From contig OZ250150.1 of NCBI GenBank assembly GCA_965237675.1, positions 4,736,001 through 4,800,000 of the forward strand: a DNA stretch of 64,000 bases, in the 5' to 3' direction. How positions within the stretch are numbered: the stretch's first letter is position 1; each line of letters opens with the position of its first letter. Positions 1 to 64,000 of this stretch are shown here, piece by piece. The position numbers and the translations under genes are program-made. The notes under the pieces were generated by a model. That model had not been told where the DNA came from, ran no database searches, and saw nothing but the letters and a program-made list of their open reading frames with translations. The DNA is from Candidatus Latescibacterota bacterium. GTDB taxonomy: Bacteria > Latescibacterota > UBA2968 > GCA-2709665.

Positions 1-212
1 CACCGGCCTCGACCCGGGTCGTAGCGCCACAGGTCGTTCAATGAGCCCTGGACGGAAAGATCTCCAGGCCCTTTCGGCCGGCCGTACATCACTTTTATCC
101 CCCCGAACAGGTAGACGCATCCATTGTAGCTCAACATCCCTCCGAAGGCCGCCCGCTTACAGGGTACATCCTCGGCTTGCTCCTGGTCTGGATGCAGCAG
201 TTCCCACTTCAT
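1..212 (-). CDS. Kelch-repeat protein, 5' part (runs off the window)
   Basis: Not in the ORF track; manual translation gives MKWELLHPDQEQAEDVPCKRAAFGGMLSYNGCVYLFGG...LNDLWRYDP (YLFGG and NDLWRYD are Kelch hallmarks). GGAGG RBS upstream, preceded by a GTTAGGC cassette core at 235-229. Confidence 0.75.
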   Translation of the reverse strand, partial: MKWELLHPDQEQAEDVPCKRAAFGGMLSYNGCVYLFGGIKVMYGRPKGPGDLSVQGSLNDLWRYDPGRGR

Positions 213-327
213 AGTGGACCTCCGTACGGCCTAACTTGTGATTCTGGGTAGAAAGTTCGGCATATTCCATTCGTAGACGAAAAACTTGATGCAGTTTATT
301 CGCCGTGGATGATTGTTGAACCCCTAA

Positions 328-2015
328 CCCGATTAATTCATGAATCGTCAGATAGAGCATTTTAAGGAAGCAGAAAGAGCTTCCGAGTGAGACAAGAAAC
401 GAAAGCGCATGGGCTGTGACGGATTTGGCGTGTTCAAGCCGTTTGGGCGGCGCCTGCTTTGCCTCGTGACGTCAGGTTGACCTCGATGCCCGTGTCAAGC
501 GCACAGACTTCTCCATGACCTTTGGTGGTGGTCGATGCAAATGTGAAGGCGGGGTCAGCACGTCGATGGGTTATGGAACACCCGTTGCCAGATTATAGAG
601 GATCTTGCCATAAAGGTGTTTGAGTGGAAACGCCGTTGGCAGATGGAACTTGATCCTGGTTTTCAACTCACAAACGCGCCCGGCGACTTTCAAGAGACGA
701 TTTTGCAGGGTATTGAACTGTGCGTTGGTCCACTTCGTGCCGCGCAATCCGATTGCAGCCAGGCTGTGCATCAGGACATAGGCGGCGCTGTGGAGAAAGA
801 GACGGAAGTGATTGGCCTGGAAGGTGTGACAAGAGGTGCGATCGGAATGGAGAAAGGTCTTGTGATTCTTGATGAAGTTTTCCATCCTGCCGCGTGCGCA
901 ATAGGCGGTTTTGTAGATGAATGACGGTTGGGCGCGCTTTAGGTTGGTGACCACGAATCGGATATTGTCTCCTTGCGGCGTCACCTCCGCCTTGCAGATG
1001 ATGCGTTGTGGACACGCCCAGGTGCCGGCCTGATAGGCCCAACAGCGATAAAGGCGCACGGTTTCGCCGGAAGCAGCATACCGCGTTTTGGCCTGGTCTA
1101 TCAAGGACTGTGCCGAGCGCAGGAGTTTGGCGTTGCCGTTCTGTCCGAGGACAAAATACACATTCTGGTCCTCACACAACACGTGCACTTCCGGACACGA
1201 AAAATGCGCATCGCCACGTAACAGGATCTCCACGTCGGGCCAGGCTTTACGCAGGTAGGCGATCACCCGTTTGAGGATGGTGACGATCTCTTTACCCGCA
1301 GGCCGCCTGCCAGGACGCAAGACCGTCGTGATCAACTTGCCGGTTTGGCCTTCATAGATATGCAGGGGCTGGTAGCAATAGCCATTGAAATACGCATTGA
1401 ACAACGACAACTGTTGAGACCCATACACCTTGTCTTCCGTGTCATCGATATCCAACAGAATGGCTTCCGGCGGTTCCTCATACGAGGCGACAAACACATC
1501 CGCAAAGGCCTTGGCGATCCGATACAAATCGGTTCTGCTGATCCGGTTCTCGAACCGACTCATCGTGGGCTGACTGGCCAGATCCGCACCGGAAAGCGGC
1601 AACCGATCACAGGCCGCCTTGAAGCCGGGATCCTCGCGCAACGTCTTGCAATCGTTCGCATCCTCATAGCCACAGGCCATCTGAAAGACACGTTGTTTGA
1701 TCAGGTCCGTCATCGAATGATGTACGTAACTTTGATGTCGATGATCGGTGAGCGCCGCAACCATCCGATGCAAAATGCCGACATTGGCCTCGACCTCACG
1801 AAGCAGCATCACCCCGACGTCGGTCGTCAGCACGCCCCCGTCGAACGTGGCTTCTACCTGCCTACCAGAAAGACTTGCGAAAGACAACCTGTGATGTTTA
1901 TCTTGAACTCCCACGGTAGTTTCCTCCTGTTTCATTGTTATTAGGTTATTTGCGTAACCATAATATAATACAATGACTTGGGTATGGAAACTACCTTTTT
2001 TGTGAATTATTCAGG
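328..2015 (-). mobile_element. IS1380-family insertion sequence, copy 1 (1688 bp)
   Basis: Terminal IRs CCTGAATAATTCAC / CCCGATTAATTCAT; CTAA target duplication at 324-327 and 2016-2019; near-identical inverted copy at 17156-18843. Confidence 0.93.
571..1935 (-). CDS. IS1380-family DDE transposase
   Basis: 454 aa; motifs FDGGVLTTDVG, LDIDDT, FNAYFNGYCYQPL, LRGDAHF, YCARGRMENFIK. Confidence 0.95.
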   Translation of the reverse strand: MKQEETTVGVQDKHHRLSFASLSGRQVEATFDGGVLTTDVGVMLLREVEANVGILHRMVAALTDHRHQSYVHHSMTDLIKQRVFQMACGYEDANDCKTLREDPGFKAACDRLPLSGADLASQPTMSRFENRISRTDLYRIAKAFADVFVASYEEPPEAILLDIDDTEDKVYGSQQLSLFNAYFNGYCYQPLHIYEGQTGKLITTVLRPGRRPAGKEIVTILKRVIAYLRKAWPDVEILLRGDAHFSCPEVHVLCEDQNVYFVLGQNGNAKLLRSAQSLIDQAKTRYAASGETVRLYRCWAYQAGTWACPQRIICKAEVTPQGDNIRFVVTNLKRAQPSFIYKTAYCARGRMENFIKNHKTFLHSDRTSCHTFQANHFRLFLHSAAYVLMHSLAAIGLRGTKWTNAQFNTLQNRLLKVAGRVCELKTRIKFHLPTAFPLKHLYGKILYNLATGVP

Positions 2016-2025
2016 CTAAATGGCT

Positions 2026-3483
2026 TTAGGACGCATAAAGAGCAAATAGCTTGGCGCGGTCAAGGTACACTTTGACCTTGACCCCCCCGCGTGCCTGTGA
2101 GACCATCTTCTCTTCGAGCCCACCCTCTTTATCCCCGACTGCGCCTTGCGGATCGCTTTTCCATTGTACCCGGTATTCTGTTTCATTCGCTGAGAAGAGT
2201 CTGCAGTCTTCTTTGCCAAAACCCGGCACGACCCGGTCAAACGGATCGACTATCTCCACTCGCAGTGACCCGCCGGTCGCATCGGCGTTGATCCACAATG
2301 CATTGGGCTCGATACTCAGCGGGACCGTGGTCACGACCCCCTGCGCCTCCGTCTTCAGACAGACCAGCCGGTCCTTTTCGATCTTTGCCAGATTGATTCC
2401 CCGCCGGGATTCTTCGCCGTAGCGCGTCCCCTCGCCGTGCAATTCGTTTGAGCAGCTGTGATAGACCCAGATCTCGTCGCCACGGACAAAGGGGGCATGA
2501 GACGGATAGACATTTCCACTGTCGTGGCTACCGCGGGGGCCACATTCCAGAATGGGTTCACGGTTGCCCGCCCGATGCCAGGTCCGGCCGTTCTTCGAGT
2601 AGGTCAACTGAATGTCCATCCGGTTCATCCATTCGGGCATCCAATCTTCGATCTGGTTCTGGGCGATCCACCCCTCGTGGAGCGTGTGAAACACGGACAG
2701 GAAGCCGATACGAAAGTCGCGATACGCCAGCGAACTCATGCCGTAAAACTCCTGGTCCTGCGGGGGATCGTGCTCATCGGGTGCGACGATGATCTTGCGC
2801 GGGGTCCAGTTTTCGAAATCATCGCTCTCGGCCATGCAAATGATGCGCACGTTAGGCCGGCCCCGCAGATAAACGACGTAGCGGTGAATTTTTGCATCCC
2901 AATATGCGACCAGGTGGGTATCCGAGCCCTGTGGAATGACCGGGTTGAGCCAGCGTTGGGGCACGTTCCAATGAATTCCGTCGGCAGAATACGCCACACA
3001 GACCGGCTGGACAATGCCGGCGAATATCATGTCTCCGCTCTGGAACATAAAGAGCATCTTGTAGCGCTTGGCTGGGTCTGTTTCGATGGGGTCTTTCATG
3101 ACTCCTGTCCCGGCCCCCCACCTCAAAAAGGGAAAGACCAGGTTATTCTCTTTGCTGCCGCTGTCCTCGACGAGGTTGAGGACGGGTTTTTCCCAGTGGA
3201 TCCCGTCTTGGGATACGGCGTAGGCCAGTCCGTCCGCCACGTCGCCACGCGCTTCGCTCAATCTTCGGCCCACGCCGTACCACATCTTGAAGATATCTTC
3301 GTCGTCGTCGTACAGGACGTTGACGTAGCCGCCGATCAGCCACTCCTCTTCCCAGGCCCGATCCTTCTCAATCAGCGGCTGTTGCGAAGCCTTCTTTGCG
3401 GGTACGACCCCTTGCACGACGCCGTCGAGATTCTCGATTAACGTATTGTCGATGAATAGGAAGGCCGCTTTCTCGTCCGTCAT
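2026..3483 (-). CDS. GH32/GH43-like five-bladed beta-propeller glycoside hydrolase-like protein
   Basis: 485 aa; repeated Asp-box-like motifs (YAVSQDGIHW, YSADGIHW, SDDFENW, YSKNGRTW); same family as 14087-15646. Confidence 0.75.
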   Translation of the reverse strand: MTDEKAAFLFIDNTLIENLDGVVQGVVPAKKASQQPLIEKDRAWEEEWLIGGYVNVLYDDDEDIFKMWYGVGRRLSEARGDVADGLAYAVSQDGIHWEKPVLNLVEDSGSKENNLVFPFLRWGAGTGVMKDPIETDPAKRYKMLFMFQSGDMIFAGIVQPVCVAYSADGIHWNVPQRWLNPVIPQGSDTHLVAYWDAKIHRYVVYLRGRPNVRIICMAESDDFENWTPRKIIVAPDEHDPPQDQEFYGMSSLAYRDFRIGFLSVFHTLHEGWIAQNQIEDWMPEWMNRMDIQLTYSKNGRTWHRAGNREPILECGPRGSHDSGNVYPSHAPFVRGDEIWVYHSCSNELHGEGTRYGEESRRGINLAKIEKDRLVCLKTEAQGVVTTVPLSIEPNALWINADATGGSLRVEIVDPFDRVVPGFGKEDCRLFSANETEYRVQWKSDPQGAVGDKEGGLEEKMVSQARGGVKVKVYLDRAKLFALYAS

Positions 3484-3664
3484 TGGTTTCTCCTGGTATT
3501 GAATTACTCCCTAATCTTCGCGTGAACTCGCAGAGCTTACAATGAGGTCTTCTCTTATTGCGCCAGGCACCACAGCTGCTACATAGAAATCCCCAACATA
3601 CGGTAGAATGTCGAAGATCAATTATCCGTGCTGGGTTGAGGCCGATTCCTCGCTCTTACACAAC

Positions 3665-4540
3665 CTAAATCTCAACAGTCGTAAGCTCGTCAGGACGCAC
3701 GATACAACCGCTATATCCATTCCCATGGTAGCCTCGGCGGAGCCTGCCGACGATGTCCTCACTGCGCGGCGAACCGCAGTGGATGACCACGACCCTCGAG
3801 ATTCCAGCTTCATTAGCGATGTCAACGACCTCTGATATGTCCGCGCTGACGCCCCGGATCGGATGCGAAGCATCTTCGTCATTCTCCTTGAAATTGCGCA
3901 TAGAGAGCCCCGTAACGAATGTATCAACCCCCCTGGCCAATGGCCTCAGTTCGGGACAGTCCGCTGCATCGCACAGGAAGAGCACGCTGCCGCTATCCGT
4001 ATCGATCCGGTACGCTAGCTCGGTTAGGTAAGGCTCGACATGAGGAACCTGTACAGCCGTCGCCTTCCAACCTTTCCCCTCGACAACCGCTCCTGAACTG
4101 ATGTCGGATACATCGACCTTCATGCCCGGACGGGGAAGCGTTCCGCCTCTCCCCACGTGCCCGTGGTGGCTGATGTGGTGTTCTCGACGCGCAACGATGT
4201 CGGAAAGGAAGGCGCCGTCCTTGCCAAAAAGGCGATCGACGAATTCGACAGTCGGAGGCGGACCAAAGATTCTGAGGGGAGGAAGATCGCCGGGGTCTAG
4301 ATCGAACCGTAGCAAGGCAAAACACGGGAAATCAACGATATGATCCGAATGATGGTGAGTTAGGAAAACCGAATTCACCTGTGTAGGACTCATTCCCATG
4401 CGTGCCATCTTGTAGGTGGTGCCGGGGCCGCAATCAACCATGATACGATCGTCACCGATCTCGAGAATGCAGGAACACCCGAAGCGTTCACCCATACGGC
4501 TGGGACGCGGACCACCGTTACCGAGAATGTGTAGCTTCAT
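3665..4540 (-). CDS. Metallo-beta-lactamase-fold hydrolase (RNase Z/AtsA-like)
   Basis: LGNGGP, VDCGPG and THHHSDH motifs. Confidence 0.85.
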   Translation of the reverse strand: MKLHILGNGGPRPSRMGERFGCSCILEIGDDRIMVDCGPGTTYKMARMGMSPTQVNSVFLTHHHSDHIVDFPCFALLRFDLDPGDLPPLRIFGPPPTVEFVDRLFGKDGAFLSDIVARREHHISHHGHVGRGGTLPRPGMKVDVSDISSGAVVEGKGWKATAVQVPHVEPYLTELAYRIDTDSGSVLFLCDAADCPELRPLARGVDTFVTGLSMRNFKENDEDASHPIRGVSADISEVVDIANEAGISRVVVIHCGSPRSEDIVGRLRRGYHGNGYSGCIVRPDELTTVEI

Positions 4541-4745
4541 TTGACCGTCACCGGGTAGCCTTTCACTTATTGTGCACTCATATTGGTCTTCTCGCCGCCA
4601 ACTCTTGCTTATACAGAAAAATCTGGTCGAAAAAACTCCGTATAGCTCATTCGCTGTCGAACAAATCCATCAAGCAAGAGAAGTGGTTCAAAGATTTTCC
4701 TGGCGGCCGGGACGGCCGCCTGTTTTGACTTTGGCGCGTGCTTTC

Positions 4746-4842
4746 TGTTAACGTTATGCCGGTTTGCGAGGGCCGAGCTGACGAGGCGTTGCCGATGGCC
4801 AAGGCGGCGACCGCAGCAGCAGCGCAAACTGTGCTGTTATCT
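4746..4842 (-). repeat. attC-like cassette recombination site
   Basis: + strand TGTTAAC...GTTATCT ends with inner IR GTTTGCG/CGCAAAC. Confidence 0.75.
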
Positions 4843-4894
4843 GACGTGCGATACCCAAATTGTATCGCCCGCAACGTAACGCGGTTCGACACGT

Positions 4895-5295
4895 CTACCT
4901 GGCGACCACCCAATAGGTGTTGGTTTCCTTCGCCGATCCGACGTATGGCTCACAATCTTGGCTTCCGAAGAACTGCCAACGATCGAATCCTCCCAGACGC
5001 AACAGCAATTGGAACTCTTCCGGGTAGATCCATCGTGCACGCATCGGCACTTTTGCTGTCTCACAGTCATGCCTAAAGGTCCAGGTGTAGCTTTCCGTTT
5101 GTGACGAATGGTCGCAGATCTTCGAGTAGCTTACCTCGATCTCTTTCTCGGTCTCGGGATTGATAAACTCGCCAAATCTCTCTTCAGCAGGTGGGGATTC
5201 TTGATGGAGGAGCAAATCGTCTACGTAGGACGGAACGTAGAAATTCAATGGCAAACGTCCCTCGGGAACGAGACAGTCGTAGACACTCTGAAGGG
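4895..5295 (-). pseudogene. 5'-truncated class I SAM methyltransferase (C-terminal half)
   Basis: LQSVYDCLVPEGRLPLNFY...RARWIYPEEFQLLLRLGGF resembles methyltransferase C-termini; no N-terminal SAM-binding motif; upstream DNA is unrelated and AT-richer. Confidence 0.6.
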
Positions 5296-5457
5296 GTCTT
5301 TCGTTTTATGTCCTTTCTTGAGGAAATCCAGTGCATGTCCAAAAGACATGGATATTATTGTCTTTGCTTTTGCCCCCTTTGATTTTCAAATCCTACCCCT
5401 CAAGCTTTTCGTCCGTAACGGGTGGAATTGAACGCAAGAAACTTAATTGAAACAGTA

Positions 5458-6108
5458 CTAAGTTTGCATAAGTTCATGGATCAGCGGTGCGACCTGACGG
5501 ATATCGGTCAGTTGCCGCAGGGCACCGGTGAAGTCCAGGCCGCGCGTCAGGCCCTGCGGTATGACGATGCAGCGCAGCCCGGCCGCCAGTGCGGCGCGCA
5601 GCCCCCGGTCCGAGTCTTCGATTACGACGCATTCGGCGGCGCTAAGGCCGTTTTGCCGCATGGCCGTGAGGTAGGGCTCGGGGTCGGGCTTGGAATGCCG
5701 GTAGTCTTCGCGCACGAGCGTGAAATCGATGCAGTCCAGCAGGCCGGTGGCGGCGTGGATGATCTCAAAGTGCTCCCGCCGCGAACTGGTGACGATGCCC
5801 ATGCGCACCGTGCCGTGGAGTTGGCGCAGCACCTGGCGGGCGCCGTCGATGACGGGTACACCGGCGCGCAAGAGTTCGGTGTAGCGGGCGTTGCGCCAGA
5901 TGCGGGCGGGCTCCAGCGCCTGTTCGTCTATGCGGTGTTCGGCGGCGATCCTGGTAAGGCCTTCGCTGGCCTTGAGGAAGAGCTCAATGAAACGGGCTTC
6001 GCTCAGGCGGACGCCGAGGCGTTCCAGGGTTTCGCGGCAGGCCTGGAAGTACAGGCCTTCGGTGTCGACCAGGACGCCGTCGTTGTCCCAAAGAATGGCT
6101 TTCAGCAT
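5458..6108 (-). CDS. HAD-superfamily phosphatase (beta-PGM/CbbY-like)
   Basis: WDNDGVLVDT motif I, VTSS motif II, KPDPEPY, IEDSDRG. Confidence 0.9.
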   Translation of the reverse strand: MLKAILWDNDGVLVDTEGLYFQACRETLERLGVRLSEARFIELFLKASEGLTRIAAEHRIDEQALEPARIWRNARYTELLRAGVPVIDGARQVLRQLHGTVRMGIVTSSRREHFEIIHAATGLLDCIDFTLVREDYRHSKPDPEPYLTAMRQNGLSAAECVVIEDSDRGLRAALAAGLRCIVIPQGLTRGLDFTGALRQLTDIRQVAPLIHELMQT

Positions 6109-6223
6109 GGCGCTTTATTTCCTTTTCGCCGCTTCGCATAACGGCCTGTTAACCGCTGGCAGCCCCATCACGGCGAAGCCTATCACGGGCAGAGATAAAG
6201 CGCGCACCATCAGGCTTCTGATT

Positions 6224-6979
6224 CTACATGACCGGCCTGAATCTGGCTTGAAGGATCCTTTTGGCTGACAACTCACCAAAAGGCGCACCACAACACCTGA
6301 CATCCTCCACAACCTTGTGGTAATCGTAACTTAATCTGTGGTTTTCCACAAGCCATTCCTGCCCATCCCACCACACTCTGGCATATCCAACTTGATGATC
6401 CCCATCAAACGGAAACCCAACTGAATCAATGATGCTATATCGCTGACCGCACGGAACGCCATAGGACGCGTAGTGAAGGTGTCCTGCCACAATCAGATTG
6501 GCCTTCGCATCCCCCAGCAATGTCCTGGCTTCCTCTTCTGGAGTAACCGTCCGAAGACTGAACGGAACAGGTTGAAGAACCAATACACCGGTCACATCAG
6601 TAGGCGTTGCGTGCACAATGAGAAGATCATCCTCCGGAGACTGCCCTCCTGGTGGCGTTATCCTGTACTCAAAGGGCAGACCCTTCAGATAGCTCACGCC
6701 ATCTGTTCCCAGCTTCTCTCTCACCCAGTCCAGTCTTTCCTCGGAATACTGTTCATCAAAGACCAACAGGTCTGTGTTCCCGTAAATCGTGGGAGCGCCC
6801 AGATTTCGTATTGCGTCAAGACTCTCGACCGGGCGGGGTCCGCTCAGCACCAGGTCGCCAGCGACCACCAGACGATCATAGGGTTGGCTTTGCAGATCCT
6901 CAAGAACAGCGTTGAGTGCAGCGACGTTGCCGTGAATATCTGCAATTACCGCAACTGAATATGACAGGGAATCATTCAT
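6224..6979 (-). CDS. Metallophosphoesterase (YfcE-like)
   Basis: DIHGN, GDLV, GNTD and GHLH motifs. Confidence 0.9.
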   Translation of the reverse strand: MNDSLSYSVAVIADIHGNVAALNAVLEDLQSQPYDRLVVAGDLVLSGPRPVESLDAIRNLGAPTIYGNTDLLVFDEQYSEERLDWVREKLGTDGVSYLKGLPFEYRITPPGGQSPEDDLLIVHATPTDVTGVLVLQPVPFSLRTVTPEEEARTLLGDAKANLIVAGHLHYASYGVPCGQRYSIIDSVGFPFDGDHQVGYARVWWDGQEWLVENHRLSYDYHKVVEDVRCCGAPFGELSAKRILQARFRPVM

Positions 6980-7093
6980 TTCACATCTCCAAAATTTCGA
7001 GATGGCGGGGAGTGGTTCTTGCGCGCTTTCAGTTTTTGCCGCTTATCGTTCGCGCCCGCGGGAAACCCTCCCGCAACGAGTCAAAGATCTTGC

Positions 7094-8407
7094 TCATATT
7101 CGGCCCCCTTCGGGTACCTCGCGCCCGCCGTCCCAGACGCCTGGCTTGTCGGTCCCCGTCGGCCAGTACCCGTCGGCGTCTTCATCCCATTGGTTTCCGC
7201 ACAGCGACGAGATGATGGTCCATTCCGCCGCCCCGAAATCCGGCTCGGGATGGTATAGGAAGCGCTTCAACCCCGCCTCCTGCGAAGCAGTCAGGATGCC
7301 GTAGAGATCGCGCGCCTGCATCGGGTCGCCGCCGTGAGGGCGGCGACCCGTGGACACCCAGGCTATCACCTTGTCGGGATCACCTATGGCCGCCAGGGCC
7401 CGCCGAGTCTCGTTGTAGACCACCTTGGAGAAGAATTCGTCGGGGAAACCCATCTCCATGTCCATAAGCGAGTTGACGCCAGGCAGCTCGATGCCCAACA
7501 GCGCCTTCACTACGGCGAAACACTCCGCCTCGCTCAGGGACGGATTCCACTTTCGCAATCGTCTTACCCAGCGGGATATGGTTCCGTACATGCCGTCCAT
7601 GCCGCGGTGCCAAAAATAGTGTTTCGGAAAGATATAGTCGAAATACTCCGCCATCTGACAGTAATTCTGTCCGGTGAGCGATGACCACGACACGGCCCGC
7701 GGGATACCGCCCAGCTCCACCTTGCGATCGACGGCGTCGACCTGTTGCCGCATGTACTGCCAGTCGAAGCGAGAGAGCTCCTGCCGCTTGCGCAGCCAGT
7801 AGAGCACGTCCTCGTTGACGTCGAACAGGAGCATTGCCCCCAGCATCCCCCCGTCGGCGTGGTACCGCACCATTTCCGGTGTCAGATTGTGCAAACGCTC
7901 CCGAAAGTGGGTGATGCCGCGTTGTATTCGATCCATCTCGGCGCCGACCTGGGCGAAGCGGCCCTCCTCACCCGGACGTATCTCCAGGAGCTCGCCCCCA
8001 TGGTGGAAGGCCAGCTCGTAGTGGTTTTCGCCCGGACCGTCGACAATGACGCCGTGCACCTGTGGAAAGGCGTTCATTTGGTCCTGCACGTGGGAGGTCG
8101 GGCCGCCTCCGGCGAATATCAGGAGTTGCCAGCCCCGCTCCGCGGCGTTGTCCAGCATTGCGTGCAGCTTCTTCTCTTTTGAGAGGTCGCGCGGACGCTG
8201 CTCCGGGACTTCCGCCCCCAGGGCCTCGTACACCTTCGGGTCGGGAGCCCACGCCGGAATGGTGGTGCCATCCTCCTGGAGGAATGCCATGCGGCCGACG
8301 GCCAGACCGCGCACGCCGCCATCCTCCCAGGCGTCGAACCGCTCCTCGAACCCGTCGAGCCAGTGTTCGAACGGGCTGTCACTGCAGGTGAATACCCAGA
8401 GTTTCAT
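7094..8407 (-). CDS. Hypothetical protein
   Basis: 437 aa ORF with AAGGAGG RBS, starting about 35 bp after the core of the attC-like site at 8441-8544. Confidence 0.75.
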   Translation of the reverse strand: MKLWVFTCSDSPFEHWLDGFEERFDAWEDGGVRGLAVGRMAFLQEDGTTIPAWAPDPKVYEALGAEVPEQRPRDLSKEKKLHAMLDNAAERGWQLLIFAGGGPTSHVQDQMNAFPQVHGVIVDGPGENHYELAFHHGGELLEIRPGEEGRFAQVGAEMDRIQRGITHFRERLHNLTPEMVRYHADGGMLGAMLLFDVNEDVLYWLRKRQELSRFDWQYMRQQVDAVDRKVELGGIPRAVSWSSLTGQNYCQMAEYFDYIFPKHYFWHRGMDGMYGTISRWVRRLRKWNPSLSEAECFAVVKALLGIELPGVNSLMDMEMGFPDEFFSKVVYNETRRALAAIGDPDKVIAWVSTGRRPHGGDPMQARDLYGILTASQEAGLKRFLYHPEPDFGAAEWTIISSLCGNQWDEDADGYWPTGTDKPGVWDGGREVPEGGRI

Positions 8408-8440
8408 TTTTCCCTCCTTTGGGGTAGTAGGGGCGATTTC

Positions 8441-8544
8441 CGTTAACGGCCTCGCGATATCCGACGTTGCCGGAGCGTAGCGGAGGTAATGTGCCCGGAG
8501 GGCCGAATGACCGAAGGGAGTGTAGCGGGCATCGCGTGTTAAGC
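8441..8544 (-). repeat. attC-like cassette recombination site
   Basis: CGTTAAC...GTTAAGC ends; inner IR CGCGAT/ATCGCG; internal hairpins. Confidence 0.8.
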
Positions 8545-8760
8545 GTCCGTGTTGTTTTTTGTCATCAGGAATGGAATAAAGGAGCGGACATCACTTTCTC
8601 TGTTTTTCCGGCTTTTCTGCTTTTCAACAAGAAGATTACTGTTGTACCGATTCCTCGCCAGATAGCAACTGACGGAGGTCTATGTTGATATATTCGATAT
8701 GCAGTCGAAACCAACGGATCGACACTGAATCTGAATTGTACCTTCCAACAGAATCTCCCT

Positions 8761-8895
8761 GTTCTCGGCACCCGCAAACCTGCCGAGCCATCGCGAATGC
8801 AGTCAACGGATCCCCATAGTTGCAGACCAGCTACGCGGGCGGCAGGTTTCAGCGCAGGCGCGAACACGCCGACGCCACGGGTGCTCGTGTTAGCT
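8761..8895 (-). repeat. attC-like site that has lost its R' (GTT) box
   Basis: GCACCCG/CGGGTGC and AAACCTGCCG/CGGCAGGTTT stems; GTTAGCT at 8889-8895; resembles the 12537-12679 site but TAAC is absent at 8757-8760. Confidence 0.65.
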
Positions 8896-9084
8896 GCTGT
8901 TTGCGACTTGGAGGGCACCCCGCAAAAGGTCCGATGTCAGAAAAGGGTGAGTGGTGTTATATTCTTCCTGAAAAAGATAGGTGGAAATCCGCCCTTCTCC
9001 AAATTTTCTGTCACCTTTCCGAACCTGAATGACACTTTGTATCGAAGGACTTCGAGCGAATTCTTCTTGGTGAAGGAACATTGC

Positions 9085-9623
9085 ATGCAGTCAAGTTTTG
9101 ACCTTTTCAGAGCTGCCTCCGAAGGTGACCCGACGAAGCGGCATGCCGCGTTTGAGTGTCTGGTACGTCAGTTTCAAGACCTGGCATACGGATGCGCGTA
9201 CGGGATTTGGGTAATTTTCATCTCGCTCAGGACGCTTCACAGGATGCGTTCCTTACCGCGTACACCGAGCTCGGAAAACTGGAAGCTCCCGAGGCGTTTC
9301 CCGGATGGTTTAAACGAACTGTGATACGGAAGGCACTCCGCCTTAGCCAGACTCGCCGTTTCGTGTTCGAGCCGATTGAGGTAGCATTGAGCGTTTCCAC
9401 AGACGGTCCGGACCAGATGGAACAGATAGAGACTCAGGAAACGCAGTCGTTGGTTCACGCGGCTATCGAGGCTCTCCCTGAGCACGAGCGGAGTGTCACG
9501 GTACTGTTCTAATTGACTGAATACTCTCAAAAGAAGATCGCCGAATTCTTGGACCTGTCGCTGCCAACGGTGAAGTAACGGCTACAGAGGTCCCGGAAGC
9601 GGCTTGAGGAAAGGATAATAAGG
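9085..9623 (+). pseudogene. ECF (sigma-24-like) sigma factor domain, frameshifted with premature stops; originally fused to the ankyrin ORF
   Basis: AFECLVRQFQDLAY / AQDASQDAFLTAY (region 2) and LPEHERSV...YSQKKIAEFL (region 4); frameshift near 9205; TAA at 9510-9512 and near 9576; frame continues into 9624. Confidence 0.8.
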
Positions 9624-10550
9624 ATGGTGGATGATACGCTTGAGGGCCATCGGCCTTCCAGAGACGATAGATTCGCCAACGAGGTGGTGGAGATAATTCG
9701 GGCGACAGAAGCGGGCGATCTTTCCAAACTCGCAGCTCTCCTGGCCCGCAACCCAGGTCTAGTCGATTCTAATGCACCTCTGTCAGACTCGTATCCCGTA
9801 CAGGCAAGGGGCTGGAAACCTTTGCATATAGCAGCTTGGCACGGTCATACAAAGGCCGTTGAGTTTCTCCTTGAACAAGGAGCGAAAATTGACGCTCCGT
9901 GCGGATCGAACCGGACACCGCTCCATTACGCAATCGAAGCGGGAAGTCAGGAAACCCGGCAACTACTGTTAGATAAGGGGGCAGATGTCGACATTACGAT
10001 TGCGTCCATACTAGGTATGACGGACCGAGTGAAGGACTTGCTTGCAAAAGATCCCAAACTGGCGAATGACAGTTCCAAGGGGCATACTCCGTTGGAGTGG
10101 GCTGCTTGGGGCGGGAGAGTTGATGTAGCCCGGATTCTGTTGGAACACGGAGCCAAGATTCGAGGAGAGGCCATATTCATCCCAGCGGCCAACGGAAGTG
10201 TGACGTTCCTCCGCTTTCTATTGGATCATGGCGCAGACCCCAATGCCCGATCCGGAGGTCGAAATGACGCTCCTCAGTTTGACCATACCGTGCTCCACGC
10301 GGCTGTCAGGATGCCATTCACCAGCGACAACACAGGAGTGATAGAGCTACTGATAGAGCGCGGTGCGGACGTGAATGCGTTGGACGAAGCGGGTAGGACG
10401 CCTTTGGATCGCGCGCTCGAGAAGGGGGCCGATGGGCCGTATACCGCAAATCCCCATGAAACATCGAATGAGCAGAAGGAATACGACAAGATCATCGCTC
10501 TGTTTGGTAAACACGGAGGGAAGACAAGCGAAGAGCCTCTATCGGCTTAG
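9624..10550 (+). CDS. Ankyrin-repeat protein (C-terminal part of sigma-ankyrin fusion)
   Basis: GWKPLHIAAWHGH, RTPLHYA, GHTPLEWAA, HTVLHAA and GRTPLDRA repeats. Confidence 0.85.
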   Translation: MVDDTLEGHRPSRDDRFANEVVEIIRATEAGDLSKLAALLARNPGLVDSNAPLSDSYPVQARGWKPLHIAAWHGHTKAVEFLLEQGAKIDAPCGSNRTPLHYAIEAGSQETRQLLLDKGADVDITIASILGMTDRVKDLLAKDPKLANDSSKGHTPLEWAAWGGRVDVARILLEHGAKIRGEAIFIPAANGSVTFLRFLLDHGADPNARSGGRNDAPQFDHTVLHAAVRMPFTSDNTGVIELLIERGADVNALDEAGRTPLDRALEKGADGPYTANPHETSNEQKEYDKIIALFGKHGGKTSEEPLSA

Positions 10551-10575
10551 TCAGAAGAGAATGCAATCGAAAACT

Positions 10576-10603
10576 GGCGGTCCCAGTGCGGGGCCGCCTT
10601 TTT
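10576..10603 (+). terminator. Rho-independent terminator
   Basis: GGCGGTCCC-loop-GGGCCGCC hairpin followed by TTTTT, after the ankyrin gene. Confidence 0.7.
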
Positions 10604-10618
10604 ACTGTCGCAAATTGC

Positions 10619-10701
10619 AGCTAACGTCTCCGCCGTGCCCGAACCACGAAAGCGGTTGCGCGAAGGGCGTAAGCCCGAAGCCGGGCACGGACGTGTTAGG
10701 C
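10619..10701 (-). repeat. attC-like cassette recombination site
   Basis: AGCTAAC...GTTAGGC; perfect 9-bp inner IR CCGTGCCCG/CGGGCACGG. Confidence 0.85.
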
Positions 10702-10790
10702 GGCGTTGCTGTTTTATATCTCAGCCCAGGAATACCCAATCTTGCCGGCTGAGAGGTACTATTCCCCAAGCTGCGAGAAGTTCGCGTCCC

Positions 10791-11603
10791 TCATGTTCGA
10801 TACTCCAAAAGCAGCTTCTCACACGATGCATCCTTCTCTGCGTTACGTTGTTTACGCGCAACGCCCCAGAAGTGCTTTACCATCTTGGAGGAAAGAATAA
10901 AGTGCAGCCCATGCGTCTTCATGACTTGGGTCGCCAGTCCCATCGTGTCGTACACTTCTCCTCCTCCGCTTTCCTCAAAGTCGACACAAGAGAACCCAAT
11001 CTCACGAGCCGTCAGCAAGAAAGCTTCTGTGTTCATGATTAGACAGCACGATGGGTGCATACGGTCACCCAGGACGGCGGGCATGGGAAGGTGCTCAAGA
11101 GCTTTCCCTGGCTGGACGTCTTCAATATCGTCCTCCATCATGATATTGATGAACTTTTCCGCCCCACCCTCGTCAAGGGAGCCCCACGGCACCTCAGTTT
11201 CCCCGTCTTCTGTGAATCTGGCCTGAATAGCCCAGACATCATCTCCCGCCTCAGCTAACTCGCTTGCCATCGTTGTCACAGTCTCATCCTGGACAAAAAC
11301 AATATCGGCGTCCAAAAAGAGAAAATAATCACAGTCCTGATGCGCAAGAACAAAGTCACGGAGATTCTCACCGTGATTGTTGCCAGGCGTGTTGCGGTCC
11401 CACTTTGTTTGCACGATTGGGATCACCTTGTCCTCAGCGAGAGACGTCCAATGCTGCATCTCATCGGTTGAATTGTTGTCCAGAATCGTCAGGCGGATCC
11501 CATCAAGAGCACTGTGTGTCGCGTACAGCGATCTCAGCAAAAGCTCAACAAAACAAGATGTGTCTTGGTTGATCGTGACTGCCTCGATGTGGTGTGTAGG
11601 CAT
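10791..11603 (-). CDS. Glycosyltransferase family 2-like protein
   Basis: ILDNNSTD and YFLFLDADIVF (DxD). Start moved to ATG 11603 (GGAG RBS) because the longer ORF runs through the attC-like site. Confidence 0.75.
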   Translation of the reverse strand: MPTHHIEAVTINQDTSCFVELLLRSLYATHSALDGIRLTILDNNSTDEMQHWTSLAEDKVIPIVQTKWDRNTPGNNHGENLRDFVLAHQDCDYFLFLDADIVFVQDETVTTMASELAEAGDDVWAIQARFTEDGETEVPWGSLDEGGAEKFINIMMEDDIEDVQPGKALEHLPMPAVLGDRMHPSCCLIMNTEAFLLTAREIGFSCVDFEESGGGEVYDTMGLATQVMKTHGLHFILSSKMVKHFWGVARKQRNAEKDASCEKLLLEYRT

Positions 11604-11633
11604 CTGATGTCTCCGGAGACGGGTTGCAATGCC

Positions 11634-11723
11634 GCCTAACGTTTCCGCTGTGTGCGAACCTGCCGCAGGCAGGTTGGGTCGGAGGGAGCGTAGCGACCGC
11701 AGCCGCACACGGACGTGTTAGCC
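11634..11723 (-). repeat. attC-like cassette recombination site
   Basis: GCCTAAC...GTTAGCC; inner IR GTGTGCG/CGCACAC. Confidence 0.85.
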
Positions 11724-11882
11724 GGTTGTGCCGTTTTAGGGTATCGGTAAAGCCATAACGGGGCCGACATAACCTTCTTTTGTCTTTCTTGATTTTGACC
11801 TCCAAAAACTTCCAAGATAAAATAAATCGGCGGTATTAAGTCAAACCGCCGAGGTGGAGAGTTGCTTTTTCTTCTCAATGAG

Positions 11883-12152
11883 CTACAGAAAAAAGAAACT
11901 TCCCACACAGGCCGTAACTTTGACAATACTGTAGAGAAATTCAGGTGCGAAGTCGGCTTCATTCTTCCACATTATCGTATGTAGGTCAGGGTGAACTCGG
12001 AATTTCTTGAATTCCTCTTTATCCTTCAACGACTCAAAAACGGGACCCCATAGTTCATCTTTCAACTCTACCTCTCCCTCCACACCATCACTGAATTTGA
12101 GCCAGATCACATAGTCGCCTACATAGTGAGCTTCAATAACACGGGGTATCAT
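11883..12152 (-). CDS. DUF2442 family protein (putative antitoxin), copy 1
   Basis: VIEAHYVGDYVIWLKFSDG...GPVFESLKD...TIMWKNEADFAPEFLY; stop codon changed to TGT relative to copy 2. Confidence 0.85.
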   Translation of the reverse strand: MIPRVIEAHYVGDYVIWLKFSDGVEGEVELKDELWGPVFESLKDKEEFKKFRVHPDLHTIMWKNEADFAPEFLYSIVKVTACVGSFFFL

Positions 12153-12156
12153 CTTC

Positions 12157-12414
12157 TCACTCCAAGGGTGCAATTTTATTCAACGGACGACGCTGGTCTG
12201 CGCGTTCCCAATTCTCCATCAGTTCTCTTTGGTGCAGATCATACCATTCCAGAACATGCCTCAGAGCCCGTCTAGGAAATTGGCCTGTCACAACGCCTGT
12301 CTCAATATCGACCGTGATGTCATATTCACCGTATGTGGCGTGAAAATGGGGTGGTCCGTGCTCACGATAAAACATACCAATCACGATCCCAAGAAAACGA
12401 CTAATCTCCGGCAT
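12157..12414 (-). CDS. DUF4160 family protein (putative toxin), copy 1
   Basis: MPEISRFLGIVIGMFYREHGPPHFHA...WYDLHQRELMENW...KIAPLE. Confidence 0.9.
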   Translation of the reverse strand: MPEISRFLGIVIGMFYREHGPPHFHATYGEYDITVDIETGVVTGQFPRRALRHVLEWYDLHQRELMENWERADQRRPLNKIAPLE

Positions 12415-12420
12415 AATTAT

Positions 12421-12449
12421 ATTTTACAATAATTTATAGGAAAATGCAA
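12421..12449 (-). promoter_or_regulatory. Sigma70-type promoter of the DUF4160/DUF2442 cassette (probably leaderless mRNA)
   Basis: TTGCAT-17 bp-TAAAAT with ATG 6 nt downstream and no SD; identical copy at 24028-24056. Confidence 0.65.
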
Positions 12450-12536
12450 CTACTTAATGACTTGCGCTTCAGGGTAGGGCTGGGGTTGTTTTTTGCCCCC
12501 TTTTCGATAAGGAATCAGACAAAAAAACGGCATGGC

Positions 12537-12679
12537 GGCTAACGGTCAAGCACCCACGAACCTGCCAAGCTGGCGCGGCGCTTGCCCCTCGCGATTTTCT
12601 TCAAGCAAGCGCCGTGACAGCGACAGGCAGGTTGCGCGGAGGCGCGGACGCGCCGAAGCCGGGGGTGCCGTTGTTATGC
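12537..12679 (-). repeat. attC-like cassette recombination site
   Basis: GGCTAAC...GTTATGC; GCACCC/GGGTGC and AACCTGCC/GGCAGGTT stems. Confidence 0.8.
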
Positions 12680-12801
12680 GAATCTGGCGCGGTCCCTTTC
12701 TGGCGAAGCCCTCATAGGGCCAGCGTAGAGCGGGCAACGATATCAGGTTTGTTGTGGCTGTTCCCCGAATCAGAATCAGCTGCGAAATGGTTCCGAAGTC
12801 T

Positions 12802-13254
12802 CTATCCCTCTCCAGAGTAGCCCAAAATACGCCTGAGGCGTTGCAACAAGGGTAATGTGATAGGATCCTTCAGCGCCAATGAATCCCAGGTGGTAGGTGT
12901 TCGCAGATCGAACCACCCAGTCTCTGCAATAGTGGTATGATCTGCGGTGTCGACTTCAGGTTCAATTCCTGGCTGAGGTTCTCCGGAAACAACTCGACAC
13001 CTATACGTTTTCTGCCACTCATATATCGTGTCATAAACAGGCGCCTGCTCGTCAAGGATCATCGAATCTACTTCGACACAAAGGTGCGTCTCTTCGAGCA
13101 CTTCACGCCGAATACACTCTTCCTCCGTTTCGTTCGGCTCTCGGGCTCCACCCGGGATCACCCAGAAGGTTTCTCCGGTGCCTCGATCGTTGACTTTCAG
13201 CAAAAGTAGACGATCGTCTGCAACTATTGCCGCCTGATAGCGAATGGCAGGCAT
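12802..13254 (-). CDS. NUDIX hydrolase
   Basis: Nudix box PGGAREPNETEEECIRREVLEETHL. Confidence 0.9.
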   Translation of the reverse strand: MPAIRYQAAIVADDRLLLLKVNDRGTGETFWVIPGGAREPNETEEECIRREVLEETHLCVEVDSMILDEQAPVYDTIYEWQKTYRCRVVSGEPQPGIEPEVDTADHTTIAETGWFDLRTPTTWDSLALKDPITLPLLQRLRRILGYSGEG

Positions 13255-13390
13255 CCTTGGTCCTCTCCTGGAGACAGAGTAAAGTGCATAAGAGGTTTCA
13301 CGTGACTTTCAGCGCAAGGGTGGTCTGGGTTTGATCTTGCCCGCCTTGACAAGGGGTGGGTGGATGCGGTTCCTGCTCTGCGCCAGTTTC

Positions 13391-13466
13391 GCATAACGTG
13401 CTTGATGTGCGAAGCCGCCGCAGGCGGTTTGGGCGAACGTAGTGAGCCGCACATCTTTTGTTAACG
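13391..13466 (-). repeat. attC-like cassette recombination site
   Basis: GCATAAC...GTTAACG; perfect 8-bp IR GATGTGCG/CGCACATC. Confidence 0.85.
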
Positions 13467-13567
13467 GGCGTGCGGCACGGTGGTTGGGTGGGGTTGCAGG
13501 ATGCAAGCTTGGGATGTCTTTGTCTTCAGAAAATCTACTCGATTCTCAGAACTACACACGTCATGTC

Positions 13568-13815
13568 ATCCGCCTGTGGCGGCAAGATGAAGATCATTGC
13601 CGCACTGGCCGAGCCCCTGGCCATTCGCACCTACCTCGACGGGGTCGGCCTGGCCTCACGCGCGCCGCCCATCGCGCCTCCACGCCCCCCCCTCCCTCAG
13701 ACCGAATTCGATGACGCCTCCTGACCCCGCCACCCCGAGCCTCAACACCTTGAACGGGTCCAGGGACGCTGTGTCTCCACCGGTCGTGAAGGGCAGCTCG
13801 ATCACACGAGCAAAG
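13568..13815 (+). mobile_element. Remnant of an IS91/ISCR-like transposase 3' end
   Basis: CGGKMKIIAALAEPLAIRTYLDGVGL..RAPPIAPPR resembles IS91-family transposase C-termini; boundaries approximate. Confidence 0.55.
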
Positions 13816-14086
13816 GGGCGGCCACCGACTTTTCGAACAAGACGGGCCGCGGTTTCCAAGCCAACAACGTGTTGAGTCCCGCGCCACGATATTCTTCCAC
13901 GTCGTACAACGCTCCATTTTGCGTCAGCCCGCTAATCCAAAACGGATGCGAACGAACCCAGCTTTTGCCGCGGCCGATCTTCGGTTGCTCGGCAAGGCAA
14001 CAATCCGGCGCGATCAGCGCGATTATGGCCAACGCTAGAAGAGAAATTTGGTGGGTTGATGGAACTCTCATGTTCGGGACTTCCAT
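13802..14086 (-). pseudogene. 3'-truncated secreted protein
   Basis: Signal-peptide-like LLALAIIALIAPDCCLA; abuts the 14087 gene; ends at the IS91-like remnant. Confidence 0.5.
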
Positions 14087-15646
14087 TTACTTTTTGTGAA
14101 TTCGTCCAACCGGAAGCAGTTCCACACCATCATCGATGACATACTTATCACCCTCGATTTCTGCGTCGCCGTTTTTTGTGATACGACCGACTGCGAACCT
14201 GAAGCTGAAAAGGTCCGCGTGTTTGAATTGGAACTGTAGGCGCGCGGGCTTTCCGGCGTAATCCCCGGGAGTGAGTCCGGACTGCCACGTGACCGGGTGG
14301 TCGATTTCGTCACCCCGCAGTGGCTTGCAGTCGTTCAGCGTTAGGCCCTTCAAGGGCTGGCCGTTTGCATCCTGGATTTCGACCCGGATTTCCCCGGCAG
14401 GTCGGGGCCAGGCGATGTAGTTGAGCTCCAGTTGGCTGCCGTTGAGCACAAACGGTTTTGTCACGATCGTTCCGCCGTCCGGACCGAATCGGACGGAAAC
14501 GAATCCGTCGACACGGAACGTAAAACGCCTGAGCCGCGTCCTCGGCACGAATGACTTCCTCTTCCACTCCGGGTCCTCATATCCGTACCCTTCGGTGGCG
14601 TAGACGAAGTACTCGCGCTCATTGCCACGAACCAGACCGTGGGCCATGAAGTTGGCGCGGTTGCCATCGCGTTGCTGGGGCGCACTGCCGGGAATCAATG
14701 GTTCGCGGCGTCGCAGGAACGAGTGCCCGCCGTCGCGGCTGGTCATCAGGATGGGATGGACCTGGGCGACGGCAAACCGGTCCGTGTATTCGGTGGGAAA
14801 GGCGATCAGAATGTGTGGCGCGCGTTCATACGGAAGGACGCCGTTGGTGTACATCTCCCGGTCGACCTTGTCCGAATACTTCAGCGGGACGGGTTCCGTC
14901 CAGTTCACAAAATCGTCCGACACGGCCATGTGCACATTGCGCATATAACCTTTTAGCAGATCCCGCACGAATGCGACGTAGCGGCCGCGAACCGGATCCC
15001 AGAACGCCAGGTTCTGCGAATCGAATCGCCCCTTCGTAATCACGGGCTTTTCGGTCATCAACGTCCAGTGAAGTCCGTCCGGCGACTTGAAGGGATACAT
15101 GCCGTAATCGGTGTATTTTCCCGGAATCTGGTGCGCGCCGCGAGCCCCGCGGACCAGTGCCTTGTACCGAGCGTCGGGTTTTACAGTTGGGCTGGTGTCG
15201 ATGAACGGGACCATGTCGCCGCGCCATCCTAGGCCCGTGTGGGTTCCCAGTTTGCCTTGCCATTTGTCGGTGGGAAGGTACTTTCTGCCATCCCCACCGA
15301 GGACGATGTTGTTGTCCGAGGATCCTCTGAATTTGAATAGACCAAGGTTTGGCTTCGTCCACCGGATGCCGTCGCGGCTTTCCGCGTAACACATCGGTTC
15401 GCCTCGGGCGTCTTCGCCGCTGCCGTGATGATAGCCGCGGCAGTACATGCGAAACAGATCTCCGTCCTTGAGTACCGAGACGTAGCCCAAAGAAGTGTCT
15501 TCCCAGGGCTTGTCGTTCATCAGCACGACCTCTTTGCCCAACGGCTCGTGCAGATGTTGCGCCGCGTCGCCCTCGAAGCGTTCCACAAGCCAGTCATCAA
15601 CGAACAATTCGAGCCGCAGCGGCGATGATGGATTGATGTCTGTCAT
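14087..15646 (-). CDS. GH32/GH43-like beta-propeller glycoside hydrolase-like protein
   Basis: YAESRDGIRWTKP, SPDGLHW, FDSQNLAFWD, SDDFVNW; C-terminal beta-sandwich ending DLFSFRF. Confidence 0.75.
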   Translation of the reverse strand: MTDINPSSPLRLELFVDDWLVERFEGDAAQHLHEPLGKEVVLMNDKPWEDTSLGYVSVLKDGDLFRMYCRGYHHGSGEDARGEPMCYAESRDGIRWTKPNLGLFKFRGSSDNNIVLGGDGRKYLPTDKWQGKLGTHTGLGWRGDMVPFIDTSPTVKPDARYKALVRGARGAHQIPGKYTDYGMYPFKSPDGLHWTLMTEKPVITKGRFDSQNLAFWDPVRGRYVAFVRDLLKGYMRNVHMAVSDDFVNWTEPVPLKYSDKVDREMYTNGVLPYERAPHILIAFPTEYTDRFAVAQVHPILMTSRDGGHSFLRRREPLIPGSAPQQRDGNRANFMAHGLVRGNEREYFVYATEGYGYEDPEWKRKSFVPRTRLRRFTFRVDGFVSVRFGPDGGTIVTKPFVLNGSQLELNYIAWPRPAGEIRVEIQDANGQPLKGLTLNDCKPLRGDEIDHPVTWQSGLTPGDYAGKPARLQFQFKHADLFSFRFAVGRITKNGDAEIEGDKYVIDDGVELLPVGRIHKK

Positions 15647-15742
15647 CGGTTTACACCTCAGGTGAAATGCTGGATCGACGTGTATCAGCGATTCTTTGCT
15701 TTTGGCGGCCAGGGATGGCCGCTCTGTCTTTGTGCCGCTTTC

Positions 15743-15843
15743 GGTTAACGGTTCTTGGCTTTACGACGTGGGCCAGTCCCAAAGGCCCATGTGCCCGCAG
15801 GGCCGAGGGGCGGATGCCCCGAAGCGTAAAGCCGGTGTTAGCC
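15743..15843 (-). repeat. attC-like cassette recombination site
   Basis: GGTTAAC...GTTAGCC; perfect 9-bp IR GGCTTTACG/CGTAAAGCC. Confidence 0.85.
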
Positions 15844-15922
15844 GTCGTTATTAATTCGTATCCGTTCATTGTCGGGGCCTTATGTATCAAAATGTAGCCG
15901 CTAACTCATTCAGACAGACTTC

Positions 15923-16843
15923 TCATTCACCAAAAAACGGGTACGGCTCGCCGGCTTCCACCAGCCTTTGTACCAGACTCGAGTACTTCAACACCTCCGT
16001 CAGCCGGGTGCGCCAATGCGGGGCGTAGAAGCCGACGAATTCCTGGAAGAACGCTCGCGCATCCTCACTGACGCCATCGAAGTATTGCGGCAGCAAAAAC
16101 CATGGCTGGTCACTGGCGTAGTTCAGCCCCCGCTGGCGCATCGTGAACTCTGCGGCGGCCCGTTTTTTTACCGAGATCATCAACGAGCGCCTGAGCTTGT
16201 CGGTGTGATAGCGGCCCCGATGAATGCACAACTGGGTAAACAGCACCGCGTCACCGGGTTCCTGGTGGAGACGAACGGCGCCAGGCATATCGTTCGAGCG
16301 GTTGTGGATCCCATCATCGGCGACGCAGATCGCGTGCTCTTCGGGGGAGTAGTCACGCAGGTGAGACCCCGGCACCACTTCGAGATCGTCGGTAGGGACC
16401 AATGCGATTTGCATCTGCAACCCGGCTCCGGTCTCCGGTCTCCGGGATACGTCTGCTTCTGCACCGATCTTGTCCTTGTGCCAAAATCCGTCCTGGCTTT
16501 CTCCGGTCGGATTACAGTAGAGACTGCTCAAGGCGAAGAGGAATTCTTCATCCAAGGCTGCGCTCAGCGATTCGACAACTTGGGGCGACCCCATGGCATT
16601 GAGCAGAAAGGCGAGATCGTCGGGGTGATCGCGGTGATATTCCGGGTCGTTCAGGTGCCTCATGTAATTGGCCTGGGGCCCCACCGGTGGATTGTCACAG
16701 CGAGGAGCGCGCCGCCACTGTTCCAGCACTCGCTCACAGATCTCGCGCAGCCGTTTTGTCGTCGCTGCGTCGAACAAACCGCGCACCACGGCGTAAGAGT
16801 GTTGGCGTAGCTGCCCAGGGCAGGGTTCAGTAGCAATACTCAT
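15923..16843 (-). CDS. Phytanoyl-CoA dioxygenase (PhyH) family Fe/2OG oxygenase
   Basis: WHKD (HxD), VVPGSH, PGDAVLF...IHRG. Confidence 0.85.
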   Translation of the reverse strand: MSIATEPCPGQLRQHSYAVVRGLFDAATTKRLREICERVLEQWRRAPRCDNPPVGPQANYMRHLNDPEYHRDHPDDLAFLLNAMGSPQVVESLSAALDEEFLFALSSLYCNPTGESQDGFWHKDKIGAEADVSRRPETGAGLQMQIALVPTDDLEVVPGSHLRDYSPEEHAICVADDGIHNRSNDMPGAVRLHQEPGDAVLFTQLCIHRGRYHTDKLRRSLMISVKKRAAAEFTMRQRGLNYASDQPWFLLPQYFDGVSEDARAFFQEFVGFYAPHWRTRLTEVLKYSSLVQRLVEAGEPYPFFGE

Positions 16844-16954
16844 TATATCCTCTTGTGTTGCTGTAAGAATTGCGTCGCAATTGGACTGTAAAAGTGCGGA
16901 CAGGCTGTCTCGTGCTGTCTAACTACGTATGGAAATCAATGCTCTATTAATTGC

Positions 16955-17065
16955 GGCTAACGTTCGTTCTGGCCACTTGCGAACCCGCCGAAGCGTCAGC
17001 GTAGGCGGGTTGCCGTCAGGCCGAAGGGAGCGTAAGCGACCGAAGCGCAAGTGGACCTGTTAGCA
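16955..17065 (-). repeat. attC-like cassette recombination site
   Basis: GGCTAAC...GTTAGCA; perfect 9-bp IR CCACTTGCG/CGCAAGTGG. Confidence 0.85.
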
Positions 17066-17155
17066 GCCGGTGCTTCGGTTCTTTGCCTCAAAAAGCCTTT
17101 CCATCACTTCCAAGCATCCACTCCAATTATCCCTGAATCTTTCGTGGACTTCTAG

Positions 17156-18843
17156 CCTGAATAATTCACAAAAAAGGTAGTTTCCATACCCAAGTCATTG
17201 TATTATATTATGGTTACGCAAATAACCTAATAACAATGAAACAGGAGGAAACTACCGTGGGAGTTCAAGATAAACATCACAGGTTGTCTTTCGCAAGTCT
17301 TTCTGGTAGGCAGGTAGAAGCCACGTTCGACGGGGGCGTGCTGACGACCGACGTCGGGGTGATGCTGCTTCGTGAGGTCGAGGCCAATGTCGGCATTTTG
17401 CATCGGATGGTTGCGGCGCTCACCGATCATCGACATCAAAGTTACGTACATCATTCGATGATGGACCTGATCAAACAACGTGTCTTTCAGATGGCCTGTG
17501 GGTATGAGGATGCGAATGATTGCAAGACGTTACGCGAGGACCCCGGCTTCAAGGCGGCCTGTGATCGGTTGCCGTTGTCTGGCGCGGACCTGGCCAGTCA
17601 GCCCACGATGAGTCGGTTCGAGAACCGCATCAGCAGAACCGATTTGTATCGGATCGCCAAGGCCTTTGCGGATGTGTTTGTCGCCTCGTATGAGGAACCG
17701 CCGGAAGCCATTCTGTTGGACATCGATGACACCGAAGACAAGGTGCATGGGTCTCAACAGTTGTCGTTGTTCAATGCGTATTTCAATGGCTATTGCTACC
17801 AGCCCCTGCATATCTATGAAGGCCAAACCGGCAAGTTGATCACGACGGTCTTGCGTCCTGGCAGGCGGCCTGCGGGTAAAGAGATCGTCACCATCCTCAA
17901 ACGGGTGATCGCCTACCTGCGTAAAGCCTGGCCCGACGTGGAGATCCTGTTACGTGGCGATGCGCATTTTTCGTGTCCGGAAGTGCACGTGTTGTGTGAG
18001 GAAGAAGATGTGTATTTTGTCCTCGGACAGAACGGCAACGCCAAACTCCTGCGGAAGGCACAGTCCTTGATAGACCAGGCCAAAACGCGGTATGCCGATT
18101 CCGGAGAAACCGTGCGCCTTTATCGCTGTTGGGCCTATCAGGCCGGCACCTGGGCGTGTCCACAACGCATCGTCTGCAAGGCGGAAGTGACACCGCAAGG
18201 TGTCAATATCCGATTCGTGGTCACCAACCTGAAGCGCGCCCAACCGTCATTCATCTACAAAACCGCCTATTGCACACGCGGCAGGATGGAAAACTTCATC
18301 AAAAATCACAAGACCTTTCTCCATTCCGATCGCACCTCTTGTCACACCTTCCAGGCCAATCACTTCCGTCTCTTTCTCCACAGCGCCGCCTATGTCCTGA
18401 TGCACAGCCTGGCTGCAATCGGATTGCGCGGCACGAAGTGGACCAACGCACAGTTCAATACCCTGCAAAATCGTCTCTTGAAAGTCGCCGGGCGCGTTTG
18501 TGAGTTGAAAACTAAAATCAAGTTCCATCTGCCAACGGCGTTTCCACTCAAACACCTTTATGGCAAGATCCTCTATAATCTGGCAACGGGTGTTCCATAA
18601 CCCATCGACGTGCTGACCCCGCCTTCACATTTGCATCGACCACCACCAAAGGTCATGGAGAAGTCTGTGCGCTTGACACGGGCATCGAGGTCAACCTGAC
18701 GTCACGAGGCAAAGCAGGCGCCGCCCAAACGGCTTGAACACGCCAAATCCGTCACAGCCCATGCGCTTTCGTTTCTTGTCTCACTCGGAAGCTCTTTCTG
18801 CTTCCTTAAAATGCTCTATCTGACGATTCATGAATTAATCGGG
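17156..18843 (+). mobile_element. IS1380-family insertion sequence, copy 2 (1688 bp)
   Basis: Same IRs as copy 1; CTAG duplication at 17152-17155 and 18844-18847. Confidence 0.93.
17236..18600 (+). CDS. IS1380-family DDE transposase
   Basis: 454 aa, a few substitutions relative to 571-1935. Confidence 0.95.
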   Translation: MKQEETTVGVQDKHHRLSFASLSGRQVEATFDGGVLTTDVGVMLLREVEANVGILHRMVAALTDHRHQSYVHHSMMDLIKQRVFQMACGYEDANDCKTLREDPGFKAACDRLPLSGADLASQPTMSRFENRISRTDLYRIAKAFADVFVASYEEPPEAILLDIDDTEDKVHGSQQLSLFNAYFNGYCYQPLHIYEGQTGKLITTVLRPGRRPAGKEIVTILKRVIAYLRKAWPDVEILLRGDAHFSCPEVHVLCEEEDVYFVLGQNGNAKLLRKAQSLIDQAKTRYADSGETVRLYRCWAYQAGTWACPQRIVCKAEVTPQGVNIRFVVTNLKRAQPSFIYKTAYCTRGRMENFIKNHKTFLHSDRTSCHTFQANHFRLFLHSAAYVLMHSLAAIGLRGTKWTNAQFNTLQNRLLKVAGRVCELKTKIKFHLPTAFPLKHLYGKILYNLATGVP

Positions 18844-19079
18844 CTAGGATCCAAAGACCTTCGTAGTCTTTCAGATGAGGTATCGCGTCGGAATAGGGGA
18901 CCCTCCCCCATCCAGGTGGCAGATGGAGGTCGGTCTCACCATATCATGATTCGAACTGGGAAGACATTCGACTGCCCCTCTACTCCAAGATTCGACCTCT
19001 GTGGCTCTGTGGTGAGGCCTTACGATCCCGCTTCCGGGAAGGACGTTGGGATAACAGCCTGGCAAGGTCGATGATTCAA

Positions 19080-21338
19080 TCAGAACTCAGCGGCAATCAT
19101 CGCGTACTGTCCAATGTTCGTTAATATGGTTTCCAAGTGGTTTCCGTCGAACGTGACCTCCAGGTCATCTCCCGTGCAAACGTCCCACACGCGACGAGGA
19201 GTGCCCCGCTCCGTGAGCTGCCAGCGCAGGTTCACTTCGGGTATCGTGGTCACATAGTCAAACTGTGGGCTGAAGCGCGGCCAGATCCCCGGCAGATGCT
19301 CGACGCGCTCGCCGGTGTGATTGATCAGAAACAACACTTGGCTTCCCGGTTTCTCATTCGGAATCATCACGAGTTGGTTCGGGCCATCGGTCATCAGAGG
19401 CCGGCCCTCCGGGTAGAGCCAATCCACCACGGCGCCCAGAAGATCGCGGACCACCAGCAGGCGATATTCGAAATGAAGCTCCTCCACCGGCGCGGCCAGA
19501 TAGACGACGCGGCCCTTGCCAACCGTCCGGCAGGTGACGGCGGGACACAGAGCGTCGTCCTCGCGCCCGCCGAAGACGATGTTCGCCACCACGTCGGTTC
19601 CCGGCCGCGCTTGGACGAACTCGAACCGATTGAGCGGCCACAGCTCATGCGAGCACCCCTCGGCCAGCCATTGACCTGGAACGCAGCAGCCGTACGTGTC
19701 GAACGTCCCGGCGGCCCAGAGGTGTTGTTCGTAATCAGCGAATTGGTCGGGGTTCGGGTCCACGCGGTCCACGCCCAGAAGGTCCGCCAAGGCGAAGTTG
19801 TCGCGCATCTCATCGGGCTCGGCACCGTACAGGCTCGTCCGGTACGTCGCCAGGAGCCGCCCGCCCGCCTTCACATATTCCGTGATGCCTTCGACTTCCT
19901 CCCGCGTGAGATGGCCGACGTTGGGCAGAAGCAGAACGGGATACTTTGCCAACGCCGCTGGATCGGAGAGAACCCGCTCCTCGATCACCGATGTCGGCAA
20001 ATGGTTGGCCAGCATGGTCGAGAAGGCCCCGCGACGGCAGGATTGCTGCGGGGGCGTGCGCACGAGATAGCCCGCCTCGGAGAGCGGGGCCTCGAGCTCC
20101 CCCGGACGGTCGGCGAGGTCCTGCTTGGACTGGCCGATGACATCGTGCCGACGATCGCGCATCACCAGGGGCTCGGCGCGGAACCGCACCCGCTCGAGCA
20201 TCTCATACACCCGCACCGGCAAAACAAACGGAATAGCAACAAACGGTGACGGGTGGAGATCTTCGAAGAGTGATTCGTTCCTCTCCAGGATCTCAAGGAA
20301 CTCCGCCAGCTCACGATTGGCTTTATGGGGAGGCGACAGCCAAAGGTTCACGCCGCACGCCACCAGGACGGCCCCTCCGGAAGCAAAGCTGGCTGCCGCC
20401 TCCTCGACGAGTTCCATGCCGAAGCACTGCGCCCGCGACCAGCCCGTCAAGGCGCCGACGTATTGCCACATGGCCCAACCCGACGACTCGGCCAGACTGG
20501 CCGCCTCGAGCCGATGAAGGAAGTCGCCCCCGGCCTCGTAGAGGAATCCATCGTGCACCTCCACGATCCTGCGTTCGGGCCAGTCGCCCACACCCTGGCC
20601 GTGCGTCAGCACCGGGATGTCCTTCTTCTTTCGCGTCGCGGCGACGAATTCGAGAAAGACATCGCCGACGATCCTGCCGTACTGCAGGCTCCACTCTTCC
20701 AGCATCTCCTGGTCTTCCCGAGGCAGGCTGTGCGGATCGGGTGCATACGGCATTGGGCAGCCGAATTGCCTCTCGAACTTCTCGAGGCAATAGTCGCAGT
20801 AGCACAAGGGCGACTGCGGGGTGTGGTGCGAATGGTAAGGACAGGCAGAATCGGTGTAGATCGCGTCGACGTCGTGGTCCACCACTTGTGCGATGAAAGC
20901 GCAGATGGCCTCTCGGTACGGTGTGTTGAAGCAGACGTGCCGGTGAAATCCGCCGCCGTGGTGCCTCAGGACAGGAGCGTCGCCTTCGGGGCTGGGGCGG
21001 TACATCCACTCCGGATGATGGATCAGCATGTTGTCTTCGGGAATAATGTGCCCCACGGGAATGTACCCGATGACGCGCACGTCCCGCGCATGGGCCTCGG
21101 CGATGGTCTCGGCGAGCAGGTCGCGCTCACTTAATTGAGGGTGCGGGGGAAAGAACTCATTGGGGAAGACCGCCCATTTGCCCGCGCTGCCGAACCAAAT
21201 GGCGTTGGCGTGGTATTTCCGCACGACATCGACGAGCTGCTTCGCGTCAAAGTCGATGTCGGGCCAGAAGGGCGGGTGGTATTGCTCTATCTGAAAGGTG
21301 CGCGCCCGCCGTACCCACTCGTGACTTGGCTTGATCAT
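19080..21338 (-). CDS. Glycoside-hydrolase-like protein (GHL6/GH42-like TIM barrel plus beta-galactosidase trimerisation domain)
   Basis: HPQLSERDLLAETIAEAHARDVRVIGY, CFNTPY, CYCDYC..KF, YPVLLLPN..YVKAGGRLLAT, GKGRVVYL; GGAGG RBS before ATG 21338. Confidence 0.75.
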   Translation of the reverse strand: MIKPSHEWVRRARTFQIEQYHPPFWPDIDFDAKQLVDVVRKYHANAIWFGSAGKWAVFPNEFFPPHPQLSERDLLAETIAEAHARDVRVIGYIPVGHIIPEDNMLIHHPEWMYRPSPEGDAPVLRHHGGGFHRHVCFNTPYREAICAFIAQVVDHDVDAIYTDSACPYHSHHTPQSPLCYCDYCLEKFERQFGCPMPYAPDPHSLPREDQEMLEEWSLQYGRIVGDVFLEFVAATRKKKDIPVLTHGQGVGDWPERRIVEVHDGFLYEAGGDFLHRLEAASLAESSGWAMWQYVGALTGWSRAQCFGMELVEEAAASFASGGAVLVACGVNLWLSPPHKANRELAEFLEILERNESLFEDLHPSPFVAIPFVLPVRVYEMLERVRFRAEPLVMRDRRHDVIGQSKQDLADRPGELEAPLSEAGYLVRTPPQQSCRRGAFSTMLANHLPTSVIEERVLSDPAALAKYPVLLLPNVGHLTREEVEGITEYVKAGGRLLATYRTSLYGAEPDEMRDNFALADLLGVDRVDPNPDQFADYEQHLWAAGTFDTYGCCVPGQWLAEGCSHELWPLNRFEFVQARPGTDVVANIVFGGREDDALCPAVTCRTVGKGRVVYLAAPVEELHFEYRLLVVRDLLGAVVDWLYPEGRPLMTDGPNQLVMIPNEKPGSQVLFLINHTGERVEHLPGIWPRFSPQFDYVTTIPEVNLRWQLTERGTPRRVWDVCTGDDLEVTFDGNHLETILTNIGQYAMIAAEF

Positions 21339-21700
21339 AGCGATGACCTCCAAAATCTGTACCGTCTTTTTTTACCCGCAGAGCCCGCGGAGAACGCAGA
21401 GAACGGCCTTCCATGATTCACGGCCGCTCATCATGATCGAGAAGCCGAGAAATATCAGGCTGAACCCAGCCAGCAGCAGCCCAAGCTCGGCTGTCGCCGT
21501 CAACTCAGGATCGTCCCGAGCAACAGGAGCAAAGTCAGAGAATGGACGAAAAACGCTCTGGTTGCCAGCGCTCCCACGTTTAACCCGAGGACCTCAACGA
21601 CCCTCCCCGCTGTCATGAGGATGGAAGCAGGAGTGCAGGTAACGCCGCAACCAGAGCGGCACGGAGGTCATTCGCAGTCATTGGTTTCGACTGGCATGGC

Positions 21701-21834
21701 TGCTAACTACGGGATTACCGAACAGTTACGGTAATGCGTACCTGATCCGAAGATCTGCGAACGTTCGGGAACATCCCACTTTGAAGCTTGTAGCCCGAAC
21801 ATGTTCAGGAATGCTTCCTATGGTGGCATCGTCT
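21701..21834 (-). other. attI-like primary recombination site 1
   Basis: Single GTTAGCA core (21707-21701) with no attC hairpin; palindromes ATTACCG-N8-CGGTAAT, CGAACGTTCG, GAACATGTTC; lies between the integrase stop and the first cassette; conserved at 24144-24278. Confidence 0.75.
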
Positions 21835-22836
21835 CTAACCAAAAACTGCCCCCCTTTCTTCCATCAATGCATCCAGCGGGCTCTGGATTTTCGCGAGATC
21901 CCGATTCGTCACCCGAGTATAGATCTGTGTGGTTTTTGGGCTTGCATGCCCCAGCAACACCTGGATATATCGCAGGTCGGTCCCGCGTTCAAGCAGGTGT
22001 GTCGCAAAGGAATGCCGTAGCGTATGTATCGATATCCGCTTGTTAATATTGGCTTTCTTGCAAGCCCGGTCAAATGCTTTCTGAACTGATCGCTCGGTCA
22101 AATGCCGTCCCGGCCTTGCGCCCGGGAACAACCATGTTTCGGGTGGATATTGGCGCCTGTAGTCTTGAACCGCCTTCTGTGCGACCGCGGAGAGCATTGT
22201 GTAGCGATCCTTCCGGTGCTTGCCCTGACGAACATGAACCAGCTTTCGGTCCAGGTCGATGTCTTCGACCTTTAGCCGGACCACTTCACCCAATCGGAGG
22301 CCTCCGGAATAGGTCAACAGAATGATCGCCCGATGCTTCAGGTTTTCTACCGCATCCAGTAACCGAAGCACTTCGGGCCGGCTCAACACAGTGGGCAATT
22401 TGTGCTCTTTTTTCGGACGGGGCAGGTTTTCAAGCGGATGCTGATCTTTCAACACTCGAAGGAACAGGAATTTCAATGCACTTACGCACTGATTGACGTA
22501 ACTGTGCGAGGCTCCCGTTTCAAGGAGGTGATACACGTAATTTCGGACCTCCATCTCCCCAAAAGATCGAGGTGCCTTGCGGCAATAATTGGCAAATCGT
22601 CTGACGTGACCAAGGTACGCTTTTCGCGTTTTCGCGCGATACCCCCTGGGTTGTCTCACTCTATATTGGCACGTAGGGAAGGCCGGTTGTTCATCTGCCA
22701 TAAGCATTCGCGCATCGGTAACTGAGCGCATTCGGGGGCTGAAAAGCTTAAAGAGAATCCCCACAAAAACGGGAGCAAGAATGAGCAAAGCAATCACTAC
22801 AATTGAAGGATCGGGAACCATCGAATTCCCTTGCAA
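21835..22836 (-). CDS. Tyrosine recombinase (N-terminal SAM-like domain, integron-integrase-related), lacking the IntI-specific insertion; N-terminus apparently chimeric
   Basis: RGY..KTRKAYLGHVRRF N-domain; catalytic GLRLGE (R), GKHRKDR (K), [13 protein letters not shown] (HxxR), LLGH and TQIYT (Y) all intact. Confidence 0.9.
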   Translation of the reverse strand: MQGNSMVPDPSIVVIALLILAPVFVGILFKLFSPRMRSVTDARMLMADEQPAFPTCQYRVRQPRGYRAKTRKAYLGHVRRFANYCRKAPRSFGEMEVRNYVYHLLETGASHSYVNQCVSALKFLFLRVLKDQHPLENLPRPKKEHKLPTVLSRPEVLRLLDAVENLKHRAIILLTYSGGLRLGEVVRLKVEDIDLDRKLVHVRQGKHRKDRYTMLSAVAQKAVQDYRRQYPPETWLFPGARPGRHLTERSVQKAFDRACKKANINKRISIHTLRHSFATHLLERGTDLRYIQVLLGHASPKTTQIYTRVTNRDLAKIQSPLDALMEERGAVFG

Positions 22837-22977
22837 CTGGTCAACCCTGAGCCCGGATTCTGTAATAGAGATTGGCTATCTGTGTACAAGCTAGACGTCT
22901 GTCGGAAGGTCTTTGTTATCGTGTTCAAATAGAAACCGGTGGATCTGTCAAGAACGAAAACGGCGCTGACATTCGTT

Positions 22978-23310
22978 CTAATCTTGCGTTTTCGTTTTAT
23001 GGGAAGCACCCACAGTCTCGTGGGTCTCCTTTAGTTCATCGCCTATCATGTCTATGCGGTTCGTCACTACAGAGATAGTCTGAACTCTCTCGTCGATACT
23101 TTCGATTGTCGAAAGGAGAGCCATAGAAGTGCCGCCCTGTTCACGCACTAGCTCGCTCTGTAACTGCAACTCGGTTAAGACGTGCTCCATTCGCGCACTG
23201 GCTTGCGACAACTGTCCTCGCATCGCCTCGATTTGAGCTAGTTGGCTTTCCTCTATGCCGCACGACTTAATCGAGGTTACGAGTAGAAGGAGGAATCCAC
23301 TCAATCCCAC
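22978..23310 (-). CDS. Hypothetical membrane-anchored coiled-coil protein (possibly 5'-truncated)
   Basis: Hydrophobic N-terminus followed by a Q/E/L-rich helix; no clear RBS. Confidence 0.4.
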   Translation of the reverse strand: MGLSGFLLLLVTSIKSCGIEESQLAQIEAMRGQLSQASARMEHVLTELQLQSELVREQGGTSMALLSTIESIDERVQTISVVTNRIDMIGDELKETHETVGASHKTKTQD

Positions 23311-23513
23311 CGTCGCGCTGAACTTTAATACATCTAGGATCGTCGTCTAGAGGGTAAAGCCATAACGGGGCCGACATAACCTTCTTTTGGCTTTCTTGAT
23401 TTTGACCTCCAAAAACTTCCAAGATAAAATAAATCGGCGGTATTAAGTCAAACCGCCGAGGTGGAGAGTTACTTTTTCTTCTCTATGAGCTACAGAAAAA
23501 AGAAACTTCCCAC

Positions 23514-23759
23514 TCAGGCCGTAACTTTGACAATACTGTAGAGAAATTCAGGTGCGAAGTCGGCTTCATTCTCCCACATTATCGTATGTAGGTCAGGGTG
23601 AACTCGGAATTTCTTGAATTCCTCTTTATCCTTCAACGACTCAAAAACGGGACCCCATAGTTCATCTTTCAACTCTACCTCTCCCTCCACACCATCACTG
23701 AATTTGAGCCAGATCACATAGTCGCCTACATAGTGAGCTTCAATCACACGGGGTATCAT
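23514..23759 (-). CDS. DUF2442 family protein, copy 2
   Basis: Same as 11883-12152 but with an intact TGA. Confidence 0.85.
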   Translation of the reverse strand: MIPRVIEAHYVGDYVIWLKFSDGVEGEVELKDELWGPVFESLKDKEEFKKFRVHPDLHTIMWENEADFAPEFLYSIVKVTA

Positions 23760-23763
23760 CTTC

Positions 23764-24021
23764 TCACTCCAAGGGTGCAATTTTATTCAACGGACGACGC
23801 TGCTCTGCGCGTTCCCAATTCTCCATCAGTTCTCTTTGGTGCAGATCATACCATTCCAGAACATGCCTCAGAGCCCGTCTAGGAAATTGGCCTGTCACAA
23901 CGCCTGTCTCAATATCGACCGTGATGTCATATTCACCGTATGTGGCGTGAAAATGGGGTGGTCCGTGCTCACGATAAAACATACCAATCACGATCCCAAG
24001 AAATCGACTAATCTCCGGCAT
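23764..24021 (-). CDS. DUF4160 family protein, copy 2
   Basis: One amino-acid difference from copy 1. Confidence 0.9.
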   Translation of the reverse strand: MPEISRFLGIVIGMFYREHGPPHFHATYGEYDITVDIETGVVTGQFPRRALRHVLEWYDLHQRELMENWERAEQRRPLNKIAPLE

Positions 24022-24143
24022 AATTATATTTTACAATAATTTATAGGAAAATGCAACTACTTAATGACTTGCGCTTCAGGGTAGGGCTGGGGTTGTCTTT
24101 TGCCCCCTTTTCGATAAGGAATCAGACAAAAAAACCGCATGGC

Positions 24144-24278
24144 GGCTAACTAAGGTATTACCGAACAGTTACGGTAATACGTAACAGATCTGAGAATCTC
24201 CGAACGTTCGGGAACATCCCACCTTGAAGCTTGCAGCCCGAACATGTTCAGAAATGCTGTCCTATGGTGGCATCGTCT
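24144..24278 (-). other. attI-like site 2
   Basis: Homologous to 21701-21834 from immediately after AAC; GTATTACCG-N8-CGGTAATAC, CGAACGTTCG and GAACATGTTC retained. Confidence 0.75.
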
Positions 24279-24501
24279 CTAATCAATACCTGCCTCCCTT
24301 TCATCCATCAATGCATCCAGCGGACTCCGGATCTTTGCGAGATCCCGATTCGTCACCCGAGTATAGATCTGTGTGGTCTTTGGGCTTACGTGCCCGAGCA
24401 ACACCTGGATATATCGCAGGTCCGTCCCGCGTTCAAGCAGGTGTGTCGCAAAGGAATGCCGTAGCGTGTGTATCGATATCCGCTTGTTAATATTGGCTTT
24501 T
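24279..24501 (-). pseudogene. C-terminal stub of a second, closely related tyrosine recombinase
   Basis: [45 protein letters not shown]; homology to 21835-22836 ends near 24501. Confidence 0.85.
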
Positions 24502-24603
24502 CTCGAAATCCGGTCAATCGTTTTCTGTACCAACTGCTCGTTGAATTGTCTCTCCAGCCTCGCGCCGAAACGTCAACCGGCGGTCACTCTTACCGCGCCA
24601 ACA

Positions 24604-25350
24604 TCACCTGTCCCCCCACCTATTGCGCAACTCGATGACGGTCAGCATGGTCACCTCCCCGGTGGGGTCTAATCCGGCATCGGCCTGAAACTTTTTCAAC
24701 GCCTCCCGGGTGGCCTCGTTCAGGACCCCGTCAACCGGTCCGGTGTCGTATCCCATCCGATTCAGGATCGTCTGCACCTCGTAGTTGTGCTCCGGCCCGG
24801 CGGGAATATCCGACTCCGATTCGGGTTCTTCCTGCTTCTCTTCAACCACCGCCGTATCCTCAGAGATCAGCACCCAGCGCAGGAGGCGGATCTCAAAGAG
24901 TACGGCCGCGGCTCCAACAATCCATAGCAGGCCGAATAGCAGCGCAATCCCCCATCGAATTGCCGGGTCCCCTTCCCCGCCAGCCGCCGGGTCGGAGCGA
25001 TCGAATACTTCGGGCGCAATCAGATAGCGCAGGCACAACCAGAGGCCGACATGCAGGAACGCGAGAACGATCGGCGTTCGGACCGGGACCCTGAGAGGCG
25101 ACCGTACAGGGCGCCAGAACCGGGCGATTGCAAGTGTCCAGAGATCGACCAGCGTCAGAAACAGAGGCAATCCCGCGAGGAAGCCGACGGCCCGATCCGC
25201 GGTATCGGCGCCCCGCATCCATGCCCACCATGCCGCGGCCAGAAACGCCACCGCCAGCACGGTCCATGTGCCAACACGAAGCAGCAAGGCGGCCCGTGAC
25301 CGCTCGGGTCTGGGCGTGGACGCGCCGGATTCAGGTTGAAGTCGGTTCAT
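24604..25350 (-). CDS. Membrane protein with C-terminal peptidoglycan-binding (PG_binding_1) domain
   Basis: About four TM segments, then VQTILNRMGYDTGPVDGVLNEATREALKKFQ..GLDPTG. Confidence 0.8.
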   Translation of the reverse strand: MNRLQPESGASTPRPERSRAALLLRVGTWTVLAVAFLAAAWWAWMRGADTADRAVGFLAGLPLFLTLVDLWTLAIARFWRPVRSPLRVPVRTPIVLAFLHVGLWLCLRYLIAPEVFDRSDPAAGGEGDPAIRWGIALLFGLLWIVGAAAVLFEIRLLRWVLISEDTAVVEEKQEEPESESDIPAGPEHNYEVQTILNRMGYDTGPVDGVLNEATREALKKFQADAGLDPTGEVTMLTVIELRNRWGDR

Positions 25351-25466
25351 TTACGGTACTCCGCTCGGGGCATACTTCCGCATAGCCCTTCCAGGACGCT
25401 GTTCACTTGGCTATATTGTACGGTACCCGGCCCCATCGTGTCCGGAAATGAAACGGATTACGAACC

Positions 25467-27593
25467 ATGCGTCCACAATCCGAAATCCTCGCGGTCGAAC
25501 TGATCAATGGGAACCAGATGGCGTTCTACACCCGCGCCGGACGCGAGACCCATCCATTTTCGCCGTGGTTGCTGGTCGAGGCGCCGGAGGAGTGCGACCG
25601 CGCCGGCCTCTCCGGCGTCCGAAAAATAGCGCGTCTCAAGGGCGGCGGCCAGCTTCGGTTTCTGGTCCACTTCCACTCCTGGACCGATTATCTGGATGCC
25701 CGGGGACAACTGTCCGCGGACGGCGTTGCCCATTTCGACTTCAACAATCCGGTTAAACAACACCTGCTGCTCTCCGGAAACACGCTCTTTCGGGGCATGC
25801 GTTACAACGACGTCCACCGCCTTCAGCTGGATATCGAAACCACCGGCCTCAACCCCGAAGCGCCGGGGGCAGGTATTATTCTGATTGCGCTTTCCGACAA
25901 TAGAAGCTACGAGGAAGTGCTCGGCGCCCGAGGGATGTCCGAAGGCGCACTCCTCGAGGTCCTCAATCAGTGCATTCGGAGCCGCGACCCCGATATTATC
26001 GAAGGCCACAACATCTTTGACTTCGACCTCACCTACATCCAGGTTCGCGCCCGGGCCCTCAACGTCAACCTGACCTGGGGCCGGGACGGCTCCGAACTGA
26101 AAGCCGGGAACGGCTTGCGCCGATACCGGGTGGGCGCCCGCAGTCGCACCTTTCGTCCGGCCTACATTCACGGCCGCCACATTATTGACACCTATCACCA
26201 GGTCCAGCGATACGACATTGGCGGGCGCCTGGAGAGTTACGGCCTGAAGAACGTCGTTCGCGCGCTCGGCCTGGAGCGCGGGAACCGTGTCTTCGTCGAG
26301 GGGGCCGACATCCAGAAAACCTGGCGCAGCGACCCGGGCCGGGTGGTGAACTACGCGCTGGACGACGTCCGTGACGTTCGCGCGTTGAGCGAAATGGTCG
26401 CCACCACCGAATTCTACCAAACCCAGGTGCTGCCCTATCGGTTTCAGGACGTCGCGATTATCGGGCCCGGCGAAAAGATCAATGCCCTGATGATCGGGGC
26501 CTACCTCCGCCGGGGCCTCGCCGTTCCTCGGCCTCAGCACGCGGAGTCGTTTGGGGGAGGATATACCGAACTGTTTGACTCGGGCATCTTCAGCCGGGTT
26601 GTCAAGGCCGACGTGGAGAGCCTCTACCCTTCCATCATGTTAAACTACGGCATCCGACCCGGTTCCGATACGGAAAACGTATTCCTGCCCATGCTGCAGC
26701 GCCTGACCGGACGACGCCTCGAGGCCAAATCCAGCCTGAATGATGCCGAAACCGATGCCGACCGGTCCTACTGGGACGGACTGCAGGGAAGCTATAAGAT
26801 CCTGATCAACTCGTTCTACGGATACCTGGGGTACGGAAGGGCGAATTTCAACGACTATACGGCGGCGGCACGCATCACAAGCCTTGGCCAGCAGATTGCC
26901 CGGCAGGTTGTGGCGATGCTGCGGGAAAGGAACGCCCGGCTCATCGAAGCGGATACCGACGGCGTGTATTTCGTCCTGCCCCCCGGAATCGACACGGAAC
27001 GGGAAGAACACCTGTTCATCGAAGCACTCTCCGGAGAACTGCCAGAGGGCATCCACCTATCCCACGACGGCCGGTTCCGGGGTATGATCAGCCTCAAGGC
27101 CAAAAACTATATTCTGGTTGATTACGACGGTCGCCTGATCATCAAAGGCAGCAGTCTGCGCAGCCGGCGCGACGAGCGCGTTTTCCGTGAATTTGTCCGG
27201 AAGCTGGCCCCGCTGCTTATCAACCGACAGTCCGATGCCGCGTCGGCCCTATACATGGAATTCGCCGACCGCCTGCAGGCGGGTCAATTCGATCACAGAG
27301 AATTCTGCCGAAGGGAAAGCATCACCGAAAAGACGTTTTCGAATCCGAACCTGCGTCGGCTGGCCGCGGCCGCAGAGGGATGTGAAGTGGGAGACAGGAT
27401 TGCCGTCTACCAGAGAAACGACGGCAGCCTCGCGCGAATTGAAACCTACGCCAACGACGAAGACAGACGCTATCTGCTACGAAGACTGCACGATATGGCC
27501 GGACGCTTCCGTGCCCTCTTCGACGAAGCCGAGTTCGATCGGCTTTTTCCTCTCCTGAAACAATCCGCGAGTGAGCAACTCAGCCTGTTCTAG
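25467..27593 (+). CDS. polB: Family B DNA polymerase with 3'-5' exonuclease
   Basis: ExoI DIET, ExoII GHNIFDFD, ExoIII YALDD; polymerase motifs DVESLYPS, KILINSFYG, DTDG; C-terminal QLSLF. Confidence 0.92.
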   Translation: MRPQSEILAVELINGNQMAFYTRAGRETHPFSPWLLVEAPEECDRAGLSGVRKIARLKGGGQLRFLVHFHSWTDYLDARGQLSADGVAHFDFNNPVKQHLLLSGNTLFRGMRYNDVHRLQLDIETTGLNPEAPGAGIILIALSDNRSYEEVLGARGMSEGALLEVLNQCIRSRDPDIIEGHNIFDFDLTYIQVRARALNVNLTWGRDGSELKAGNGLRRYRVGARSRTFRPAYIHGRHIIDTYHQVQRYDIGGRLESYGLKNVVRALGLERGNRVFVEGADIQKTWRSDPGRVVNYALDDVRDVRALSEMVATTEFYQTQVLPYRFQDVAIIGPGEKINALMIGAYLRRGLAVPRPQHAESFGGGYTELFDSGIFSRVVKADVESLYPSIMLNYGIRPGSDTENVFLPMLQRLTGRRLEAKSSLNDAETDADRSYWDGLQGSYKILINSFYGYLGYGRANFNDYTAAARITSLGQQIARQVVAMLRERNARLIEADTDGVYFVLPPGIDTEREEHLFIEALSGELPEGIHLSHDGRFRGMISLKAKNYILVDYDGRLIIKGSSLRSRRDERVFREFVRKLAPLLINRQSDAASALYMEFADRLQAGQFDHREFCRRESITEKTFSNPNLRRLAAAAEGCEVGDRIAVYQRNDGSLARIETYANDEDRRYLLRRLHDMAGRFRALFDEAEFDRLFPLLKQSASEQLSLF

Positions 27594-28843
27594 GAAACTG
27601 TCGTCGGCCGGTTGAACACCTCTCGCTGGCTCCCCACAAGCCTCCATAGAACGACTGCCAGCACGCATCCAGTGATCGTGGGCACAAACGCCGTCAGGGT
27701 GGCGCCGTGGAAATGGTGTGTCAGAACACCGGCGCCCATCCCCGCGGCGACCAGAACAACCATCCACGCCGCCGCTCGACCCTGCTGGTGGGCCGCGAGC
27801 AGTGTGGTATGCGCCAGGCCGCACAGCACAAAGGGCGGCACACACCAGACAAGAAGCCTGGCGGATTTCACAGCCGGAAGATAGGCCGGGCCCAGAAGCC
27901 AGGATACCGCAGGGACGAGCATCACGTGAACGGCGGCCGAAACCACAATGGCGATGCCCGTCAGTGTCAGGGCCGACCGCGCGACGAGTTTCACGAACGC
28001 CCGCCGATCGGGCAGACGGGTGCTCAGCGCGGGCAAGACGGCCTCAAAACTCGCACCAATCAGAATAAGCAGCGCTGCCGCCAGCCGGTACCCGACGGCC
28101 AGATATCCGGCTTCAGCGCCGCCTCCGGTCTGATAATAGGTCGTCAGGTAGTTCAGGTTCAACAGATTAATCAGGAAATACACCGCGGGCAGGTGTTTCA
28201 ACCCCTCCACGATCCGACGCCAATTGAGTCCAGGACGCAAGGCAAGACCGAGTTCACCCGTGGCCCGCCGGATAAAGACAAACCCGGCCGCCAGATACCC
28301 CGCACGACAGACCAGATAGCACATCCCCACGCCCACAATATCCCAACCGGCAATCATCGCGCCGAACCCGCTCGCCAGCAGCAGGACGTTGAGCCCGAGC
28401 ATAAGCAGGGCGCAGTATCCGGATCGCTGGAGACCCTTAAACACCGCGTTGAACCCGTCGCCCAAACTCATCAACACCGTCGAAACGCCCACAAGAAGGG
28501 CGGCCAGCGTCACATCCGGCCCGGTTCCGAACGCCCAAGCGGCCCCCACCATCACCGCCAGCGCCGGCAGGGCAAGCGCCAGCTTGAACGACAGGGCCTC
28601 GGAACACGCGATCCGGCCTTCGGCCAGGCTCGACGCCGTTGCCTTGATGACCCGGTTGTTCGATCCCGCATCCAGGAGTGGAACGAAAAAAGCGGTCAGG
28701 CCAATAACGAAGACATAGTCGGCCAGTCCGCTCTCCTCGAGAAGCCGGGCCACGCCCACCAGCAGCAGCATCCCTCCCAACAGGTGGGCGCCTTTCTCCG
28801 CGGTGAGAAAAATCGAATTCGTCGAAACCCCCGCCACATCCAC
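27590..28843 (-). CDS. Polysaccharide biosynthesis flippase-like (Wzx/MOP) membrane protein
   Basis: About 12 hydrophobic helices; AGYLAVGYRL and LLGPAY..AV patterns. Confidence 0.7.
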   Translation of the reverse strand: MDVAGVSTNSIFLTAEKGAHLLGGMLLLVGVARLLEESGLADYVFVIGLTAFFVPLLDAGSNNRVIKATASSLAEGRIACSEALSFKLALALPALAVMVGAAWAFGTGPDVTLAALLVGVSTVLMSLGDGFNAVFKGLQRSGYCALLMLGLNVLLLASGFGAMIAGWDIVGVGMCYLVCRAGYLAAGFVFIRRATGELGLALRPGLNWRRIVEGLKHLPAVYFLINLLNLNYLTTYYQTGGGAEAGYLAVGYRLAAALLILIGASFEAVLPALSTRLPDRRAFVKLVARSALTLTGIAIVVSAAVHVMLVPAVSWLLGPAYLPAVKSARLLVWCVPPFVLCGLAHTTLLAAHQQGRAAAWMVVLVAAGMGAGVLTHHFHGATLTAFVPTITGCVLAVVLWRLVGSQREVFNRPTTVS

Positions 28844-28916
28844 TCCGATCCCGCCAACAGAAAAAAAAAGCAGGTCAATGCCTGCTTTTCACGTCACTGA
28901 CCATCCTGACAACGCC

Positions 28917-29636
28917 TCAGAATCCAAAGCCCAGACGGTCGTCCACACGTACCGTCACGGTGTCCGGTTCGCTTGTGATCGCACCCTCCGCGACGACAAT
29001 GTCGTCACGGACGCGCAATTCAAAAACAAAGTCGGACGGCGCAACGGCCCGGAAGACCGGCATGCTGTTCTCGGCGTCGAAATCAACCCCGGGTCCGTCC
29101 AGCTGAGTCCAGAAATACCGGAGAACGTCCCGGTCCGGGTCGGAACTGCCCGTACCGTCCAGTGTCACGCGGAGTCCGCTCGCGTAGGCGACGGTACGAT
29201 CCATCCCCGCATCAGCCACGGGCGGACCCTGGGTGACATGAATTTCAACCCTTCCCTCCGTTTTGGTGCCCGACCTTCCGTCATCCACCTCGACCTTGAG
29301 CGTATAGACGCCCACCTCTACGGGCGCGATCCACACCACGGTCACCGAATCCTGGAAGAGACCCCTCAACGAATCCAGGCGGCTCGATGCAAACTGGCCG
29401 CCCGCTTCCTTTTTGAGATCCGTCCAGAGATAGTCCAGTTCGTCGTTGTCCGTATCGTTCGTGAGCAGCGTTATACTGACCTTGCTTCCGCGGCCTACGG
29501 ATGGGTAGTCCTCCTGATCCGTGCGGAGCGCCACAATCTGCGGCTCTTCCTGCTTGTCCAGAAGACCACATCCCATTAGAGAAATCAGACAACAAAACGC
29601 CAGGGTCCAGCGCACAATATCCCTCGGAAAAGACAA
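28917..29636 (-). CDS. Lipoprotein with PKD/Ig-like domains
   Basis: Lipobox-like LMGC; PPVADAG.D, LDGTGSSDPD..LRYFWTQ. Confidence 0.75.
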   Translation of the reverse strand: MSFPRDIVRWTLAFCCLISLMGCGLLDKQEEPQIVALRTDQEDYPSVGRGSKVSITLLTNDTDNDELDYLWTDLKKEAGGQFASSRLDSLRGLFQDSVTVVWIAPVEVGVYTLKVEVDDGRSGTKTEGRVEIHVTQGPPVADAGMDRTVAYASGLRVTLDGTGSSDPDRDVLRYFWTQLDGPGVDFDAENSMPVFRAVAPSDFVFELRVRDDIVVAEGAITSEPDTVTVRVDDRLGFGF

Positions 29637-29831
29637 GGCAGGCGAGACGGACGGTTTGACCGGGTTCGCCCAGGCCTCGACCTGCGTTGACAGGGTCGTT
29701 ATTTCTCACTCCCTGGAAGCGATGAGGTTCCAACAATCGGACAAAGTTGCCGGCGGAAGGTGGGCGCCGAATCCGCGTCACATGTAAGAATATCAATTAA
29801 ACGGGCGCTTGAACCGCGGTTCCGGCGACAC

Positions 29832-30464
29832 TCAGTCGTTTTCTCTTAGCAGCGCCCTCAACTCGGGGAGCAGCTTCTTCGGGAGATCCGGGTCCATCCC
29901 GTCGTAGTAGGCCCGAACCCTCCCCTTTCTGTCCACCAGCGCAAACCGCAGGCTGTGCATGATCTGGTCGCTACCGTCTTCCGTGCCACCCACGGCCAAC
30001 TGAAATCCCTCACGTATGACACCGTACACCCTGGCCTTCTCGCCTGTCAGAAACAGCCAGCGATCTTTGTCCGCCAGATAACGGTCCGCATACTCCGAAA
30101 GCACACCGGGCGTATCCCGCTCCGGATCCACCGAAAAAGACACGAGCCGGGCATCCGGAAACTTCCTCAGCGGCGCCTGCAGCGCCTGCATCCGCTCCGA
30201 AAGCAACGGACACGGACCCGCGCAGTGGGTGAAGATAAAATCCGCGACCCAGATCCGGCCGAGCAGGTCCGAAAGACGTACATCCTCGCCGCTGCGATCC
30301 ACGAGCACGAAATCCGGTACGTTGCCCAGAACGGGCAGGCGCCGCGACTCTGCCCGTATCGCCTTTACTTCGCGCAAGAACAGAAACGCCCCCACCGTCA
30401 GCATCAATAGTGTTGCGCCTGCCAGAACCAAAAAGAAAACACGAACCTGTTTGGGTACCCCCAT
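29832..30464 (-). CDS. SCO1/SenC copper chaperone
   Basis: FIFTHCAGPCP (CxxxC), SVDPERDT, conserved His; N-terminal TM. Confidence 0.92.
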   Translation of the reverse strand: MGVPKQVRVFFLVLAGATLLMLTVGAFLFLREVKAIRAESRRLPVLGNVPDFVLVDRSGEDVRLSDLLGRIWVADFIFTHCAGPCPLLSERMQALQAPLRKFPDARLVSFSVDPERDTPGVLSEYADRYLADKDRWLFLTGEKARVYGVIREGFQLAVGGTEDGSDQIMHSLRFALVDRKGRVRAYYDGMDPDLPKKLLPELRALLREND

Positions 30465-30469
30465 CGTAT

Positions 30470-31285
30470 TTATCCCGCTCCTTCCGATCGTTTGACCACG
30501 CCCAGCGATATGCCCAACGTCAACAGAACGAACAGACACGTCACAAGAAGACACACCTCCAGAGGCGGAATCAGGCCGGTCGACTCAGGCGCCTCCATAT
30601 ACAAGGCATGCCGCACCCCCGCGACACCGTACGTCAATGGATTCAACCGCATCACCCAACCGAGCCAACCCGGTACTCCGGAGAGCGGAAACAACGCCCC
30701 CGAGAGCGCCCACATGGGCAACAGGAACAGATTCATTATCGCATGGAACCCCGCCGTAGACCCCATTCGCCACGCAATGGCAAATCCCAGACCCGTTAAA
30801 GACAAACCGACCAGAAACAGAAACGCCACCGTTGCAGCAAGAGAAACAGGGCTGACCGGAATGTCCAGCTGATAGACGAACAGCAGGAATACCATCCCCT
30901 CCAACACGGCCAGCGTCGCACCCCCCAGCACTTTGCCGAGCACGACTCCGGTTCGGGAGACCGGAGCGACCAGCACGGATTGCATAAACCCCTCCCTCCG
31001 GTCCTCGACCACCGAAATCGTCGAGAAAATAGCCGTAAAGAGCAACACCATCAGGAGCGTGCCCGGATAGATATATTCCAGGTAACTCATCGTACCCGCC
31101 AGCCCGGCAGGTGCGAAAGACGCACTCATTCCAATGCCCAGCATCAGCCAGAATACAACCGGCTGCAGGATGGCGCCGAACAACCGGTGACGGTCCCTGG
31201 CAAACCGCACGAGTTCCCGCTTCCACAGCGTTGCGGCTGGTAGAAAGAAACCTCCGGTGTGCCTTGCGTCAGCCGGCATACACAT
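30470..31285 (-). CDS. ABC-2 type transporter permease
   Basis: DRREGFMQSVLVAPVSR, LSGALFP, NPLTYGV. Confidence 0.9.
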   Translation of the reverse strand: MCMPADARHTGGFFLPAATLWKRELVRFARDRHRLFGAILQPVVFWLMLGIGMSASFAPAGLAGTMSYLEYIYPGTLLMVLLFTAIFSTISVVEDRREGFMQSVLVAPVSRTGVVLGKVLGGATLAVLEGMVFLLFVYQLDIPVSPVSLAATVAFLFLVGLSLTGLGFAIAWRMGSTAGFHAIMNLFLLPMWALSGALFPLSGVPGWLGWVMRLNPLTYGVAGVRHALYMEAPESTGLIPPLEVCLLVTCLFVLLTLGISLGVVKRSEGAG

Positions 31286-32210
31286 CCTCCCCCGCCTCGA
31301 ACCGGCGTCCGGTCTGCCGAATAAACACATCCTCCAGGGTGGGCCTTCCCAGCCTTATCGCAGAAATCCGTTCCCGAAAACGGGCATATAGGGAAGCCAT
31401 CAACGCCTGCCCGTCGTCACACTCAATCCGTATGGTGCCGTCCAGGAACACGGGTGAAACGCTGCCTTGCGCTTCAATGTCCGTCCTCAACGCCTCCGTA
31501 TGGTCCGCTTCGATCACCACCACGTCTTTGTTCATCGAACGCTTCAACGCGTCCGGCGCACCCTCCACAACAAGCTGCCCCTGGTCCAGAATGCCCACCC
31601 GGTCGCATCGCTCCGCTTCCTCGATAAAATGCGTTGTCAGCAAGACCGTGACACCGTGTTCCGCCCGCAGCTTCTGCAGATCGTCCCACAATACCCTTCG
31701 GGCGCGGGGATCCAATCCACTGGACGGTTCGTCGAATAGCAGCAATTCCGGCTCGTGCAACAGCGCCCTGGCCACATCCGCCCGCCTGCGAAGTCCGCCG
31801 GAAAGCACCTCCATCCGGTCGTCTCTCCGATCCGTGAGGCGGACCCGCCGCAGAACCGATTCGATTCGCTCCTGGAGGTCCCGACCACGAAGACCGTATA
31901 AATGGCCCTGGTGGCGGAGATTCTCGAGGATCGTCAGTTTGAGGTCCAGACTGGGATGTTGAAACACAACCCCGATGCGCGAACGTATTTCCGCCGCGTC
32001 CCGCAGGGGATCACGGCCCAAAATACAAACCGTTCCGACGGTGGGCTTCAGGAGCGTACTGAGGATGCGGAACAGCGTCGTCTTCCCGCCTCCGTTCGGG
32101 CCGAGCAGGCCATAGACTTCCCCCTTCTCAATTCGAAGATCAATACCCTCCAGCGCATTCAGATCTCCGTAACGGTGGCACAACCCGGCAACAGCTATGG
32201 CAAGCGACAC
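31269..32210 (-). CDS. ABC transporter ATP-binding protein
   Basis: GPNGGGKTT Walker A, LSGG signature, LLFDEP. Confidence 0.92.
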   Translation of the reverse strand: MSLAIAVAGLCHRYGDLNALEGIDLRIEKGEVYGLLGPNGGGKTTLFRILSTLLKPTVGTVCILGRDPLRDAAEIRSRIGVVFQHPSLDLKLTILENLRHQGHLYGLRGRDLQERIESVLRRVRLTDRRDDRMEVLSGGLRRRADVARALLHEPELLLFDEPSSGLDPRARRVLWDDLQKLRAEHGVTVLLTTHFIEEAERCDRVGILDQGQLVVEGAPDALKRSMNKDVVVIEADHTEALRTDIEAQGSVSPVFLDGTIRIECDDGQALMASLYARFRERISAIRLGRPTLEDVFIRQTGRRFEAGEDVYAG

Positions 32211-32304
32211 GGAAACTCCTTGTGGGAAACCGTCATCTTCCGAAAAGAGAAAGGTGATAGGCAGCCCCTATCACCTGGAAATACCTGGTTTGCGCAGACC
32301 AGAC

Positions 32305-33201
32305 TCACAACAGGAATGTATCGAACAAAAGGGCCGCCCAGAGCAGAGGCAGATAGACCAGCGTCGTGCGCAACAGCCGCCTCGCGTTTTGCCTGGAACG
32401 GGATCTGGAAAACACAATACCGGAATACAAGAGGCAAATCCCCATCGCCGCGGCCACGGCGACGTAAAGCACACCGCTCAGGCCCACCAGCCCGGGAAGC
32501 AGACAAAATGCCATCAGGATTGCACTGTAAATATTGATCTGCCGAGCCGTGCGCCGGCCCTCCGGATCGTTTGTCGAAATCATTTTGAATCCGCCGCGGA
32601 CGTAGTCTTCCCGATAGATCCAGGCGATAGAGAAAAAGTGCGGAAACTGCCAGAGAAACAGGATACCGAACAGCAACCACGCGCCGCCGCCGACCTCGCC
32701 CTGCGCCGCGGCCCAACCGCCCACCGGCGGCAATGCCCCCGCGATGGCGCCCACCGCGGTGTTGTGCGTCGACTTCCGCTTGAGCGGCGTATACAGGAAA
32801 AGATAAATGACCGCCGTCAACCCCGCCAGAAAGCCCGCCAACCAGTTGATCTGCAGCCCCATGTAGAGAATGCCCGTTCCAGACAATAACAGACCGAATA
32901 AATAAGCCTCTTTCGGATGCAGGCGGCCGGCAGGCAGGGGCCGTTTCGCGGTCCGCTCCATCCGGGCATCCATTTTCCGCTCAAGGTACTGATTCAGCAC
33001 CGCCGAACCGCTCGCAATCAGCACCGTCGCCAGCACCGTATGCAGGAGTCGAAAGAACTCGAAAACACCGGCCGCGCCCAGAACAAACCCCACCGTCGTG
33101 CTCAAAACGACGAATACGGTGATTCTGGGTTTGGTGAGCGACACGTAGTCCATCACGCGCACCCACGATAGCGCCGCCCCGGCCTCGACCTGTCGTTTCA
33201 T
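32305..33201 (-). CDS. ctaB: Protoheme IX farnesyltransferase (heme o synthase)
   Basis: LTKPRI, DARMERTAKRPLPAGR, YTPLKR, LWQFPHF. Confidence 0.93.
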   Translation of the reverse strand: MKRQVEAGAALSWVRVMDYVSLTKPRITVFVVLSTTVGFVLGAAGVFEFFRLLHTVLATVLIASGSAVLNQYLERKMDARMERTAKRPLPAGRLHPKEAYLFGLLLSGTGILYMGLQINWLAGFLAGLTAVIYLFLYTPLKRKSTHNTAVGAIAGALPPVGGWAAAQGEVGGGAWLLFGILFLWQFPHFFSIAWIYREDYVRGGFKMISTNDPEGRRTARQINIYSAILMAFCLLPGLVGLSGVLYVAVAAAMGICLLYSGIVFSRSRSRQNARRLLRTTLVYLPLLWAALLFDTFLL

Positions 33202-33221
33202 AAGGGGTGAACCTCCAAAAC

Positions 33222-34226
33222 TCACCGTGCCGCGCCCGTCAAACCAATCACGGAATCTCTCGCGGCATGCATCCGCCATGCGCGAAGCGTCAACACCAGA
33301 CTGGTAGCCAGCACCGCCGCACCCACCACGACATGTAACGTCGTAATCGCAACGCCCTTGCGGTTCCAGATCACCAGGGCACCCAACGCAAGCTGAACAA
33401 CCAGCAGCGCCAGCAGCGCCACGGAGGGCCTGGCCAATTCAGTTCGTGTTTTGTGCAAGCGCAGGACGCGGACCGCAGCCCAGACCAGAACGCCCGACAC
33501 AACAACAGCCCAGGCCCGATGGGCAAAATGGATGGCCACACGGGTCCGATAGGTATCGATGGAGATGGGAAACGGGTCCGACGCATCGACTGTCAATTCG
33601 GAAAACGGCGGAATCAGACGGCCGAAGGAAAGCGGAAAATCCGGAATGGCCAGCCCGGACCGGGTGTGCCGCATGAGCGCGCCGAGTATCAATTGAAGGT
33701 AGACCACAGCCGTACCGGCCGCAGCCAGCCACTTCAGCGGTACGCCCCCGGTCTCCCGCAGCGGCCCGTCGGCCGTCCGCCAGCCCGCTGACGTAAACAG
33801 CGCGATGCCAACGGTCAGACAGAAAAAGGCTTGCGCCAGACAGGCGTGGCTTACGGAAATCCACGTGGGCAGGAGATACAGCACCGTCAACCCGCCCAGC
33901 AGGCCCTGCACCACTATGGCGGCCAGGGCCGCCGCCCCCAGGCCCCGCAACCAGCGCCGCTCCTCCCGCCGCCACAACCAGATGGCGAGAACCGTGGTCA
34001 GGATCCCCACGAAGGTCGCCACAATCCGGTGTCCGTGTTCGTAGAAGATTCCGCCGACCATGGGCGGGAAAAACATACCGTACGAAAGCGGCCAGTCCGG
34101 GACCGCCAGCCCCGAACCCGTACTGCTGACCATCGCGCCGGCAAAAACTAAAAAAAGGGTCGCGCCGGCCGTGAACACAGAAAACCGGTGCAGCCAGCGA
34201 TACCCCCGTGACATTGCGATATCCAT
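33222..34226 (-). CDS. ctaA: Heme A synthase (COX15/CtaA)
   Basis: SGLAVPDWPL, EHGHR, QGLLGGLTV, HFAHR. Confidence 0.9.
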   Translation of the reverse strand: MDIAMSRGYRWLHRFSVFTAGATLFLVFAGAMVSSTGSGLAVPDWPLSYGMFFPPMVGGIFYEHGHRIVATFVGILTTVLAIWLWRREERRWLRGLGAAALAAIVVQGLLGGLTVLYLLPTWISVSHACLAQAFFCLTVGIALFTSAGWRTADGPLRETGGVPLKWLAAAGTAVVYLQLILGALMRHTRSGLAIPDFPLSFGRLIPPFSELTVDASDPFPISIDTYRTRVAIHFAHRAWAVVVSGVLVWAAVRVLRLHKTRTELARPSVALLALLVVQLALGALVIWNRKGVAITTLHVVVGAAVLATSLVLTLRAWRMHAARDSVIGLTGAAR

Positions 34227-34242
34227 CTCCGGCCACCCCCGC

Positions 34243-34551
34243 CTATTCCGCGTCGGCGGCAAGCCATTTGCCGTTCATGCCCAAGAATCCGGGTTTTCGC
34301 CCGGATTGAATTTGCACACCTGCGTTATGGTGGCGGCGTGCTCTGCGCATCCAGAACAACGTCACACCCACAATTCCTCCCAGTACCGACACAATGATGC
34401 CCATCAGCACCAGTACTCCCGCCACCGCGCCCTTTGCCATATCCGAATCCGGATTCCCGTAACACACTGCACAGGCCCGCGCCATCTCGGGTAGCATCAC
34501 CGAGGCAGCGACGGTCGTCGCAACACAGATCCGCCTCACAGATAGCTCCAC
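34243..34551 (-). CDS. Small membrane protein with CAVC motif
   Basis: Signal-like N-terminus, ACAVCYG, one TM helix; inside the cox operon. Confidence 0.6.
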   Translation of the reverse strand: MELSVRRICVATTVAASVMLPEMARACAVCYGNPDSDMAKGAVAGVLVLMGIIVSVLGGIVGVTLFWMRRARRHHNAGVQIQSGRKPGFLGMNGKWLAADAE

Positions 34552-34742
34552 CCTTTAAGCTTTTTCAAGAACCATACGCCGTACCAAACCAGCACGCCAC
34601 ATCCCGCAATGGCGCCGATACCCAGTCCAAGATTTGTTCCATTACCCGAAACGGCATAGTCCCGGATCGCCCAGATGCCAAAACCCATACAGCAGAGAAT
34701 GGACGCAATCACAAAGACCACGTGGAATGCTTTCAGAGACAT
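34536..34742 (-). CDS. Small two-TM membrane protein
   Basis: MSLKAFHVVF...WFLKKLK; closely spaced within the operon. Confidence 0.7.
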   Translation of the reverse strand: MSLKAFHVVFVIASILCCMGFGIWAIRDYAVSGNGTNLGLGIGAIAGCGVLVWYGVWFLKKLKGWSYL

Positions 34743-34755
34743 CGCGTTCTCCGTT

Positions 34756-35073
34756 TCAGGACTGGCTCAGACCTTTACCGACGCCCGAGAATTCCGTAAT
34801 AGTCGGCAGTAGCATCAGAACGGCGAAAAAGACAACCGTAAGCGCAAGCACCCAGTAGACGATCTGTTTTTCGGACACCAGATGCATAAAATATCCGGCC
34901 ACCAGCCCGCCTTTGATACTCGCAATGAACAGTGCAATCATAACGGTAGCTGCTACCGATTCGATTTGGAGATATGAAACCCCAACCGTGGCCAACGTCA
35001 GCACGGCCAGCGCGGCAAACACCAGAACGTAAACCCGAACATGCTTCCTGATCTCTTCAGCGCTTTCAGCCAT
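34756..35073 (-). CDS. Cytochrome c oxidase subunit IV family protein
   Basis: YVLVFAALAVLT, KGGLVAGYFMHL. Confidence 0.88.
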   Translation of the reverse strand: MAESAEEIRKHVRVYVLVFAALAVLTLATVGVSYLQIESVAATVMIALFIASIKGGLVAGYFMHLVSEKQIVYWVLALTVVFFAVLMLLPTITEFSGVGKGLSQS

Positions 35074-35083
35074 ACCAGGCTCC

Positions 35084-35683
35084 TTACAGCAGATAAAGAA
35101 TCGGGAACAAGAAGATCCAGACCAGATCCACAAAGTGCCAGTAGAGACCGGCGCACTCGATCCGGTTGGCAAACTGCTCCGGCGCCGTATGCCATAGCTT
35201 GCTGCCCGGGAACAGCAGGTAGAGATTCACAACGATTCCACCGATCACGTGCAGTCCATGAAGGCCGGTCATTGTAAAATACGTGGCGTAAAACATGTTG
35301 GTGGACGGATAGATGCCAAGATGAAATTTGTGGGTATATTCGAAGTATTTCACAACCAGGAACACAAACGCCAGCAACACCGTCAGGCCAAGGTATAACT
35401 TGAACGTGCCAAAATTGTCCATTTTCAAGGATGCCCAGGACATCACCATGGTCACACTCGAGGCGATCAGCACAAACGTATTCAGCGTGGCCAGCGGCAC
35501 ATTCAACAACTCCCAACCATGCGGCCACGTCGGCGCGCCCACCCTGAGCAGGACCAGCGTTGAAAACAACGCGCCAAACAGCATCACCTCGGACGCCAGG
35601 AACAACCAGATCCCGAACTTCCCGTTATACACCCCCGTTATCGGATGCGGCTCCACCGTGTGGGGAATCTCTTCAACGGACAC
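35084..35683 (-). CDS. ctaE: Cytochrome c oxidase subunit III
   Basis: WLFLASEVMLF, TGLHGLHV, LYWHFVDLVW; GTG start after AGGAG. Confidence 0.92.
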   Translation of the reverse strand: MSVEEIPHTVEPHPITGVYNGKFGIWLFLASEVMLFGALFSTLVLLRVGAPTWPHGWELLNVPLATLNTFVLIASSVTMVMSWASLKMDNFGTFKLYLGLTVLLAFVFLVVKYFEYTHKFHLGIYPSTNMFYATYFTMTGLHGLHVIGGIVVNLYLLFPGSKLWHTAPEQFANRIECAGLYWHFVDLVWIFLFPILYLL

Positions 35684-35737
35684 CGTTAATCTCCTTTGCA
35701 TTTTCGCGGACTGACGCCTCGCTCGCAGCCGACGGGG

Positions 35738-37528
35738 TTAATCGTCGTCGGCGGGCGTGGGCGCTGGCTCGGGTTGGGCCACCTGCCCGTTTTCAGCCAC
35801 GTATTGTGGCGTAAAATCACTCGAGGCCCCAGGCACGCTATATTCGTACGGCCCGCGGTAGACCCGCGGCGTGGCCAGGAAATTCCCGTGCGGAGGCGGC
35901 GTGGGCGTGGCCCACTCCAAGGTGGTGGCCTGCCACGGATTGTCCGACTCGACCTTCCGGCCCTTCCTTATACTCATAAAGAAATTGACGATGAAGAATA
36001 TCTGCGCCAGCCCAAGCAGCCATGCAGACCAGGAGCTCATTGTCGTCAGGCCCTGCACCTGCGCCCCATAGGCGTACTGTGTCTGGTCGTAAAGTCTCCT
36101 GGAAACCCCGGCCATCCCCACGAACAACATCGGCATGAAGACGCCGTTTATAAAGATCAGGCTGGACCAGAAATGCAGTTTGCCCAATACCTCGTTCAAC
36201 ATACGGCCGGTCACCTTGGGAAACCAATGATAGACCCCGGCGAACAGCGCGAATATCGTGCCCGGCGCCACCACATAGTGGAAATGGCCGATCACGTAGT
36301 ACGTGTCGTGCAGATGCAGATCCGAGGCCGTGAGGCCCAGCGGCAGACCGGTCAACCCCCCAATGGCGAACATGGGAATGAATGCCAGGCAGAACAGCAT
36401 GGGCACCGAAAACCGGATGGACGCGCCGTGCAGGCTCAACGCGTACGCCGTCAGGATAATCACCGACGGAATGGAGATGATCATGGTCGTGGCCTGAAAG
36501 AAGGTACTGATTGTGGTTCCCATCCCCGTCATGAACATATGATGCGCCCAGACGGTAAACGACAGGAACCCCAGAGAGATAATCGAGTAGACGAGCGTGC
36601 GATACCCCCACAGTGGCCGACGCGTATTGTTGGCCACAATCTCCCCGACGATGCCCATCGCCGGCAGAATCAGTACGTAGACTTCCGGATGCGCAAGAAA
36701 CCAGAACAGGTGCTGCCACAAGAGCGGACTGCCACCGCCGCTCACCTCCAGCGCCTGTCCTGTTACCACCAGGCCGCTCGGCATGAAGAAGCTGGTACCC
36801 GCGATCCGGTCCATGAGTTGCAGCACGCCGGCGGCCTCGAGCGGCGGGAACGCCAGCAGCAGCAGAAACGCCGTCACGAACTGCGCCCAGACAAAAAACG
36901 GCAGCCGGAAAAACGACATCCCCTCGGCCCGCATCTGCACCGTCGTCACGATAAAATTCACCGAACCCAGAAGAGACGACGTGATCAGGGCCACCATGCC
37001 CCACAGCCACCAGGTCTGCCCCGTCGGGGCGATATTCGCCAGCGGAGGATAGGACGTCCAGCCGGACTGAGCCGCTCCCTCGGGAACGAAAAAGCTGGCC
37101 AGCATAATGACACCGCCCACGAAAAACACCCAGTAGCTCGCCATATTGAGCTTGGGAAACGCCATATCCGGCGCGCCGATCTGAAGCGGCAGCACGTAGT
37201 TCCCAAATCCACCCACAGCCAGTGGAACCACGCCCAGGAACACCATGATCGTTCCATGCATCGCCCCCAGCTGGTTGTAGAACTCCGGCACCATCACGCC
37301 TTCCGGCATGTTCACCTCGCTGAACAACTTGCCGATCCAGGGTATCGGTTGTCCGGGATAGGCCAACTGCCACCGCATCATCATCATCAGGCAGAAGCCG
37401 AAAAACAGGAAAAGCAGGGCGGAGACAGCGTATTGAATCCCGATGACCTTGTGATCGACGGAAAAAATGTACTTGCGCCAGTACGTCAACTCATGGTGTT
37501 CGTGATCACCGTGCGCTTGCTCAGCCAT
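35738..37528 (-). CDS. ctaD: Cytochrome c oxidase subunit I (A-family heme-copper oxidase)
   Basis: MHGTIM, DMAFPKLN, HPEVY, WAHHMF, GHFHYV. Confidence 0.96.
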   Translation of the reverse strand: MAEQAHGDHEHHELTYWRKYIFSVDHKVIGIQYAVSALLFLFFGFCLMMMMRWQLAYPGQPIPWIGKLFSEVNMPEGVMVPEFYNQLGAMHGTIMVFLGVVPLAVGGFGNYVLPLQIGAPDMAFPKLNMASYWVFFVGGVIMLASFFVPEGAAQSGWTSYPPLANIAPTGQTWWLWGMVALITSSLLGSVNFIVTTVQMRAEGMSFFRLPFFVWAQFVTAFLLLLAFPPLEAAGVLQLMDRIAGTSFFMPSGLVVTGQALEVSGGGSPLLWQHLFWFLAHPEVYVLILPAMGIVGEIVANNTRRPLWGYRTLVYSIISLGFLSFTVWAHHMFMTGMGTTISTFFQATTMIISIPSVIILTAYALSLHGASIRFSVPMLFCLAFIPMFAIGGLTGLPLGLTASDLHLHDTYYVIGHFHYVVAPGTIFALFAGVYHWFPKVTGRMLNEVLGKLHFWSSLIFINGVFMPMLFVGMAGVSRRLYDQTQYAYGAQVQGLTTMSSWSAWLLGLAQIFFIVNFFMSIRKGRKVESDNPWQATTLEWATPTPPPHGNFLATPRVYRGPYEYSVPGASSDFTPQYVAENGQVAQPEPAPTPADDD

Positions 37529-37540
37529 GGAAAAGGCTCC

Positions 37541-38311
37541 TTAAAAGGAAAACTCGTCTTCTTCATCCGCGGCACCTGACTGTTCGTCGAACCAGGCCTG
37601 GAACGCCGCTTCCGACTCGACCGTCAGCTGTCCGCGCATGCGATAGTGCCCCAGACCGCACAATTGAGCACACGCGATGTCAAATGTACCGGCCCGGGTT
37701 GCCTCGAACCAGATCTTGATGTCCTGTCCTGGAATTGCATCCTGAGTCATCCGCATCACGGGGATCTTGAAGCTGTGAATGACATCCTTCGACGAGAGGT
37801 GCGCAATGACGGGCTTGTCCTTCACAATATGCAGATTGTTGATGGCATTGAAATCGTCGTTGCCGTTCGGATCGTCGGGATCCAGCCCAAGCAGATTATC
37901 GGCGCTCACGAATTGCGGCGCCGTCCGTCCGAATATTCCGTCTTTCCCCGAATAGTGGATGTTCCATGCAAACTGCTCGGGCACCACCCGCACCACCAGC
38001 GCGTCGGATTCGTCGGGAAACGCATGTTTGAAGTCCGCCCAGAGCGGCATGGAGAGTCCGACAAGCAGCACGGCCTCGACGACGATCACGCCGTACTCCA
38101 CGTATTTGGCCAGTTTTCCCTTCACGGGATCGTAAGTCGCCGAAGGGTTTGCCCTTCTTCGGTACCGGAGAAGGCAGTAGACGAAAAAGACCCCCCAACC
38201 CAGAAACAGCGCCAACATAAAGACATGCAGCCAATTGATCAGCCAATCCACGGTTGCGCCGTGTGTTGAGATATCGATTGGCAGCCAGTAACCGTACACC
38301 TTTTCTTGCAT
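37541..38311 (-). CDS. ctaC: Cytochrome c oxidase subunit II (CuA)
   Basis: DVIHSF and CAQLCGLGHYRM CuA ligands; two TM helices. Confidence 0.95.
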   Translation of the reverse strand: MQEKVYGYWLPIDISTHGATVDWLINWLHVFMLALFLGWGVFFVYCLLRYRRRANPSATYDPVKGKLAKYVEYGVIVVEAVLLVGLSMPLWADFKHAFPDESDALVVRVVPEQFAWNIHYSGKDGIFGRTAPQFVSADNLLGLDPDDPNGNDDFNAINNLHIVKDKPVIAHLSSKDVIHSFKIPVMRMTQDAIPGQDIKIWFEATRAGTFDIACAQLCGLGHYRMRGQLTVESEAAFQAWFDEQSGAADEEDEFSF

Positions 38312-38383
38312 TCGGGACCCCTCCCGTATTGTCGCGGGGCGGACCCTATCATCCGCCCGCGTTGCCAGTCCGAGGACGTGTGC

Positions 38384-39133
38384 CTATTTTTTCGGCTTTC
38401 TCGGCTTTATTTTGAACATAAATTCCAGGGATTTGGACTCGCCATCGGCAACCGTAATCTCCTCCGTCATCGTGCCCAGCCGCTGGCTTTCGTGCCATGC
38501 CTCGATGGTATAGGCGCCCGCCGGCAACCCCGCGATCTCGAATTTTCCGCCCTCTCCGCTAACGGCGAAGAAAGGATGTTCCATCACGCCGATATAGGAT
38601 TTCATCCAGGGATGCACATCGCACTTGACCGGTACCATCACCTCGGGGTTTGCGAACGAAATCGTGGTCTTCTTCAAAAATTTCGGCATCGCTCTATTGA
38701 CTTCGGCGGAGTTCTGCGGCTTCGGATGGATGTTGTGGAGGGTCCCGTCGCTGTTCAAAACCGTAATCGACTGCCCTGCCATAACGCCCAGGACGTGGGG
38801 TCTGTATATACAGCCCTGCTGATCCACAACGGCGGCCTCGACCGGCGTCTCGAACGTTTTGCCCTCCAACCCCTTCTTGACGTAGACAAATACATTGTGC
38901 AAACCTCCATCGTCCTCCACCACCACGACCTCGCTCAATGCCGAGCCGCCGGTGTGTTTTCCTGCGCAAACCGGGTCGGCCGCCATCTGGATTTTCTTGC
39001 GGCCCGGTTTCTTGCCGCCGGGGAATTCCAGTTTGATGGTTCCGGAAACCGTCGCGCCCGCCACCGCGTCGCCGATCGCAAAACAGCCGAAACCCAGCGC
39101 AATGATCGTTGCAATAAACCCGCGTCGTTCCAT
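38384..39133 (-). CDS. Exported cupredoxin-like / carboxypeptidase-regulatory-like domain protein
   Basis: Signal peptide; CIYRPHV, HNIH, KCDVHPWM; GKFEIAGLPAGAYTIEAWHE. Confidence 0.75.
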   Translation of the reverse strand: MERRGFIATIIALGFGCFAIGDAVAGATVSGTIKLEFPGGKKPGRKKIQMAADPVCAGKHTGGSALSEVVVVEDDGGLHNVFVYVKKGLEGKTFETPVEAAVVDQQGCIYRPHVLGVMAGQSITVLNSDGTLHNIHPKPQNSAEVNRAMPKFLKKTTISFANPEVMVPVKCDVHPWMKSYIGVMEHPFFAVSGEGGKFEIAGLPAGAYTIEAWHESQRLGTMTEEITVADGESKSLEFMFKIKPRKPKK

Positions 39134-39247
39134 TGTAGTGTCCCCTCTCTTCCATTTACGGTTGCACCTGGCCGGTCGGACATTCGTGTTACACGCCGGC
39201 TGGCATTCCCTCTCTAATTTCAATGCTGAAGACACCCGAAATTCCAA

Positions 39248-42200
39248 CTATCGCCGGGTCAACCGGACATCCTGGTGCAAGCCGTAGACGATGTAGTCGG
39301 TGAGCGCCCGAATGACCACGTCGGTTGGCAACTCGAGCAGGCCATCCTCCGGCTTGACCCCCTCCGGCAGCTTCAGATAGGCGGCCATTTCCACCGGAAG
39401 ATAGGTCATTTCGTCACCGAAGAACGTGGGCATCTTGGTGCCCGGCTGAATCTTCTGCGGATCCCACAACCAGTCTCTGATCCACGCAGGTTTCAGCCGC
39501 TCCCGGGCCAATTTCAGGTCGGGCGCCCAGCTTGCCGGATCGCCCTTGGGCTTGATATCGCCCTGCTGGTGGCAGGTGAAGCAGTTGTAAATGTCCTCGC
39601 TGAACAGCTTCTTCGCGCCACTCATCTCCTTTGAAATCAAACGCTTATCCACAAACGTCGCGTAGGGAAACTGCTCCTTGTCCAGACGGGAAAAATAGGT
39701 GACCAGATCGTTGGCCTGCTGGTCTTCGAAGCCGAATGTGGGCATCCGCACTTCAAGCCACGGACGGATGGGCTCCACGTTTCTAAGGAAAGTGAAGAAC
39801 CAGTCCGGCTGAACTTTTCTGCCCTCGCCATTCAGGACCGGCGGCACGAAACCCGCCGCGTCGGAGGCCGAAACATCCTCGGCCTCGTAGGCCTTCACGA
39901 GCGGATCCCGGATCGCCCCGCCCAGATTCTCGACGACGTGGCACCCTTGACAATTCCTCTCGTAGACCAGCCAGCGGCCCTTCTCGATATCGACTTCCTC
40001 GGGGGCCAGGCGTTTGACCGCGTTGGTGCCCACCTGGGTCCTGTTCATGCTCAGTAGCGCCGTCGTCACCGCGTGCGCATCCTGATCGCTCAGATCGAAC
40101 TGGGGCATCCGCAACTTGTCGTCGAACAGCCTCACCTTGCCCTTATCGAAGACGCGGGGTTGTTTCAGCTTCTTGTAGAACCAGTCATGACGCGTATGCG
40201 GAATGGCGTCGGGATCGGTGTTGTGGAAACCCGTTTCCCTGGCCAATAGACCGAAATCCAGCTTGTCCACGTCCTTGCTGCCTTCCTCGGTCAGTTCGGT
40301 GCCGATGGGCTGGGTATCCTCGAATCCGGGTATCAGGTGGCATCCGAAGCAGCCCTGCCGGGAGATAATCTTCTCGCCGAGCCAGATGTCCCTTTCATGA
40401 CTCGACATCTGAGCCAGTTGGGCCTTCGCGGTCTTCACGGGCAGCCTGCTTTGCAGATAATTCAGCACCAGATCGTCACGCACCTGCGGGTCCACCGCCC
40501 CCAACTGTCGGGCTTCAAACGCCGTATTCCGAAGGGTGAGCAGATAGGCCGTGATATCGGCCGCCTCCCGGTCGGTCAGCCGCAAATTCGGCATCCGGGT
40601 ATCCGGGAAATAGCCCGAGGGATCCTTCAGCCAGGCGAACAGCCAGCCAGCCGAGACCTTGCTGCCCACCTCGTTCAGGTCCGGTCCGAAATTCCGCAGC
40701 CCGAATCCCTGGCTCAACCGATCGTCCGCGCCTACCACGTGGCATGCCTTGCAACCCACCATTTCGACGAGACGCTCGCCCCGGCCGGCGTCGCCCGGCA
40801 CCGGAGGCGGGGGGTATACGGGTCGCTCGGACTTCTCGAACAGATACGTCACAATAGCGTTGACCGCGGCCGTATTGCGCTCGATATCCTCCCGTCCGCT
40901 CACGTTGGACAGATCGAAAATCTTGGGCATCTTGGTGGTCGGACGGAAGCCCTTGGGGTCGCGCACCCACTTCAGGGCCCACTCGCGATCCAGCTTGCCG
41001 GCCGCCTTCCGCAGATCCGGACCGACCTTGCGCAGATCCTGCAGCGTATGCCTGGAGATTTTGTGGCAGCCGTGGCAACCCAGCGTGCGCACGAGATGGA
41101 TACCTCGATTCAGGTTGTCCGCCTGCGGTACGTCCACGACGCCTGTGTGGCATTGCGCGCACGTCGATTCCACGTAGCGGCTGGGTAGCATGGGGTGGTC
41201 CCAGTATTTCATCTTCTTCCAGCCGTACAGCTTTTTCCACCTGGCCGCCTCGGCGTCGTCGCTGGGGGTATGGGCCGTATTCTTGAACGTCACCCCCCGG
41301 TCTCGACCCAGATGACAGGTCGTACACCCCGACTCATCGATCGGATGAGGCGAACCGCTGCTCAGGAAAAGGTCCAGCCTCGGATGGGTGGAAAACGCCC
41401 TGGTGCGTCCGAGCCGGACATCTTCGTCCGAGTAGACCGTTTCCATATAAGCCCGGAGTGCCTCATCCTCGAACCAGCCGGTTTCCGGATGGAGTTCGTA
41501 ACCGGGACGATTGATGTTCAGATGGCACGTGGTACATCGATCCACCCGGGGCACCCGGGTGAAGTTGAGTTCGTTTCTGAGTTCAGCCAGCACGACCTGC
41601 CTGACCTTTATGGACGGATCGATAAAGTCAACCATGGGCAGGTTTCGGAACACATTGGGGAAGCTCGGTACAAGTCCGGTCAGCTTCCGCCGCAGGTTCT
41701 CTTCGTCCCTGCGCAACGCGCGCCGCCTGGACTCAAGCGCCTGCCTCTGTCCCGCCACGGCGTCAATGATCTTCTGCTGCGCCGCCTGTTTTTCCTCCAC
41801 CGCCTCCCTGGCCAGCCGGAGCTCGTAGATCCGGATCTCCATGGCGTCCATATCGGCCTTTTTCTTAGCCGCCGTTTCGCCATGTCCGGCCTTCGCCGCG
41901 GCTTCATACTCAAACTTCACCACGTCGTACTGCGCTTTTTCGAATTTGAGCCTCTGATCGACGCCGTACCATTCCGCCTGCGTGAGCCGTTTCAGCTCGG
42001 CCTCCGCCGCGTCGTATCGCTGCTGATGCCCCTTAATCGCTGCCTCAATTCCCGTGAGTTCGTCTTCAATCGCGTTCAGGGCGTCCTGGTCAATGTTCTC
42101 CTGGGCCGATCTGATTTCCGCTTCCGTCTTGTAGGCCTCAAGAGCCATCGCTTCTTTTTGAAAGCCCTTCCACTCCCGGTCGTAGTCGTCCCAGACCATC

Positions 42201-42301
42201 CAGAGTACGGCAAGAACCAGCGCGACGCTGGACAGGGCGAAAATCATGTTCAATTTATCTACATTGTAGACAAAGTCTATGAAGCGCTTCTGTTCATTCA
42301 T
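39248..42301 (-). CDS. Membrane-anchored multiheme cytochrome c (8 CxxCH) with coiled-coil stalk
   Basis: CTTCH x2, CAQCH, CHGCH, CKACH, CFGCH, CQGCH, CFTCH; N-terminal TM and long helical region. Confidence 0.9.
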   Translation of the reverse strand: MNEQKRFIDFVYNVDKLNMIFALSSVALVLAVLWMVWDDYDREWKGFQKEAMALEAYKTEAEIRSAQENIDQDALNAIEDELTGIEAAIKGHQQRYDAAEAELKRLTQAEWYGVDQRLKFEKAQYDVVKFEYEAAAKAGHGETAAKKKADMDAMEIRIYELRLAREAVEEKQAAQQKIIDAVAGQRQALESRRRALRRDEENLRRKLTGLVPSFPNVFRNLPMVDFIDPSIKVRQVVLAELRNELNFTRVPRVDRCTTCHLNINRPGYELHPETGWFEDEALRAYMETVYSDEDVRLGRTRAFSTHPRLDLFLSSGSPHPIDESGCTTCHLGRDRGVTFKNTAHTPSDDAEAARWKKLYGWKKMKYWDHPMLPSRYVESTCAQCHTGVVDVPQADNLNRGIHLVRTLGCHGCHKISRHTLQDLRKVGPDLRKAAGKLDREWALKWVRDPKGFRPTTKMPKIFDLSNVSGREDIERNTAAVNAIVTYLFEKSERPVYPPPPVPGDAGRGERLVEMVGCKACHVVGADDRLSQGFGLRNFGPDLNEVGSKVSAGWLFAWLKDPSGYFPDTRMPNLRLTDREAADITAYLLTLRNTAFEARQLGAVDPQVRDDLVLNYLQSRLPVKTAKAQLAQMSSHERDIWLGEKIISRQGCFGCHLIPGFEDTQPIGTELTEEGSKDVDKLDFGLLARETGFHNTDPDAIPHTRHDWFYKKLKQPRVFDKGKVRLFDDKLRMPQFDLSDQDAHAVTTALLSMNRTQVGTNAVKRLAPEEVDIEKGRWLVYERNCQGCHVVENLGGAIRDPLVKAYEAEDVSASDAAGFVPPVLNGEGRKVQPDWFFTFLRNVEPIRPWLEVRMPTFGFEDQQANDLVTYFSRLDKEQFPYATFVDKRLISKEMSGAKKLFSEDIYNCFTCHQQGDIKPKGDPASWAPDLKLARERLKPAWIRDWLWDPQKIQPGTKMPTFFGDEMTYLPVEMAAYLKLPEGVKPEDGLLELPTDVVIRALTDYIVYGLHQDVRLTRR

Positions 42302-42415
42302 CGAACGGCTCCAGAGAGGCGGCATTTGCCAAAAGCACAGGGCGAGCCGCGTCTTTCAATCCCTTCAGAAATTCCACAGCATGCTGCAGCGGCGCCGGAC
42401 AACAAAAAAGAACCC

Positions 42416-43492
42416 TCAGATATTGAAGAAATATTCCGGAATGGCAACGATGTATTTCAGGTTGAACAGCCAGCGAAGCAACATCTTGATGGGGAGGGCG
42501 ACCATGCAGAGGAAGAAGAGGATCATCACGCTATAGCGGGCGAATCCCATGGTCTTGTAGAACTCCTTGAACGCCGTTTGCGCCAGTACGGGCGGCGGCA
42601 CCAGAAAATACAGGATAACGATGAGGAAACCCCATATCTCGCGCGTCAACCAGAAGGATGGTAAACCCGTACCCAGCCATTGGACATAGATATATTCCGA
42701 AAGATTGACGTTGACCAGCGCTTCCAGTTTGTGTACGTCCCAGAATTCGTACGGCCCGAAAAAGTTCCAGTTCGGGCCACGCAAAAACGTACCGATCATG
42801 ATCAACACCACCCACAACACCACAAAACCGAACAGAAACACCGTAATGGCGAACCGGCGTTCCTTGAAGGTATAGTAACCCAAACCCTTCGGATTCCGAT
42901 CGATAAACGGAATGGCCATGAGACCCACAATGACGAGGGTGGGCATAACGACCCCGGCGATCCATGGATCGTAATACACCAGCATTTCCTGAAGGCCCAG
43001 GAAATACCAGGGCGCCTTGGACGGATTGGGGGTTGATGCGGGGTTGGCCGGCTCTTCGATGGGGGCTTTTATCAGCACGGACCAGAGAATCAGAAAGACT
43101 GTTGCCAGGGTCAGGCAAATCAACTCCGTGTAGACCAGATGGGGCCAGGTGAGGACCTTCTCTTTGAATTCGGCTTTCTCAACCGGCCCTTCTCCGCGTT
43201 CGATACGCTCGTCGTTGTCGTACCCCTGTTTCAGGCTGTACCAGACAAAAAAACCGACCAGGAACAACAACATGACAATTGGGATATTGTCGCCCTTGGT
43301 CACGATGATGCGGAAATTCTCATCCTGAAAACTCACAACGAAGAATACGATCGAGGCGATCAGGGCGAGGACGCCGAACCGGACCGTCCAGACCCAGCGG
43401 GTCCGCAAAGCCAGGAAAAAGAGAATGGCAAACAACGGCATGAAATATTCAGGCGTCAGAAGCCAGTTGATGAAGCCCTTCAGAACTTCCAT
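42416..43492 (-). CDS. Cytochrome b C-terminal / subunit IV-like protein with extra TM helices
   Basis: WPHLVY.E and ANPASTPNPSKAPWYFLGLQE (PEWY-equivalent). Confidence 0.85.
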   Translation of the reverse strand: MEVLKGFINWLLTPEYFMPLFAILFFLALRTRWVWTVRFGVLALIASIVFFVVSFQDENFRIIVTKGDNIPIVMLLFLVGFFVWYSLKQGYDNDERIERGEGPVEKAEFKEKVLTWPHLVYTELICLTLATVFLILWSVLIKAPIEEPANPASTPNPSKAPWYFLGLQEMLVYYDPWIAGVVMPTLVIVGLMAIPFIDRNPKGLGYYTFKERRFAITVFLFGFVVLWVVLIMIGTFLRGPNWNFFGPYEFWDVHKLEALVNVNLSEYIYVQWLGTGLPSFWLTREIWGFLIVILYFLVPPPVLAQTAFKEFYKTMGFARYSVMILFFLCMVALPIKMLLRWLFNLKYIVAIPEYFFNI

Positions 43493-43537
43493 CGTCTTCC
43501 TCGATGATTCCGCAGATCGGACAAGCGGAGGCCGCTT

Positions 43538-44323
43538 CTACATCGGTCCGGAGATCCCGCCGTCCTTTCGGACCCGCCAGAAGTGAACGGACATTAATAC
43601 AGCCGCCACAAACGGGATGAACAGACAATGCAGTACATAAAACCTCAGCAGCGCGCCCTCCCCGACAAAACGGCCACCCAACAGCGCAAATCGGGCGTCG
43701 TCGCCGGCGTGGACCAGGTTGATGTCGCCGAGCATCAGGAACGCCGCTCCCGGCCCCTCGTGCCCGAGGAAAGGCGTTGCCCGCGCCATATTCGATCCGA
43801 CCGTAATAGCCCAGATGGCAAGCTGATCCCAGGGTAACAGATACCCGGTAAAGCTCAGCAATAGCGTCAATAGAAGCAGAATGACACCAATCGCCCAGTT
43901 GAACTCGCGCGGCGGTTTATAGGAACCGGTCATAAACACGCGCAACATGTGCAGCCAGACCGTAATAATCATCGCGTGGGCGCCCCACCGGTGAATCTCC
44001 CGCATGATGCCCAGCGGCACCTGCTCACCCAGGTCGATAATGTCGGTGTAGGCGTATTCGAGTGTGGGCCGGTAGTAAAACATGAGCAGAATGCCGGTGA
44101 TGGTCTCAACCAGAAAAATAAAAAAGGTGAGCCCACCCATACACCACGTGTAGCGCACCCGGATACCCGATTTGGGGGTTCGCACGGGATGCAGATGCAG
44201 GAATACATTGGTCAGTACCACCTGCGCCCGACCGCGTTCGTCACTCGGCACGTCGTGTCTGAAGATCGACTTCCAGATCTGAGAGCGCTTGGTCTTGTCA
44301 AGCAGGCCCGAAATCTTCGGCAT
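43538..44323 (-). CDS. qcrB: Cytochrome b6-like subunit of a Rieske/cytochrome b complex
   Basis: CMGGLTF (heme ci Cys), [45 protein letters not shown]. Confidence 0.93.
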
Positions 44324-44410
44324 ACCGTGTTCTCCCGATGGGTTCGCAATGCTTGAACTGACAAGAAGAATCGCGCAAACGGCAACACTGCCGCCTGCTT
44401 GCTGGCGTGT

Positions 44411-45361
44411 TTAGATCCGCAAAAAGGATTCCGGGTTGTCCCAGTGACCCTTCTCGTACAGAAACTTTCGGGTCTTGTCGACCAGCACCTGACCGTCCTC
44501 GGCCAGCACGATGCGGGCCCGTTCCAGCGGTCGCGGCGCCGGGCCCTCGAAGTTGATGCCGGTCATATAAAAGCCGCTGCCGTGGCAGGGACACTTGAAC
44601 TTCTGTTCATTGCCCAGCCAGTTCGGCGTGCAACCCAGATGGGTACATACCGAAATGAGCGCGAACATATCCTGCGTGGTCTTGATGACCCAGACGCTGA
44701 ATTTATCCTTCCAGCGTTCGTCCACGCCCAGATCGTAATCTTCCGGAAACCCGATTTTGAAAGTCTGCGGCGGCTCGAACAGGACATTCGGAAACAGAAA
44801 ACGCGCGAACCCCAGGAGCCCCGCCGCGGACGCGGCCGCGAACGCCGCCCAAGCCAGGGTCAGCCAGGTAAAAAACCCCCGCCGGGTGGTCATGCCGCCT
44901 TCAGCCACCGACTGCGTTCTCTCCGGCCCAGGGCGGATTGCGGGCGGGGCCGGCGAGGTCTGGACGATCACGCGCTCCGCTTCCGGCGCATCCTTTTTTT
45001 GCGTTAACGCGCGAGCGGCAGCGGCCCTGTCTGCGGTGGAAGCGGCCTTCTTCGCCGGCGCACCTGCCGGGGCCGCTCCGCCGCCCCCGCGGGCCTTGCG
45101 CATCAGTTCGGCCTTGGCTTTTGCACGGGCAACGCGATCCTGGATCTCGTTCAGCGACGAAAGATCCACTTCGGCGCCGCCGGAATCGCCCCCCGGTTCC
45201 TCCGGGGCCTTCGCGGAAGCTCCCTCCGCCGGTGTTGCCGGGGAGGCTTCGCCTCCGGCGGCCGCTCTGGCCTTGCGCATCGCCTCCGCTTTGGCCCTGG
45301 CCCTGGCCACTCGATCCGGAATTTCGTCGAATTCCGAAAGATCGATATTATCTTCCGACAT
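44411..45361 (-). CDS. qcrA: Rieske 2Fe-2S subunit with long N-terminal repeat extension
   Basis: CTHLGC and CPCHGS boxes; TTRRGFF Tat-like motif plus TM; two DLS..DRVARA.AKAE.MRKAR repeats. Confidence 0.92.
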   Translation of the reverse strand: MSEDNIDLSEFDEIPDRVARARAKAEAMRKARAAAGGEASPATPAEGASAKAPEEPGGDSGGAEVDLSSLNEIQDRVARAKAKAELMRKARGGGGAAPAGAPAKKAASTADRAAAARALTQKKDAPEAERVIVQTSPAPPAIRPGPERTQSVAEGGMTTRRGFFTWLTLAWAAFAAASAAGLLGFARFLFPNVLFEPPQTFKIGFPEDYDLGVDERWKDKFSVWVIKTTQDMFALISVCTHLGCTPNWLGNEQKFKCPCHGSGFYMTGINFEGPAPRPLERARIVLAEDGQVLVDKTRKFLYEKGHWDNPESFLRI

Positions 45362-45619
45362 GGAACACCCCAGAAACCACTTGAGCGGATTTCGAGCCGA
45401 AACTCGTTAGAACGAAATAATATATGATATAAGCTAAAGAAATACCGCAAATTGAATCACTTACAGCCCCCGAGATACCGGGCCAATATATCGAAACCGC
45501 CCCGGATTGTCAAGCGGGATTTTCCGTAGATTCGCACCTTGCGGGGAGAGCGAACGAGGGTTCCGATGCGCGCCCGAACGGGCCGGATCCCTCGCTGCAA
45601 TTCCGTCGATTCAAGTCGC

Positions 45620-46528
45620 TCATTTCTCCCCCCATCCGTTCAGAACTTCAATGGCCGCCTGCCGGACCCGCAGGTCCGGATCCTGTTGGCGCAGTTCCTG
45701 CATCGCGGGAGCCAGGGACCTGGCATCGAGAATGCCCACGGCCCTGATCGCTTCCACCAGAATATTGCGCCGGCCCTCACCGCTTATCCGGTCGAATTTG
45801 CCCAGGTACCCCGGGCTGAGCATCTCGCCCAGAACCTCGAGGCCCGCGTTATTGCCGGCCGCCGCCAACTGCAGGGCGGCGTTCCAGCGAACGTCGGGCT
45901 CCCGGTCGTACAGGGCCAGTTCGAGTGCGGGCTGCACGCGCGGGTCTTCAAGAGTTCCCAGGGCGTATACCGCGGCCTTACGCAGGCCGGCATCGTCGTT
46001 GGACGCGATCCTTACAAGATGCGGCACGGCGCTCGGATCCCCCTGCGCCCTGAGCGAGAACATCGCGTTGATCCGGGTCTCGTCGTCGGGATCATCCAAC
46101 GCGGAAATCAATACGCTGACCAGCGTGGGATCCTGCACCCTTCCCATTGCCGCGGCCAGAAAACGCCGCACGCGGGGGTCGTCCGAACGGGAATCCTCGA
46201 ACACCCGGATCATTTCTCCGACAAACTTCCGGCCGATCCGTCCCTCGCGCTGCTCCTCGTCGAGTACCGTGGCCAGTTCGTACGCCGCCTGCCACCGGCT
46301 GTTAATGCCGCCGACGCGAATGGCGTTGAGATAGTCCTCCGCCGTTTTTCGCTCTGCGGTCAATAGCCCCAGTCCCAGGTATATCGCAAGCCCTACGAGG
46401 ATAATGGCCACCGGGAAGATGACGAACTGTGAGACCAGCCTCGCCCTGGAGACGTCCACGTCCGAAACCGGAGCGGCGGCATCCTCGGCGATTTTTCTGA
46501 GTTCCTCTTCGGGAGTCGGATGGTCCAT
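45620..46528 (-). CDS. Membrane-anchored HEAT/PBS-lyase repeat protein
   Basis: One TM, then LDDPDDETR, DAGLRKAAVYALG, DREPDVRWNAALQL, DPDLRVRQAA. Confidence 0.85.
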   Translation of the reverse strand: MDHPTPEEELRKIAEDAAAPVSDVDVSRARLVSQFVIFPVAIILVGLAIYLGLGLLTAERKTAEDYLNAIRVGGINSRWQAAYELATVLDEEQREGRIGRKFVGEMIRVFEDSRSDDPRVRRFLAAAMGRVQDPTLVSVLISALDDPDDETRINAMFSLRAQGDPSAVPHLVRIASNDDAGLRKAAVYALGTLEDPRVQPALELALYDREPDVRWNAALQLAAAGNNAGLEVLGEMLSPGYLGKFDRISGEGRRNILVEAIRAVGILDARSLAPAMQELRQQDPDLRVRQAAIEVLNGWGEK

Positions 46529-46596
46529 TCGGCAACCTCTGTCTTGAACACCGGTAATCGTGAACCTTCAAGTCGACGGGCGAAAACACGCGGACC

Positions 46597-46700
46597 AATA
46601 TAAACAGAGGCGGTATACGCTGTCAAGATTTTGGTCCGCGACAAAGTTTGCACGAACCCGCCCCTTCATCCTTGACAACCCATGAGAAAGACCTTATTTT
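46597..46700. promoter_or_regulatory. Back-to-back sigma70-type promoters
   Basis: Minus strand: TTGACA (46626-46621), 18 bp, TATATT. Plus strand: TTGACA (46672-46677), 17 bp, TATTTT. Confidence 0.55.
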
Positions 46701-46758
46701 ATTCTCGGATTGCACTTTCCCCATCCACTGATTGCGATCGACAGGAGATCTCTTTCCC

Positions 46759-47493
46759 GTGAACGTCGACCTTTCTCAGTTTGACGGCATCTCCGACCGG
46801 GTGGCGCGGGCCAAGGCCAAGGCCGAGGCCATGCGGAAAGCCAAGCAGGGCGGCGGCGACGCTGCGGTGGCCATGGCGGAATCAGCCGCTCCGGAACCCG
46901 ACGCCGCACACGTTTCCGCAGACACCGAAAAGGAGACCTCGGGCCTCACCATTCTCGAATTCCGGCCTGGCATGCATTTCAAACTGGACGGGCGGGCGGG
47001 ACGGACCGTGAGCATCCGTTACGACTTGGTCAGTTTCGTCTACGACGACGACCCCGACCAGCTTGTTACCGCCGACCGATTTCGCCTCAGTCACGCCCAC
47101 GCCGAAGGCGCACTGGAATTCGCTCCAAAATCCGAGGTCTACCGTCCCGAGCGGGTCGCGAAAAAAGAACGCGTCGACTTCCATGAACACCTCTGGTTGG
47201 AAACCCGCTCCGGCATGGTTGCCAAGAAGAAACGGCCCCGGCATATTGCCATTATCAACCCGGACTACTGCACCGGCTGCAACGCCTGCATCGAAGTCTG
47301 TCCAACAGATTGTATCGAAGAAGTGGACGTCGCGGATGCGGGGCTGGACGGCATCGGCACTTTTTGTGAAGTTCGGCTTGAAGACTGCATCGGATGCATC
47401 CAATGTGTGCATATCTGTCCGTGGGAAGCCATCGAAATGGTGGACACCCAGCGGGTTGAAGAGGCATACGGCATTCCCGTGGGGTCATTATAG
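46759..47493 (+). CDS. 2x[4Fe-4S] ferredoxin-domain protein with N-terminal helix motif shared with the Rieske protein
   Basis: CTGCNACIEVCP and CIGCIQCVHICP; GTG start after AGGAG. Confidence 0.88.
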   Translation: MNVDLSQFDGISDRVARAKAKAEAMRKAKQGGGDAAVAMAESAAPEPDAAHVSADTEKETSGLTILEFRPGMHFKLDGRAGRTVSIRYDLVSFVYDDDPDQLVTADRFRLSHAHAEGALEFAPKSEVYRPERVAKKERVDFHEHLWLETRSGMVAKKKRPRHIAIINPDYCTGCNACIEVCPTDCIEEVDVADAGLDGIGTFCEVRLEDCIGCIQCVHICPWEAIEMVDTQRVEEAYGIPVGSL

Positions 47494-47520
47494 GTCGTTA
47501 TCGACCTGAGAATCACGTGA

Positions 47521-47560
47521 AAGGAGCCTCAACCAGTCGGGTTGGGGCTCCTTGTTTTGT
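47521..47560 (+). terminator. Intrinsic terminator hairpin between convergent genes
   Basis: AAGGAGCCTCAACC/GGTTGGGGCTCCTT followed by GTTTT. Confidence 0.7.
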
Positions 47561-47748
47561 GCCCGATTCCGACCCTGAGGGGTCGCGTGTGATGTCGGCG
47601 GCGCGTGATGCCCCGCATTGCCCGACCGGGTTGTTGCGCTTGCGTCAATGGGCATCGCTGGCGGCCGCCATTCCACATATCGCAAGATATCCCGGAATCA
47701 ATCCGTATCATCGCACGGCCCCGATCGAACGGTGTGCGCGGAACCCCG

Positions 47749-48717
47749 TCAGCAACTGTTGGCCGACAACACGTGGAAGACCTCGCGCATGTCCCGCGGC
47801 ACGTCCGCGTGGAATTCCAGCGTTTCGCCCGTTACCGGGTGGTCGAAACCGAGGGTCCCGGCATGCAACATCTGCCGACGCGCCAGATTCAGGACCGTCC
47901 CGGCAGCGTTCCGCAGTAGTGGTGAAATCCCCCGAATTCGTTTCGCGCCGCCGCCGTACGTGGTATCTCCAAAGACCGGATGTCCGATATGGGCGAGATG
48001 TACGCGAATCTGATGCGTCCGACCCGTCTCCAGCTTCAGACCGAGCGTTGACGCAAATCCATGGAACGACGTCACCTCGTACGTGGTGGCGGCGATGCGT
48101 CCACCGGCCTCCACCACGGCCATGCGCTTGCGGTCTTTCGCACATCTGCCGATGGCTGTCTCAATGCGGCCGCGTTCCTTCTCAAGTTTCCCCCATACCA
48201 GGGCGATATATCGCCGGGTCACCGTGTGCGCCTCCAACTGTGCCGCCAGCCCCCAGTGCGTCACATCGTCTTTGGCCACCATGAGCAGACCGGAAGTTTC
48301 CCTGTCCAGCCGGTGTACAATGCCGGGACGCAGAACGCCGTTGATGCCCGAGAGACGGTCGCAATGCCCCAGGAGGCCGTTCACCAGGGTACCGGATCGC
48401 ATCCGGCCCGCGGGATGTACAACCATTCCGGGCGGCTTGTTTAACACGAGCAGATGCACGTCTTCAAAAAGAATATCCAGAGGAATTTCCTCTGGATCAA
48501 GGTCGGCGGGCACGGGCGGAGGCAGAAAAACCACAATCCGTTCGCCGGTCGTAACCCTGTAATTGGATCGAACCCGTTTTCCCGTTACAAGCACTTCACC
48601 CGAAGCGATCAACGCCTGAATGCGGGACCGGGAGAGGGGCTCGCAGACGGCTGCCAGCATCCGGTCCAGTCGGCTGCCCGCCAGTTCCGGAGGGACGGTA
48701 ACGTCAAACTGCCTCAT
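47749..48717 (-). CDS. rluD: RluA/RluD family 23S rRNA pseudouridine synthase with S4 domain
   Basis: RLDRML..SRSRIQ, NKPPGMVVHP, HRLDRETSG, GRTHQIRVH. Confidence 0.92.
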   Translation of the reverse strand: MRQFDVTVPPELAGSRLDRMLAAVCEPLSRSRIQALIASGEVLVTGKRVRSNYRVTTGERIVVFLPPPVPADLDPEEIPLDILFEDVHLLVLNKPPGMVVHPAGRMRSGTLVNGLLGHCDRLSGINGVLRPGIVHRLDRETSGLLMVAKDDVTHWGLAAQLEAHTVTRRYIALVWGKLEKERGRIETAIGRCAKDRKRMAVVEAGGRIAATTYEVTSFHGFASTLGLKLETGRTHQIRVHLAHIGHPVFGDTTYGGGAKRIRGISPLLRNAAGTVLNLARRQMLHAGTLGFDHPVTGETLEFHADVPRDMREVFHVLSANSC

Positions 48718-49168
48718 CCTTTCCGCCCTTCAGTAGACCGCAGCCCAGTATCAACAGGCCGGCCCCTACCGTAACGGAGGCGTCGGCGACGTTGAACACC
48801 CACCAGCGAAGGGATCCGAAGCCGAAATCCAGGAAATCAACCACGGCACCGAAACGGATCCGGTCTACGACGTTGCCGACGGCTCCCCCCAGCACAAGCG
48901 CCAGGCCGGCCGAAGCCAGCCGTTCCGCGGCCGGCAACCGGAACCACATCACAGCCACGATCATCAGTGCGATCCCGGTGAAGATCAGATGGGCTACGTT
49001 TCCCCCCAACCTCAAACCGAAAACGGCGCCGGGGTTCCGGATATAGGTCAACTTGAAAAAAGATCCGAGGACGGGAATCGACTCTCCCAGATACATCGTA
49101 TCCATCACCAGGTGTTTTGTCACCTGGTCCAAAACAAGGACAGCACCCGAAATCCAGAGGATGCGCAT
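48704..49168 (-). CDS. lspA: Lipoprotein signal peptidase II
   Basis: DQVTK, NPGAVFG, GAVGNVVDR, VVDF, FNVAD. Confidence 0.95.
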   Translation of the reverse strand: MRILWISGAVLVLDQVTKHLVMDTMYLGESIPVLGSFFKLTYIRNPGAVFGLRLGGNVAHLIFTGIALMIVAVMWFRLPAAERLASAGLALVLGGAVGNVVDRIRFGAVVDFLDFGFGSLRWWVFNVADASVTVGAGLLILGCGLLKGGKDEAV

Positions 49169-49226
49169 AACGCCTCCCGTGCGATGGAACGAAAGCGCCC
49201 GGCCACGTGCAACGGGGCCCGTACGA

Positions 49227-49610
49227 TTATGCGGATCGGAAGTTCTGCCGATGTTCCCCTTCCTTGCAGGGAACACACAGCCGTGTTGTCGGCACGGCCT
49301 CCAGGCGCGCTTTCGGGATCTCTTTCTCACACACCCTGCATTCCCCGAACGTCCCGTCCTTTATGCGTTCCAGCGCGTGTTCGACCTGCGTAAGATAGGC
49401 GCCGTCCCGGGAAGCGAACAGGAATGCCTTTTCCCGCTCGATGGAATCGCTACCCAGTTCCGGCATATGGTCCGAGTAAATCTGTCCGCCCGAAGCCTCT
49501 TCGGATGTTGCGTGCATTGAACGTTGCTCCAACATTCCCAGGTCCTGAACAATGGACAGCCGCTTTTCTTCCAGAATCCCCCGGAAGTATTCAAGATCTT
49601 TCTCGGTCAT
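49227..49610 (-). CDS. TraR/DksA C4 zinc-finger protein
   Basis: ALERIKDGTFGECRVC..EIPKARLEAVP..LCVPC. Confidence 0.9.
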   Translation of the reverse strand: MTEKDLEYFRGILEEKRLSIVQDLGMLEQRSMHATSEEASGGQIYSDHMPELGSDSIEREKAFLFASRDGAYLTQVEHALERIKDGTFGECRVCEKEIPKARLEAVPTTRLCVPCKEGEHRQNFRSA

Positions 49611-49707
49611 CGTCTTCTCCGCCTGACATTGCCAATAGTGCGCGCCAGCCAAATGGTGTTGTCATCGAGCGCCCGCGATGCCCGGACCGTATTCGGGCCC
49701 GGGAAAT

Positions 49708-52700
49708 TCAATTGCGTGAAATCCCAATGGTGCCTCGCAGCCCGTTCACCTGCCATTCCCGCGTCAACTGGCAGGAATCGGGCAGTTGACCCACCAGTAC
49801 CTCCTCGGCAAGCGTTTCGCCGCTGACATATGCACGATAGCGGGTGACCGCCCTCTCCAGACAGCCTTCTCCAAAAACCCCAACATGGATGCGATCGACA
49901 ACTTCCAATCCTGTCTCCTTCCGCATGTTCTGCACGCGGTTGACGAATTCACGCGCCGTGCATTCATCGATCAGTTCGTCGTCGAGAAGCACATCCAGCC
50001 CGACGCACAGATTGTTCTCGACGGCCACCACCACGTCGTCTTTCTTCCGGCGCTGGATTTCCAGGTCCTCAAATGCGATCTCTCCTCCCGCAACCTCAAG
50101 CTTCTCACCCGTTTGCAGGCGTTCGATCTCCTCGGACGCCAATCCGGCTATGCGTCCGGTCACCTCTTTCATGCGTTTCCCGAAACGCGGCCCCAACGCC
50201 CGGAAGTTGGGTCTGTAGGAAATTTCGCTCAACTCGGTCTCATCCTCGACCAACACCACCTCTTTGATATTCAATTCCTCGGCGATCAGGCCCTGCATCG
50301 AAGTCAGCGCATCGCGCCCGGCGGTATCGGGCGGCAGCAGGTAGACCCGCCGCAACGGTTGTCGCACCTTCAGGTCGTGCCGGCTGCGAAGCGACCGACC
50401 CAGAGCAACCGCGCGCATCGCCAGATGCATCTGGGCCTCGAGTTCGGGATCGCGTAACGACTCATCGGCCTGCGGCATATCGCACAGGTGCACGCTCTCC
50501 GGAGCTTCCGGATCTGCCCGTCTCACCAGATTCTGATAGATATGCTCGGTCACGAAGGGCAGAACGGGCGCCATGGCCTTTATCAACACAACCAGCACCT
50601 CGTAAAGCGTTTCGTAGACCGCCGCCTTGTCTTCATCGTCTTCCGACTTCCAGAAGCGGCGGCGGCTGCGTCGGATATACCAGTTTGTCAACTTCTCCAC
50701 AAAAGAAACCATCACCGGCACGGTCCGGTACAACCGGTACGCCGACATCTCGGTATTCATATCGTGAAGCAGGGTCTGCAATTCCGACAGGATCCAGCGA
50801 TCCAATTCGTGCGTGCGTACCGCCCCGTTCGCGGTGGCCGGCGTCCAACCGTCGATATTGGCGTAGGTGACGAAGATTCCGCCGTACGCGTTCCACAGTG
50901 GTATGATCACCGAACGCAGGCTCTCCTGAATGCCCCGTTCGCTGATCCTCAACTCCTCGGCCTTGAGCGCCGGTGAGTTTAACAGATACAGCCTCAACGC
51001 GTCCGCGCCGTACGCATCGAGCATTTCGGTGGGCTCCGGATAATTCTTCAGCCGCTTGCTCATCTTGCGTCCGTCCTCTGCAAGCAGCATCCCGTAAACA
51101 ATGCAATTCCTGAACGCCGGCCCCTCGAACAACGCGGCCGCCAGAACCGTCAAGGTATAAAACCAGCCCCGGGTCTGATCCAGCCCTTCTGAAATGAAAT
51201 CGGCTGGAAAATTCGCCTCGAAAAACGATCGGTTCTCAAACGGATAGTGTGTCTGGGCGTAGGGCATGGACCCGGACTCGAACCAACAGTCCAGCACCTC
51301 CGGAACACGTGTCAACGTGCCTCTTCCAGTGGGACTGGGAATTTCGATATGATCGATCAGATGCTTGTGCAGATCCGCCACCTTCTTACCGCTCAGGCGC
51401 TCCAGTTCTTCGCGGCTGCCGACACAAATCGTCTCTTTCGTCTCCTCGTTCCGCCAGACGGGTAACGGCGTACCCCAGTAGCGGTTCCGGCTGACCGCCC
51501 AATCACGCGCATCCGCCAGCCAGCGTCCGAATCGTCCGTTCTTGATGTGTTCCGGCACCCAGCGGACCCGCTGATTCGAGGCAATCATCTGTTCCTTGAT
51601 CGGTTCAATGGCCACGAACCAGGTTGAGATCGCGCGATATATCAGGGGGGAATCACACCGCCAGCAGTAGGGGTAGCTGTGAACCAGCGTGCTCTCGGAA
51701 AACAGCAAACCGCCCTTTCGCAGTCGCCGCACAATATGACGATCGGCTTCCTTGACAAACTGTCCTGTATAGTCCGGCACCTCATCCGTGAACGCGCAGT
51801 CCTCGTCGATCGGACACACGACCGGGATGCCCTTTTCAACGCCCAGCTGATAGTCGTCTTCACCAAAACCGGGCGCGACGTGCACGATCCCCGTACCTTC
51901 TTCGGTCGACACGAAATCGGCCGCAACCACGCGAAACGCGCCCTCATCTCCCAGATTTTCAAAATAGCCGAACAGCGGCTCGTAACGCATCTCCAGCAGT
52001 GCCTCTATCGGCTCCGCCTCCACCCGCGCCACTTCCCCGTTGCGCCCGCCAAACAGGGCATCGAACCGCGGCTCCGCAAGGACCAACTGCTCTCCGTTCT
52101 CCATATGGACGCGCACGTACGGAATGTCTTCGCCGACCGCGAGCGCCATGTTCGAAGGCAGCGTCCAAGGGGTGGTCGTCCAGGCCAGAATCGACGTATT
52201 CGCCTGTCCCAGCACGCGGAAACGCACCGTGATCGAAGGATCCTGGGTATCCCGGTAGCCCCCCTGATTCACCTCGAAATTCGAAAGCGGCGTGGCGCAT
52301 CTGGGACAGTAGGCCAGGGAATAGTATCCCTCGTAGACAAGATCTTTCTCCCACAGGCTCTTGAACACCCACCACACCGACTCCATGAAATCCGAATCCA
52401 TCGTCCGGTATTGGTGGTCCCAATCCACCCACCGTCCGCATCGCTGGATCACCCGTTTCCACTCCGCCGTGTACTGAAGCACCTGTTCCCGGCAGAACTC
52501 GTTGAATCGACTCACTCCGAATGCAAGGATGTCTTTCCTGGACTTCAGGCCCAACTGCCGTTCGGCCTCGTTCTCGACCGGCAGTCCGTGACAATCCCAT
52601 CCAAAGCGCCGGTCCACGCGGTAACCGCGCATCGTCCAGTACCGCGGCACGACGTCTTTGATAATGGATGCCAGCAGATGCCCGTAGTGCGGAAGGCCGC

Positions 52701-52878
52701 TTGCGAACGGCGGCCCGTCGTTGAAGATGAACGAACGGGATTCAGGGCGCGTTGCCACCGACTTCGCAAACGTTCGGTTATCCTCCCAGAACCGAAGGAT
52801 CTCCTTCTCCATTCCGGAAAAGTTCATCCTGCCGGAAACGTCCTCAAACACTCTGTCTGCCTTTTTTTCCGTCGCCAT
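49708..52878 (-). CDS. ileS: Isoleucine--tRNA ligase (type 2)
   Basis: DGPPFASGLPHYGH, GWDCHGLP, GTGIVH, SRNRYWGTPLP, EGLDQTRGWF, KMSKR. Confidence 0.97.
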   Translation of the reverse strand: MATEKKADRVFEDVSGRMNFSGMEKEILRFWEDNRTFAKSVATRPESRSFIFNDGPPFASGLPHYGHLLASIIKDVVPRYWTMRGYRVDRRFGWDCHGLPVENEAERQLGLKSRKDILAFGVSRFNEFCREQVLQYTAEWKRVIQRCGRWVDWDHQYRTMDSDFMESVWWVFKSLWEKDLVYEGYYSLAYCPRCATPLSNFEVNQGGYRDTQDPSITVRFRVLGQANTSILAWTTTPWTLPSNMALAVGEDIPYVRVHMENGEQLVLAEPRFDALFGGRNGEVARVEAEPIEALLEMRYEPLFGYFENLGDEGAFRVVAADFVSTEEGTGIVHVAPGFGEDDYQLGVEKGIPVVCPIDEDCAFTDEVPDYTGQFVKEADRHIVRRLRKGGLLFSESTLVHSYPYCWRCDSPLIYRAISTWFVAIEPIKEQMIASNQRVRWVPEHIKNGRFGRWLADARDWAVSRNRYWGTPLPVWRNEETKETICVGSREELERLSGKKVADLHKHLIDHIEIPSPTGRGTLTRVPEVLDCWFESGSMPYAQTHYPFENRSFFEANFPADFISEGLDQTRGWFYTLTVLAAALFEGPAFRNCIVYGMLLAEDGRKMSKRLKNYPEPTEMLDAYGADALRLYLLNSPALKAEELRISERGIQESLRSVIIPLWNAYGGIFVTYANIDGWTPATANGAVRTHELDRWILSELQTLLHDMNTEMSAYRLYRTVPVMVSFVEKLTNWYIRRSRRRFWKSEDDEDKAAVYETLYEVLVVLIKAMAPVLPFVTEHIYQNLVRRADPEAPESVHLCDMPQADESLRDPELEAQMHLAMRAVALGRSLRSRHDLKVRQPLRRVYLLPPDTAGRDALTSMQGLIAEELNIKEVVLVEDETELSEISYRPNFRALGPRFGKRMKEVTGRIAGLASEEIERLQTGEKLEVAGGEIAFEDLEIQRRKKDDVVVAVENNLCVGLDVLLDDELIDECTAREFVNRVQNMRKETGLEVVDRIHVGVFGEGCLERAVTRYRAYVSGETLAEEVLVGQLPDSCQLTREWQVNGLRGTIGISRN

Positions 52879-53033
52879 GAGGCTTGTTCACTTCGCTGGT
52901 GTGGTCTGGAATGTTGCCGATACGTTCTGTTTCAACGTCCTACTCAGTTCAGGGACCGCGACCGATCGGAATCCTTCTGCGCCGTACCTCAAAACGGTTC
53001 CGGCGGAAACACCGTGCTTCGAGTGACTCGATG

Positions 53034-53504
53034 TTATCGAACCGATTCGCCATTCACCACCGCGACAATCCGGTCCTCGTTCTCCCCCAACAACGCCTTC
53101 TGTTCCGGCCACATCATCACCGGCAGCCGATCGATGGGAAACCAGTCCACGACTTCGTGATGTTCTACGTCCGAGGGCACGACATCCACCTGCTCGGTCC
53201 GGTACAGGAAATAATGGGTGGTCTTCCATTCCGTTCGATAATAATTCATCCGCGCCCGAACGCCCATCGACTGGATCAATTCCAATTCCGTAAACCCCGC
53301 CTCCTCCTCGATCTCCCGACGCGCCGCCGCCTCATCGGTCTCGCCTTTGTCCACGTGTCCCTTGGGCAGCACGTATTTCTCGTACGACTGCTCGCGAATC
53401 AGCGCCACCATTACCTGTCCGTCCGCCACTCTTGCAACCACCCCTCCCGCCGAAACGCGTTCCGGCATGCCCTCGGGTTTCCGGTACCATCGTTCATCGA
53501 TCAT
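53034..53504 (-). CDS. NUDIX hydrolase (Ap4A hydrolase-like)
   Basis: SAGGVV, LPKGHVDKGETDEAAARREIEEEAG. Confidence 0.9.
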   Translation of the reverse strand: MIDERWYRKPEGMPERVSAGGVVARVADGQVMVALIREQSYEKYVLPKGHVDKGETDEAAARREIEEEAGFTELELIQSMGVRARMNYYRTEWKTTHYFLYRTEQVDVVPSDVEHHEVVDWFPIDRLPVMMWPEQKALLGENEDRIVAVVNGESVR

Positions 53505-54388
53505 CTCGTCCCGCCCAGATAGTTTTCATACAGGACGACCAGCCGTTGTCTTGCCGCCCTGGAAATGGCGCCGGGCGCCGTAATAATCGCATCCTGCGCC
53601 GCGTGGTGACACTTGCAATCGGACGCCTCCGGCAGCAGACCGGCGATTTCTTTCACCACTGCATTGGCCCTGCGCGTATTGGCCTTCAAAATGGCCAGCA
53701 CGGCTTCGATGTCCACATCCTCTTCCTGCTCGTGCCAGCAGTCGTAGTCCGTGCCCATGGAAAGAATGGCATAGCACATCTCCGCTTCCCGGGCCAGTTT
53801 GGCCTCTGGAAGCGCCGTCATTCCAATCACTGTAGCATCTGCGGCCCGGCGGTAAAATCGGGACTCGGCCCGGGTTGAAAACTGAGGACCCTCCATGCAG
53901 ACATACGTACCGCCCTCGTGCACGGTTGCGCCCCGATTCTTCGCCGCCCGCGCCACAATGTCCCGCATGTCGGCGCAAAATGGGTCTGCGAAGGCCACAT
54001 GTCCCACGACCCCGTCGCCGAAAAACGTGGAGGGTCGAATCCCCTTGGTACGGTCGAAAATCTGATCCGGCACCACCATGTCTCCGGGCCTGATATGTTC
54101 TCTCATAATTCCTACGGCGCCTACCGCGAGTACGTGGGTGACGTCCAACTGTTTCAACGCGTGGATATTGGCACGGTATTTCACCTCGGAAGGCAGCAAC
54201 CGGTGTCCGCGCCCGTGACGGGGCAGGAATACAACCGTACGTCCATCTATGTTCGTTTCTACCAGCAGATCGGAGGGTGGGCCGAACGGCGTGTCCACCG
54301 CGTGTTCCGCCACCACCGTGACGCCCTCCATCTCGTAGAAACCCGATCCGCCAATCACACCCAGGCCCAACGGCTTTGTTTCTATCAT
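53501..54388 (-). CDS. mtnP: S-methyl-5'-thioadenosine phosphorylase
   Basis: GVIGGSG, PRHGRGH, EGPQFSTRAES, GMTALPEAKLARE, TDYDCW. Confidence 0.93.
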   Translation of the reverse strand: MIETKPLGLGVIGGSGFYEMEGVTVVAEHAVDTPFGPPSDLLVETNIDGRTVVFLPRHGRGHRLLPSEVKYRANIHALKQLDVTHVLAVGAVGIMREHIRPGDMVVPDQIFDRTKGIRPSTFFGDGVVGHVAFADPFCADMRDIVARAAKNRGATVHEGGTYVCMEGPQFSTRAESRFYRRAADATVIGMTALPEAKLAREAEMCYAILSMGTDYDCWHEQEEDVDIEAVLAILKANTRRANAVVKEIAGLLPEASDCKCHHAAQDAIITAPGAISRAARQRLVVLYENYLGGTR

Positions 54389-54458
54389 GGATCCGCTCCG
54401 CTTATGCCGGAAACAACCCGTTTCGCAAAGGCGAGCAGGCGCGAAGACAGACAGGACA

Positions 54459-55022
54459 TCAGTCCTCCGTCTCCGCGTTTTCTCCATTCGGGACCTGGCC
54501 GTTGCCACCCTTTACGTACGCTTCCTCGTCCGCGTCCGTCGCACGCACGTCGTCGTCGTCATCCTGAGACAACTGCGCCAGAAAATCGGACTGGGCCTGA
54601 ACAAGGGACCGGTACCTGGCCACGAACATGTCCCGATGACTTATTAGATTCACGATCTCATTCCGCATCTGCCGCACATGCGAACGCGCTTTTTCCACGG
54701 CCCGATTTCCAAGCGCTTCGGCCTCCTTCACAATCAACCTGCCCTCCGTCCGGGCATTCTCCCGTACATCGTCCGCCGTGAGTTGGGCCGTTTTCAACAT
54801 CTCCTGCAACGTCGATTCCATCTGCGTGTACCGCTCCACTTTCTCCTGCAAATTGGCCTCGCGTTCCTCCGCCTGCAAACGCTCGCGGTGCAGTTCCTCG
54901 AACGCATCCGCAATCAATTCAAGAAAGGCCATCACTTCATCCGGGTCGAGACCTCGAAAAACCCGTTTAAACTCCTGCTTCCGGATATCCAGCGAAGTCA
55001 TCTTCACGGTAACCACCTCCAT
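54459..55022 (-). CDS. divIVA: DivIVA domain protein
   Basis: MTSLDIRKQEFKRVFRGLDPDEVMAFL followed by coiled coil. Confidence 0.9.
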   Translation of the reverse strand: MEVVTVKMTSLDIRKQEFKRVFRGLDPDEVMAFLELIADAFEELHRERLQAEEREANLQEKVERYTQMESTLQEMLKTAQLTADDVRENARTEGRLIVKEAEALGNRAVEKARSHVRQMRNEIVNLISHRDMFVARYRSLVQAQSDFLAQLSQDDDDDVRATDADEEAYVKGGNGQVPNGENAETED

Positions 55023-55174
55023 GACCGTCCTCGGCGCCGGCTGCGCCGGGATACCTCAAGCGGGCGGAAGGGGAAACCGCCACTCGGGGAGAAGAAAAGC
55101 GGGAATCAGGATCCAGAGCCGGGTCGGGAGGGACGCGCGCCTGGAGTAGGCATCCTCGTACCCAACTCCCGACC

Positions 55175-55777
55175 TCACGACGTACTCAATCCGAAAACGA
55201 CGAGAACCGCTCCTTTGGCAAAATTCAACAGGAGGATCAACAGAATCGGTGACAGATCGAACATGCCCAGTGTTGGAATCAGGCGTCGGAAGGGCGCCAT
55301 AACGGGCTCGGTCAGCGCGTACAGCGTCCAGACCAACCGCCCGTTTCGCAAAAAGGGCATCCAGGAAACAATGATCCGGGCGAGGATCAACACCAGGAAA
55401 ACCGAAATTGCGCCGTAAAAGAGCCAGCCTATGACCTGAAGAAAAGCCACGTTCAACAGCGCCCGAACCATCCCTTCCAGTGCCAGAAGCACGTCGTTGC
55501 TGACCCACTTCAGAAAAAATGCGCCCAACAAAGTGGCCAGAATCACGAACAAAGGCGCAATGCCGAGACTGTTGGGGGCGGGCAGGCTCTGCGCGATCGG
55601 CCAGACCATCGGATCGGTCCATTCCCGAACGACCTGAGACAGCCGGCCAAACGGTTGCGCCTTCAACAGTATCCATCGTAGAACCATCAACACAACGACA
55701 ACCACAACCGCCGAAAACGCCACAAAGCTGATGGCTGCCCGCATGTAGTCGAACACCTGCAACAGAACGTATAACAT
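55175..55777 (-). CDS. yggT: YggT family membrane protein (two YGGT repeats)
   Basis: WTDPMVWPI and LTEPVMAPFRRLIP..FDLSPI. Confidence 0.88.
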   Translation of the reverse strand: MLYVLLQVFDYMRAAISFVAFSAVVVVVVLMVLRWILLKAQPFGRLSQVVREWTDPMVWPIAQSLPAPNSLGIAPLFVILATLLGAFFLKWVSNDVLLALEGMVRALLNVAFLQVIGWLFYGAISVFLVLILARIIVSWMPFLRNGRLVWTLYALTEPVMAPFRRLIPTLGMFDLSPILLILLLNFAKGAVLVVFGLSTS

Positions 55778-56004
55778 AATTGCCCTTCGCTGAACCCTGC
55801 CACCGCAGACGGGCAGGCGCCAGACTGGCGGTTAATCGCACCACATTCCGCCCCTAACAGCCCGTTGAAAAAGTCCATCCGGTCTGCGGCCGGCTCTTGT
55901 GGCCGAATTACTGCGTTGCGCTCCCTTCCCGAATCCCCCGATTCGGCTCGGTCGCGCGCCTTGTCTTCGATCGCAATGGCTCGGCCTCGCCTGCAGAGCA
56001 ACTT

Positions 56005-57952
<1,948 letters not shown>

Positions 57953-57985
57953 TATCAACGGACTGCTAAGCACCCTGATCCTGCG

Positions 57986-58675
57986 TTATTGCCTGGAACC
58001 GAAAATCGCCGAGCCGACACGCACCATCGTGGCGCCCTCTTCAATTGCCACTTCAAAATCACCCGTCATTCCCATTGAGAGATGCGTCATCGATACATCC
58101 GGCATTCGTGCCGCCGCAATCTTCTCACTCAGTTCCCGCAACTGAACAAAACAGGGTCGCACCTCCTCCGGGTCCGGTAGAAACAAGCCAATCGTCATCA
58201 AACCTTCCACCCTCACCCCGTCCACTTCGGAAATCAGCCCGACCAGGTCCAGTGTCGCATCGGGCGCGGCCCCAAACTGCGACTCCACCCCGGAGGTATT
58301 CACCTGCACAAGCGTCCGCGCGGACATGCCGTCCTGCACGGCGCGTTTTCCAATTTCCCTCGCCAGCCGCAGACTGTCCACTGAATGTACCATCTGGAAC
58401 AACTGCAGCGCACTCTTCACCTTATTTCGCTGCAAATGTCCCACCATGTGCCAATTCACCGTACCCGCGACCCTGTCTACCTTCGTCTCGGCCTCCTGTA
58501 CCCGGTTCTCTCCCAGCACCCGAACCCCGGCCTCCACCGCTTCGCGGATGACCTCTACGGGTTTTGTCTTGGATACCGCAACCAGAGTTACATCGTGCGG
58601 CTGTCGTCCCGCTCGCTCCGCAGCCCGAACGATGCGTTCCTGGACCCATTTCAGATTCTGCGAAATCGACGTCAT
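57986..58675 (-). CDS. yggS: PLP homeostasis protein (YggS/PLPBP)
   Basis: [41 protein letters not shown]. Confidence 0.96.
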
Positions 58676-58903
58676 TGGCGCTCTGCCGAAACGTAAATAA
58701 GTTCAACCCCGGTACCGATACAGAATTGTAAATTTAGAATAAAACGGACGGTTTGGCAACCCATTCGCGGCCTCGAAAGCGCGAAGTTCGACCGACAGCT
58801 TCATGGAAAATCGGATAAATAATTAAAAAAAAGTGGCTTATGCGAATATATCCTGGGATTGGACTGACTCAAGTCCGGTAGTCGTCTGAACTGTCCGCCC
58901 CGG

Positions 58904-61477
58904 TTATGACCGTGACTCACTCCCGTCGTCGTGAATTTTCACGACACCGCGACTCCCGTCCACGGTTACGCGGTCTCCGGTGCGAATGCGCCGCGTCGCG
59001 CCCGACACGCCCACAACCGCCGGAACCTGATACTCCCTCGCGATCACCGAACTGTGGTTCAACACGCCGCCGATTTCCGTTACGACCGCACTCACACGCC
59101 GGAACAGCGGTGTCCACCCCGGATCGGTGCCGAGGGCAACCAGCACCTCCCCGGCCGCCAGCGCCTCGAACTCCTCGGGTCCACGTATCAACCGGGCGAT
59201 TCCGGTTGCCATACCGGGGCTCGTACCGATTCCTTGTAGCCGATCTGCGTCCTGATCCTCGCGGGGAACCGGATTCTCACCACGACCTTCGATCCAGAAA
59301 TAAAACGGCTGCCGGCCTCGCGCGCGTTCGAAGTCGGCGATCCGTCGATGAATTTCGTCCTCGCGAGCCACGGGCTCACCCTTGAACGCATTCTCAACCT
59401 CGGAACACGTCAAGAAAAACACGTCTTCGTTCCGACGCAGCAATCCGCGGGATGCGAGATGGTCCCCCAGCTTCAGAAAAACCACCCGGTATCCGGCAAA
59501 CAGTCTGTCCAGATGAAACCGCAACTCTTCACGGAGTCCGAGATAGATCCTGGCATATTTCAACACAGACCGAAATATCACGGCCCGCGCCCGCCCCCAC
59601 GTCTTTTCCGACAGACGACTCAACACAGCCGTTTCGGCCGCCCGCATCCGTTCCCGCGGATCCTGCCCCGCCGATGCGGGTCCCGCCCAAAGATTCTGTC
59701 GGAGCATCTGCACAACGGCTTCCGGGCGTTCCCGCCATCTCACAGACGTAAAATCCCTATTTGCCGAGCGAATCCCATACACGTCGATAAATGCGTTGAA
59801 CCTGGATGCGAATCCACCGTTGCCTGCCCCCAGGTATTCGAGAAACTCCTCGTCCGTCCCGGTTTCCATGCGCCCTCGCAACCCGGAATCGCTTCGGATC
59901 TCATCCGCCAATTCTTCCAGTGCGGCGTTGCCCTCCGAAGTCTTGTTGCTTTCAGGCACCAGCAACAGATCCTTGAAGGTGACCATCTCGAGTTCCGCCC
60001 AATCGACCACGATCACACGCAGGACCCAGATACAGTTCATCGCAAATGCGTAACTCCACTGGTTGACATCCTGTTGCTGATGCACGGCCAGTGCCGTCAG
60101 ACGATCCACGGCCAGGAGCAACGCATCCGGATCGCCGGCCGAGGCAATCTGCCGCTCGATCGAACGTGCCCGCCGGTTGAATACCGGGAAAAACGCGTGT
60201 CTGACCTTTCGGTGGTTGTTGTGAATCAGGCCGTAGGATTCGGTCATCAGAAAGGCCGGGAGACGCAGCAGTGCCGGCAGAATCCACCTCCAGGTTCGCG
60301 GCGCGCTTTCGACCTCCTCCTGAAGTTTCCGGGGCAGTATAACCAGCGCATCCCCCACAAGAAGTTTCTCCGGAACCAGCTTGAGCGCCTGTGCAACGGC
60401 GTCTGCATTCACGTACATATAACAATCGATCACCTTCATCATATCATTGCGTACCAACGCCCCCAGGCCCAGGCGCCTCGCGGGTCGCTGAAACGTATAC
60501 GCCTCACTCAGGCGGTCCGCAATAATCGACGCCGCCATTGGACACAGGGCTTCGGACCAGAGATCGTCACAGATCCCCCGGGACCAGATCCCCCGCGGCC
60601 GGGACACGGTCGTTGTAATTGGCCGCGCCTGCAGCAGATAGAGCCGCCCGTCGCAAAATGCCCATTCGACATCCTGGGGCTGGCCGTCGGAGAAACTCTC
60701 GATCTCCCTGCCCTGCTGCCACAGCAAATGGAGTTCATCCGCTGAAAGGGCCTCCGCATCCCGAAGCCCGGCCGGCATGGGTTCGGCACGGCGGGCTCCC
60801 GGACGGAGCCTCCACAACTTGTGCGCGATCCGTTTCTCAACCACCCCGCCCGTCTCCCGGTCCAACACGTAGGAATCGGGCGAAACCTCCCCGCCGACCA
60901 CGGTTTCGCCGAGCCCCCAGTTCGCCTCCACAAAAATACCCGGCGCGCCTGAAGCCACCGGGTTCCGCGTAAAAAGAATGCCTGACTTTTCAGCCTCAAC
61001 CATCTCCTGAACCACAACCGCGATTCGAGGAACCAGACCCGGCGCATAGGCTCGCGCCCGGACGTTCCACGCCGAAGCCCAGCACAGCCGGACGTGCTCA
61101 AGCACCGACGCGACATCCGTCAGGTTGAGATAGGTCTCGAACTGTCCGGCAAAAGCGAACGCGCTACCGTCCTCAGACGCGCCCGACGACCGGACCGCAA
61201 CGGACCTCGCTCTTTGACCGACGAGCGTCTCGCTGGATGCGCGAATAGCCTGTTCGACGTCAGGGGGAAACGAACCGCGGGCAACCGTTTCCTCAGTCGT
61301 GCCGGCCGGATCCAGGCCATTGTATTGCAGAAACCGCACACAGGCGTCGGCTGTGACGCAAAACCCGTCCGGGACACGGAATCCGCCGGTAAGCAGGCGC
61401 CCTAAATTCCGCGCCTTTCCGCCAACCTGCTCCGATGACAACCGGGAGGCCCGCGCGAGTTCAACAACAATATCCAT
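58904..61477 (-). CDS. PEP/pyruvate-binding ATP-grasp + substrate domain + phospho-His swivel enzyme (RPH/PigC-like architecture)
   Basis: VGGKARNL, AVRSSG..ED..FAGQFET, DVEWA..LQARPIT; C-terminal TDPGWTPLF..GGVLNHSSVIAREY. Confidence 0.88.
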   Translation of the reverse strand: MDIVVELARASRLSSEQVGGKARNLGRLLTGGFRVPDGFCVTADACVRFLQYNGLDPAGTTEETVARGSFPPDVEQAIRASSETLVGQRARSVAVRSSGASEDGSAFAFAGQFETYLNLTDVASVLEHVRLCWASAWNVRARAYAPGLVPRIAVVVQEMVEAEKSGILFTRNPVASGAPGIFVEANWGLGETVVGGEVSPDSYVLDRETGGVVEKRIAHKLWRLRPGARRAEPMPAGLRDAEALSADELHLLWQQGREIESFSDGQPQDVEWAFCDGRLYLLQARPITTTVSRPRGIWSRGICDDLWSEALCPMAASIIADRLSEAYTFQRPARRLGLGALVRNDMMKVIDCYMYVNADAVAQALKLVPEKLLVGDALVILPRKLQEEVESAPRTWRWILPALLRLPAFLMTESYGLIHNNHRKVRHAFFPVFNRRARSIERQIASAGDPDALLLAVDRLTALAVHQQQDVNQWSYAFAMNCIWVLRVIVVDWAELEMVTFKDLLLVPESNKTSEGNAALEELADEIRSDSGLRGRMETGTDEEFLEYLGAGNGGFASRFNAFIDVYGIRSANRDFTSVRWRERPEAVVQMLRQNLWAGPASAGQDPRERMRAAETAVLSRLSEKTWGRARAVIFRSVLKYARIYLGLREELRFHLDRLFAGYRVVFLKLGDHLASRGLLRRNEDVFFLTCSEVENAFKGEPVAREDEIHRRIADFERARGRQPFYFWIEGRGENPVPREDQDADRLQGIGTSPGMATGIARLIRGPEEFEALAAGEVLVALGTDPGWTPLFRRVSAVVTEIGGVLNHSSVIAREYQVPAVVGVSGATRRIRTGDRVTVDGSRGVVKIHDDGSESRS

Positions 61478-61674
61478 CGTTTTTGCCTTGACGATGCTCA
61501 GCGTTGATTGCCTGCACGATCGCAATTGGCCCGATCGGGTATCCGTCGGGCAGTGCGCCCTTCACATTCCGTATCGTCCGCGTCTCCTGCAACGGGGCCG
61601 GTCTTTCCGTGCGCTTCGGCGCCGGACACCAATCCCCCTTTCTTCATCCTTGCCCCCTGGTCACACGTTTGCGA

Positions 61675-62665
61675 CTATCGGCCCGTCCCAAGCGCCTGCA
61701 GGAACCCGTGCATCTGTCCCACACAGAATGCGATATAAGCCCGCCCTCCCGTGTCACCCGCCAGTTCCATGATATGGTCGTAGTCGATGGCGCCTTCAAA
61801 CCCCACCTCGTACAACGCCCTGACCACCTGAAACATATTCAGATCTCCCAAATCCGGAATCACCTCTTCATACCCTCCGGTTTCGGGAATGGTGCCCCGC
61901 ACGTTCCGAAAATGCACGTGAATGATTTTCCCCTGTCCGCCGAAACGCCGGATTCCCTCAAACACATCCTCGCCCGACTCGTACCGCGTGCCCACGCAAA
62001 ACGTCATCCCGTTTGCCGGCGACGGCACCTCTGAAAATAGTCGATCGAATGCCGCAAAGTCGTACAAGACCTGCGGCACGCCATACAGGCTGGCCACGGG
62101 CGGGTCGTTACCGTGCATGGCGACTCGTGTGCCCGCCGCTTCGGCAACCGGCACCGCCGCGCGAAAAATCTTCAGCGTTCGCTCCCAGAGTTCCTCGGAC
62201 GTGGGGGCGCCCTCCCGCGAGGGCCTGTCCAGCGCGTCGCGCAAATCCACTTTCAAATGCCTGTATCCGCCACCGCCTTCCACCCACTCGAATACGCCGC
62301 GAGTAAAGCCGCCGAATTGGGCGGCCTGAAAACACTGTATCCCGACGACGGGAAAACCGTATTCCCCGCAAAGCGCGACGTTCGCCACAAGATGATCCAG
62401 TTCCTCGTCCGCACCCGGTTCACCCAGAAAAATCAGCGTTTGTATAGTCGCTGGTCGAATTCGCCCGTTCGATTTTCAGGCCGGCCCCATCCACCACCTC
62501 CACGACTCGCTCCACGCTCTCGCGATGGAGTTGACCTGTCTCTTTATAGCCTGGAAAAATATCCAGCGTAACATCCACCACGTCGACGCCAATCTGCTTC
62601 AGGAACCGCAAATCCTGCGGCCGGTCCAGCCAGCTCGGATCGATCCGAGTGCCAATCTTAATCAC
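61675..62665 (-). pseudogene. uxuA: Mannonate dehydratase (UxuA)-like gene split by a one-base frameshift
   Basis: N-part LRFLKQIGV and C-part VPVAEAAG..MHGNDPP, NGMTFCVG, HFRNVRG, DYDH in different frames; junction near 62435. Confidence 0.7.
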
Positions 62666-62774
62666 AGGACACCTCTCAGGACGATATTTTCATTTTTTCG
62701 TTGTCGCGTGCCGGACTATATTGCTTCAGTTCTTACGATAACCGACAACCTGCTTTCCACGGAGCCAGCCGGAA

Positions 62775-63692
62775 ATGTTTCCCGAAGACATGAAAGATCA
62801 ACTCAAAAACACACATGCCTTTGTTGTCACCCCCTTCGAGAAGGGTAACCTCCGGCGACTCGACGAGAACGCCCTGGAACGAAACCTCGGCTTTCTCATT
62901 GAGAACGGCGTGAAGGTGCTGAGCATCGGCGGAGGTACCGGAGAGGTCAACGCCCTCTCCAATTCCGAACTTGAAACGCTATCCCGAACCGCATTCGACA
63001 TTGCGGGTTCCGGTCCGCTGGTCATTCCCACCCTGCCGGAGAATCTCGGAGCCGCCCTGGAACTTGCGCCCGCTTACGAACGGATGGGTGCCCGCGTCGC
63101 CCTGGGAATGGCGCCGTATATTCGCAACGAAGTACCGGACAACCTCGAGGGTGTTCTCAACCATTATCGGGTCCTGGCAGGCGCGTCTGGTCTGGCATTG
63201 ATGCCCTATAACACACAGGCCTGGCCCGCCGCGTTCTTTCTCCGGCTCGCGGAGGTCGACGGCATCATCGGAATCAAGGATCCGTGCCGGGTGCCGCACA
63301 ATCTGTTCGCCGCCATTCAGACCCTTGGCAACCGATTTGTCTGGATCGGCAACAAACGCCACGATCCGGGTGTGCTCCACCTGCGCTTTCAGATGGGCAT
63401 TGACGGTTTCTCCGCCGGCTTCGTCAACTTCGCACCGAAATACGAACTCGAACTCTTTGACCTCGCCCGCGAGAAAAACTGGGAGGCCATGGTCCACATC
63501 CAGCGCCAGCTTGTCCCCCTGGAAAGGCTGAGAGCCAAATACGGGGACGTCGCGATGATCAAAGCCGGCATGGACCTTGTCGGACTGCCGGGCGGACCCG
63601 TTCGCCCGCCTCGTGTAGACGTTTCCGTCGAGGGGCGCGCGGATATCCACGCCGCCTTCAAGAAACTCGGCATCGAAACGATCCGGGTATAG
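62775..63692 (+). CDS. Dihydrodipicolinate synthase/NAL family aldolase-dehydratase
   Basis: VVTPF, GGGTGE, MPYN, GIKD (Schiff-base Lys), GGPVRPP. Confidence 0.88.
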   Translation: MFPEDMKDQLKNTHAFVVTPFEKGNLRRLDENALERNLGFLIENGVKVLSIGGGTGEVNALSNSELETLSRTAFDIAGSGPLVIPTLPENLGAALELAPAYERMGARVALGMAPYIRNEVPDNLEGVLNHYRVLAGASGLALMPYNTQAWPAAFFLRLAEVDGIIGIKDPCRVPHNLFAAIQTLGNRFVWIGNKRHDPGVLHLRFQMGIDGFSAGFVNFAPKYELELFDLAREKNWEAMVHIQRQLVPLERLRAKYGDVAMIKAGMDLVGLPGGPVRPPRVDVSVEGRADIHAAFKKLGIETIRV

Positions 63693-63738
63693 TCCGGAAG
63701 AAGCCGGCGCCGGGAAACCCATGACGCCCGTCAGCGCC

Positions 63739-64000
63739 TCAACTCCGTCCAAAACCGACCGGGGCGGCATTGAAGAATTGCTCGTCGCCGAAGAAAGGAA
63801 ACATACCGAACCCGGCCGCCAGGTCTCGTTGTTCCCACACGAGACCGGTTTCGCAATAGCTCAGTGAGCCGTGGGCGGGTGGCGAAAACTCCGGACGCCC
63901 CAGCAAGTCGCTCCGGAACCAGACGCTGCGGTGCCCGAAACACACGCCCTGCTCCAGGTTCTCCCGGACGAATTTGACCATATGCGGGAACGTCCCCTGA
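63739..64000 (-). CDS. 3' end of a hypothetical protein entering from beyond the window
   Basis: Open frame from the window edge to TGA at 63739; no recognisable motif. Confidence 0.4.
   Translation of the reverse strand, partial: QGTFPHMVKFVRENLEQGVCFGHRSVWFRSDLLGRPEFSPPAHGSLSYCETGLVWEQRDLAAGFGMFPFFGDEQFFNAAPVGFGRS

Follow-up and report, generated by a model that had tools for sequence, protein, structure and literature searches.

Organization of the locus

The window (the whole 64,000-nt stretch of DNA analysed here) contains a tyrosine recombinase gene, an attI-like region directly beyond its stop codon and a series of cassettes separated by hairpin (attC-like) sites. Scores of the sites refer to R1, the covariance model described further on; no strand is assigned where none is given.

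323–2018, minus strand: IS copy with a DDE_Tnp_1_4 transposase, missing at that place in the related genome G012
2019–21700, minus strand: cassettes (Pfam matches and ORF strands)
4746–4842: attC-like site (R1 4743–4845, E 5e-5)
6136–6154: 19-nt mini-site GCATAAC GGCCT GTTAACC, seen by eye and unscored by R1
8441–8544: attC-like site (R1 8438–8547, E 8e-4)
10619–10701: attC-like site (R1 10616–10704, 95.7 bits)
11634–11723: attC-like site (R1 11631–11726, 77.7 bits)
12537–12679: attC-like site with a long inner hairpin (R1 partial, 12551–12667, E 0.002; MFE −72.4 kcal/mol)
13391–13466: attC-like site (R1 13388–13469, E 2e-4)
15743–15843: attC-like site (R1 15740–15846, E 8e-5), repeated identically 27.5 kb further left
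16955–17065: attC-like site (R1 16952–17068, 33.4 bits, E 1e-6)
17152–18846, plus strand: inverted second copy of the IS, within the attI-proximal cassette
21701–21834, minus strand: attI-like region, its copies conserved to GTTA and then divergent
21835–22836, minus strand: tyrosine recombinase ORF, 333 codons from TTG (Pfam, TIGR02249, identity to P0002)
23353–24150, minus strand: copy of the DUF4160/DUF2442 cassette at 11746–12543 (98.7%), ending exactly at the second attI box
24145–24569, minus strand: second platform remnant (an attI copy and the last ~95 recombinase codons), abutting the conserved flank

The longest ORF lies on the recombinase strand in eight of the ten cassettes, in keeping with the mostly co-oriented genes of the initial annotation. 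Their Pfam contents comprise MBL-fold, HAD, metallophosphoesterase, ankyrin, DUF4160/DUF2442, NUDIX, PhyH and GHL6 families and a weak GT2-like match, while several cassette ORFs belong to no family. The array had been taken to start at position 229 (CGGCCTAAC), where we found neither a palindrome nor a model match. It also continues leftwards beyond the window for at least 27 kb, a point absent from the initial annotation, with 16 more R1 sites on the same strand as those in the window and a third IS copy. One cassette is present twice (15730–16964 equals −11792 to −10558), the duplicated unit including the downstream site and ending in the box of the next.

A recombinase without the IntI insertion

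Integrons are defined, and detected in genomes, by an insertion specific to their integrase IntI (I2), the feature credited with permitting recombination of folded single-stranded attC. The window protein is a tyrosine recombinase by its catalytic domain (PF00589, 148.5 bits, profile positions 3–169 of 172) and matches PF13495 at 58 bits; we take its catalytic motifs to be R, K, HxxR, H and Y. It lacks the insertion around patch III, as had been proposed. On the integron-integrase profile TIGR02249 it reaches 214 bits, against a curated cut-off of 265, the match being split in two with profile positions 175–234 left out, and on NF011946 only 140 bits (cut-off 435). The translation reads ...RKDR-YTMLSAVAQKAVQDYRRQYPPET-WLFPG, with precisely 23 aa separating KDR from WLFP, as first reported. 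In the alignment the same spacing is 54 aa in three canonical IntI, and 30 and 33 aa in the two Xer proteins of the genome itself. It is uniformly 23 aa in nine of the ten aligned insertion-less relatives, which come from three phyla and include IS91-associated forms, the sole exception being one IS91 form with 29 aa.

The protein had also been called Xer-like, a label that the phylogeny does not uphold. It shares with XerC/XerD the core-binding and catalytic architecture and the lack of the IntI insertion, but scores far under the Xer equivalog cut-offs (TIGR02224, 194 against 335; TIGR02225, 186 against 330), and the genome has a separate pair of Xer-like genes elsewhere (C1:1530648 and C1:5369063). 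In the tree, canonical IntI and the insertion-less proteins are united against Xer at 100/100, with an outgroup of only four Xer sequences. The six canonical IntI form a clade of their own (100/100) that leaves out all 38 insertion-less rows, the window protein among them, and the insertion-less clade, itself moderately supported (87/77) and also containing IS91-associated recombinases, is sister to IntI. The best solved structural relative is IntI4 (2a3v).

Could this be a true IntI that lost its insertion secondarily, i.e. a degenerate integrase of an ordinary integron lineage and not a member of a sister lineage? The 214 bits on the integrase profile and the IntI4 structural match fit that idea, as does the limited 87/77 for monophyly of the insertion-less group. 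It is nevertheless quite unlikely in our judgement, given the fully supported IntI clade without a single insertion-less row, the near-uniform 23-aa spacing, an N-terminal domain gained by the family and missing from IntI, and the different geometry of the sites (see below).

In full-length members of the family, a beta/alpha domain of ~95 aa at the N terminus precedes the SAM_4 core-binding and catalytic domains. A Foldseek search with the whole model returned recombinase folds only and was uninformative on the N-terminal domain, and a protein atlas search with that domain alone gave scores of 0.82–0.84, under the useful level; it is presumably an 'arm-type' domain. We infer its role, as we do catalysis and the strand used. 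The window copy is 5'-truncated, a feature that had gone unnoticed: family homology is confined to 21838–22648, where it is 96% identical to residues 106–373 of the 376-aa P0002, and beyond 22648, where DNA homology to G012 also stops, ~100 N-terminal amino acids are gone and replaced by unrelated sequence. Since it lacks the extra N-terminal domain of the family, this copy is probably inactive or crippled.

Hairpin sites between the cassettes

In MAFFT alignments of all sites the right arms were misaligned and RNAalifold gave just 7 pairs, and R1 was therefore built from five sites resembling one another, for which the structure was written by hand. Applied to the full 64 kb with filters off, this model, which is biased to that subfamily and under-scores others, gave eight matches at E<0.01, every one on the plus strand and none in 24000–64000. 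Together with the 19-nt mini-site, possibly a collapsed site, they account for the nine attC-like palindromes described at the outset. An inverted-repeat search recovered almost none of them because their arms are gapped. A fold-based scan did recover them, along with one false match within an ORF (7265–7418). The sites have no match in Rfam.

Across 41 sites from 13 sources, 93.5% of the stem cells are paired, against 74.9% in shuffles (none of 500 as high) and 27–41% in slid controls, and 15 of the 23 pairs show compensatory changes. Neighbouring sites are tied together by their outer boxes: in five of nine consecutive steps the R' box of a site and the following site's R'' box are perfect 7/7 complements, and in two more they are 6/7 complements, and the R'' box of the site at 16955–17065 is a 7/7 complement of the attI box. 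Thus each cassette is closed by a structured site, with complementary boxes between neighbours, as in integrons.

In one respect these are not ordinary attC sites, a correction to the original description. Canonical attC sites carry their extrahelical bases on the R''-L'' arm, and in our controls the R'' arm exceeded the R' arm in unpaired bases in 4/4 sites. Here the asymmetry is mirrored, unpaired bases being more numerous on R' than on R'' in four of the five scorable window sites and in 15 of 17 sites outside the window. Taking the plus strand as the 'top' strand (the one with the longer 5' arm, by comparison with canonical attC of a class 3 integron) was considered and rejected: the duplicated cassettes, the junctions at attI and the strands of the ORFs agree that the top, coding strand is the minus strand.

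A reading of the palindromes as REP-like or terminator-like repeats with no part in recombination, and of the recombinase as either a phage remnant or a chromosomal Xer, could draw on the fact that the sites are GC-rich intergenic hairpins after genes. It is disfavoured, and we find it hardly credible: box complementarity joins neighbouring sites, duplicated units end at boxes, the attI junctions are exact, the sites are confined to two loci of the 5.6-Mb genome and to one strand throughout, and the Xer pair of the genome lies apart.

The attI-like region and its junctions

The crossover box of the attI-like region, TGCTAAC on the plus strand (G/TTAGCA on the coding strand), occupies 21701–21707, ~130 nt beyond the recombinase stop codon. 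A spacer of 6 nt separates the box from a small hairpin (arms 21714–20 and 21729–35), and two further GAAC..GTTC palindromes lie between this hairpin and the stop codon. Besides the window copy of the recombinase the genome has two 3' remnants. The three attI copies of the genome share the junction at 21701–21707, each with a different next cassette, which bears out the attI-like site of the initial annotation. With those of three related genomes (G012, G088 and G090), six copies are conserved to GTTA and continue into six different cassettes, so that variable cassettes are inserted at one point of an attI adjacent to the recombinase gene. By comparison with the 99%-identical G008, the boundary of one cassette shifts from attC to attI precisely at the box.

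Relatives and conserved layout

In ten genomes of the same phylum, homologues of the recombinase point at R1 sites that lie on the other strand (G012, G008, G015, G038 and G017, locus L039; also G088, G090, G098, G111 and G077), and in one of them (G088) the recombinase is intact and 78% identical. Full-length homologues in Bacteroidota, Spirochaetota and the window's phylum share one layout of recombinase, small hairpin, G/TT box and co-oriented single-ORF cassettes, and the attI design (hairpin, spacer, GTT) recurs in Bacteroidota. In five such loci (L071, L077, L082, L092 and L179) the longest ORF is on the recombinase strand in 24/25 cassettes, most of which a single ORF fills. The genomes in the comparison are in many cases kin and therefore not independent.

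A self-BLAST repeat screen of 80 genome loci was too insensitive for small arrays, and we therefore searched for chains of complementary boxes. Of the distant long-form loci for which 3 kb or more of downstream sequence was available, 7/13 had a box chain starting 48–105 nt past the gene; a chain of at least two links was missing in the other six (L072, L078, L101, L114, L130 and L135). The mirror control gave 0/22, short-form loci 1/35, and shuffled loci seven chains per 1.07 Mb. As it also detects canonical arrays (L060), the test is unspecific for site type. The predicted link between homologues and arrays is thus seen in the same layout at seven distant loci.

No canonical IntI above the cut-off exists in the 99.9%-complete genome, which could have offered an alternative enzyme for these sites, nor in any of the other 14 genomes of the genus or of five further array-bearing genomes. 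Near the array there is neither an IntI nor an IntI pseudogene, the TIGR02249 matches there belonging to the insertion-less family only. One genome of the same family, G017, carries a canonical IntI and has both systems: canonical attC with plus-strand ORFs and, converging on them, R1-type sites with minus-strand ORFs and a long-form recombinase. There the canonical IntI may act in trans on such sites.

In the genus itself no intact enzyme was encountered: the window copy is truncated, that of G012 is split over two frames and that of G008 has an internal deletion. R1 sites occur in 13/14 other genomes of the genus, which means that arrays persist without an intact enzyme, and P0002 finds a match at E<=1e-30 in 3/14. 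The link between enzyme and array could be historical only.

This imbalance is a point in favour of an orphan canonical array, in which a true IntI built the cassettes and was later lost, and the present recombinase, an unrelated integrase from a mobile element, came to land at attI. IS91-linked relatives do travel as passengers, inside an array in G020 and beside a canonical intI in G017, and in G016, G102, G105 and G106 the arrays contain short forms in reverse orientation. Moreover, 50 non-IntI recombinases were found near attC sites by Cury et al. 2016 (PMC4889954) and judged not to be integron integrases. We regard this origin as unlikely. A chance landing sits poorly with the same position and orientation at seven of the 13 distant loci and none of the 22 mirror controls, and with an attI built on the same hairpin-spacer-box module as the sites. 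The asymmetry of the sites mirrors that of canonical attC even within one genome that has both types, no trace of an IntI lies near the array, and the genome has no IS91 (Y2) transposase, neither by PF04986 nor by tblastn, a search whose positive control worked elsewhere.

Comparison with known systems

As in canonical integrons, the platform consists of a tyrosine recombinase and an adjacent attI, the cassettes are mostly single co-oriented ORFs, each closed by an imperfect palindrome whose outer boxes are YAAC/GTTR, crossover falls at G/TT, stems are kept by structure and the cargo is a diverse set of accessory genes. The differences lie in the enzyme (23 aa instead of 54, no insertion, an extra N-terminal domain), in an attI with its own small hairpin, and in the extra unpaired bases, which are on the R' arm here and on the R''-L'' arm in canonical sites. 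The closest type is the 'inverted' or 'reverse' integron, with intI co-oriented with the cassettes (Treponema and archaeal integrons), which was described in Cury 2016 (PMC4889954) and also appears in the parts we consulted of a preprint on archaeal integrons (10.1101/2022.02.06.479319), where attI lies directly downstream of intI.

Clusters of attC sites without an integron integrase are known as CALIN (Cury 2016, Neron 2022), and a standard finder would probably report one here, if its attC model scores such sites. Unlike a CALIN, this array has at its head an attI and a recombinase that is dedicated and phylogenetically coherent. IS91-associated tyrosine recombinases, which correspond to the 'Integron-like subgroup' in the portion consulted of Smyshlyaev et al. 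(10.1101/542381, PMC8138268), fall in the same insertion-less clade beside IntI and commonly have the 23-aa spacing and the SAM_4 and catalytic domains. They differ in having no N-terminal domain, in being multi-copy and in being followed by a Y2 transposase (a match in 27 of the loci screened), whereas the long forms have arrays downstream; no Y2 transposase directly follows the window gene.

A proposed cassette system and its wider meaning

On the observed anatomy, stem covariation, junctions, co-occurrence across phyla and phylogeny, we consider it probable that the region represents the attI-proximal portion of a large, sedentary array of cassettes, belonging to an integron-like system with a dedicated, insertion-less, non-IntI enzyme. 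Of the original proposal, a cassette system run by a Xer-like non-IntI recombinase, the non-IntI enzyme and its tie to arrays are retained and the Xer-like character is given up; those of its stated refuting conditions that we examined all turned out to favour it. In such a system the enzyme gene would lie upstream of the cassettes and co-oriented with them, followed 50–130 nt beyond its stop by an attI made of a small hairpin, a 3–6 nt spacer and a G/TT box, and each cassette would end in an imperfect palindrome of 76–215 nt with outer boxes xxxYAAC ... GTTRxxx. Crossover is predicted, as in integrons, within the 3'-terminal box (G/TT) of the site as read on the coding strand, so that circular cassettes would enter at attI and leave by attC × attC exchange. 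Since the stems are kept by compensatory change, the substrate would likely be a folded strand or a cruciform. The unpaired bases would adjoin the crossover box, a mirror image of canonical attC, as might be expected of an enzyme without the I2 helix, which reads the canonical extrahelical bases. In this genome the system is decayed, with a recombinase lacking its N-terminal domain, two 3' stumps and three IS copies in the array, and the element amounts to a decaying store of accessory genes.

We found no description of cassette arrays served by an insertion-less relative of IntI in the open-access literature, supplements aside, and the relatives in other phyla with a common layout suggest an overlooked second kind of integron. 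Going further, we tentatively propose, at slightly less than even chances, that the long-form insertion-less recombinases are a second, ancient integron branch, sister to IntI and present in at least Bacteroidota, Spirochaetota and the window's phylum, with single-link hints from CPR and DPANN loci. It would have mirrored hairpin sites of its own, an attI bearing a hairpin and an enzyme with an arm-type domain at the N terminus. If so, cassette arrays would be older than the I2 insertion, I2 would be one of two solutions to reading folded sites, and the IS91-associated integrases would be offshoots of an integron-type enzyme.

Should the enzymes be active, current finders would under-count integron-type gene capture, returning nothing or orphan clusters in phyla regarded as nearly integron-free, Bacteroidota among them. 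The origin of IntI from Xer-like enzymes would become directly testable through a natural I2-less relative that faces hairpin sites, the mirrored asymmetry of the sites would be a natural experiment on strand choice, and the IS91-linked integrases would gain a context for their origin.

A metagenome scan with P0002 returned 19 loci, all distant bar one 3' fragment (L148). P0002, P0003 and P0008 are close metagenomic relatives.

An insertion-less recombinase related to IntI

The recombinase of the window (G000:C1:4736001-4800000), encoded in a genome (G000) of 5.6 Mb and 99.9% completeness, matched PF00589 (148.5 bits) and PF13495 (SAM_4, 58 bits) in Pfam.

Main features of the window:
4743-17068, + strand: eight attC-like sites
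6136-6154: 19-nt mini-site
21835-22836, - strand: tyrosine recombinase ORF
24279-24569: 3' stump of a recombinase gene, next to the conserved flank

The 23 residues initially counted between KDR and WLFP are exact on translation. In an alignment, the KDR to W/VFP spacing was 23 aa in the window protein and nine relatives, 54 aa in three canonical IntI (which carry in addition a second insertion of 10 aa) and 30 and 33 aa in the Xer proteins of G000 itself. The IntI-specific profile TIGR02249 (integron integrase) gave 214 bits, under its cut-off of 265; the match came in two stretches covering, on the genome, profile positions 11-174 and 235-315, and the gap between 174 and 235 therefore means that the window recombinase skips the IntI-specific part. 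With NF040815 (NCBIfam) it scored 218.6 bits (cut-off 220).

The window recombinase is a truncated copy. Compared with P0002, a full-length database relative of 376 aa, it lacks the first ~105 residues (identity 97% by BLASTP, 96% in a second comparison), and in G012, a related genome, the DNA homology to the gene ends at 22648. Exactly at the truncation point there is a 30-nt sequence (22650-22679) that recurs at three other places in G000 (C1:932608, 3052251 and 4901922) and may mark one end of a mobile element responsible for the loss.

At E<1e-20 the recombinase has over 7,000 matches among database proteins, the best ones being 360-390 aa long; source names seen on a few of them include 'tyrosine-type recombinase/integrase', 'XerD' and 'site-specific tyrosine recombinase/integron integrase'. 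The lost N-terminal part is a conserved domain (motif ..IxGRRW..KxWxxP..) with an AlphaFold model of beta-beta-alpha-beta-beta-alpha-beta topology (pLDDT ~85), matched by no Pfam family and present in the long forms, i.e. the insertion-less recombinases with this extra domain, of every phylum examined. Shorter relatives (~280-315 aa) are followed by an IS91 Y2 transposase, with a match at 27 loci in a screen of the flanks; no such transposase was found in G000.

We placed the enzyme in a maximum-likelihood tree of 48 rows and 283 columns (six canonical IntI, 38 insertion-less proteins and four Xer sequences). The canonical IntI formed one clade (support 100/100), its sister (87/77) comprised the 38 insertion-less proteins (long, IS91 and short forms plus the window protein), and both together were split from the Xer sequences at 100/100. 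The closest solved structure is IntI4 (2a3v, E 5e-43, in two stretches), with XerA ranking behind, and Foldseek ranked them likewise; this placement agrees with the account in part of Smyshlyaev et al. The XerC and XerD cut-offs of NCBIfam were missed by far. The enzyme, initially called Xer-like, is a sister of IntI and not Xer-like.

attC variants with mirrored asymmetry

Inspection of the intergenic DNA by eye and a fold-based scan revealed imperfect palindromes of 76-143 nt with outer boxes xxxTAAC ... GTTAxxx. A covariance model (R1) built from five of these palindromes and run with filters off across the whole 64 kb recovered eight sites at E<0.01, every one on the + strand between 4743 and 17068, and none in the remaining 40 kb. 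With the mini-site they make up the nine palindromes of the initial annotation, which had placed the array start at 229; no site lies at that coordinate, and the array extends to the left of the window, with nine further sites in the adjacent 20 kb and seven beyond, all on the + strand. Rfam gave no match within window positions 1-26000. A second cluster of five R1-type sites, all + strand, is found at G000:C1:1405615-1412294 (L211, 9615-16294); a search with P0002 detected no recombinase homologue near it, the only three matches in the genome being those of the main locus.

Covariation was assessed in 41 sites from 13 sources, in an alignment fitted to the R1 model, which biases it in favour of the structure. 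Pairing was seen in 93.5% of cells versus 74.9% in shuffles (0 of 500 as high), with both-sided changes in 15 of 23 pairs, and slid controls paired in only 27-41%. Despite the model-fitted alignment, the poor pairing of the slid controls, together with the number of compensatory changes, speaks for real selection on the stems. The internal motif CG-AAC...GTT is present in at least 37 of the 41 sites. Two more palindromes, GAAC..GTTC, which echo this motif, lie between the recombinase stop codon and the attI hairpin (21740-21834) and may serve as accessory binding sites.

As canonical controls we used two attC of a class 3 integron and two sites beside the canonical IntI of G017, a relative. 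Read on the coding strand, their spacers measure 5 nt and 5-6 nt and their extra bases sit in the R''-L'' arm, whereas R1-type sites, with 2-3 unpaired nt adjoining R'' and 5-7 adjoining R', have them mostly on the R' arm. The R1-type sites are thus attC variants with the asymmetry mirrored.

Unpaired bases along the outer stem, counted in constrained folds (sites with more in the R' arm; tie; more in the R'' arm; not scorable)
Sites outside the window (n=17): 15; 1; 1; 0
Sites in the window (n=8): 4; 0; 1; 3
Canonical controls (n=4): 0; 0; 4; 0

Both kinds meet in G017, where a + strand IntI with canonical sites and + strand ORFs converges on R1-type sites, - strand ORFs and a minus-strand long-form gene with IS3-like sequence past its 3' end. 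The canonical IntI of this region (L054/L055, G017:C1:2478001-2518000; 464 bits on TIGR02249) is followed ~390 bp on by an IS91-type unit, made up of a recombinase and a Y2 transposase, and a second, partial intI there has the same IS91-type neighbour.

Cassette units and crossover point

On the minus (recombinase) strand, perfect 7-nt complementarity links the R' box of one site with the following site's R'' box in five of nine steps, among them the one between attI and the first site, and two further steps show 6/7 complementarity; as four of the seven box bases are fixed, the chance of a perfect match is ~1/64 per step. This chain breaks in one stretch only, 8797-9623, where a site may have been lost. 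The same stretch carries + strand remnants of an ECF sigma factor (region-4-like text broken by stops). The longest ORF is on the recombinase strand in eight of ten window cassettes, bearing out the mostly co-oriented genes of the initial annotation, and the cargo is typical accessory material.

A self-comparison revealed a duplicated unit (15730-16964 and -11792..-10558, negative positions being left of the window; 99.8% identity) that contains one entire site and a minus-strand PhyH ORF and terminates at the box of the next site. From these boundaries, the PhyH ORF moves with its downstream site, and exchange is placed in the + strand 'left' box, where the coding strand reads G|TT; integrons use the same point. 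A segment of ~380 bp, comprising the attI region and the recombinase 3' end, occurs in three copies (at -4221, 21694 and 24137) that are 90-93% identical and split exactly at ..CTAA|C. Together with those of the relatives G012, G088 and G090 there are six copies, kept up to GTTA and then followed by six different cassettes, which upholds the attI-like site and gives the same G|TT exchange point.

A DUF4160/DUF2442 cassette is present twice in the window (11746-12543 and 23353-24150), one copy closed by an attC box and the other by an attI box. In G008, which is 99% identical, the cassette is flanked on the left as one window copy is and on the right as the other is. Such a switch would result from attI x attC recombination at the box; homologous recombination across the repeated segments could also account for it. 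An MBL-fold cassette gene (3659-4602) is 92% DNA-identical to L055 1645-2588, in the canonical-integron region of G017, a member of another genus, suggesting that cassettes have been exchanged across genera or else across the two types of array.

Recombinases and arrays in other genomes

Within the phylum, homologues read towards opposite-strand R1 sites in ten genomes: G012, G008, G015, G038, G017 (L039), G088, G090, G098, G111 and G077. G088 has an intact recombinase (1-374, 78% identical), the same attI and a perfect box chain into two sites. Around three further homologues (G017 L033/34, G017 L041/42 and G021), no sites were detected. Short forms of ~325 aa, in G016, G102, G105, G106 and one in G101, are located within or next to arrays but point the opposite way to the cassettes. 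Those at L037/L038 (G016), L185 (G102), L187 (G105) and L184 (G106) are a tight clade without the N-terminal domain, with no Y2 transposase next to them in the fetched flanks, and could be carried on cassettes or represent a third kind of arrangement.

Outside the phylum we examined 80 loci for box chains (at least two links, each with at least 9 nt complementary) starting -40 to +300 nt from the gene end. Of the 13 long-form loci whose downstream sequence spans at least 3 kb, seven had one, starting at +48 to +105: L065 (Spirochaetota) and L068, L071, L077, L082, L088 and L092 (Bacteroidota). The mirrored control on the upstream side gave 0/22, short-form loci 1/35, and shuffled loci seven chains anywhere per 1.07 Mb. 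A contig end lay within 2 kb downstream at 13/26 long-form loci versus 16/54 short-form loci; assembly breaks are expected if repeats follow the gene. At L071, L077, L082, L092 and L179 the longest ORF was on the recombinase strand in 24 of 25 cassettes, most of which are filled by a single ORF, and in the Bacteroidota loci attI is built in the same way, with a small hairpin separated by 3-5 nt from a GTT. Matches above the IntI cut-off occurred only in G017 and G036 among 41 relatives, and in 0/5 of G088, G090 and three Bacteroidota genomes. Short-form homologues from Saccharibacteria, Patescibacteria and Woesearchaeota (CPR/DPANN; L085, L090, L091 and L136) have a single box link 13-242 nt past the gene, too weak for an array.

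A link of homologues to arrays is seen both within the phylum and beyond it. The initial observation holds, and comparative evidence supports a putative cassette system whose mirrored sites would be recombined by an insertion-less, non-IntI enzyme; of the original proposal, the Xer-like nature of the enzyme did not survive. Corrections to the initial annotation are that the enzyme is IntI's sister, that it is truncated in the window and that the sites are mirrored attC variants. Cury et al. 2016 (PMC4889954) found attC alongside 50 non-IntI recombinases, which they judged not to be IntI, and a passage of Neron et al. 2022 gives integrons as few in Bacteroidetes; in the open-access literature we came across no account of arrays with an insertion-less relative of IntI at their head.

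State of the element

Eighteen of the family's 22 genomes carry R1 sites. So do 13 of the 14 other genomes of the genus, and only three of these 14 have a recombinase match at E<=1e-30; arrays therefore outlast the enzyme. The one recombinase gene of G012 is split across two frames and directly adjoins the conserved flank; the IS copies are absent there, and the attI-proximal cassettes are unlike those of the window. At the G000 locus there are three IS copies, the array-heading gene without its N-terminal domain, the stump next to the conserved flank and a third stump 4 kb left of the window. A family-B DNA polymerase of 708 aa (PF00136 and PF03104) is encoded at 25467-27593, + strand, in the conserved flank just past the array; G012 has this gene too, at 86% identity.

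Follow-up and report, generated by a model that had tools for sequence, protein, structure and literature searches.

A chromosomal gene-cassette array with an integron-like layout and a non-canonical putative integrase in a Candidatus Latescibacterota bacterium

The stretch of DNA analysed here (the window, 64,000 nt of a Candidatus Latescibacterota genome) probably holds the head of an integron-like array of gene cassettes, sedentary and chromosomal, with a non-canonical putative integrase and, as its junctions suggest, site-specific cassette exchange. Each cassette consists of an ORF or ORF pair and a structured site of 90-165 nt, and the cassettes lie on the minus strand. A tyrosine-recombinase gene lies upstream of them in the same orientation. 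Its stop codon is separated from the first cassette by ~127 nt of conserved sequence, the primary site, which we refer to as attI-like. The integron-like platform is real, its integrase being putative, and the repeat described below, its junctions, the structure of the sites, the absence of the IntI domain and the layout conserved in relatives are shown by the analysis. Cassettes would be exchanged by site-specific recombination with the crossover in or at a TAAC/GTTA core; the reaction would be catalysed by this recombinase, possibly on a folded single strand, with an inferred exact position of cleavage. Feature coordinates are collected in the table.

The junctions of a duplicated toxin-antitoxin-like (TA) cassette are the starting point for this reading. 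By self-BLAST, 11746-12543 and 23353-24150 are identical at 788/798 positions (98.7%, 10 differences). At the high-coordinate end both copies read ...GCATGGCGGCTAAC, and identity stops after ...GGCTAAC. Beyond the TAAC, copy 1 continues as GGTCAAGCACCC..., within the attC-like site 12526-12688 (covariance model R1, 61.3 bits), whereas copy 2 continues as TAAGGTATTACCGAACAGTTACGGTAAT..., the conserved 127-nt site adjoining a recombinase remnant. These results agree with the original prediction that near-identical copies lose their identity at an AAC core, with an attC beyond it in one case and an attI-like sequence in the other; the last four letters that they share are TAAC, or GTTA on the cassette-coding strand. 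A third partner is seen in run X17, where the cassette meets an attC of the 13380 type at TAAC. Exchange at the TAAC/GTTA core would account for a DUF4160/DUF2442 cassette that stands once behind an attC-like site and once at an attI-like site. The Pfam matches of the pair (DUF4160, 73.4 bits; DUF2442, 45.6 and 47.9 bits) are all above cut-off, whereas the NCBIfam equivalogs of the DhiT/DhiA type II toxin-antitoxin system score 76.9 and 36 bits against cut-offs of 100 and 200; we therefore regard the pair as related to DhiT/DhiA, with a putative toxin-antitoxin function.

The other end of the repeat is different. Identity stops at 11746/23353, away from a site core: 11746 lies 13 nt short of the covariance-model (CM)-defined attC-like site 11623-11732, or 22 nt beyond the GTTAGCC box of that site (11717-11723). 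An attC is missing from copy 2, and at 23352/23353 this copy is fused to a unique, unrelated piece of DNA of 704 nt, which also cuts the recombinase gene at 22648 and contains a 110-aa ORF (22978-23310) without family assignment. The attI-adjacent copy is thus not a clean insertion product, and the two TA copies are compatible with either a cassette that moved to attI or a platform that moved beside a cassette.

We also asked whether the second copy or its junction could be an assembly artefact, a reading to which we give very little credence. The 798-nt repeat collapses in short-read contigs, and none of the public-run contigs examined spans the whole of it. However, the 24150/24151 junction is bridged without differences in two runs of two studies (X14, a 261-nt contig, 24106-24366; X15, a 124-nt contig, 24106-24229), one of which may be the source sample. 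In X14 the word depth of the TA unitig is about twice that of the unique flanks (91.5 vs ~42), and the sequences found at its loose ends, 23353 and 24150, are the contexts of copy 1. On the other side, positions 22300 to 23382 are covered by a single 1227-nt contig with 0 differences, which enters the repeat by 30 nt, one nucleotide below the threshold for bridging. The 10 positions at which the copies differ also argue against an artefact. In X15, a loose end at 22648 spells the intact continuation of the recombinase.

Table. Features of the cassette array and its platforms, in window coordinates
Feature	Position	Strand	Remarks
attC-like site	4735..4851	+	covariance model
attC-like site	8430..8553	+	covariance model; weaker score, 29 bits
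attC-like site	10608..10710	+	covariance model
attC-like site distal to TA copy 1	11623..11732	+	covariance model
TA-like cassette copy 1	11746..12543	-	DUF4160 12157-12414, DUF2442 11883-12173; attC-like site on each side
attC-like site, TAAC side of TA copy 1	12526..12688	+	covariance model, 61.3 bits
attC-like site	13380..13475	+	covariance model; type joined to TA cassette in X17
PhyH-like cassette with attC-like site	15732..16961	-	99.8% identical to C1 4724208-4725442 in this genome
attC-like site of PhyH-like cassette	15732-15852		covariance model
attC-like site	16944..17074	+	covariance model
Insertion sequence with DDE_Tnp_1_4 transposase	17153..18848	+	inserted in distal part of glycosidase-like cassette
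Glycosidase-like cassette, first at attI1	18960..21707	-	757-aa ORF 19080-21353
attI-like site 1	21708..21834	-	TAAC junction 21704-21707
Recombinase copy 1	21835..22648	-	homologous to residues ~106-373 of intact 376-aa relatives
Unique 704-nt DNA	22649..23352	-	replaces recombinase 5' end and attC of TA copy 2
TA-like cassette copy 2	23353..24150	-	DUF4160 23764-24021, DUF2442 23514-23780; TAAC 24147-24150 joins attI2
attI-like site 2	24151..24278	-	recombinase-stub stop codon to TAAC junction
Recombinase stub 2	24279..24566	-	last ~95 codons only; directly adjoins conserved chromosomal flank

Two further cassettes repeat the TA pattern, with a break at TAAC and an attC-like or attI-like partner beyond it. 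The glycosidase-like cassette has a counterpart at C1 1409466-1412215 (96.7% identity over 2760 nt), where its TAAC end abuts an attC-like site, and the PhyH-like cassette abuts an attI-like site at another locus, L019. Three cassette families are thus joined at TAAC adjoining the conserved site. The distal ends of the cassettes are not uniform, and the insertion sequence in the glycosidase-like cassette is absent from the corresponding place in a related array, L013. Within the window, the two regions beside the recombinase (21694-22122 and 24137-24566) share 87.9% identity across 430 nt and carry different cassettes across the TAAC, as had been predicted; the similarity does not start right after the AAC, as had also been proposed, but ~14 nt before it, because both cassettes begin with similar GCATGGC(T/G)GCTAAC sequences. 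attI-like site 2 contains a hairpin, GGTATTACCG-N8-CGGTAATAC, and two GAAC-N-GTTC palindromes. A consensus scan of 21500-24700 for a cassette promoter (Pc) gave 3 promoter-like sites, where shuffled sequence would be expected to give 3.1.

The attC-like sites, 55 of them unique, share an architecture in which TAAC...GTTA boxes accompany a covarying stem of 11 bp and a pair of inner hairpins, with the structure conserved and the two arms asymmetric. The boxes, which we compared with the RYYYAAC...GTTRRRY cores, are invariant or nearly so, and compensatory changes occur at 15/23 consensus pairs in 30 sequences. All eight sites in the window lie on one strand and on the cassette side of attI1, and the covariance model found none in 25000-64000.

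The recombinase beside these sites is not an integron integrase in the usual sense, as the IntI-specific additional domain (near patch III; intI_Cterm) is absent: the protein has 27 residues where VchIntIA (2a3v), its best structural match, has 69. Against TIGR02249 it scores 214 bits, where the cut-off is 265; the match comes in two stretches and leaves out profile positions 175-234. Its relatives score 213-251 bits, likewise in two stretches. Nor is it a XerC/XerD of chromosome-dimer resolution (TIGR02224 194 and TIGR02225 186 bits vs cut-offs of 335 and 330); the genome has separate Xer-like ORFs, 320 and 301 aa long, at other places. On the XerA-type model NF040815 (cut-off 220) the window protein scores 218.6 bits and P0002 scores 222.7. 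By phmmer, the family matches IntI at 146-162 bits and the host Xer proteins at 85-89 bits, which puts it nearer to IntI, and a tree does not resolve its position relative to Xer. We conclude that the recombinase belongs to a Xer/IntI-like clade in which the IntI additional domain is missing. At the N terminus, intact relatives have a further domain of ~70 residues, which in these long-form recombinases has a beta-beta-alpha-beta-beta-alpha arrangement. Canonical IntI was found neither in this genome nor in 13 genomes of the family searched; in the phylum, 14/121 genomes have one. Many genomes of the genus contain arrays of 3-21 sites and, at E <= 1e-30, no match to the recombinase.

The system of this genome has decayed. 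None of the three recombinase copies is complete (copy 1 is truncated at its 5' end, with an open frame that continues to 22836 through unrelated sequence, and the other two are C-terminal stubs), and the attI-adjacent TA copy lacks an attC. The window therefore records past rather than current activity, and the expectation that cassettes move into the site beside "this recombinase" concerns a gene that does lie beside the site, but one that is 5'-truncated and without the segment that defines IntI. Three platforms have probably been stacked here through events that were not site-specific.

Such events raise the question of whether the duplicate itself is an ordinary segmental duplication, or homologous recombination between paralogous platforms, with the TAAC end merely the place where conserved blocks meet. 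We think this quite improbable. Only 9/75 distinct right-hand homology breakpoints among related arrays fall at TAAC, and as judged from the other 66 most rearrangements are not site-specific. The blocks of L013 stand in a circularly permuted order, which would be best explained by recombination inside the recombinase gene, and the linkage of TA, 704 nt and recombinase is kept there while an attC precedes the TA cassette. The off-core low-coordinate end of the repeat fits the same explanation. However, TAAC makes up 1.07% of positions as background, and the ~11-fold enrichment (binomial tail 1.2e-7 if boundaries were independent, which they are not) is hard to reconcile with it, as are three unrelated cassettes that stop at the same 4-nt core beside unrelated partners. 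Furthermore, the attI regions differ by 12% and the TA copies by 1.25%, which makes the TA copy younger than the duplication of the platform. The predicted crossover at the GTT core is supported by the TA break and two further cassette families, and does not extend to the majority of breakpoints.

TAAC junctions can also arise by insertion of an element. The closest short-form relative of the recombinase (genome G106; 283 aa, 51% identical) lies in a six-copy, 2.5-kb IS91-family unit together with a Y2_Tnp/Zn_Tnp_IS91 transposase, and the unit ends exactly at TAAC beside six different sequences, inside or beside attC arrays. A Y2 transposase directly follows the recombinase in 23/44 short-form relatives. 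The platform could accordingly have been what moved, with attI and recombinase forming the end of a mobile element, related to IS91-family elements with an accessory tyrosine recombinase, that inserts beside TAAC/GTTA; every attC-like site offers such a target, and a "cassette at attI" would be a cassette beside which the element landed. The genome has seven attI-like copies, some inside arrays and some without a recombinase remnant, and at L050 a 43-nt attI fragment is bounded by TAAC, as this explanation would have it. We nevertheless consider it unlikely. A tblastn search with the G106 transposase found no Y2 transposase in this genome, and none of 35 long-form loci has one adjacent. The locus is not an IS91-family element, having no adjacent Y2 HUH transposase (PF04986, PF14319), nor a multi-copy element of that type, as its three remnants are 88-92% identical, truncated and confined to one array region instead of near-identical and scattered. 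The attI-like sequence has no similarity to the G106 terminus, and the 5' side of the intact recombinase locus carries no split-attC remainder. The flank-adjacent platform has one and the same chromosomal position in the four genomes compared (the window, L010, L015 and L019), where the orthologous attI carries four different first cassettes, as site-specific exchange at that core predicts. The original prediction that cassettes move into the site is favoured by these four cassettes; the two TA copies fit movement in either direction.

The order of flank, recombinase, attI and array is kept in L010, with a recombinase 94% identical over residues 1-373, and in G121 at 46-50% protein identity. 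In other phyla, CM hits were all downstream on the expected strand (14/14), at 7/35 long-form or intermediate loci searched, and 14 short-form loci gave none. A model-free finder placed 27 TAAC...GTTA hairpins downstream and 1 upstream of long-form relatives at 14 loci in other phyla. At L052 the sites are inverted relative to the recombinase. It is quite possible, though we put it forward tentatively, that the long-form recombinases are the integrases of a second, widespread integron lineage, present in at least Latescibacterota, Gemmatimonadota, Ignavibacteriota, Spirochaetota and Bacteroidota, which would capture cassettes after the integrase stop codon, read folded, branched attC-like sites by the N-terminal domain instead of the I2 helix, and share ancestry with the IS91-family accessory recombinases.

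One extra protein segment serves both to define integron integrases and to search for them, and it is held to be necessary for recognising folded attC sites. The window presents textbook cassette borders, a natural crossover mapping, beside a recombinase family without that segment. Should the enzyme be active, cassette capture does not depend on the IntI-specific domain, and surveys that require this domain miss a class of gene-capture platforms in poorly studied phyla; if there is a second lineage, a good part of the arrays filed as integrase-less would have an integrase. The link to IS91-associated recombinases offers a concrete starting point for asking how such platforms originate or move.

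Compared with known systems, the array most resembles sedentary chromosomal integrons in its mostly co-oriented cassettes, some of them toxin-antitoxin-like, its imperfect-palindromic, structure-conserved attC-like sites with AAC/GTT cores, homogeneous in sequence within the lineage, its cassette borders at the GTT core and its primary site adjoining a tyrosine-recombinase gene. It differs from them in that the recombinase lacks the IntI-specific additional domain (Cury et al.) and has an extra N-terminal domain in intact relatives, attI follows the gene's stop codon instead of lying upstream of the gene, and the sites have two inner hairpins and a three-way shape. In the 'inverted integrase' integrons, the integrase is likewise co-oriented with the cassettes, and the members are IntI proteins identified by an IntI-specific profile (PMC4889954). 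The recombinase gene and cassettes here share that direction, whereas the enzyme is not identified by such a profile. ISfinder describes IS91-family members with an accessory tyrosine recombinase. Those in G106 and at 23 public loci are 38-57% identical to ours over the core-binding and catalytic domains, and their elements end at a fixed tetranucleotide (TAAC in G106); unlike them, the platform here is single-locus and syntenic across genomes, not multi-copy, and neither this genome nor the neighbourhood of long-form relatives has a Y2 HUH transposase. Archaeal XerA and bacterial XerC/XerD with dif share the fold and the two-domain core, but the gene here heads a cassette array and the XerC/D-like genes are separate. 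Finally, because no IntI is present, the usual software criteria would probably file these arrays as CALIN (attC clusters without an integron integrase), from which they differ in being headed by a specific conserved recombinase and an attI-like site.

The TA cassette, whose two minus-strand ORFs belong to DUF4160 and DUF2442, is present twice in the window, and a self-comparison of the window aligned the two copies at 98.7% identity over 798 nt, with 10 differing positions. The likeness of this pair to the DhiT/DhiA toxin-antitoxin system is below the NCBI cut-offs (76.9 vs 100 bits and 36 vs 200 bits). Both copies share the high-coordinate end GCATGGCGGCTAAC. Beyond this end copy 1 runs into a structured site, whereas copy 2 is followed directly by TAAGGTATTACCGAACAGTTACGGTAAT..., the sequence downstream of a tyrosine-recombinase remnant, past its stop codon. 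At the low-coordinate end, the identity stops at 11746/23353, with an attC-like site beyond copy 1 and unrelated DNA beyond copy 2. The same self-comparison aligned 21694–22122 with 24137–24566 at 87.9% identity over 430 nt. The observation in the original prediction, that near-identical TA copies adjoin an attC-like site in one place and an attI-like site in the other, is confirmed. At copy 2 the TA cassette opens on the minus strand with a hairpin that precedes a T run; this hairpin overlaps the GTTAGCC core and could shield the cassette against read-through.

Features of the locus, in window positions unless marked C1 (contig coordinates)
Feature	Position	Strand	Remarks
TA copy 1	11746–12543	minus	DUF4160 ORF, DUF2442 ORF
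Structured site beyond TA copy 1	12526–12688		high-coordinate side
attC-like site beyond TA copy 1	11623–11732		low-coordinate side
TA copy 2	23353–24150	minus	DUF4160 ORF, DUF2442 ORF; at attI2
Hairpin + T run	24133–24147	minus	start of TA cassette
Recombinase ORF copy 1	21835–22836	minus	Phage_integrase + SAM_4 domains
Recombinase stub 2	24279–24566		C-terminal stub
Third recombinase copy	4 kb left of window		C-terminal stub
Glycosidase-like cassette	18960–21707		at attI1
PhyH-like cassette	15730–16964
IS copies	323–2018; 17153–18848; C1 4727938–4729631		1.7 kb, DDE_Tnp_1_4 transposase
PG-binding membrane protein gene	24604–25350		conserved flank
Family-B DNA polymerase gene	25467–27593		conserved flank; 708 aa, exonuclease + RNase H-like domains

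To see whether the duplicate is a mis-assembly, contigs of public sequencing runs were compared with 22300–25200; at the level of contigs, rare forms may have been missed. The junction at 24150/24151 was bridged with 0 differences in two runs of different studies, X14 (261-nt contig) and X15 (124-nt contig). In X14 the TA unitig had a depth of 91.5 vs 42 in the flanks, or ~2x, and at 23353 and 24150 this unitig has loose ends that read into the neighbours of copy 1. In a third run, X17, the TA cassette was joined at TAAC to a further attC-like site, of the type at 13380 in the window. Contig cover over the junction of unique DNA and TA copy 2 was only 30 nt, and none of the loose ends listed among the contigs spelled a circular TA cassette. 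The source sample of the assembly may be among the compared runs. The duplicate is thus well supported by bridging contigs and depth but falls short of long-read proof, because no contig of the public runs spanned the whole 798-nt repeat and one of the runs is possibly the source.

An HMM built from five window sites found 23 attC-like sites in the genome, in three regions and with 22 of the 23 on the same strand, and 55 unique sites were gathered from the genome and related loci. In a 30-site alignment the TAAC and GTTA cores were invariant or nearly so, and compensatory changes occurred in 15 of the 23 consensus pairs. The common shape has, on the outside, a 5-bp stem (TAACG/TGTTA) followed by four unpaired bases in one arm only and, on the inside, a covarying stem of 11 bp, in which one base is bulged, and then two hairpins. 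The eight window matches are all plus-strand and fall within 4735–17074, to the cassette side of the recombinase, and the rightmost 39 kb of the window contain none. The attI-like sequence has seven copies in the genome, each starting directly after (Y)TAAC and each with a different sequence on the opposite side of it. A lone 43-nt attI-like fragment, resembling a tiny cassette, lies between two TAAC cores in one public locus (L050, reverse-complement coordinate 2463).

Other cassettes show the same kind of junction. The glycosidase-like cassette at attI1 matches C1 1409466–1412215 at 96.7% over 2760 nt, and there the cassette ends in ...GGCTGCTAAC, as at attI1, and is then followed by an attC-like site. 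The PhyH-like cassette, which L017 and L018 also have, is 99.8% identical to C1 4724208–4725442; its copy in L019 adjoins an attI-like site, and there too identity ends at TAAC. The window, L010, L015 and L019 have the flank at 24604–27000 (83–87% identity) and an orthologous attI in common, and at this attI they carry four different first cassettes. The crossover at the core, as mapped in the original prediction, is supported by three cassette families and several genomes. Taken together, the array comparisons gave 75 distinct right-hand breakpoints, of which 9 fell at TAAC, vs 1.07% of positions by chance, and the remaining 66 were IS ends, intra-cassette deletions and fading similarity of recombinase paralogues. 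Thus site-specific exchange is clearly present among related arrays but is not the main source of the differences between them.

Copies of a cassette do not always have their distal attC in common (window 15837/L019; window 16944–17074/C1 1409356–1409461). In L019 a 24-nt mini-site, TTAAC...GTTAG, replaces the attC of the PhyH cassette, the same mini-site is present in inverted form in L015, and between the two copies of the glycosidase-like cassette just ~26 nt of attC, around GTTAG, are shared. Multi-cassette blocks of L013 and L015–L019 are 97–99.8% identical to the window, against only 83–87% in the chromosomal flank, and this suggests that array segments were recently exchanged between species.

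Another possible source of a TAAC junction is an element with the core as its target. In the genome G106 the only relatives of the recombinase are six copies of a 2.5-kb unit with a 283-aa recombinase and a Y2_Tnp/Zn_Tnp_IS91 transposase, and in L062–L067 one end of this unit coincides exactly with TAAC, each time with a different one of six sequences inside or next to attC arrays as its neighbour, so such elements can produce a TAAC junction. For the window we rate this explanation lower than exchange between sites, because its genome has no Y2/IS91-type transposase, the platform of recombinase and attI-like site is syntenic across genomes, and the first cassette varies at a fixed attI.

Near-identical loci in public databases carry the label Candidatus Latescibacterota. 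Read from right to left, the window (C1:4736001–4800000 of a 5.6-Mb genome) holds the flank, recombinase stub 2, attI2 joined to TA, 704 nt of unique DNA, the 5'-cut recombinase 1, attI1 joined to the glycosidase-like cassette with its IS insertion, further cassettes, and then TA between two attC sites, from which the array continues; to the left of all this is the remnant of a third platform. L010 has a simple layout of flank, recombinase residues 1–373, attI and attC sites, and its recombinase gene may contain a frameshift because it gave two separate matches in the genome search. L013 keeps the block of TA, 704 nt and recombinase, but an attC precedes TA and the recombinase is a two-allele mosaic; homologous recombination within the recombinase gene is the best explanation of this arrangement. 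Divergence is 12% between the attI regions and 1.25% between the TA copies, and therefore the TA junction is younger than the platform duplication. Either the cassette moved to attI2 or a TA-headed block was brought in, and TA copy 2 lost its attC later or separately, in an event that was not site-specific. The clean insertion beside an active recombinase that had been proposed is not supported. The two IS copies in the window are inverted and 97.9% identical, and the insertion at 17153 is missing from L013, which is otherwise 99% identical. The flank with the polymerase and PG-binding membrane protein genes is kept in at least 4 genomes.

Homologues of the window recombinase are mostly 360–390 aa and can be aligned only to the C-terminal 80% of the window protein, the first ~60 residues of which are unrelated to them; the gene therefore breaks off at ~22648. 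Exactly at 22648, run X15 has a loose end that spells the intact continuation of the gene. For intact relatives, a confident model predicts an N-terminal domain of ~70 residues with the order beta-beta-alpha-beta-beta-alpha. Against Pfam this domain gave only sub-threshold matches to HARP (E 0.0098–0.057), and in a protein atlas it fell into unnamed clusters (0.89–0.90). A promoter scan around the recombinase and attI (21500–24700) gave no excess over shuffles.

Canonical IntI was found neither in this genome nor in the 13 family genomes searched, and occurs in 14 of 121 genomes of the phylum. We also considered a canonical IntI acting in trans and rejected it: the genome has none, and R1, our covariance model of attC-like sites, had no match in eight stretches of the phylum's genomes that surround a canonical intI gene (L054–L061), a weak negative as R1 was trained on this lineage only. 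Attachment sites of the attC-like type are present in 20 of 22 family genomes (0–72 each, with the maximum of 72 matches in G106), and of 53 genomes in the order, 15 have the recombinase or its remnants. The site-richest genomes all have a recombinase match and several genomes with 5–21 sites have none; no statistic was drawn from this co-occurrence because the genomes are kin. In G121, two loci at 46–50% protein identity have arrays downstream on the expected strand.

We divided 79 related public loci into 35 long forms, with the N-terminal domain, and 44 short forms. An adjacent IS91-type transposase was found at 0 of the 35 long forms, and a Y2 transposase directly follows the gene in 23 of the 44 short forms. 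Run on 49 of these loci, R1 detected 14 sites in seven, from Gemmatimonadaceae, Ignavibacteriota, Spirochaetota and Bacteroidota; each site lies downstream in the expected orientation, and the 14 short-form loci had none. A model-free search for TAAC-stem...stem-GTTA gave 27 sites downstream vs 1 upstream within 10 kb on each side of 14 long-form or intermediate loci, and 1 downstream and 0 upstream at 10 short-form loci. Four further long-form loci, in which the contig ends soon past the gene, have one site each in the short downstream stretch. In other phyla the cores of the sites are unchanged, as in GCCTAAC...GTTAGGC of L073, and the recombinases there all score under the IntI cut-off with split matches. 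Relatives from CPR are present among the family-search matches; among eight CPR and short-form archaeal loci, six had no TAAC...GTTA hairpin (L108, L109, L120, L124, L125 and L136) and the remaining two had three (L127) and one (L138), and the archaeal long-form locus L070 had none. At L052, in G057, three attC-like sites are inverted relative to a short-form recombinase.

By analogy and from the compared junctions, we propose that the crossover would take place within the TAAC/GTTA core, that the folded strand is probably the substrate, and that recombinases of the window recombinase's clade would catalyse the exchange. Cury et al. 2016 (PMC4889954) define IntI by an extra ~35-residue region and describe 50 recombinases without it near attC sites, only four of which were placed between IntI and Xer, with <3 attC sites each; the conclusion there was that recombinases without the region are not IntI, and IntegronFinder 2.0 retains this definition (PMC9024848). 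A member of the window recombinase family may be among the 21 such recombinases in supplementary figure S1 of PMC4889954. In literature taken mostly at the level of abstracts, we found no description of attC-type arrays in which the recombinase at the head lacks the IntI domain. In a tree of 28 recombinases canonical IntI formed a clade (100/100), and the window recombinase family had no placement relative to Xer, with long branches flagged. VchIntIA (2a3v) is the top match of the window recombinase in both sequence and fold, with XerA behind. The window protein nevertheless differs from canonical IntI (TIGR02249, the integron-integrase model, ≥265 bits): it scores 214 bits in two stretches that skip profile positions 175–234, and it has 27 residues vs 69 in VchIntIA at the place of the IntI-specific additional domain. 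A canonical integron is ruled out by the missing domain; the platform at this locus is integron-like, its integrase is non-canonical, and in this genome it has decayed.
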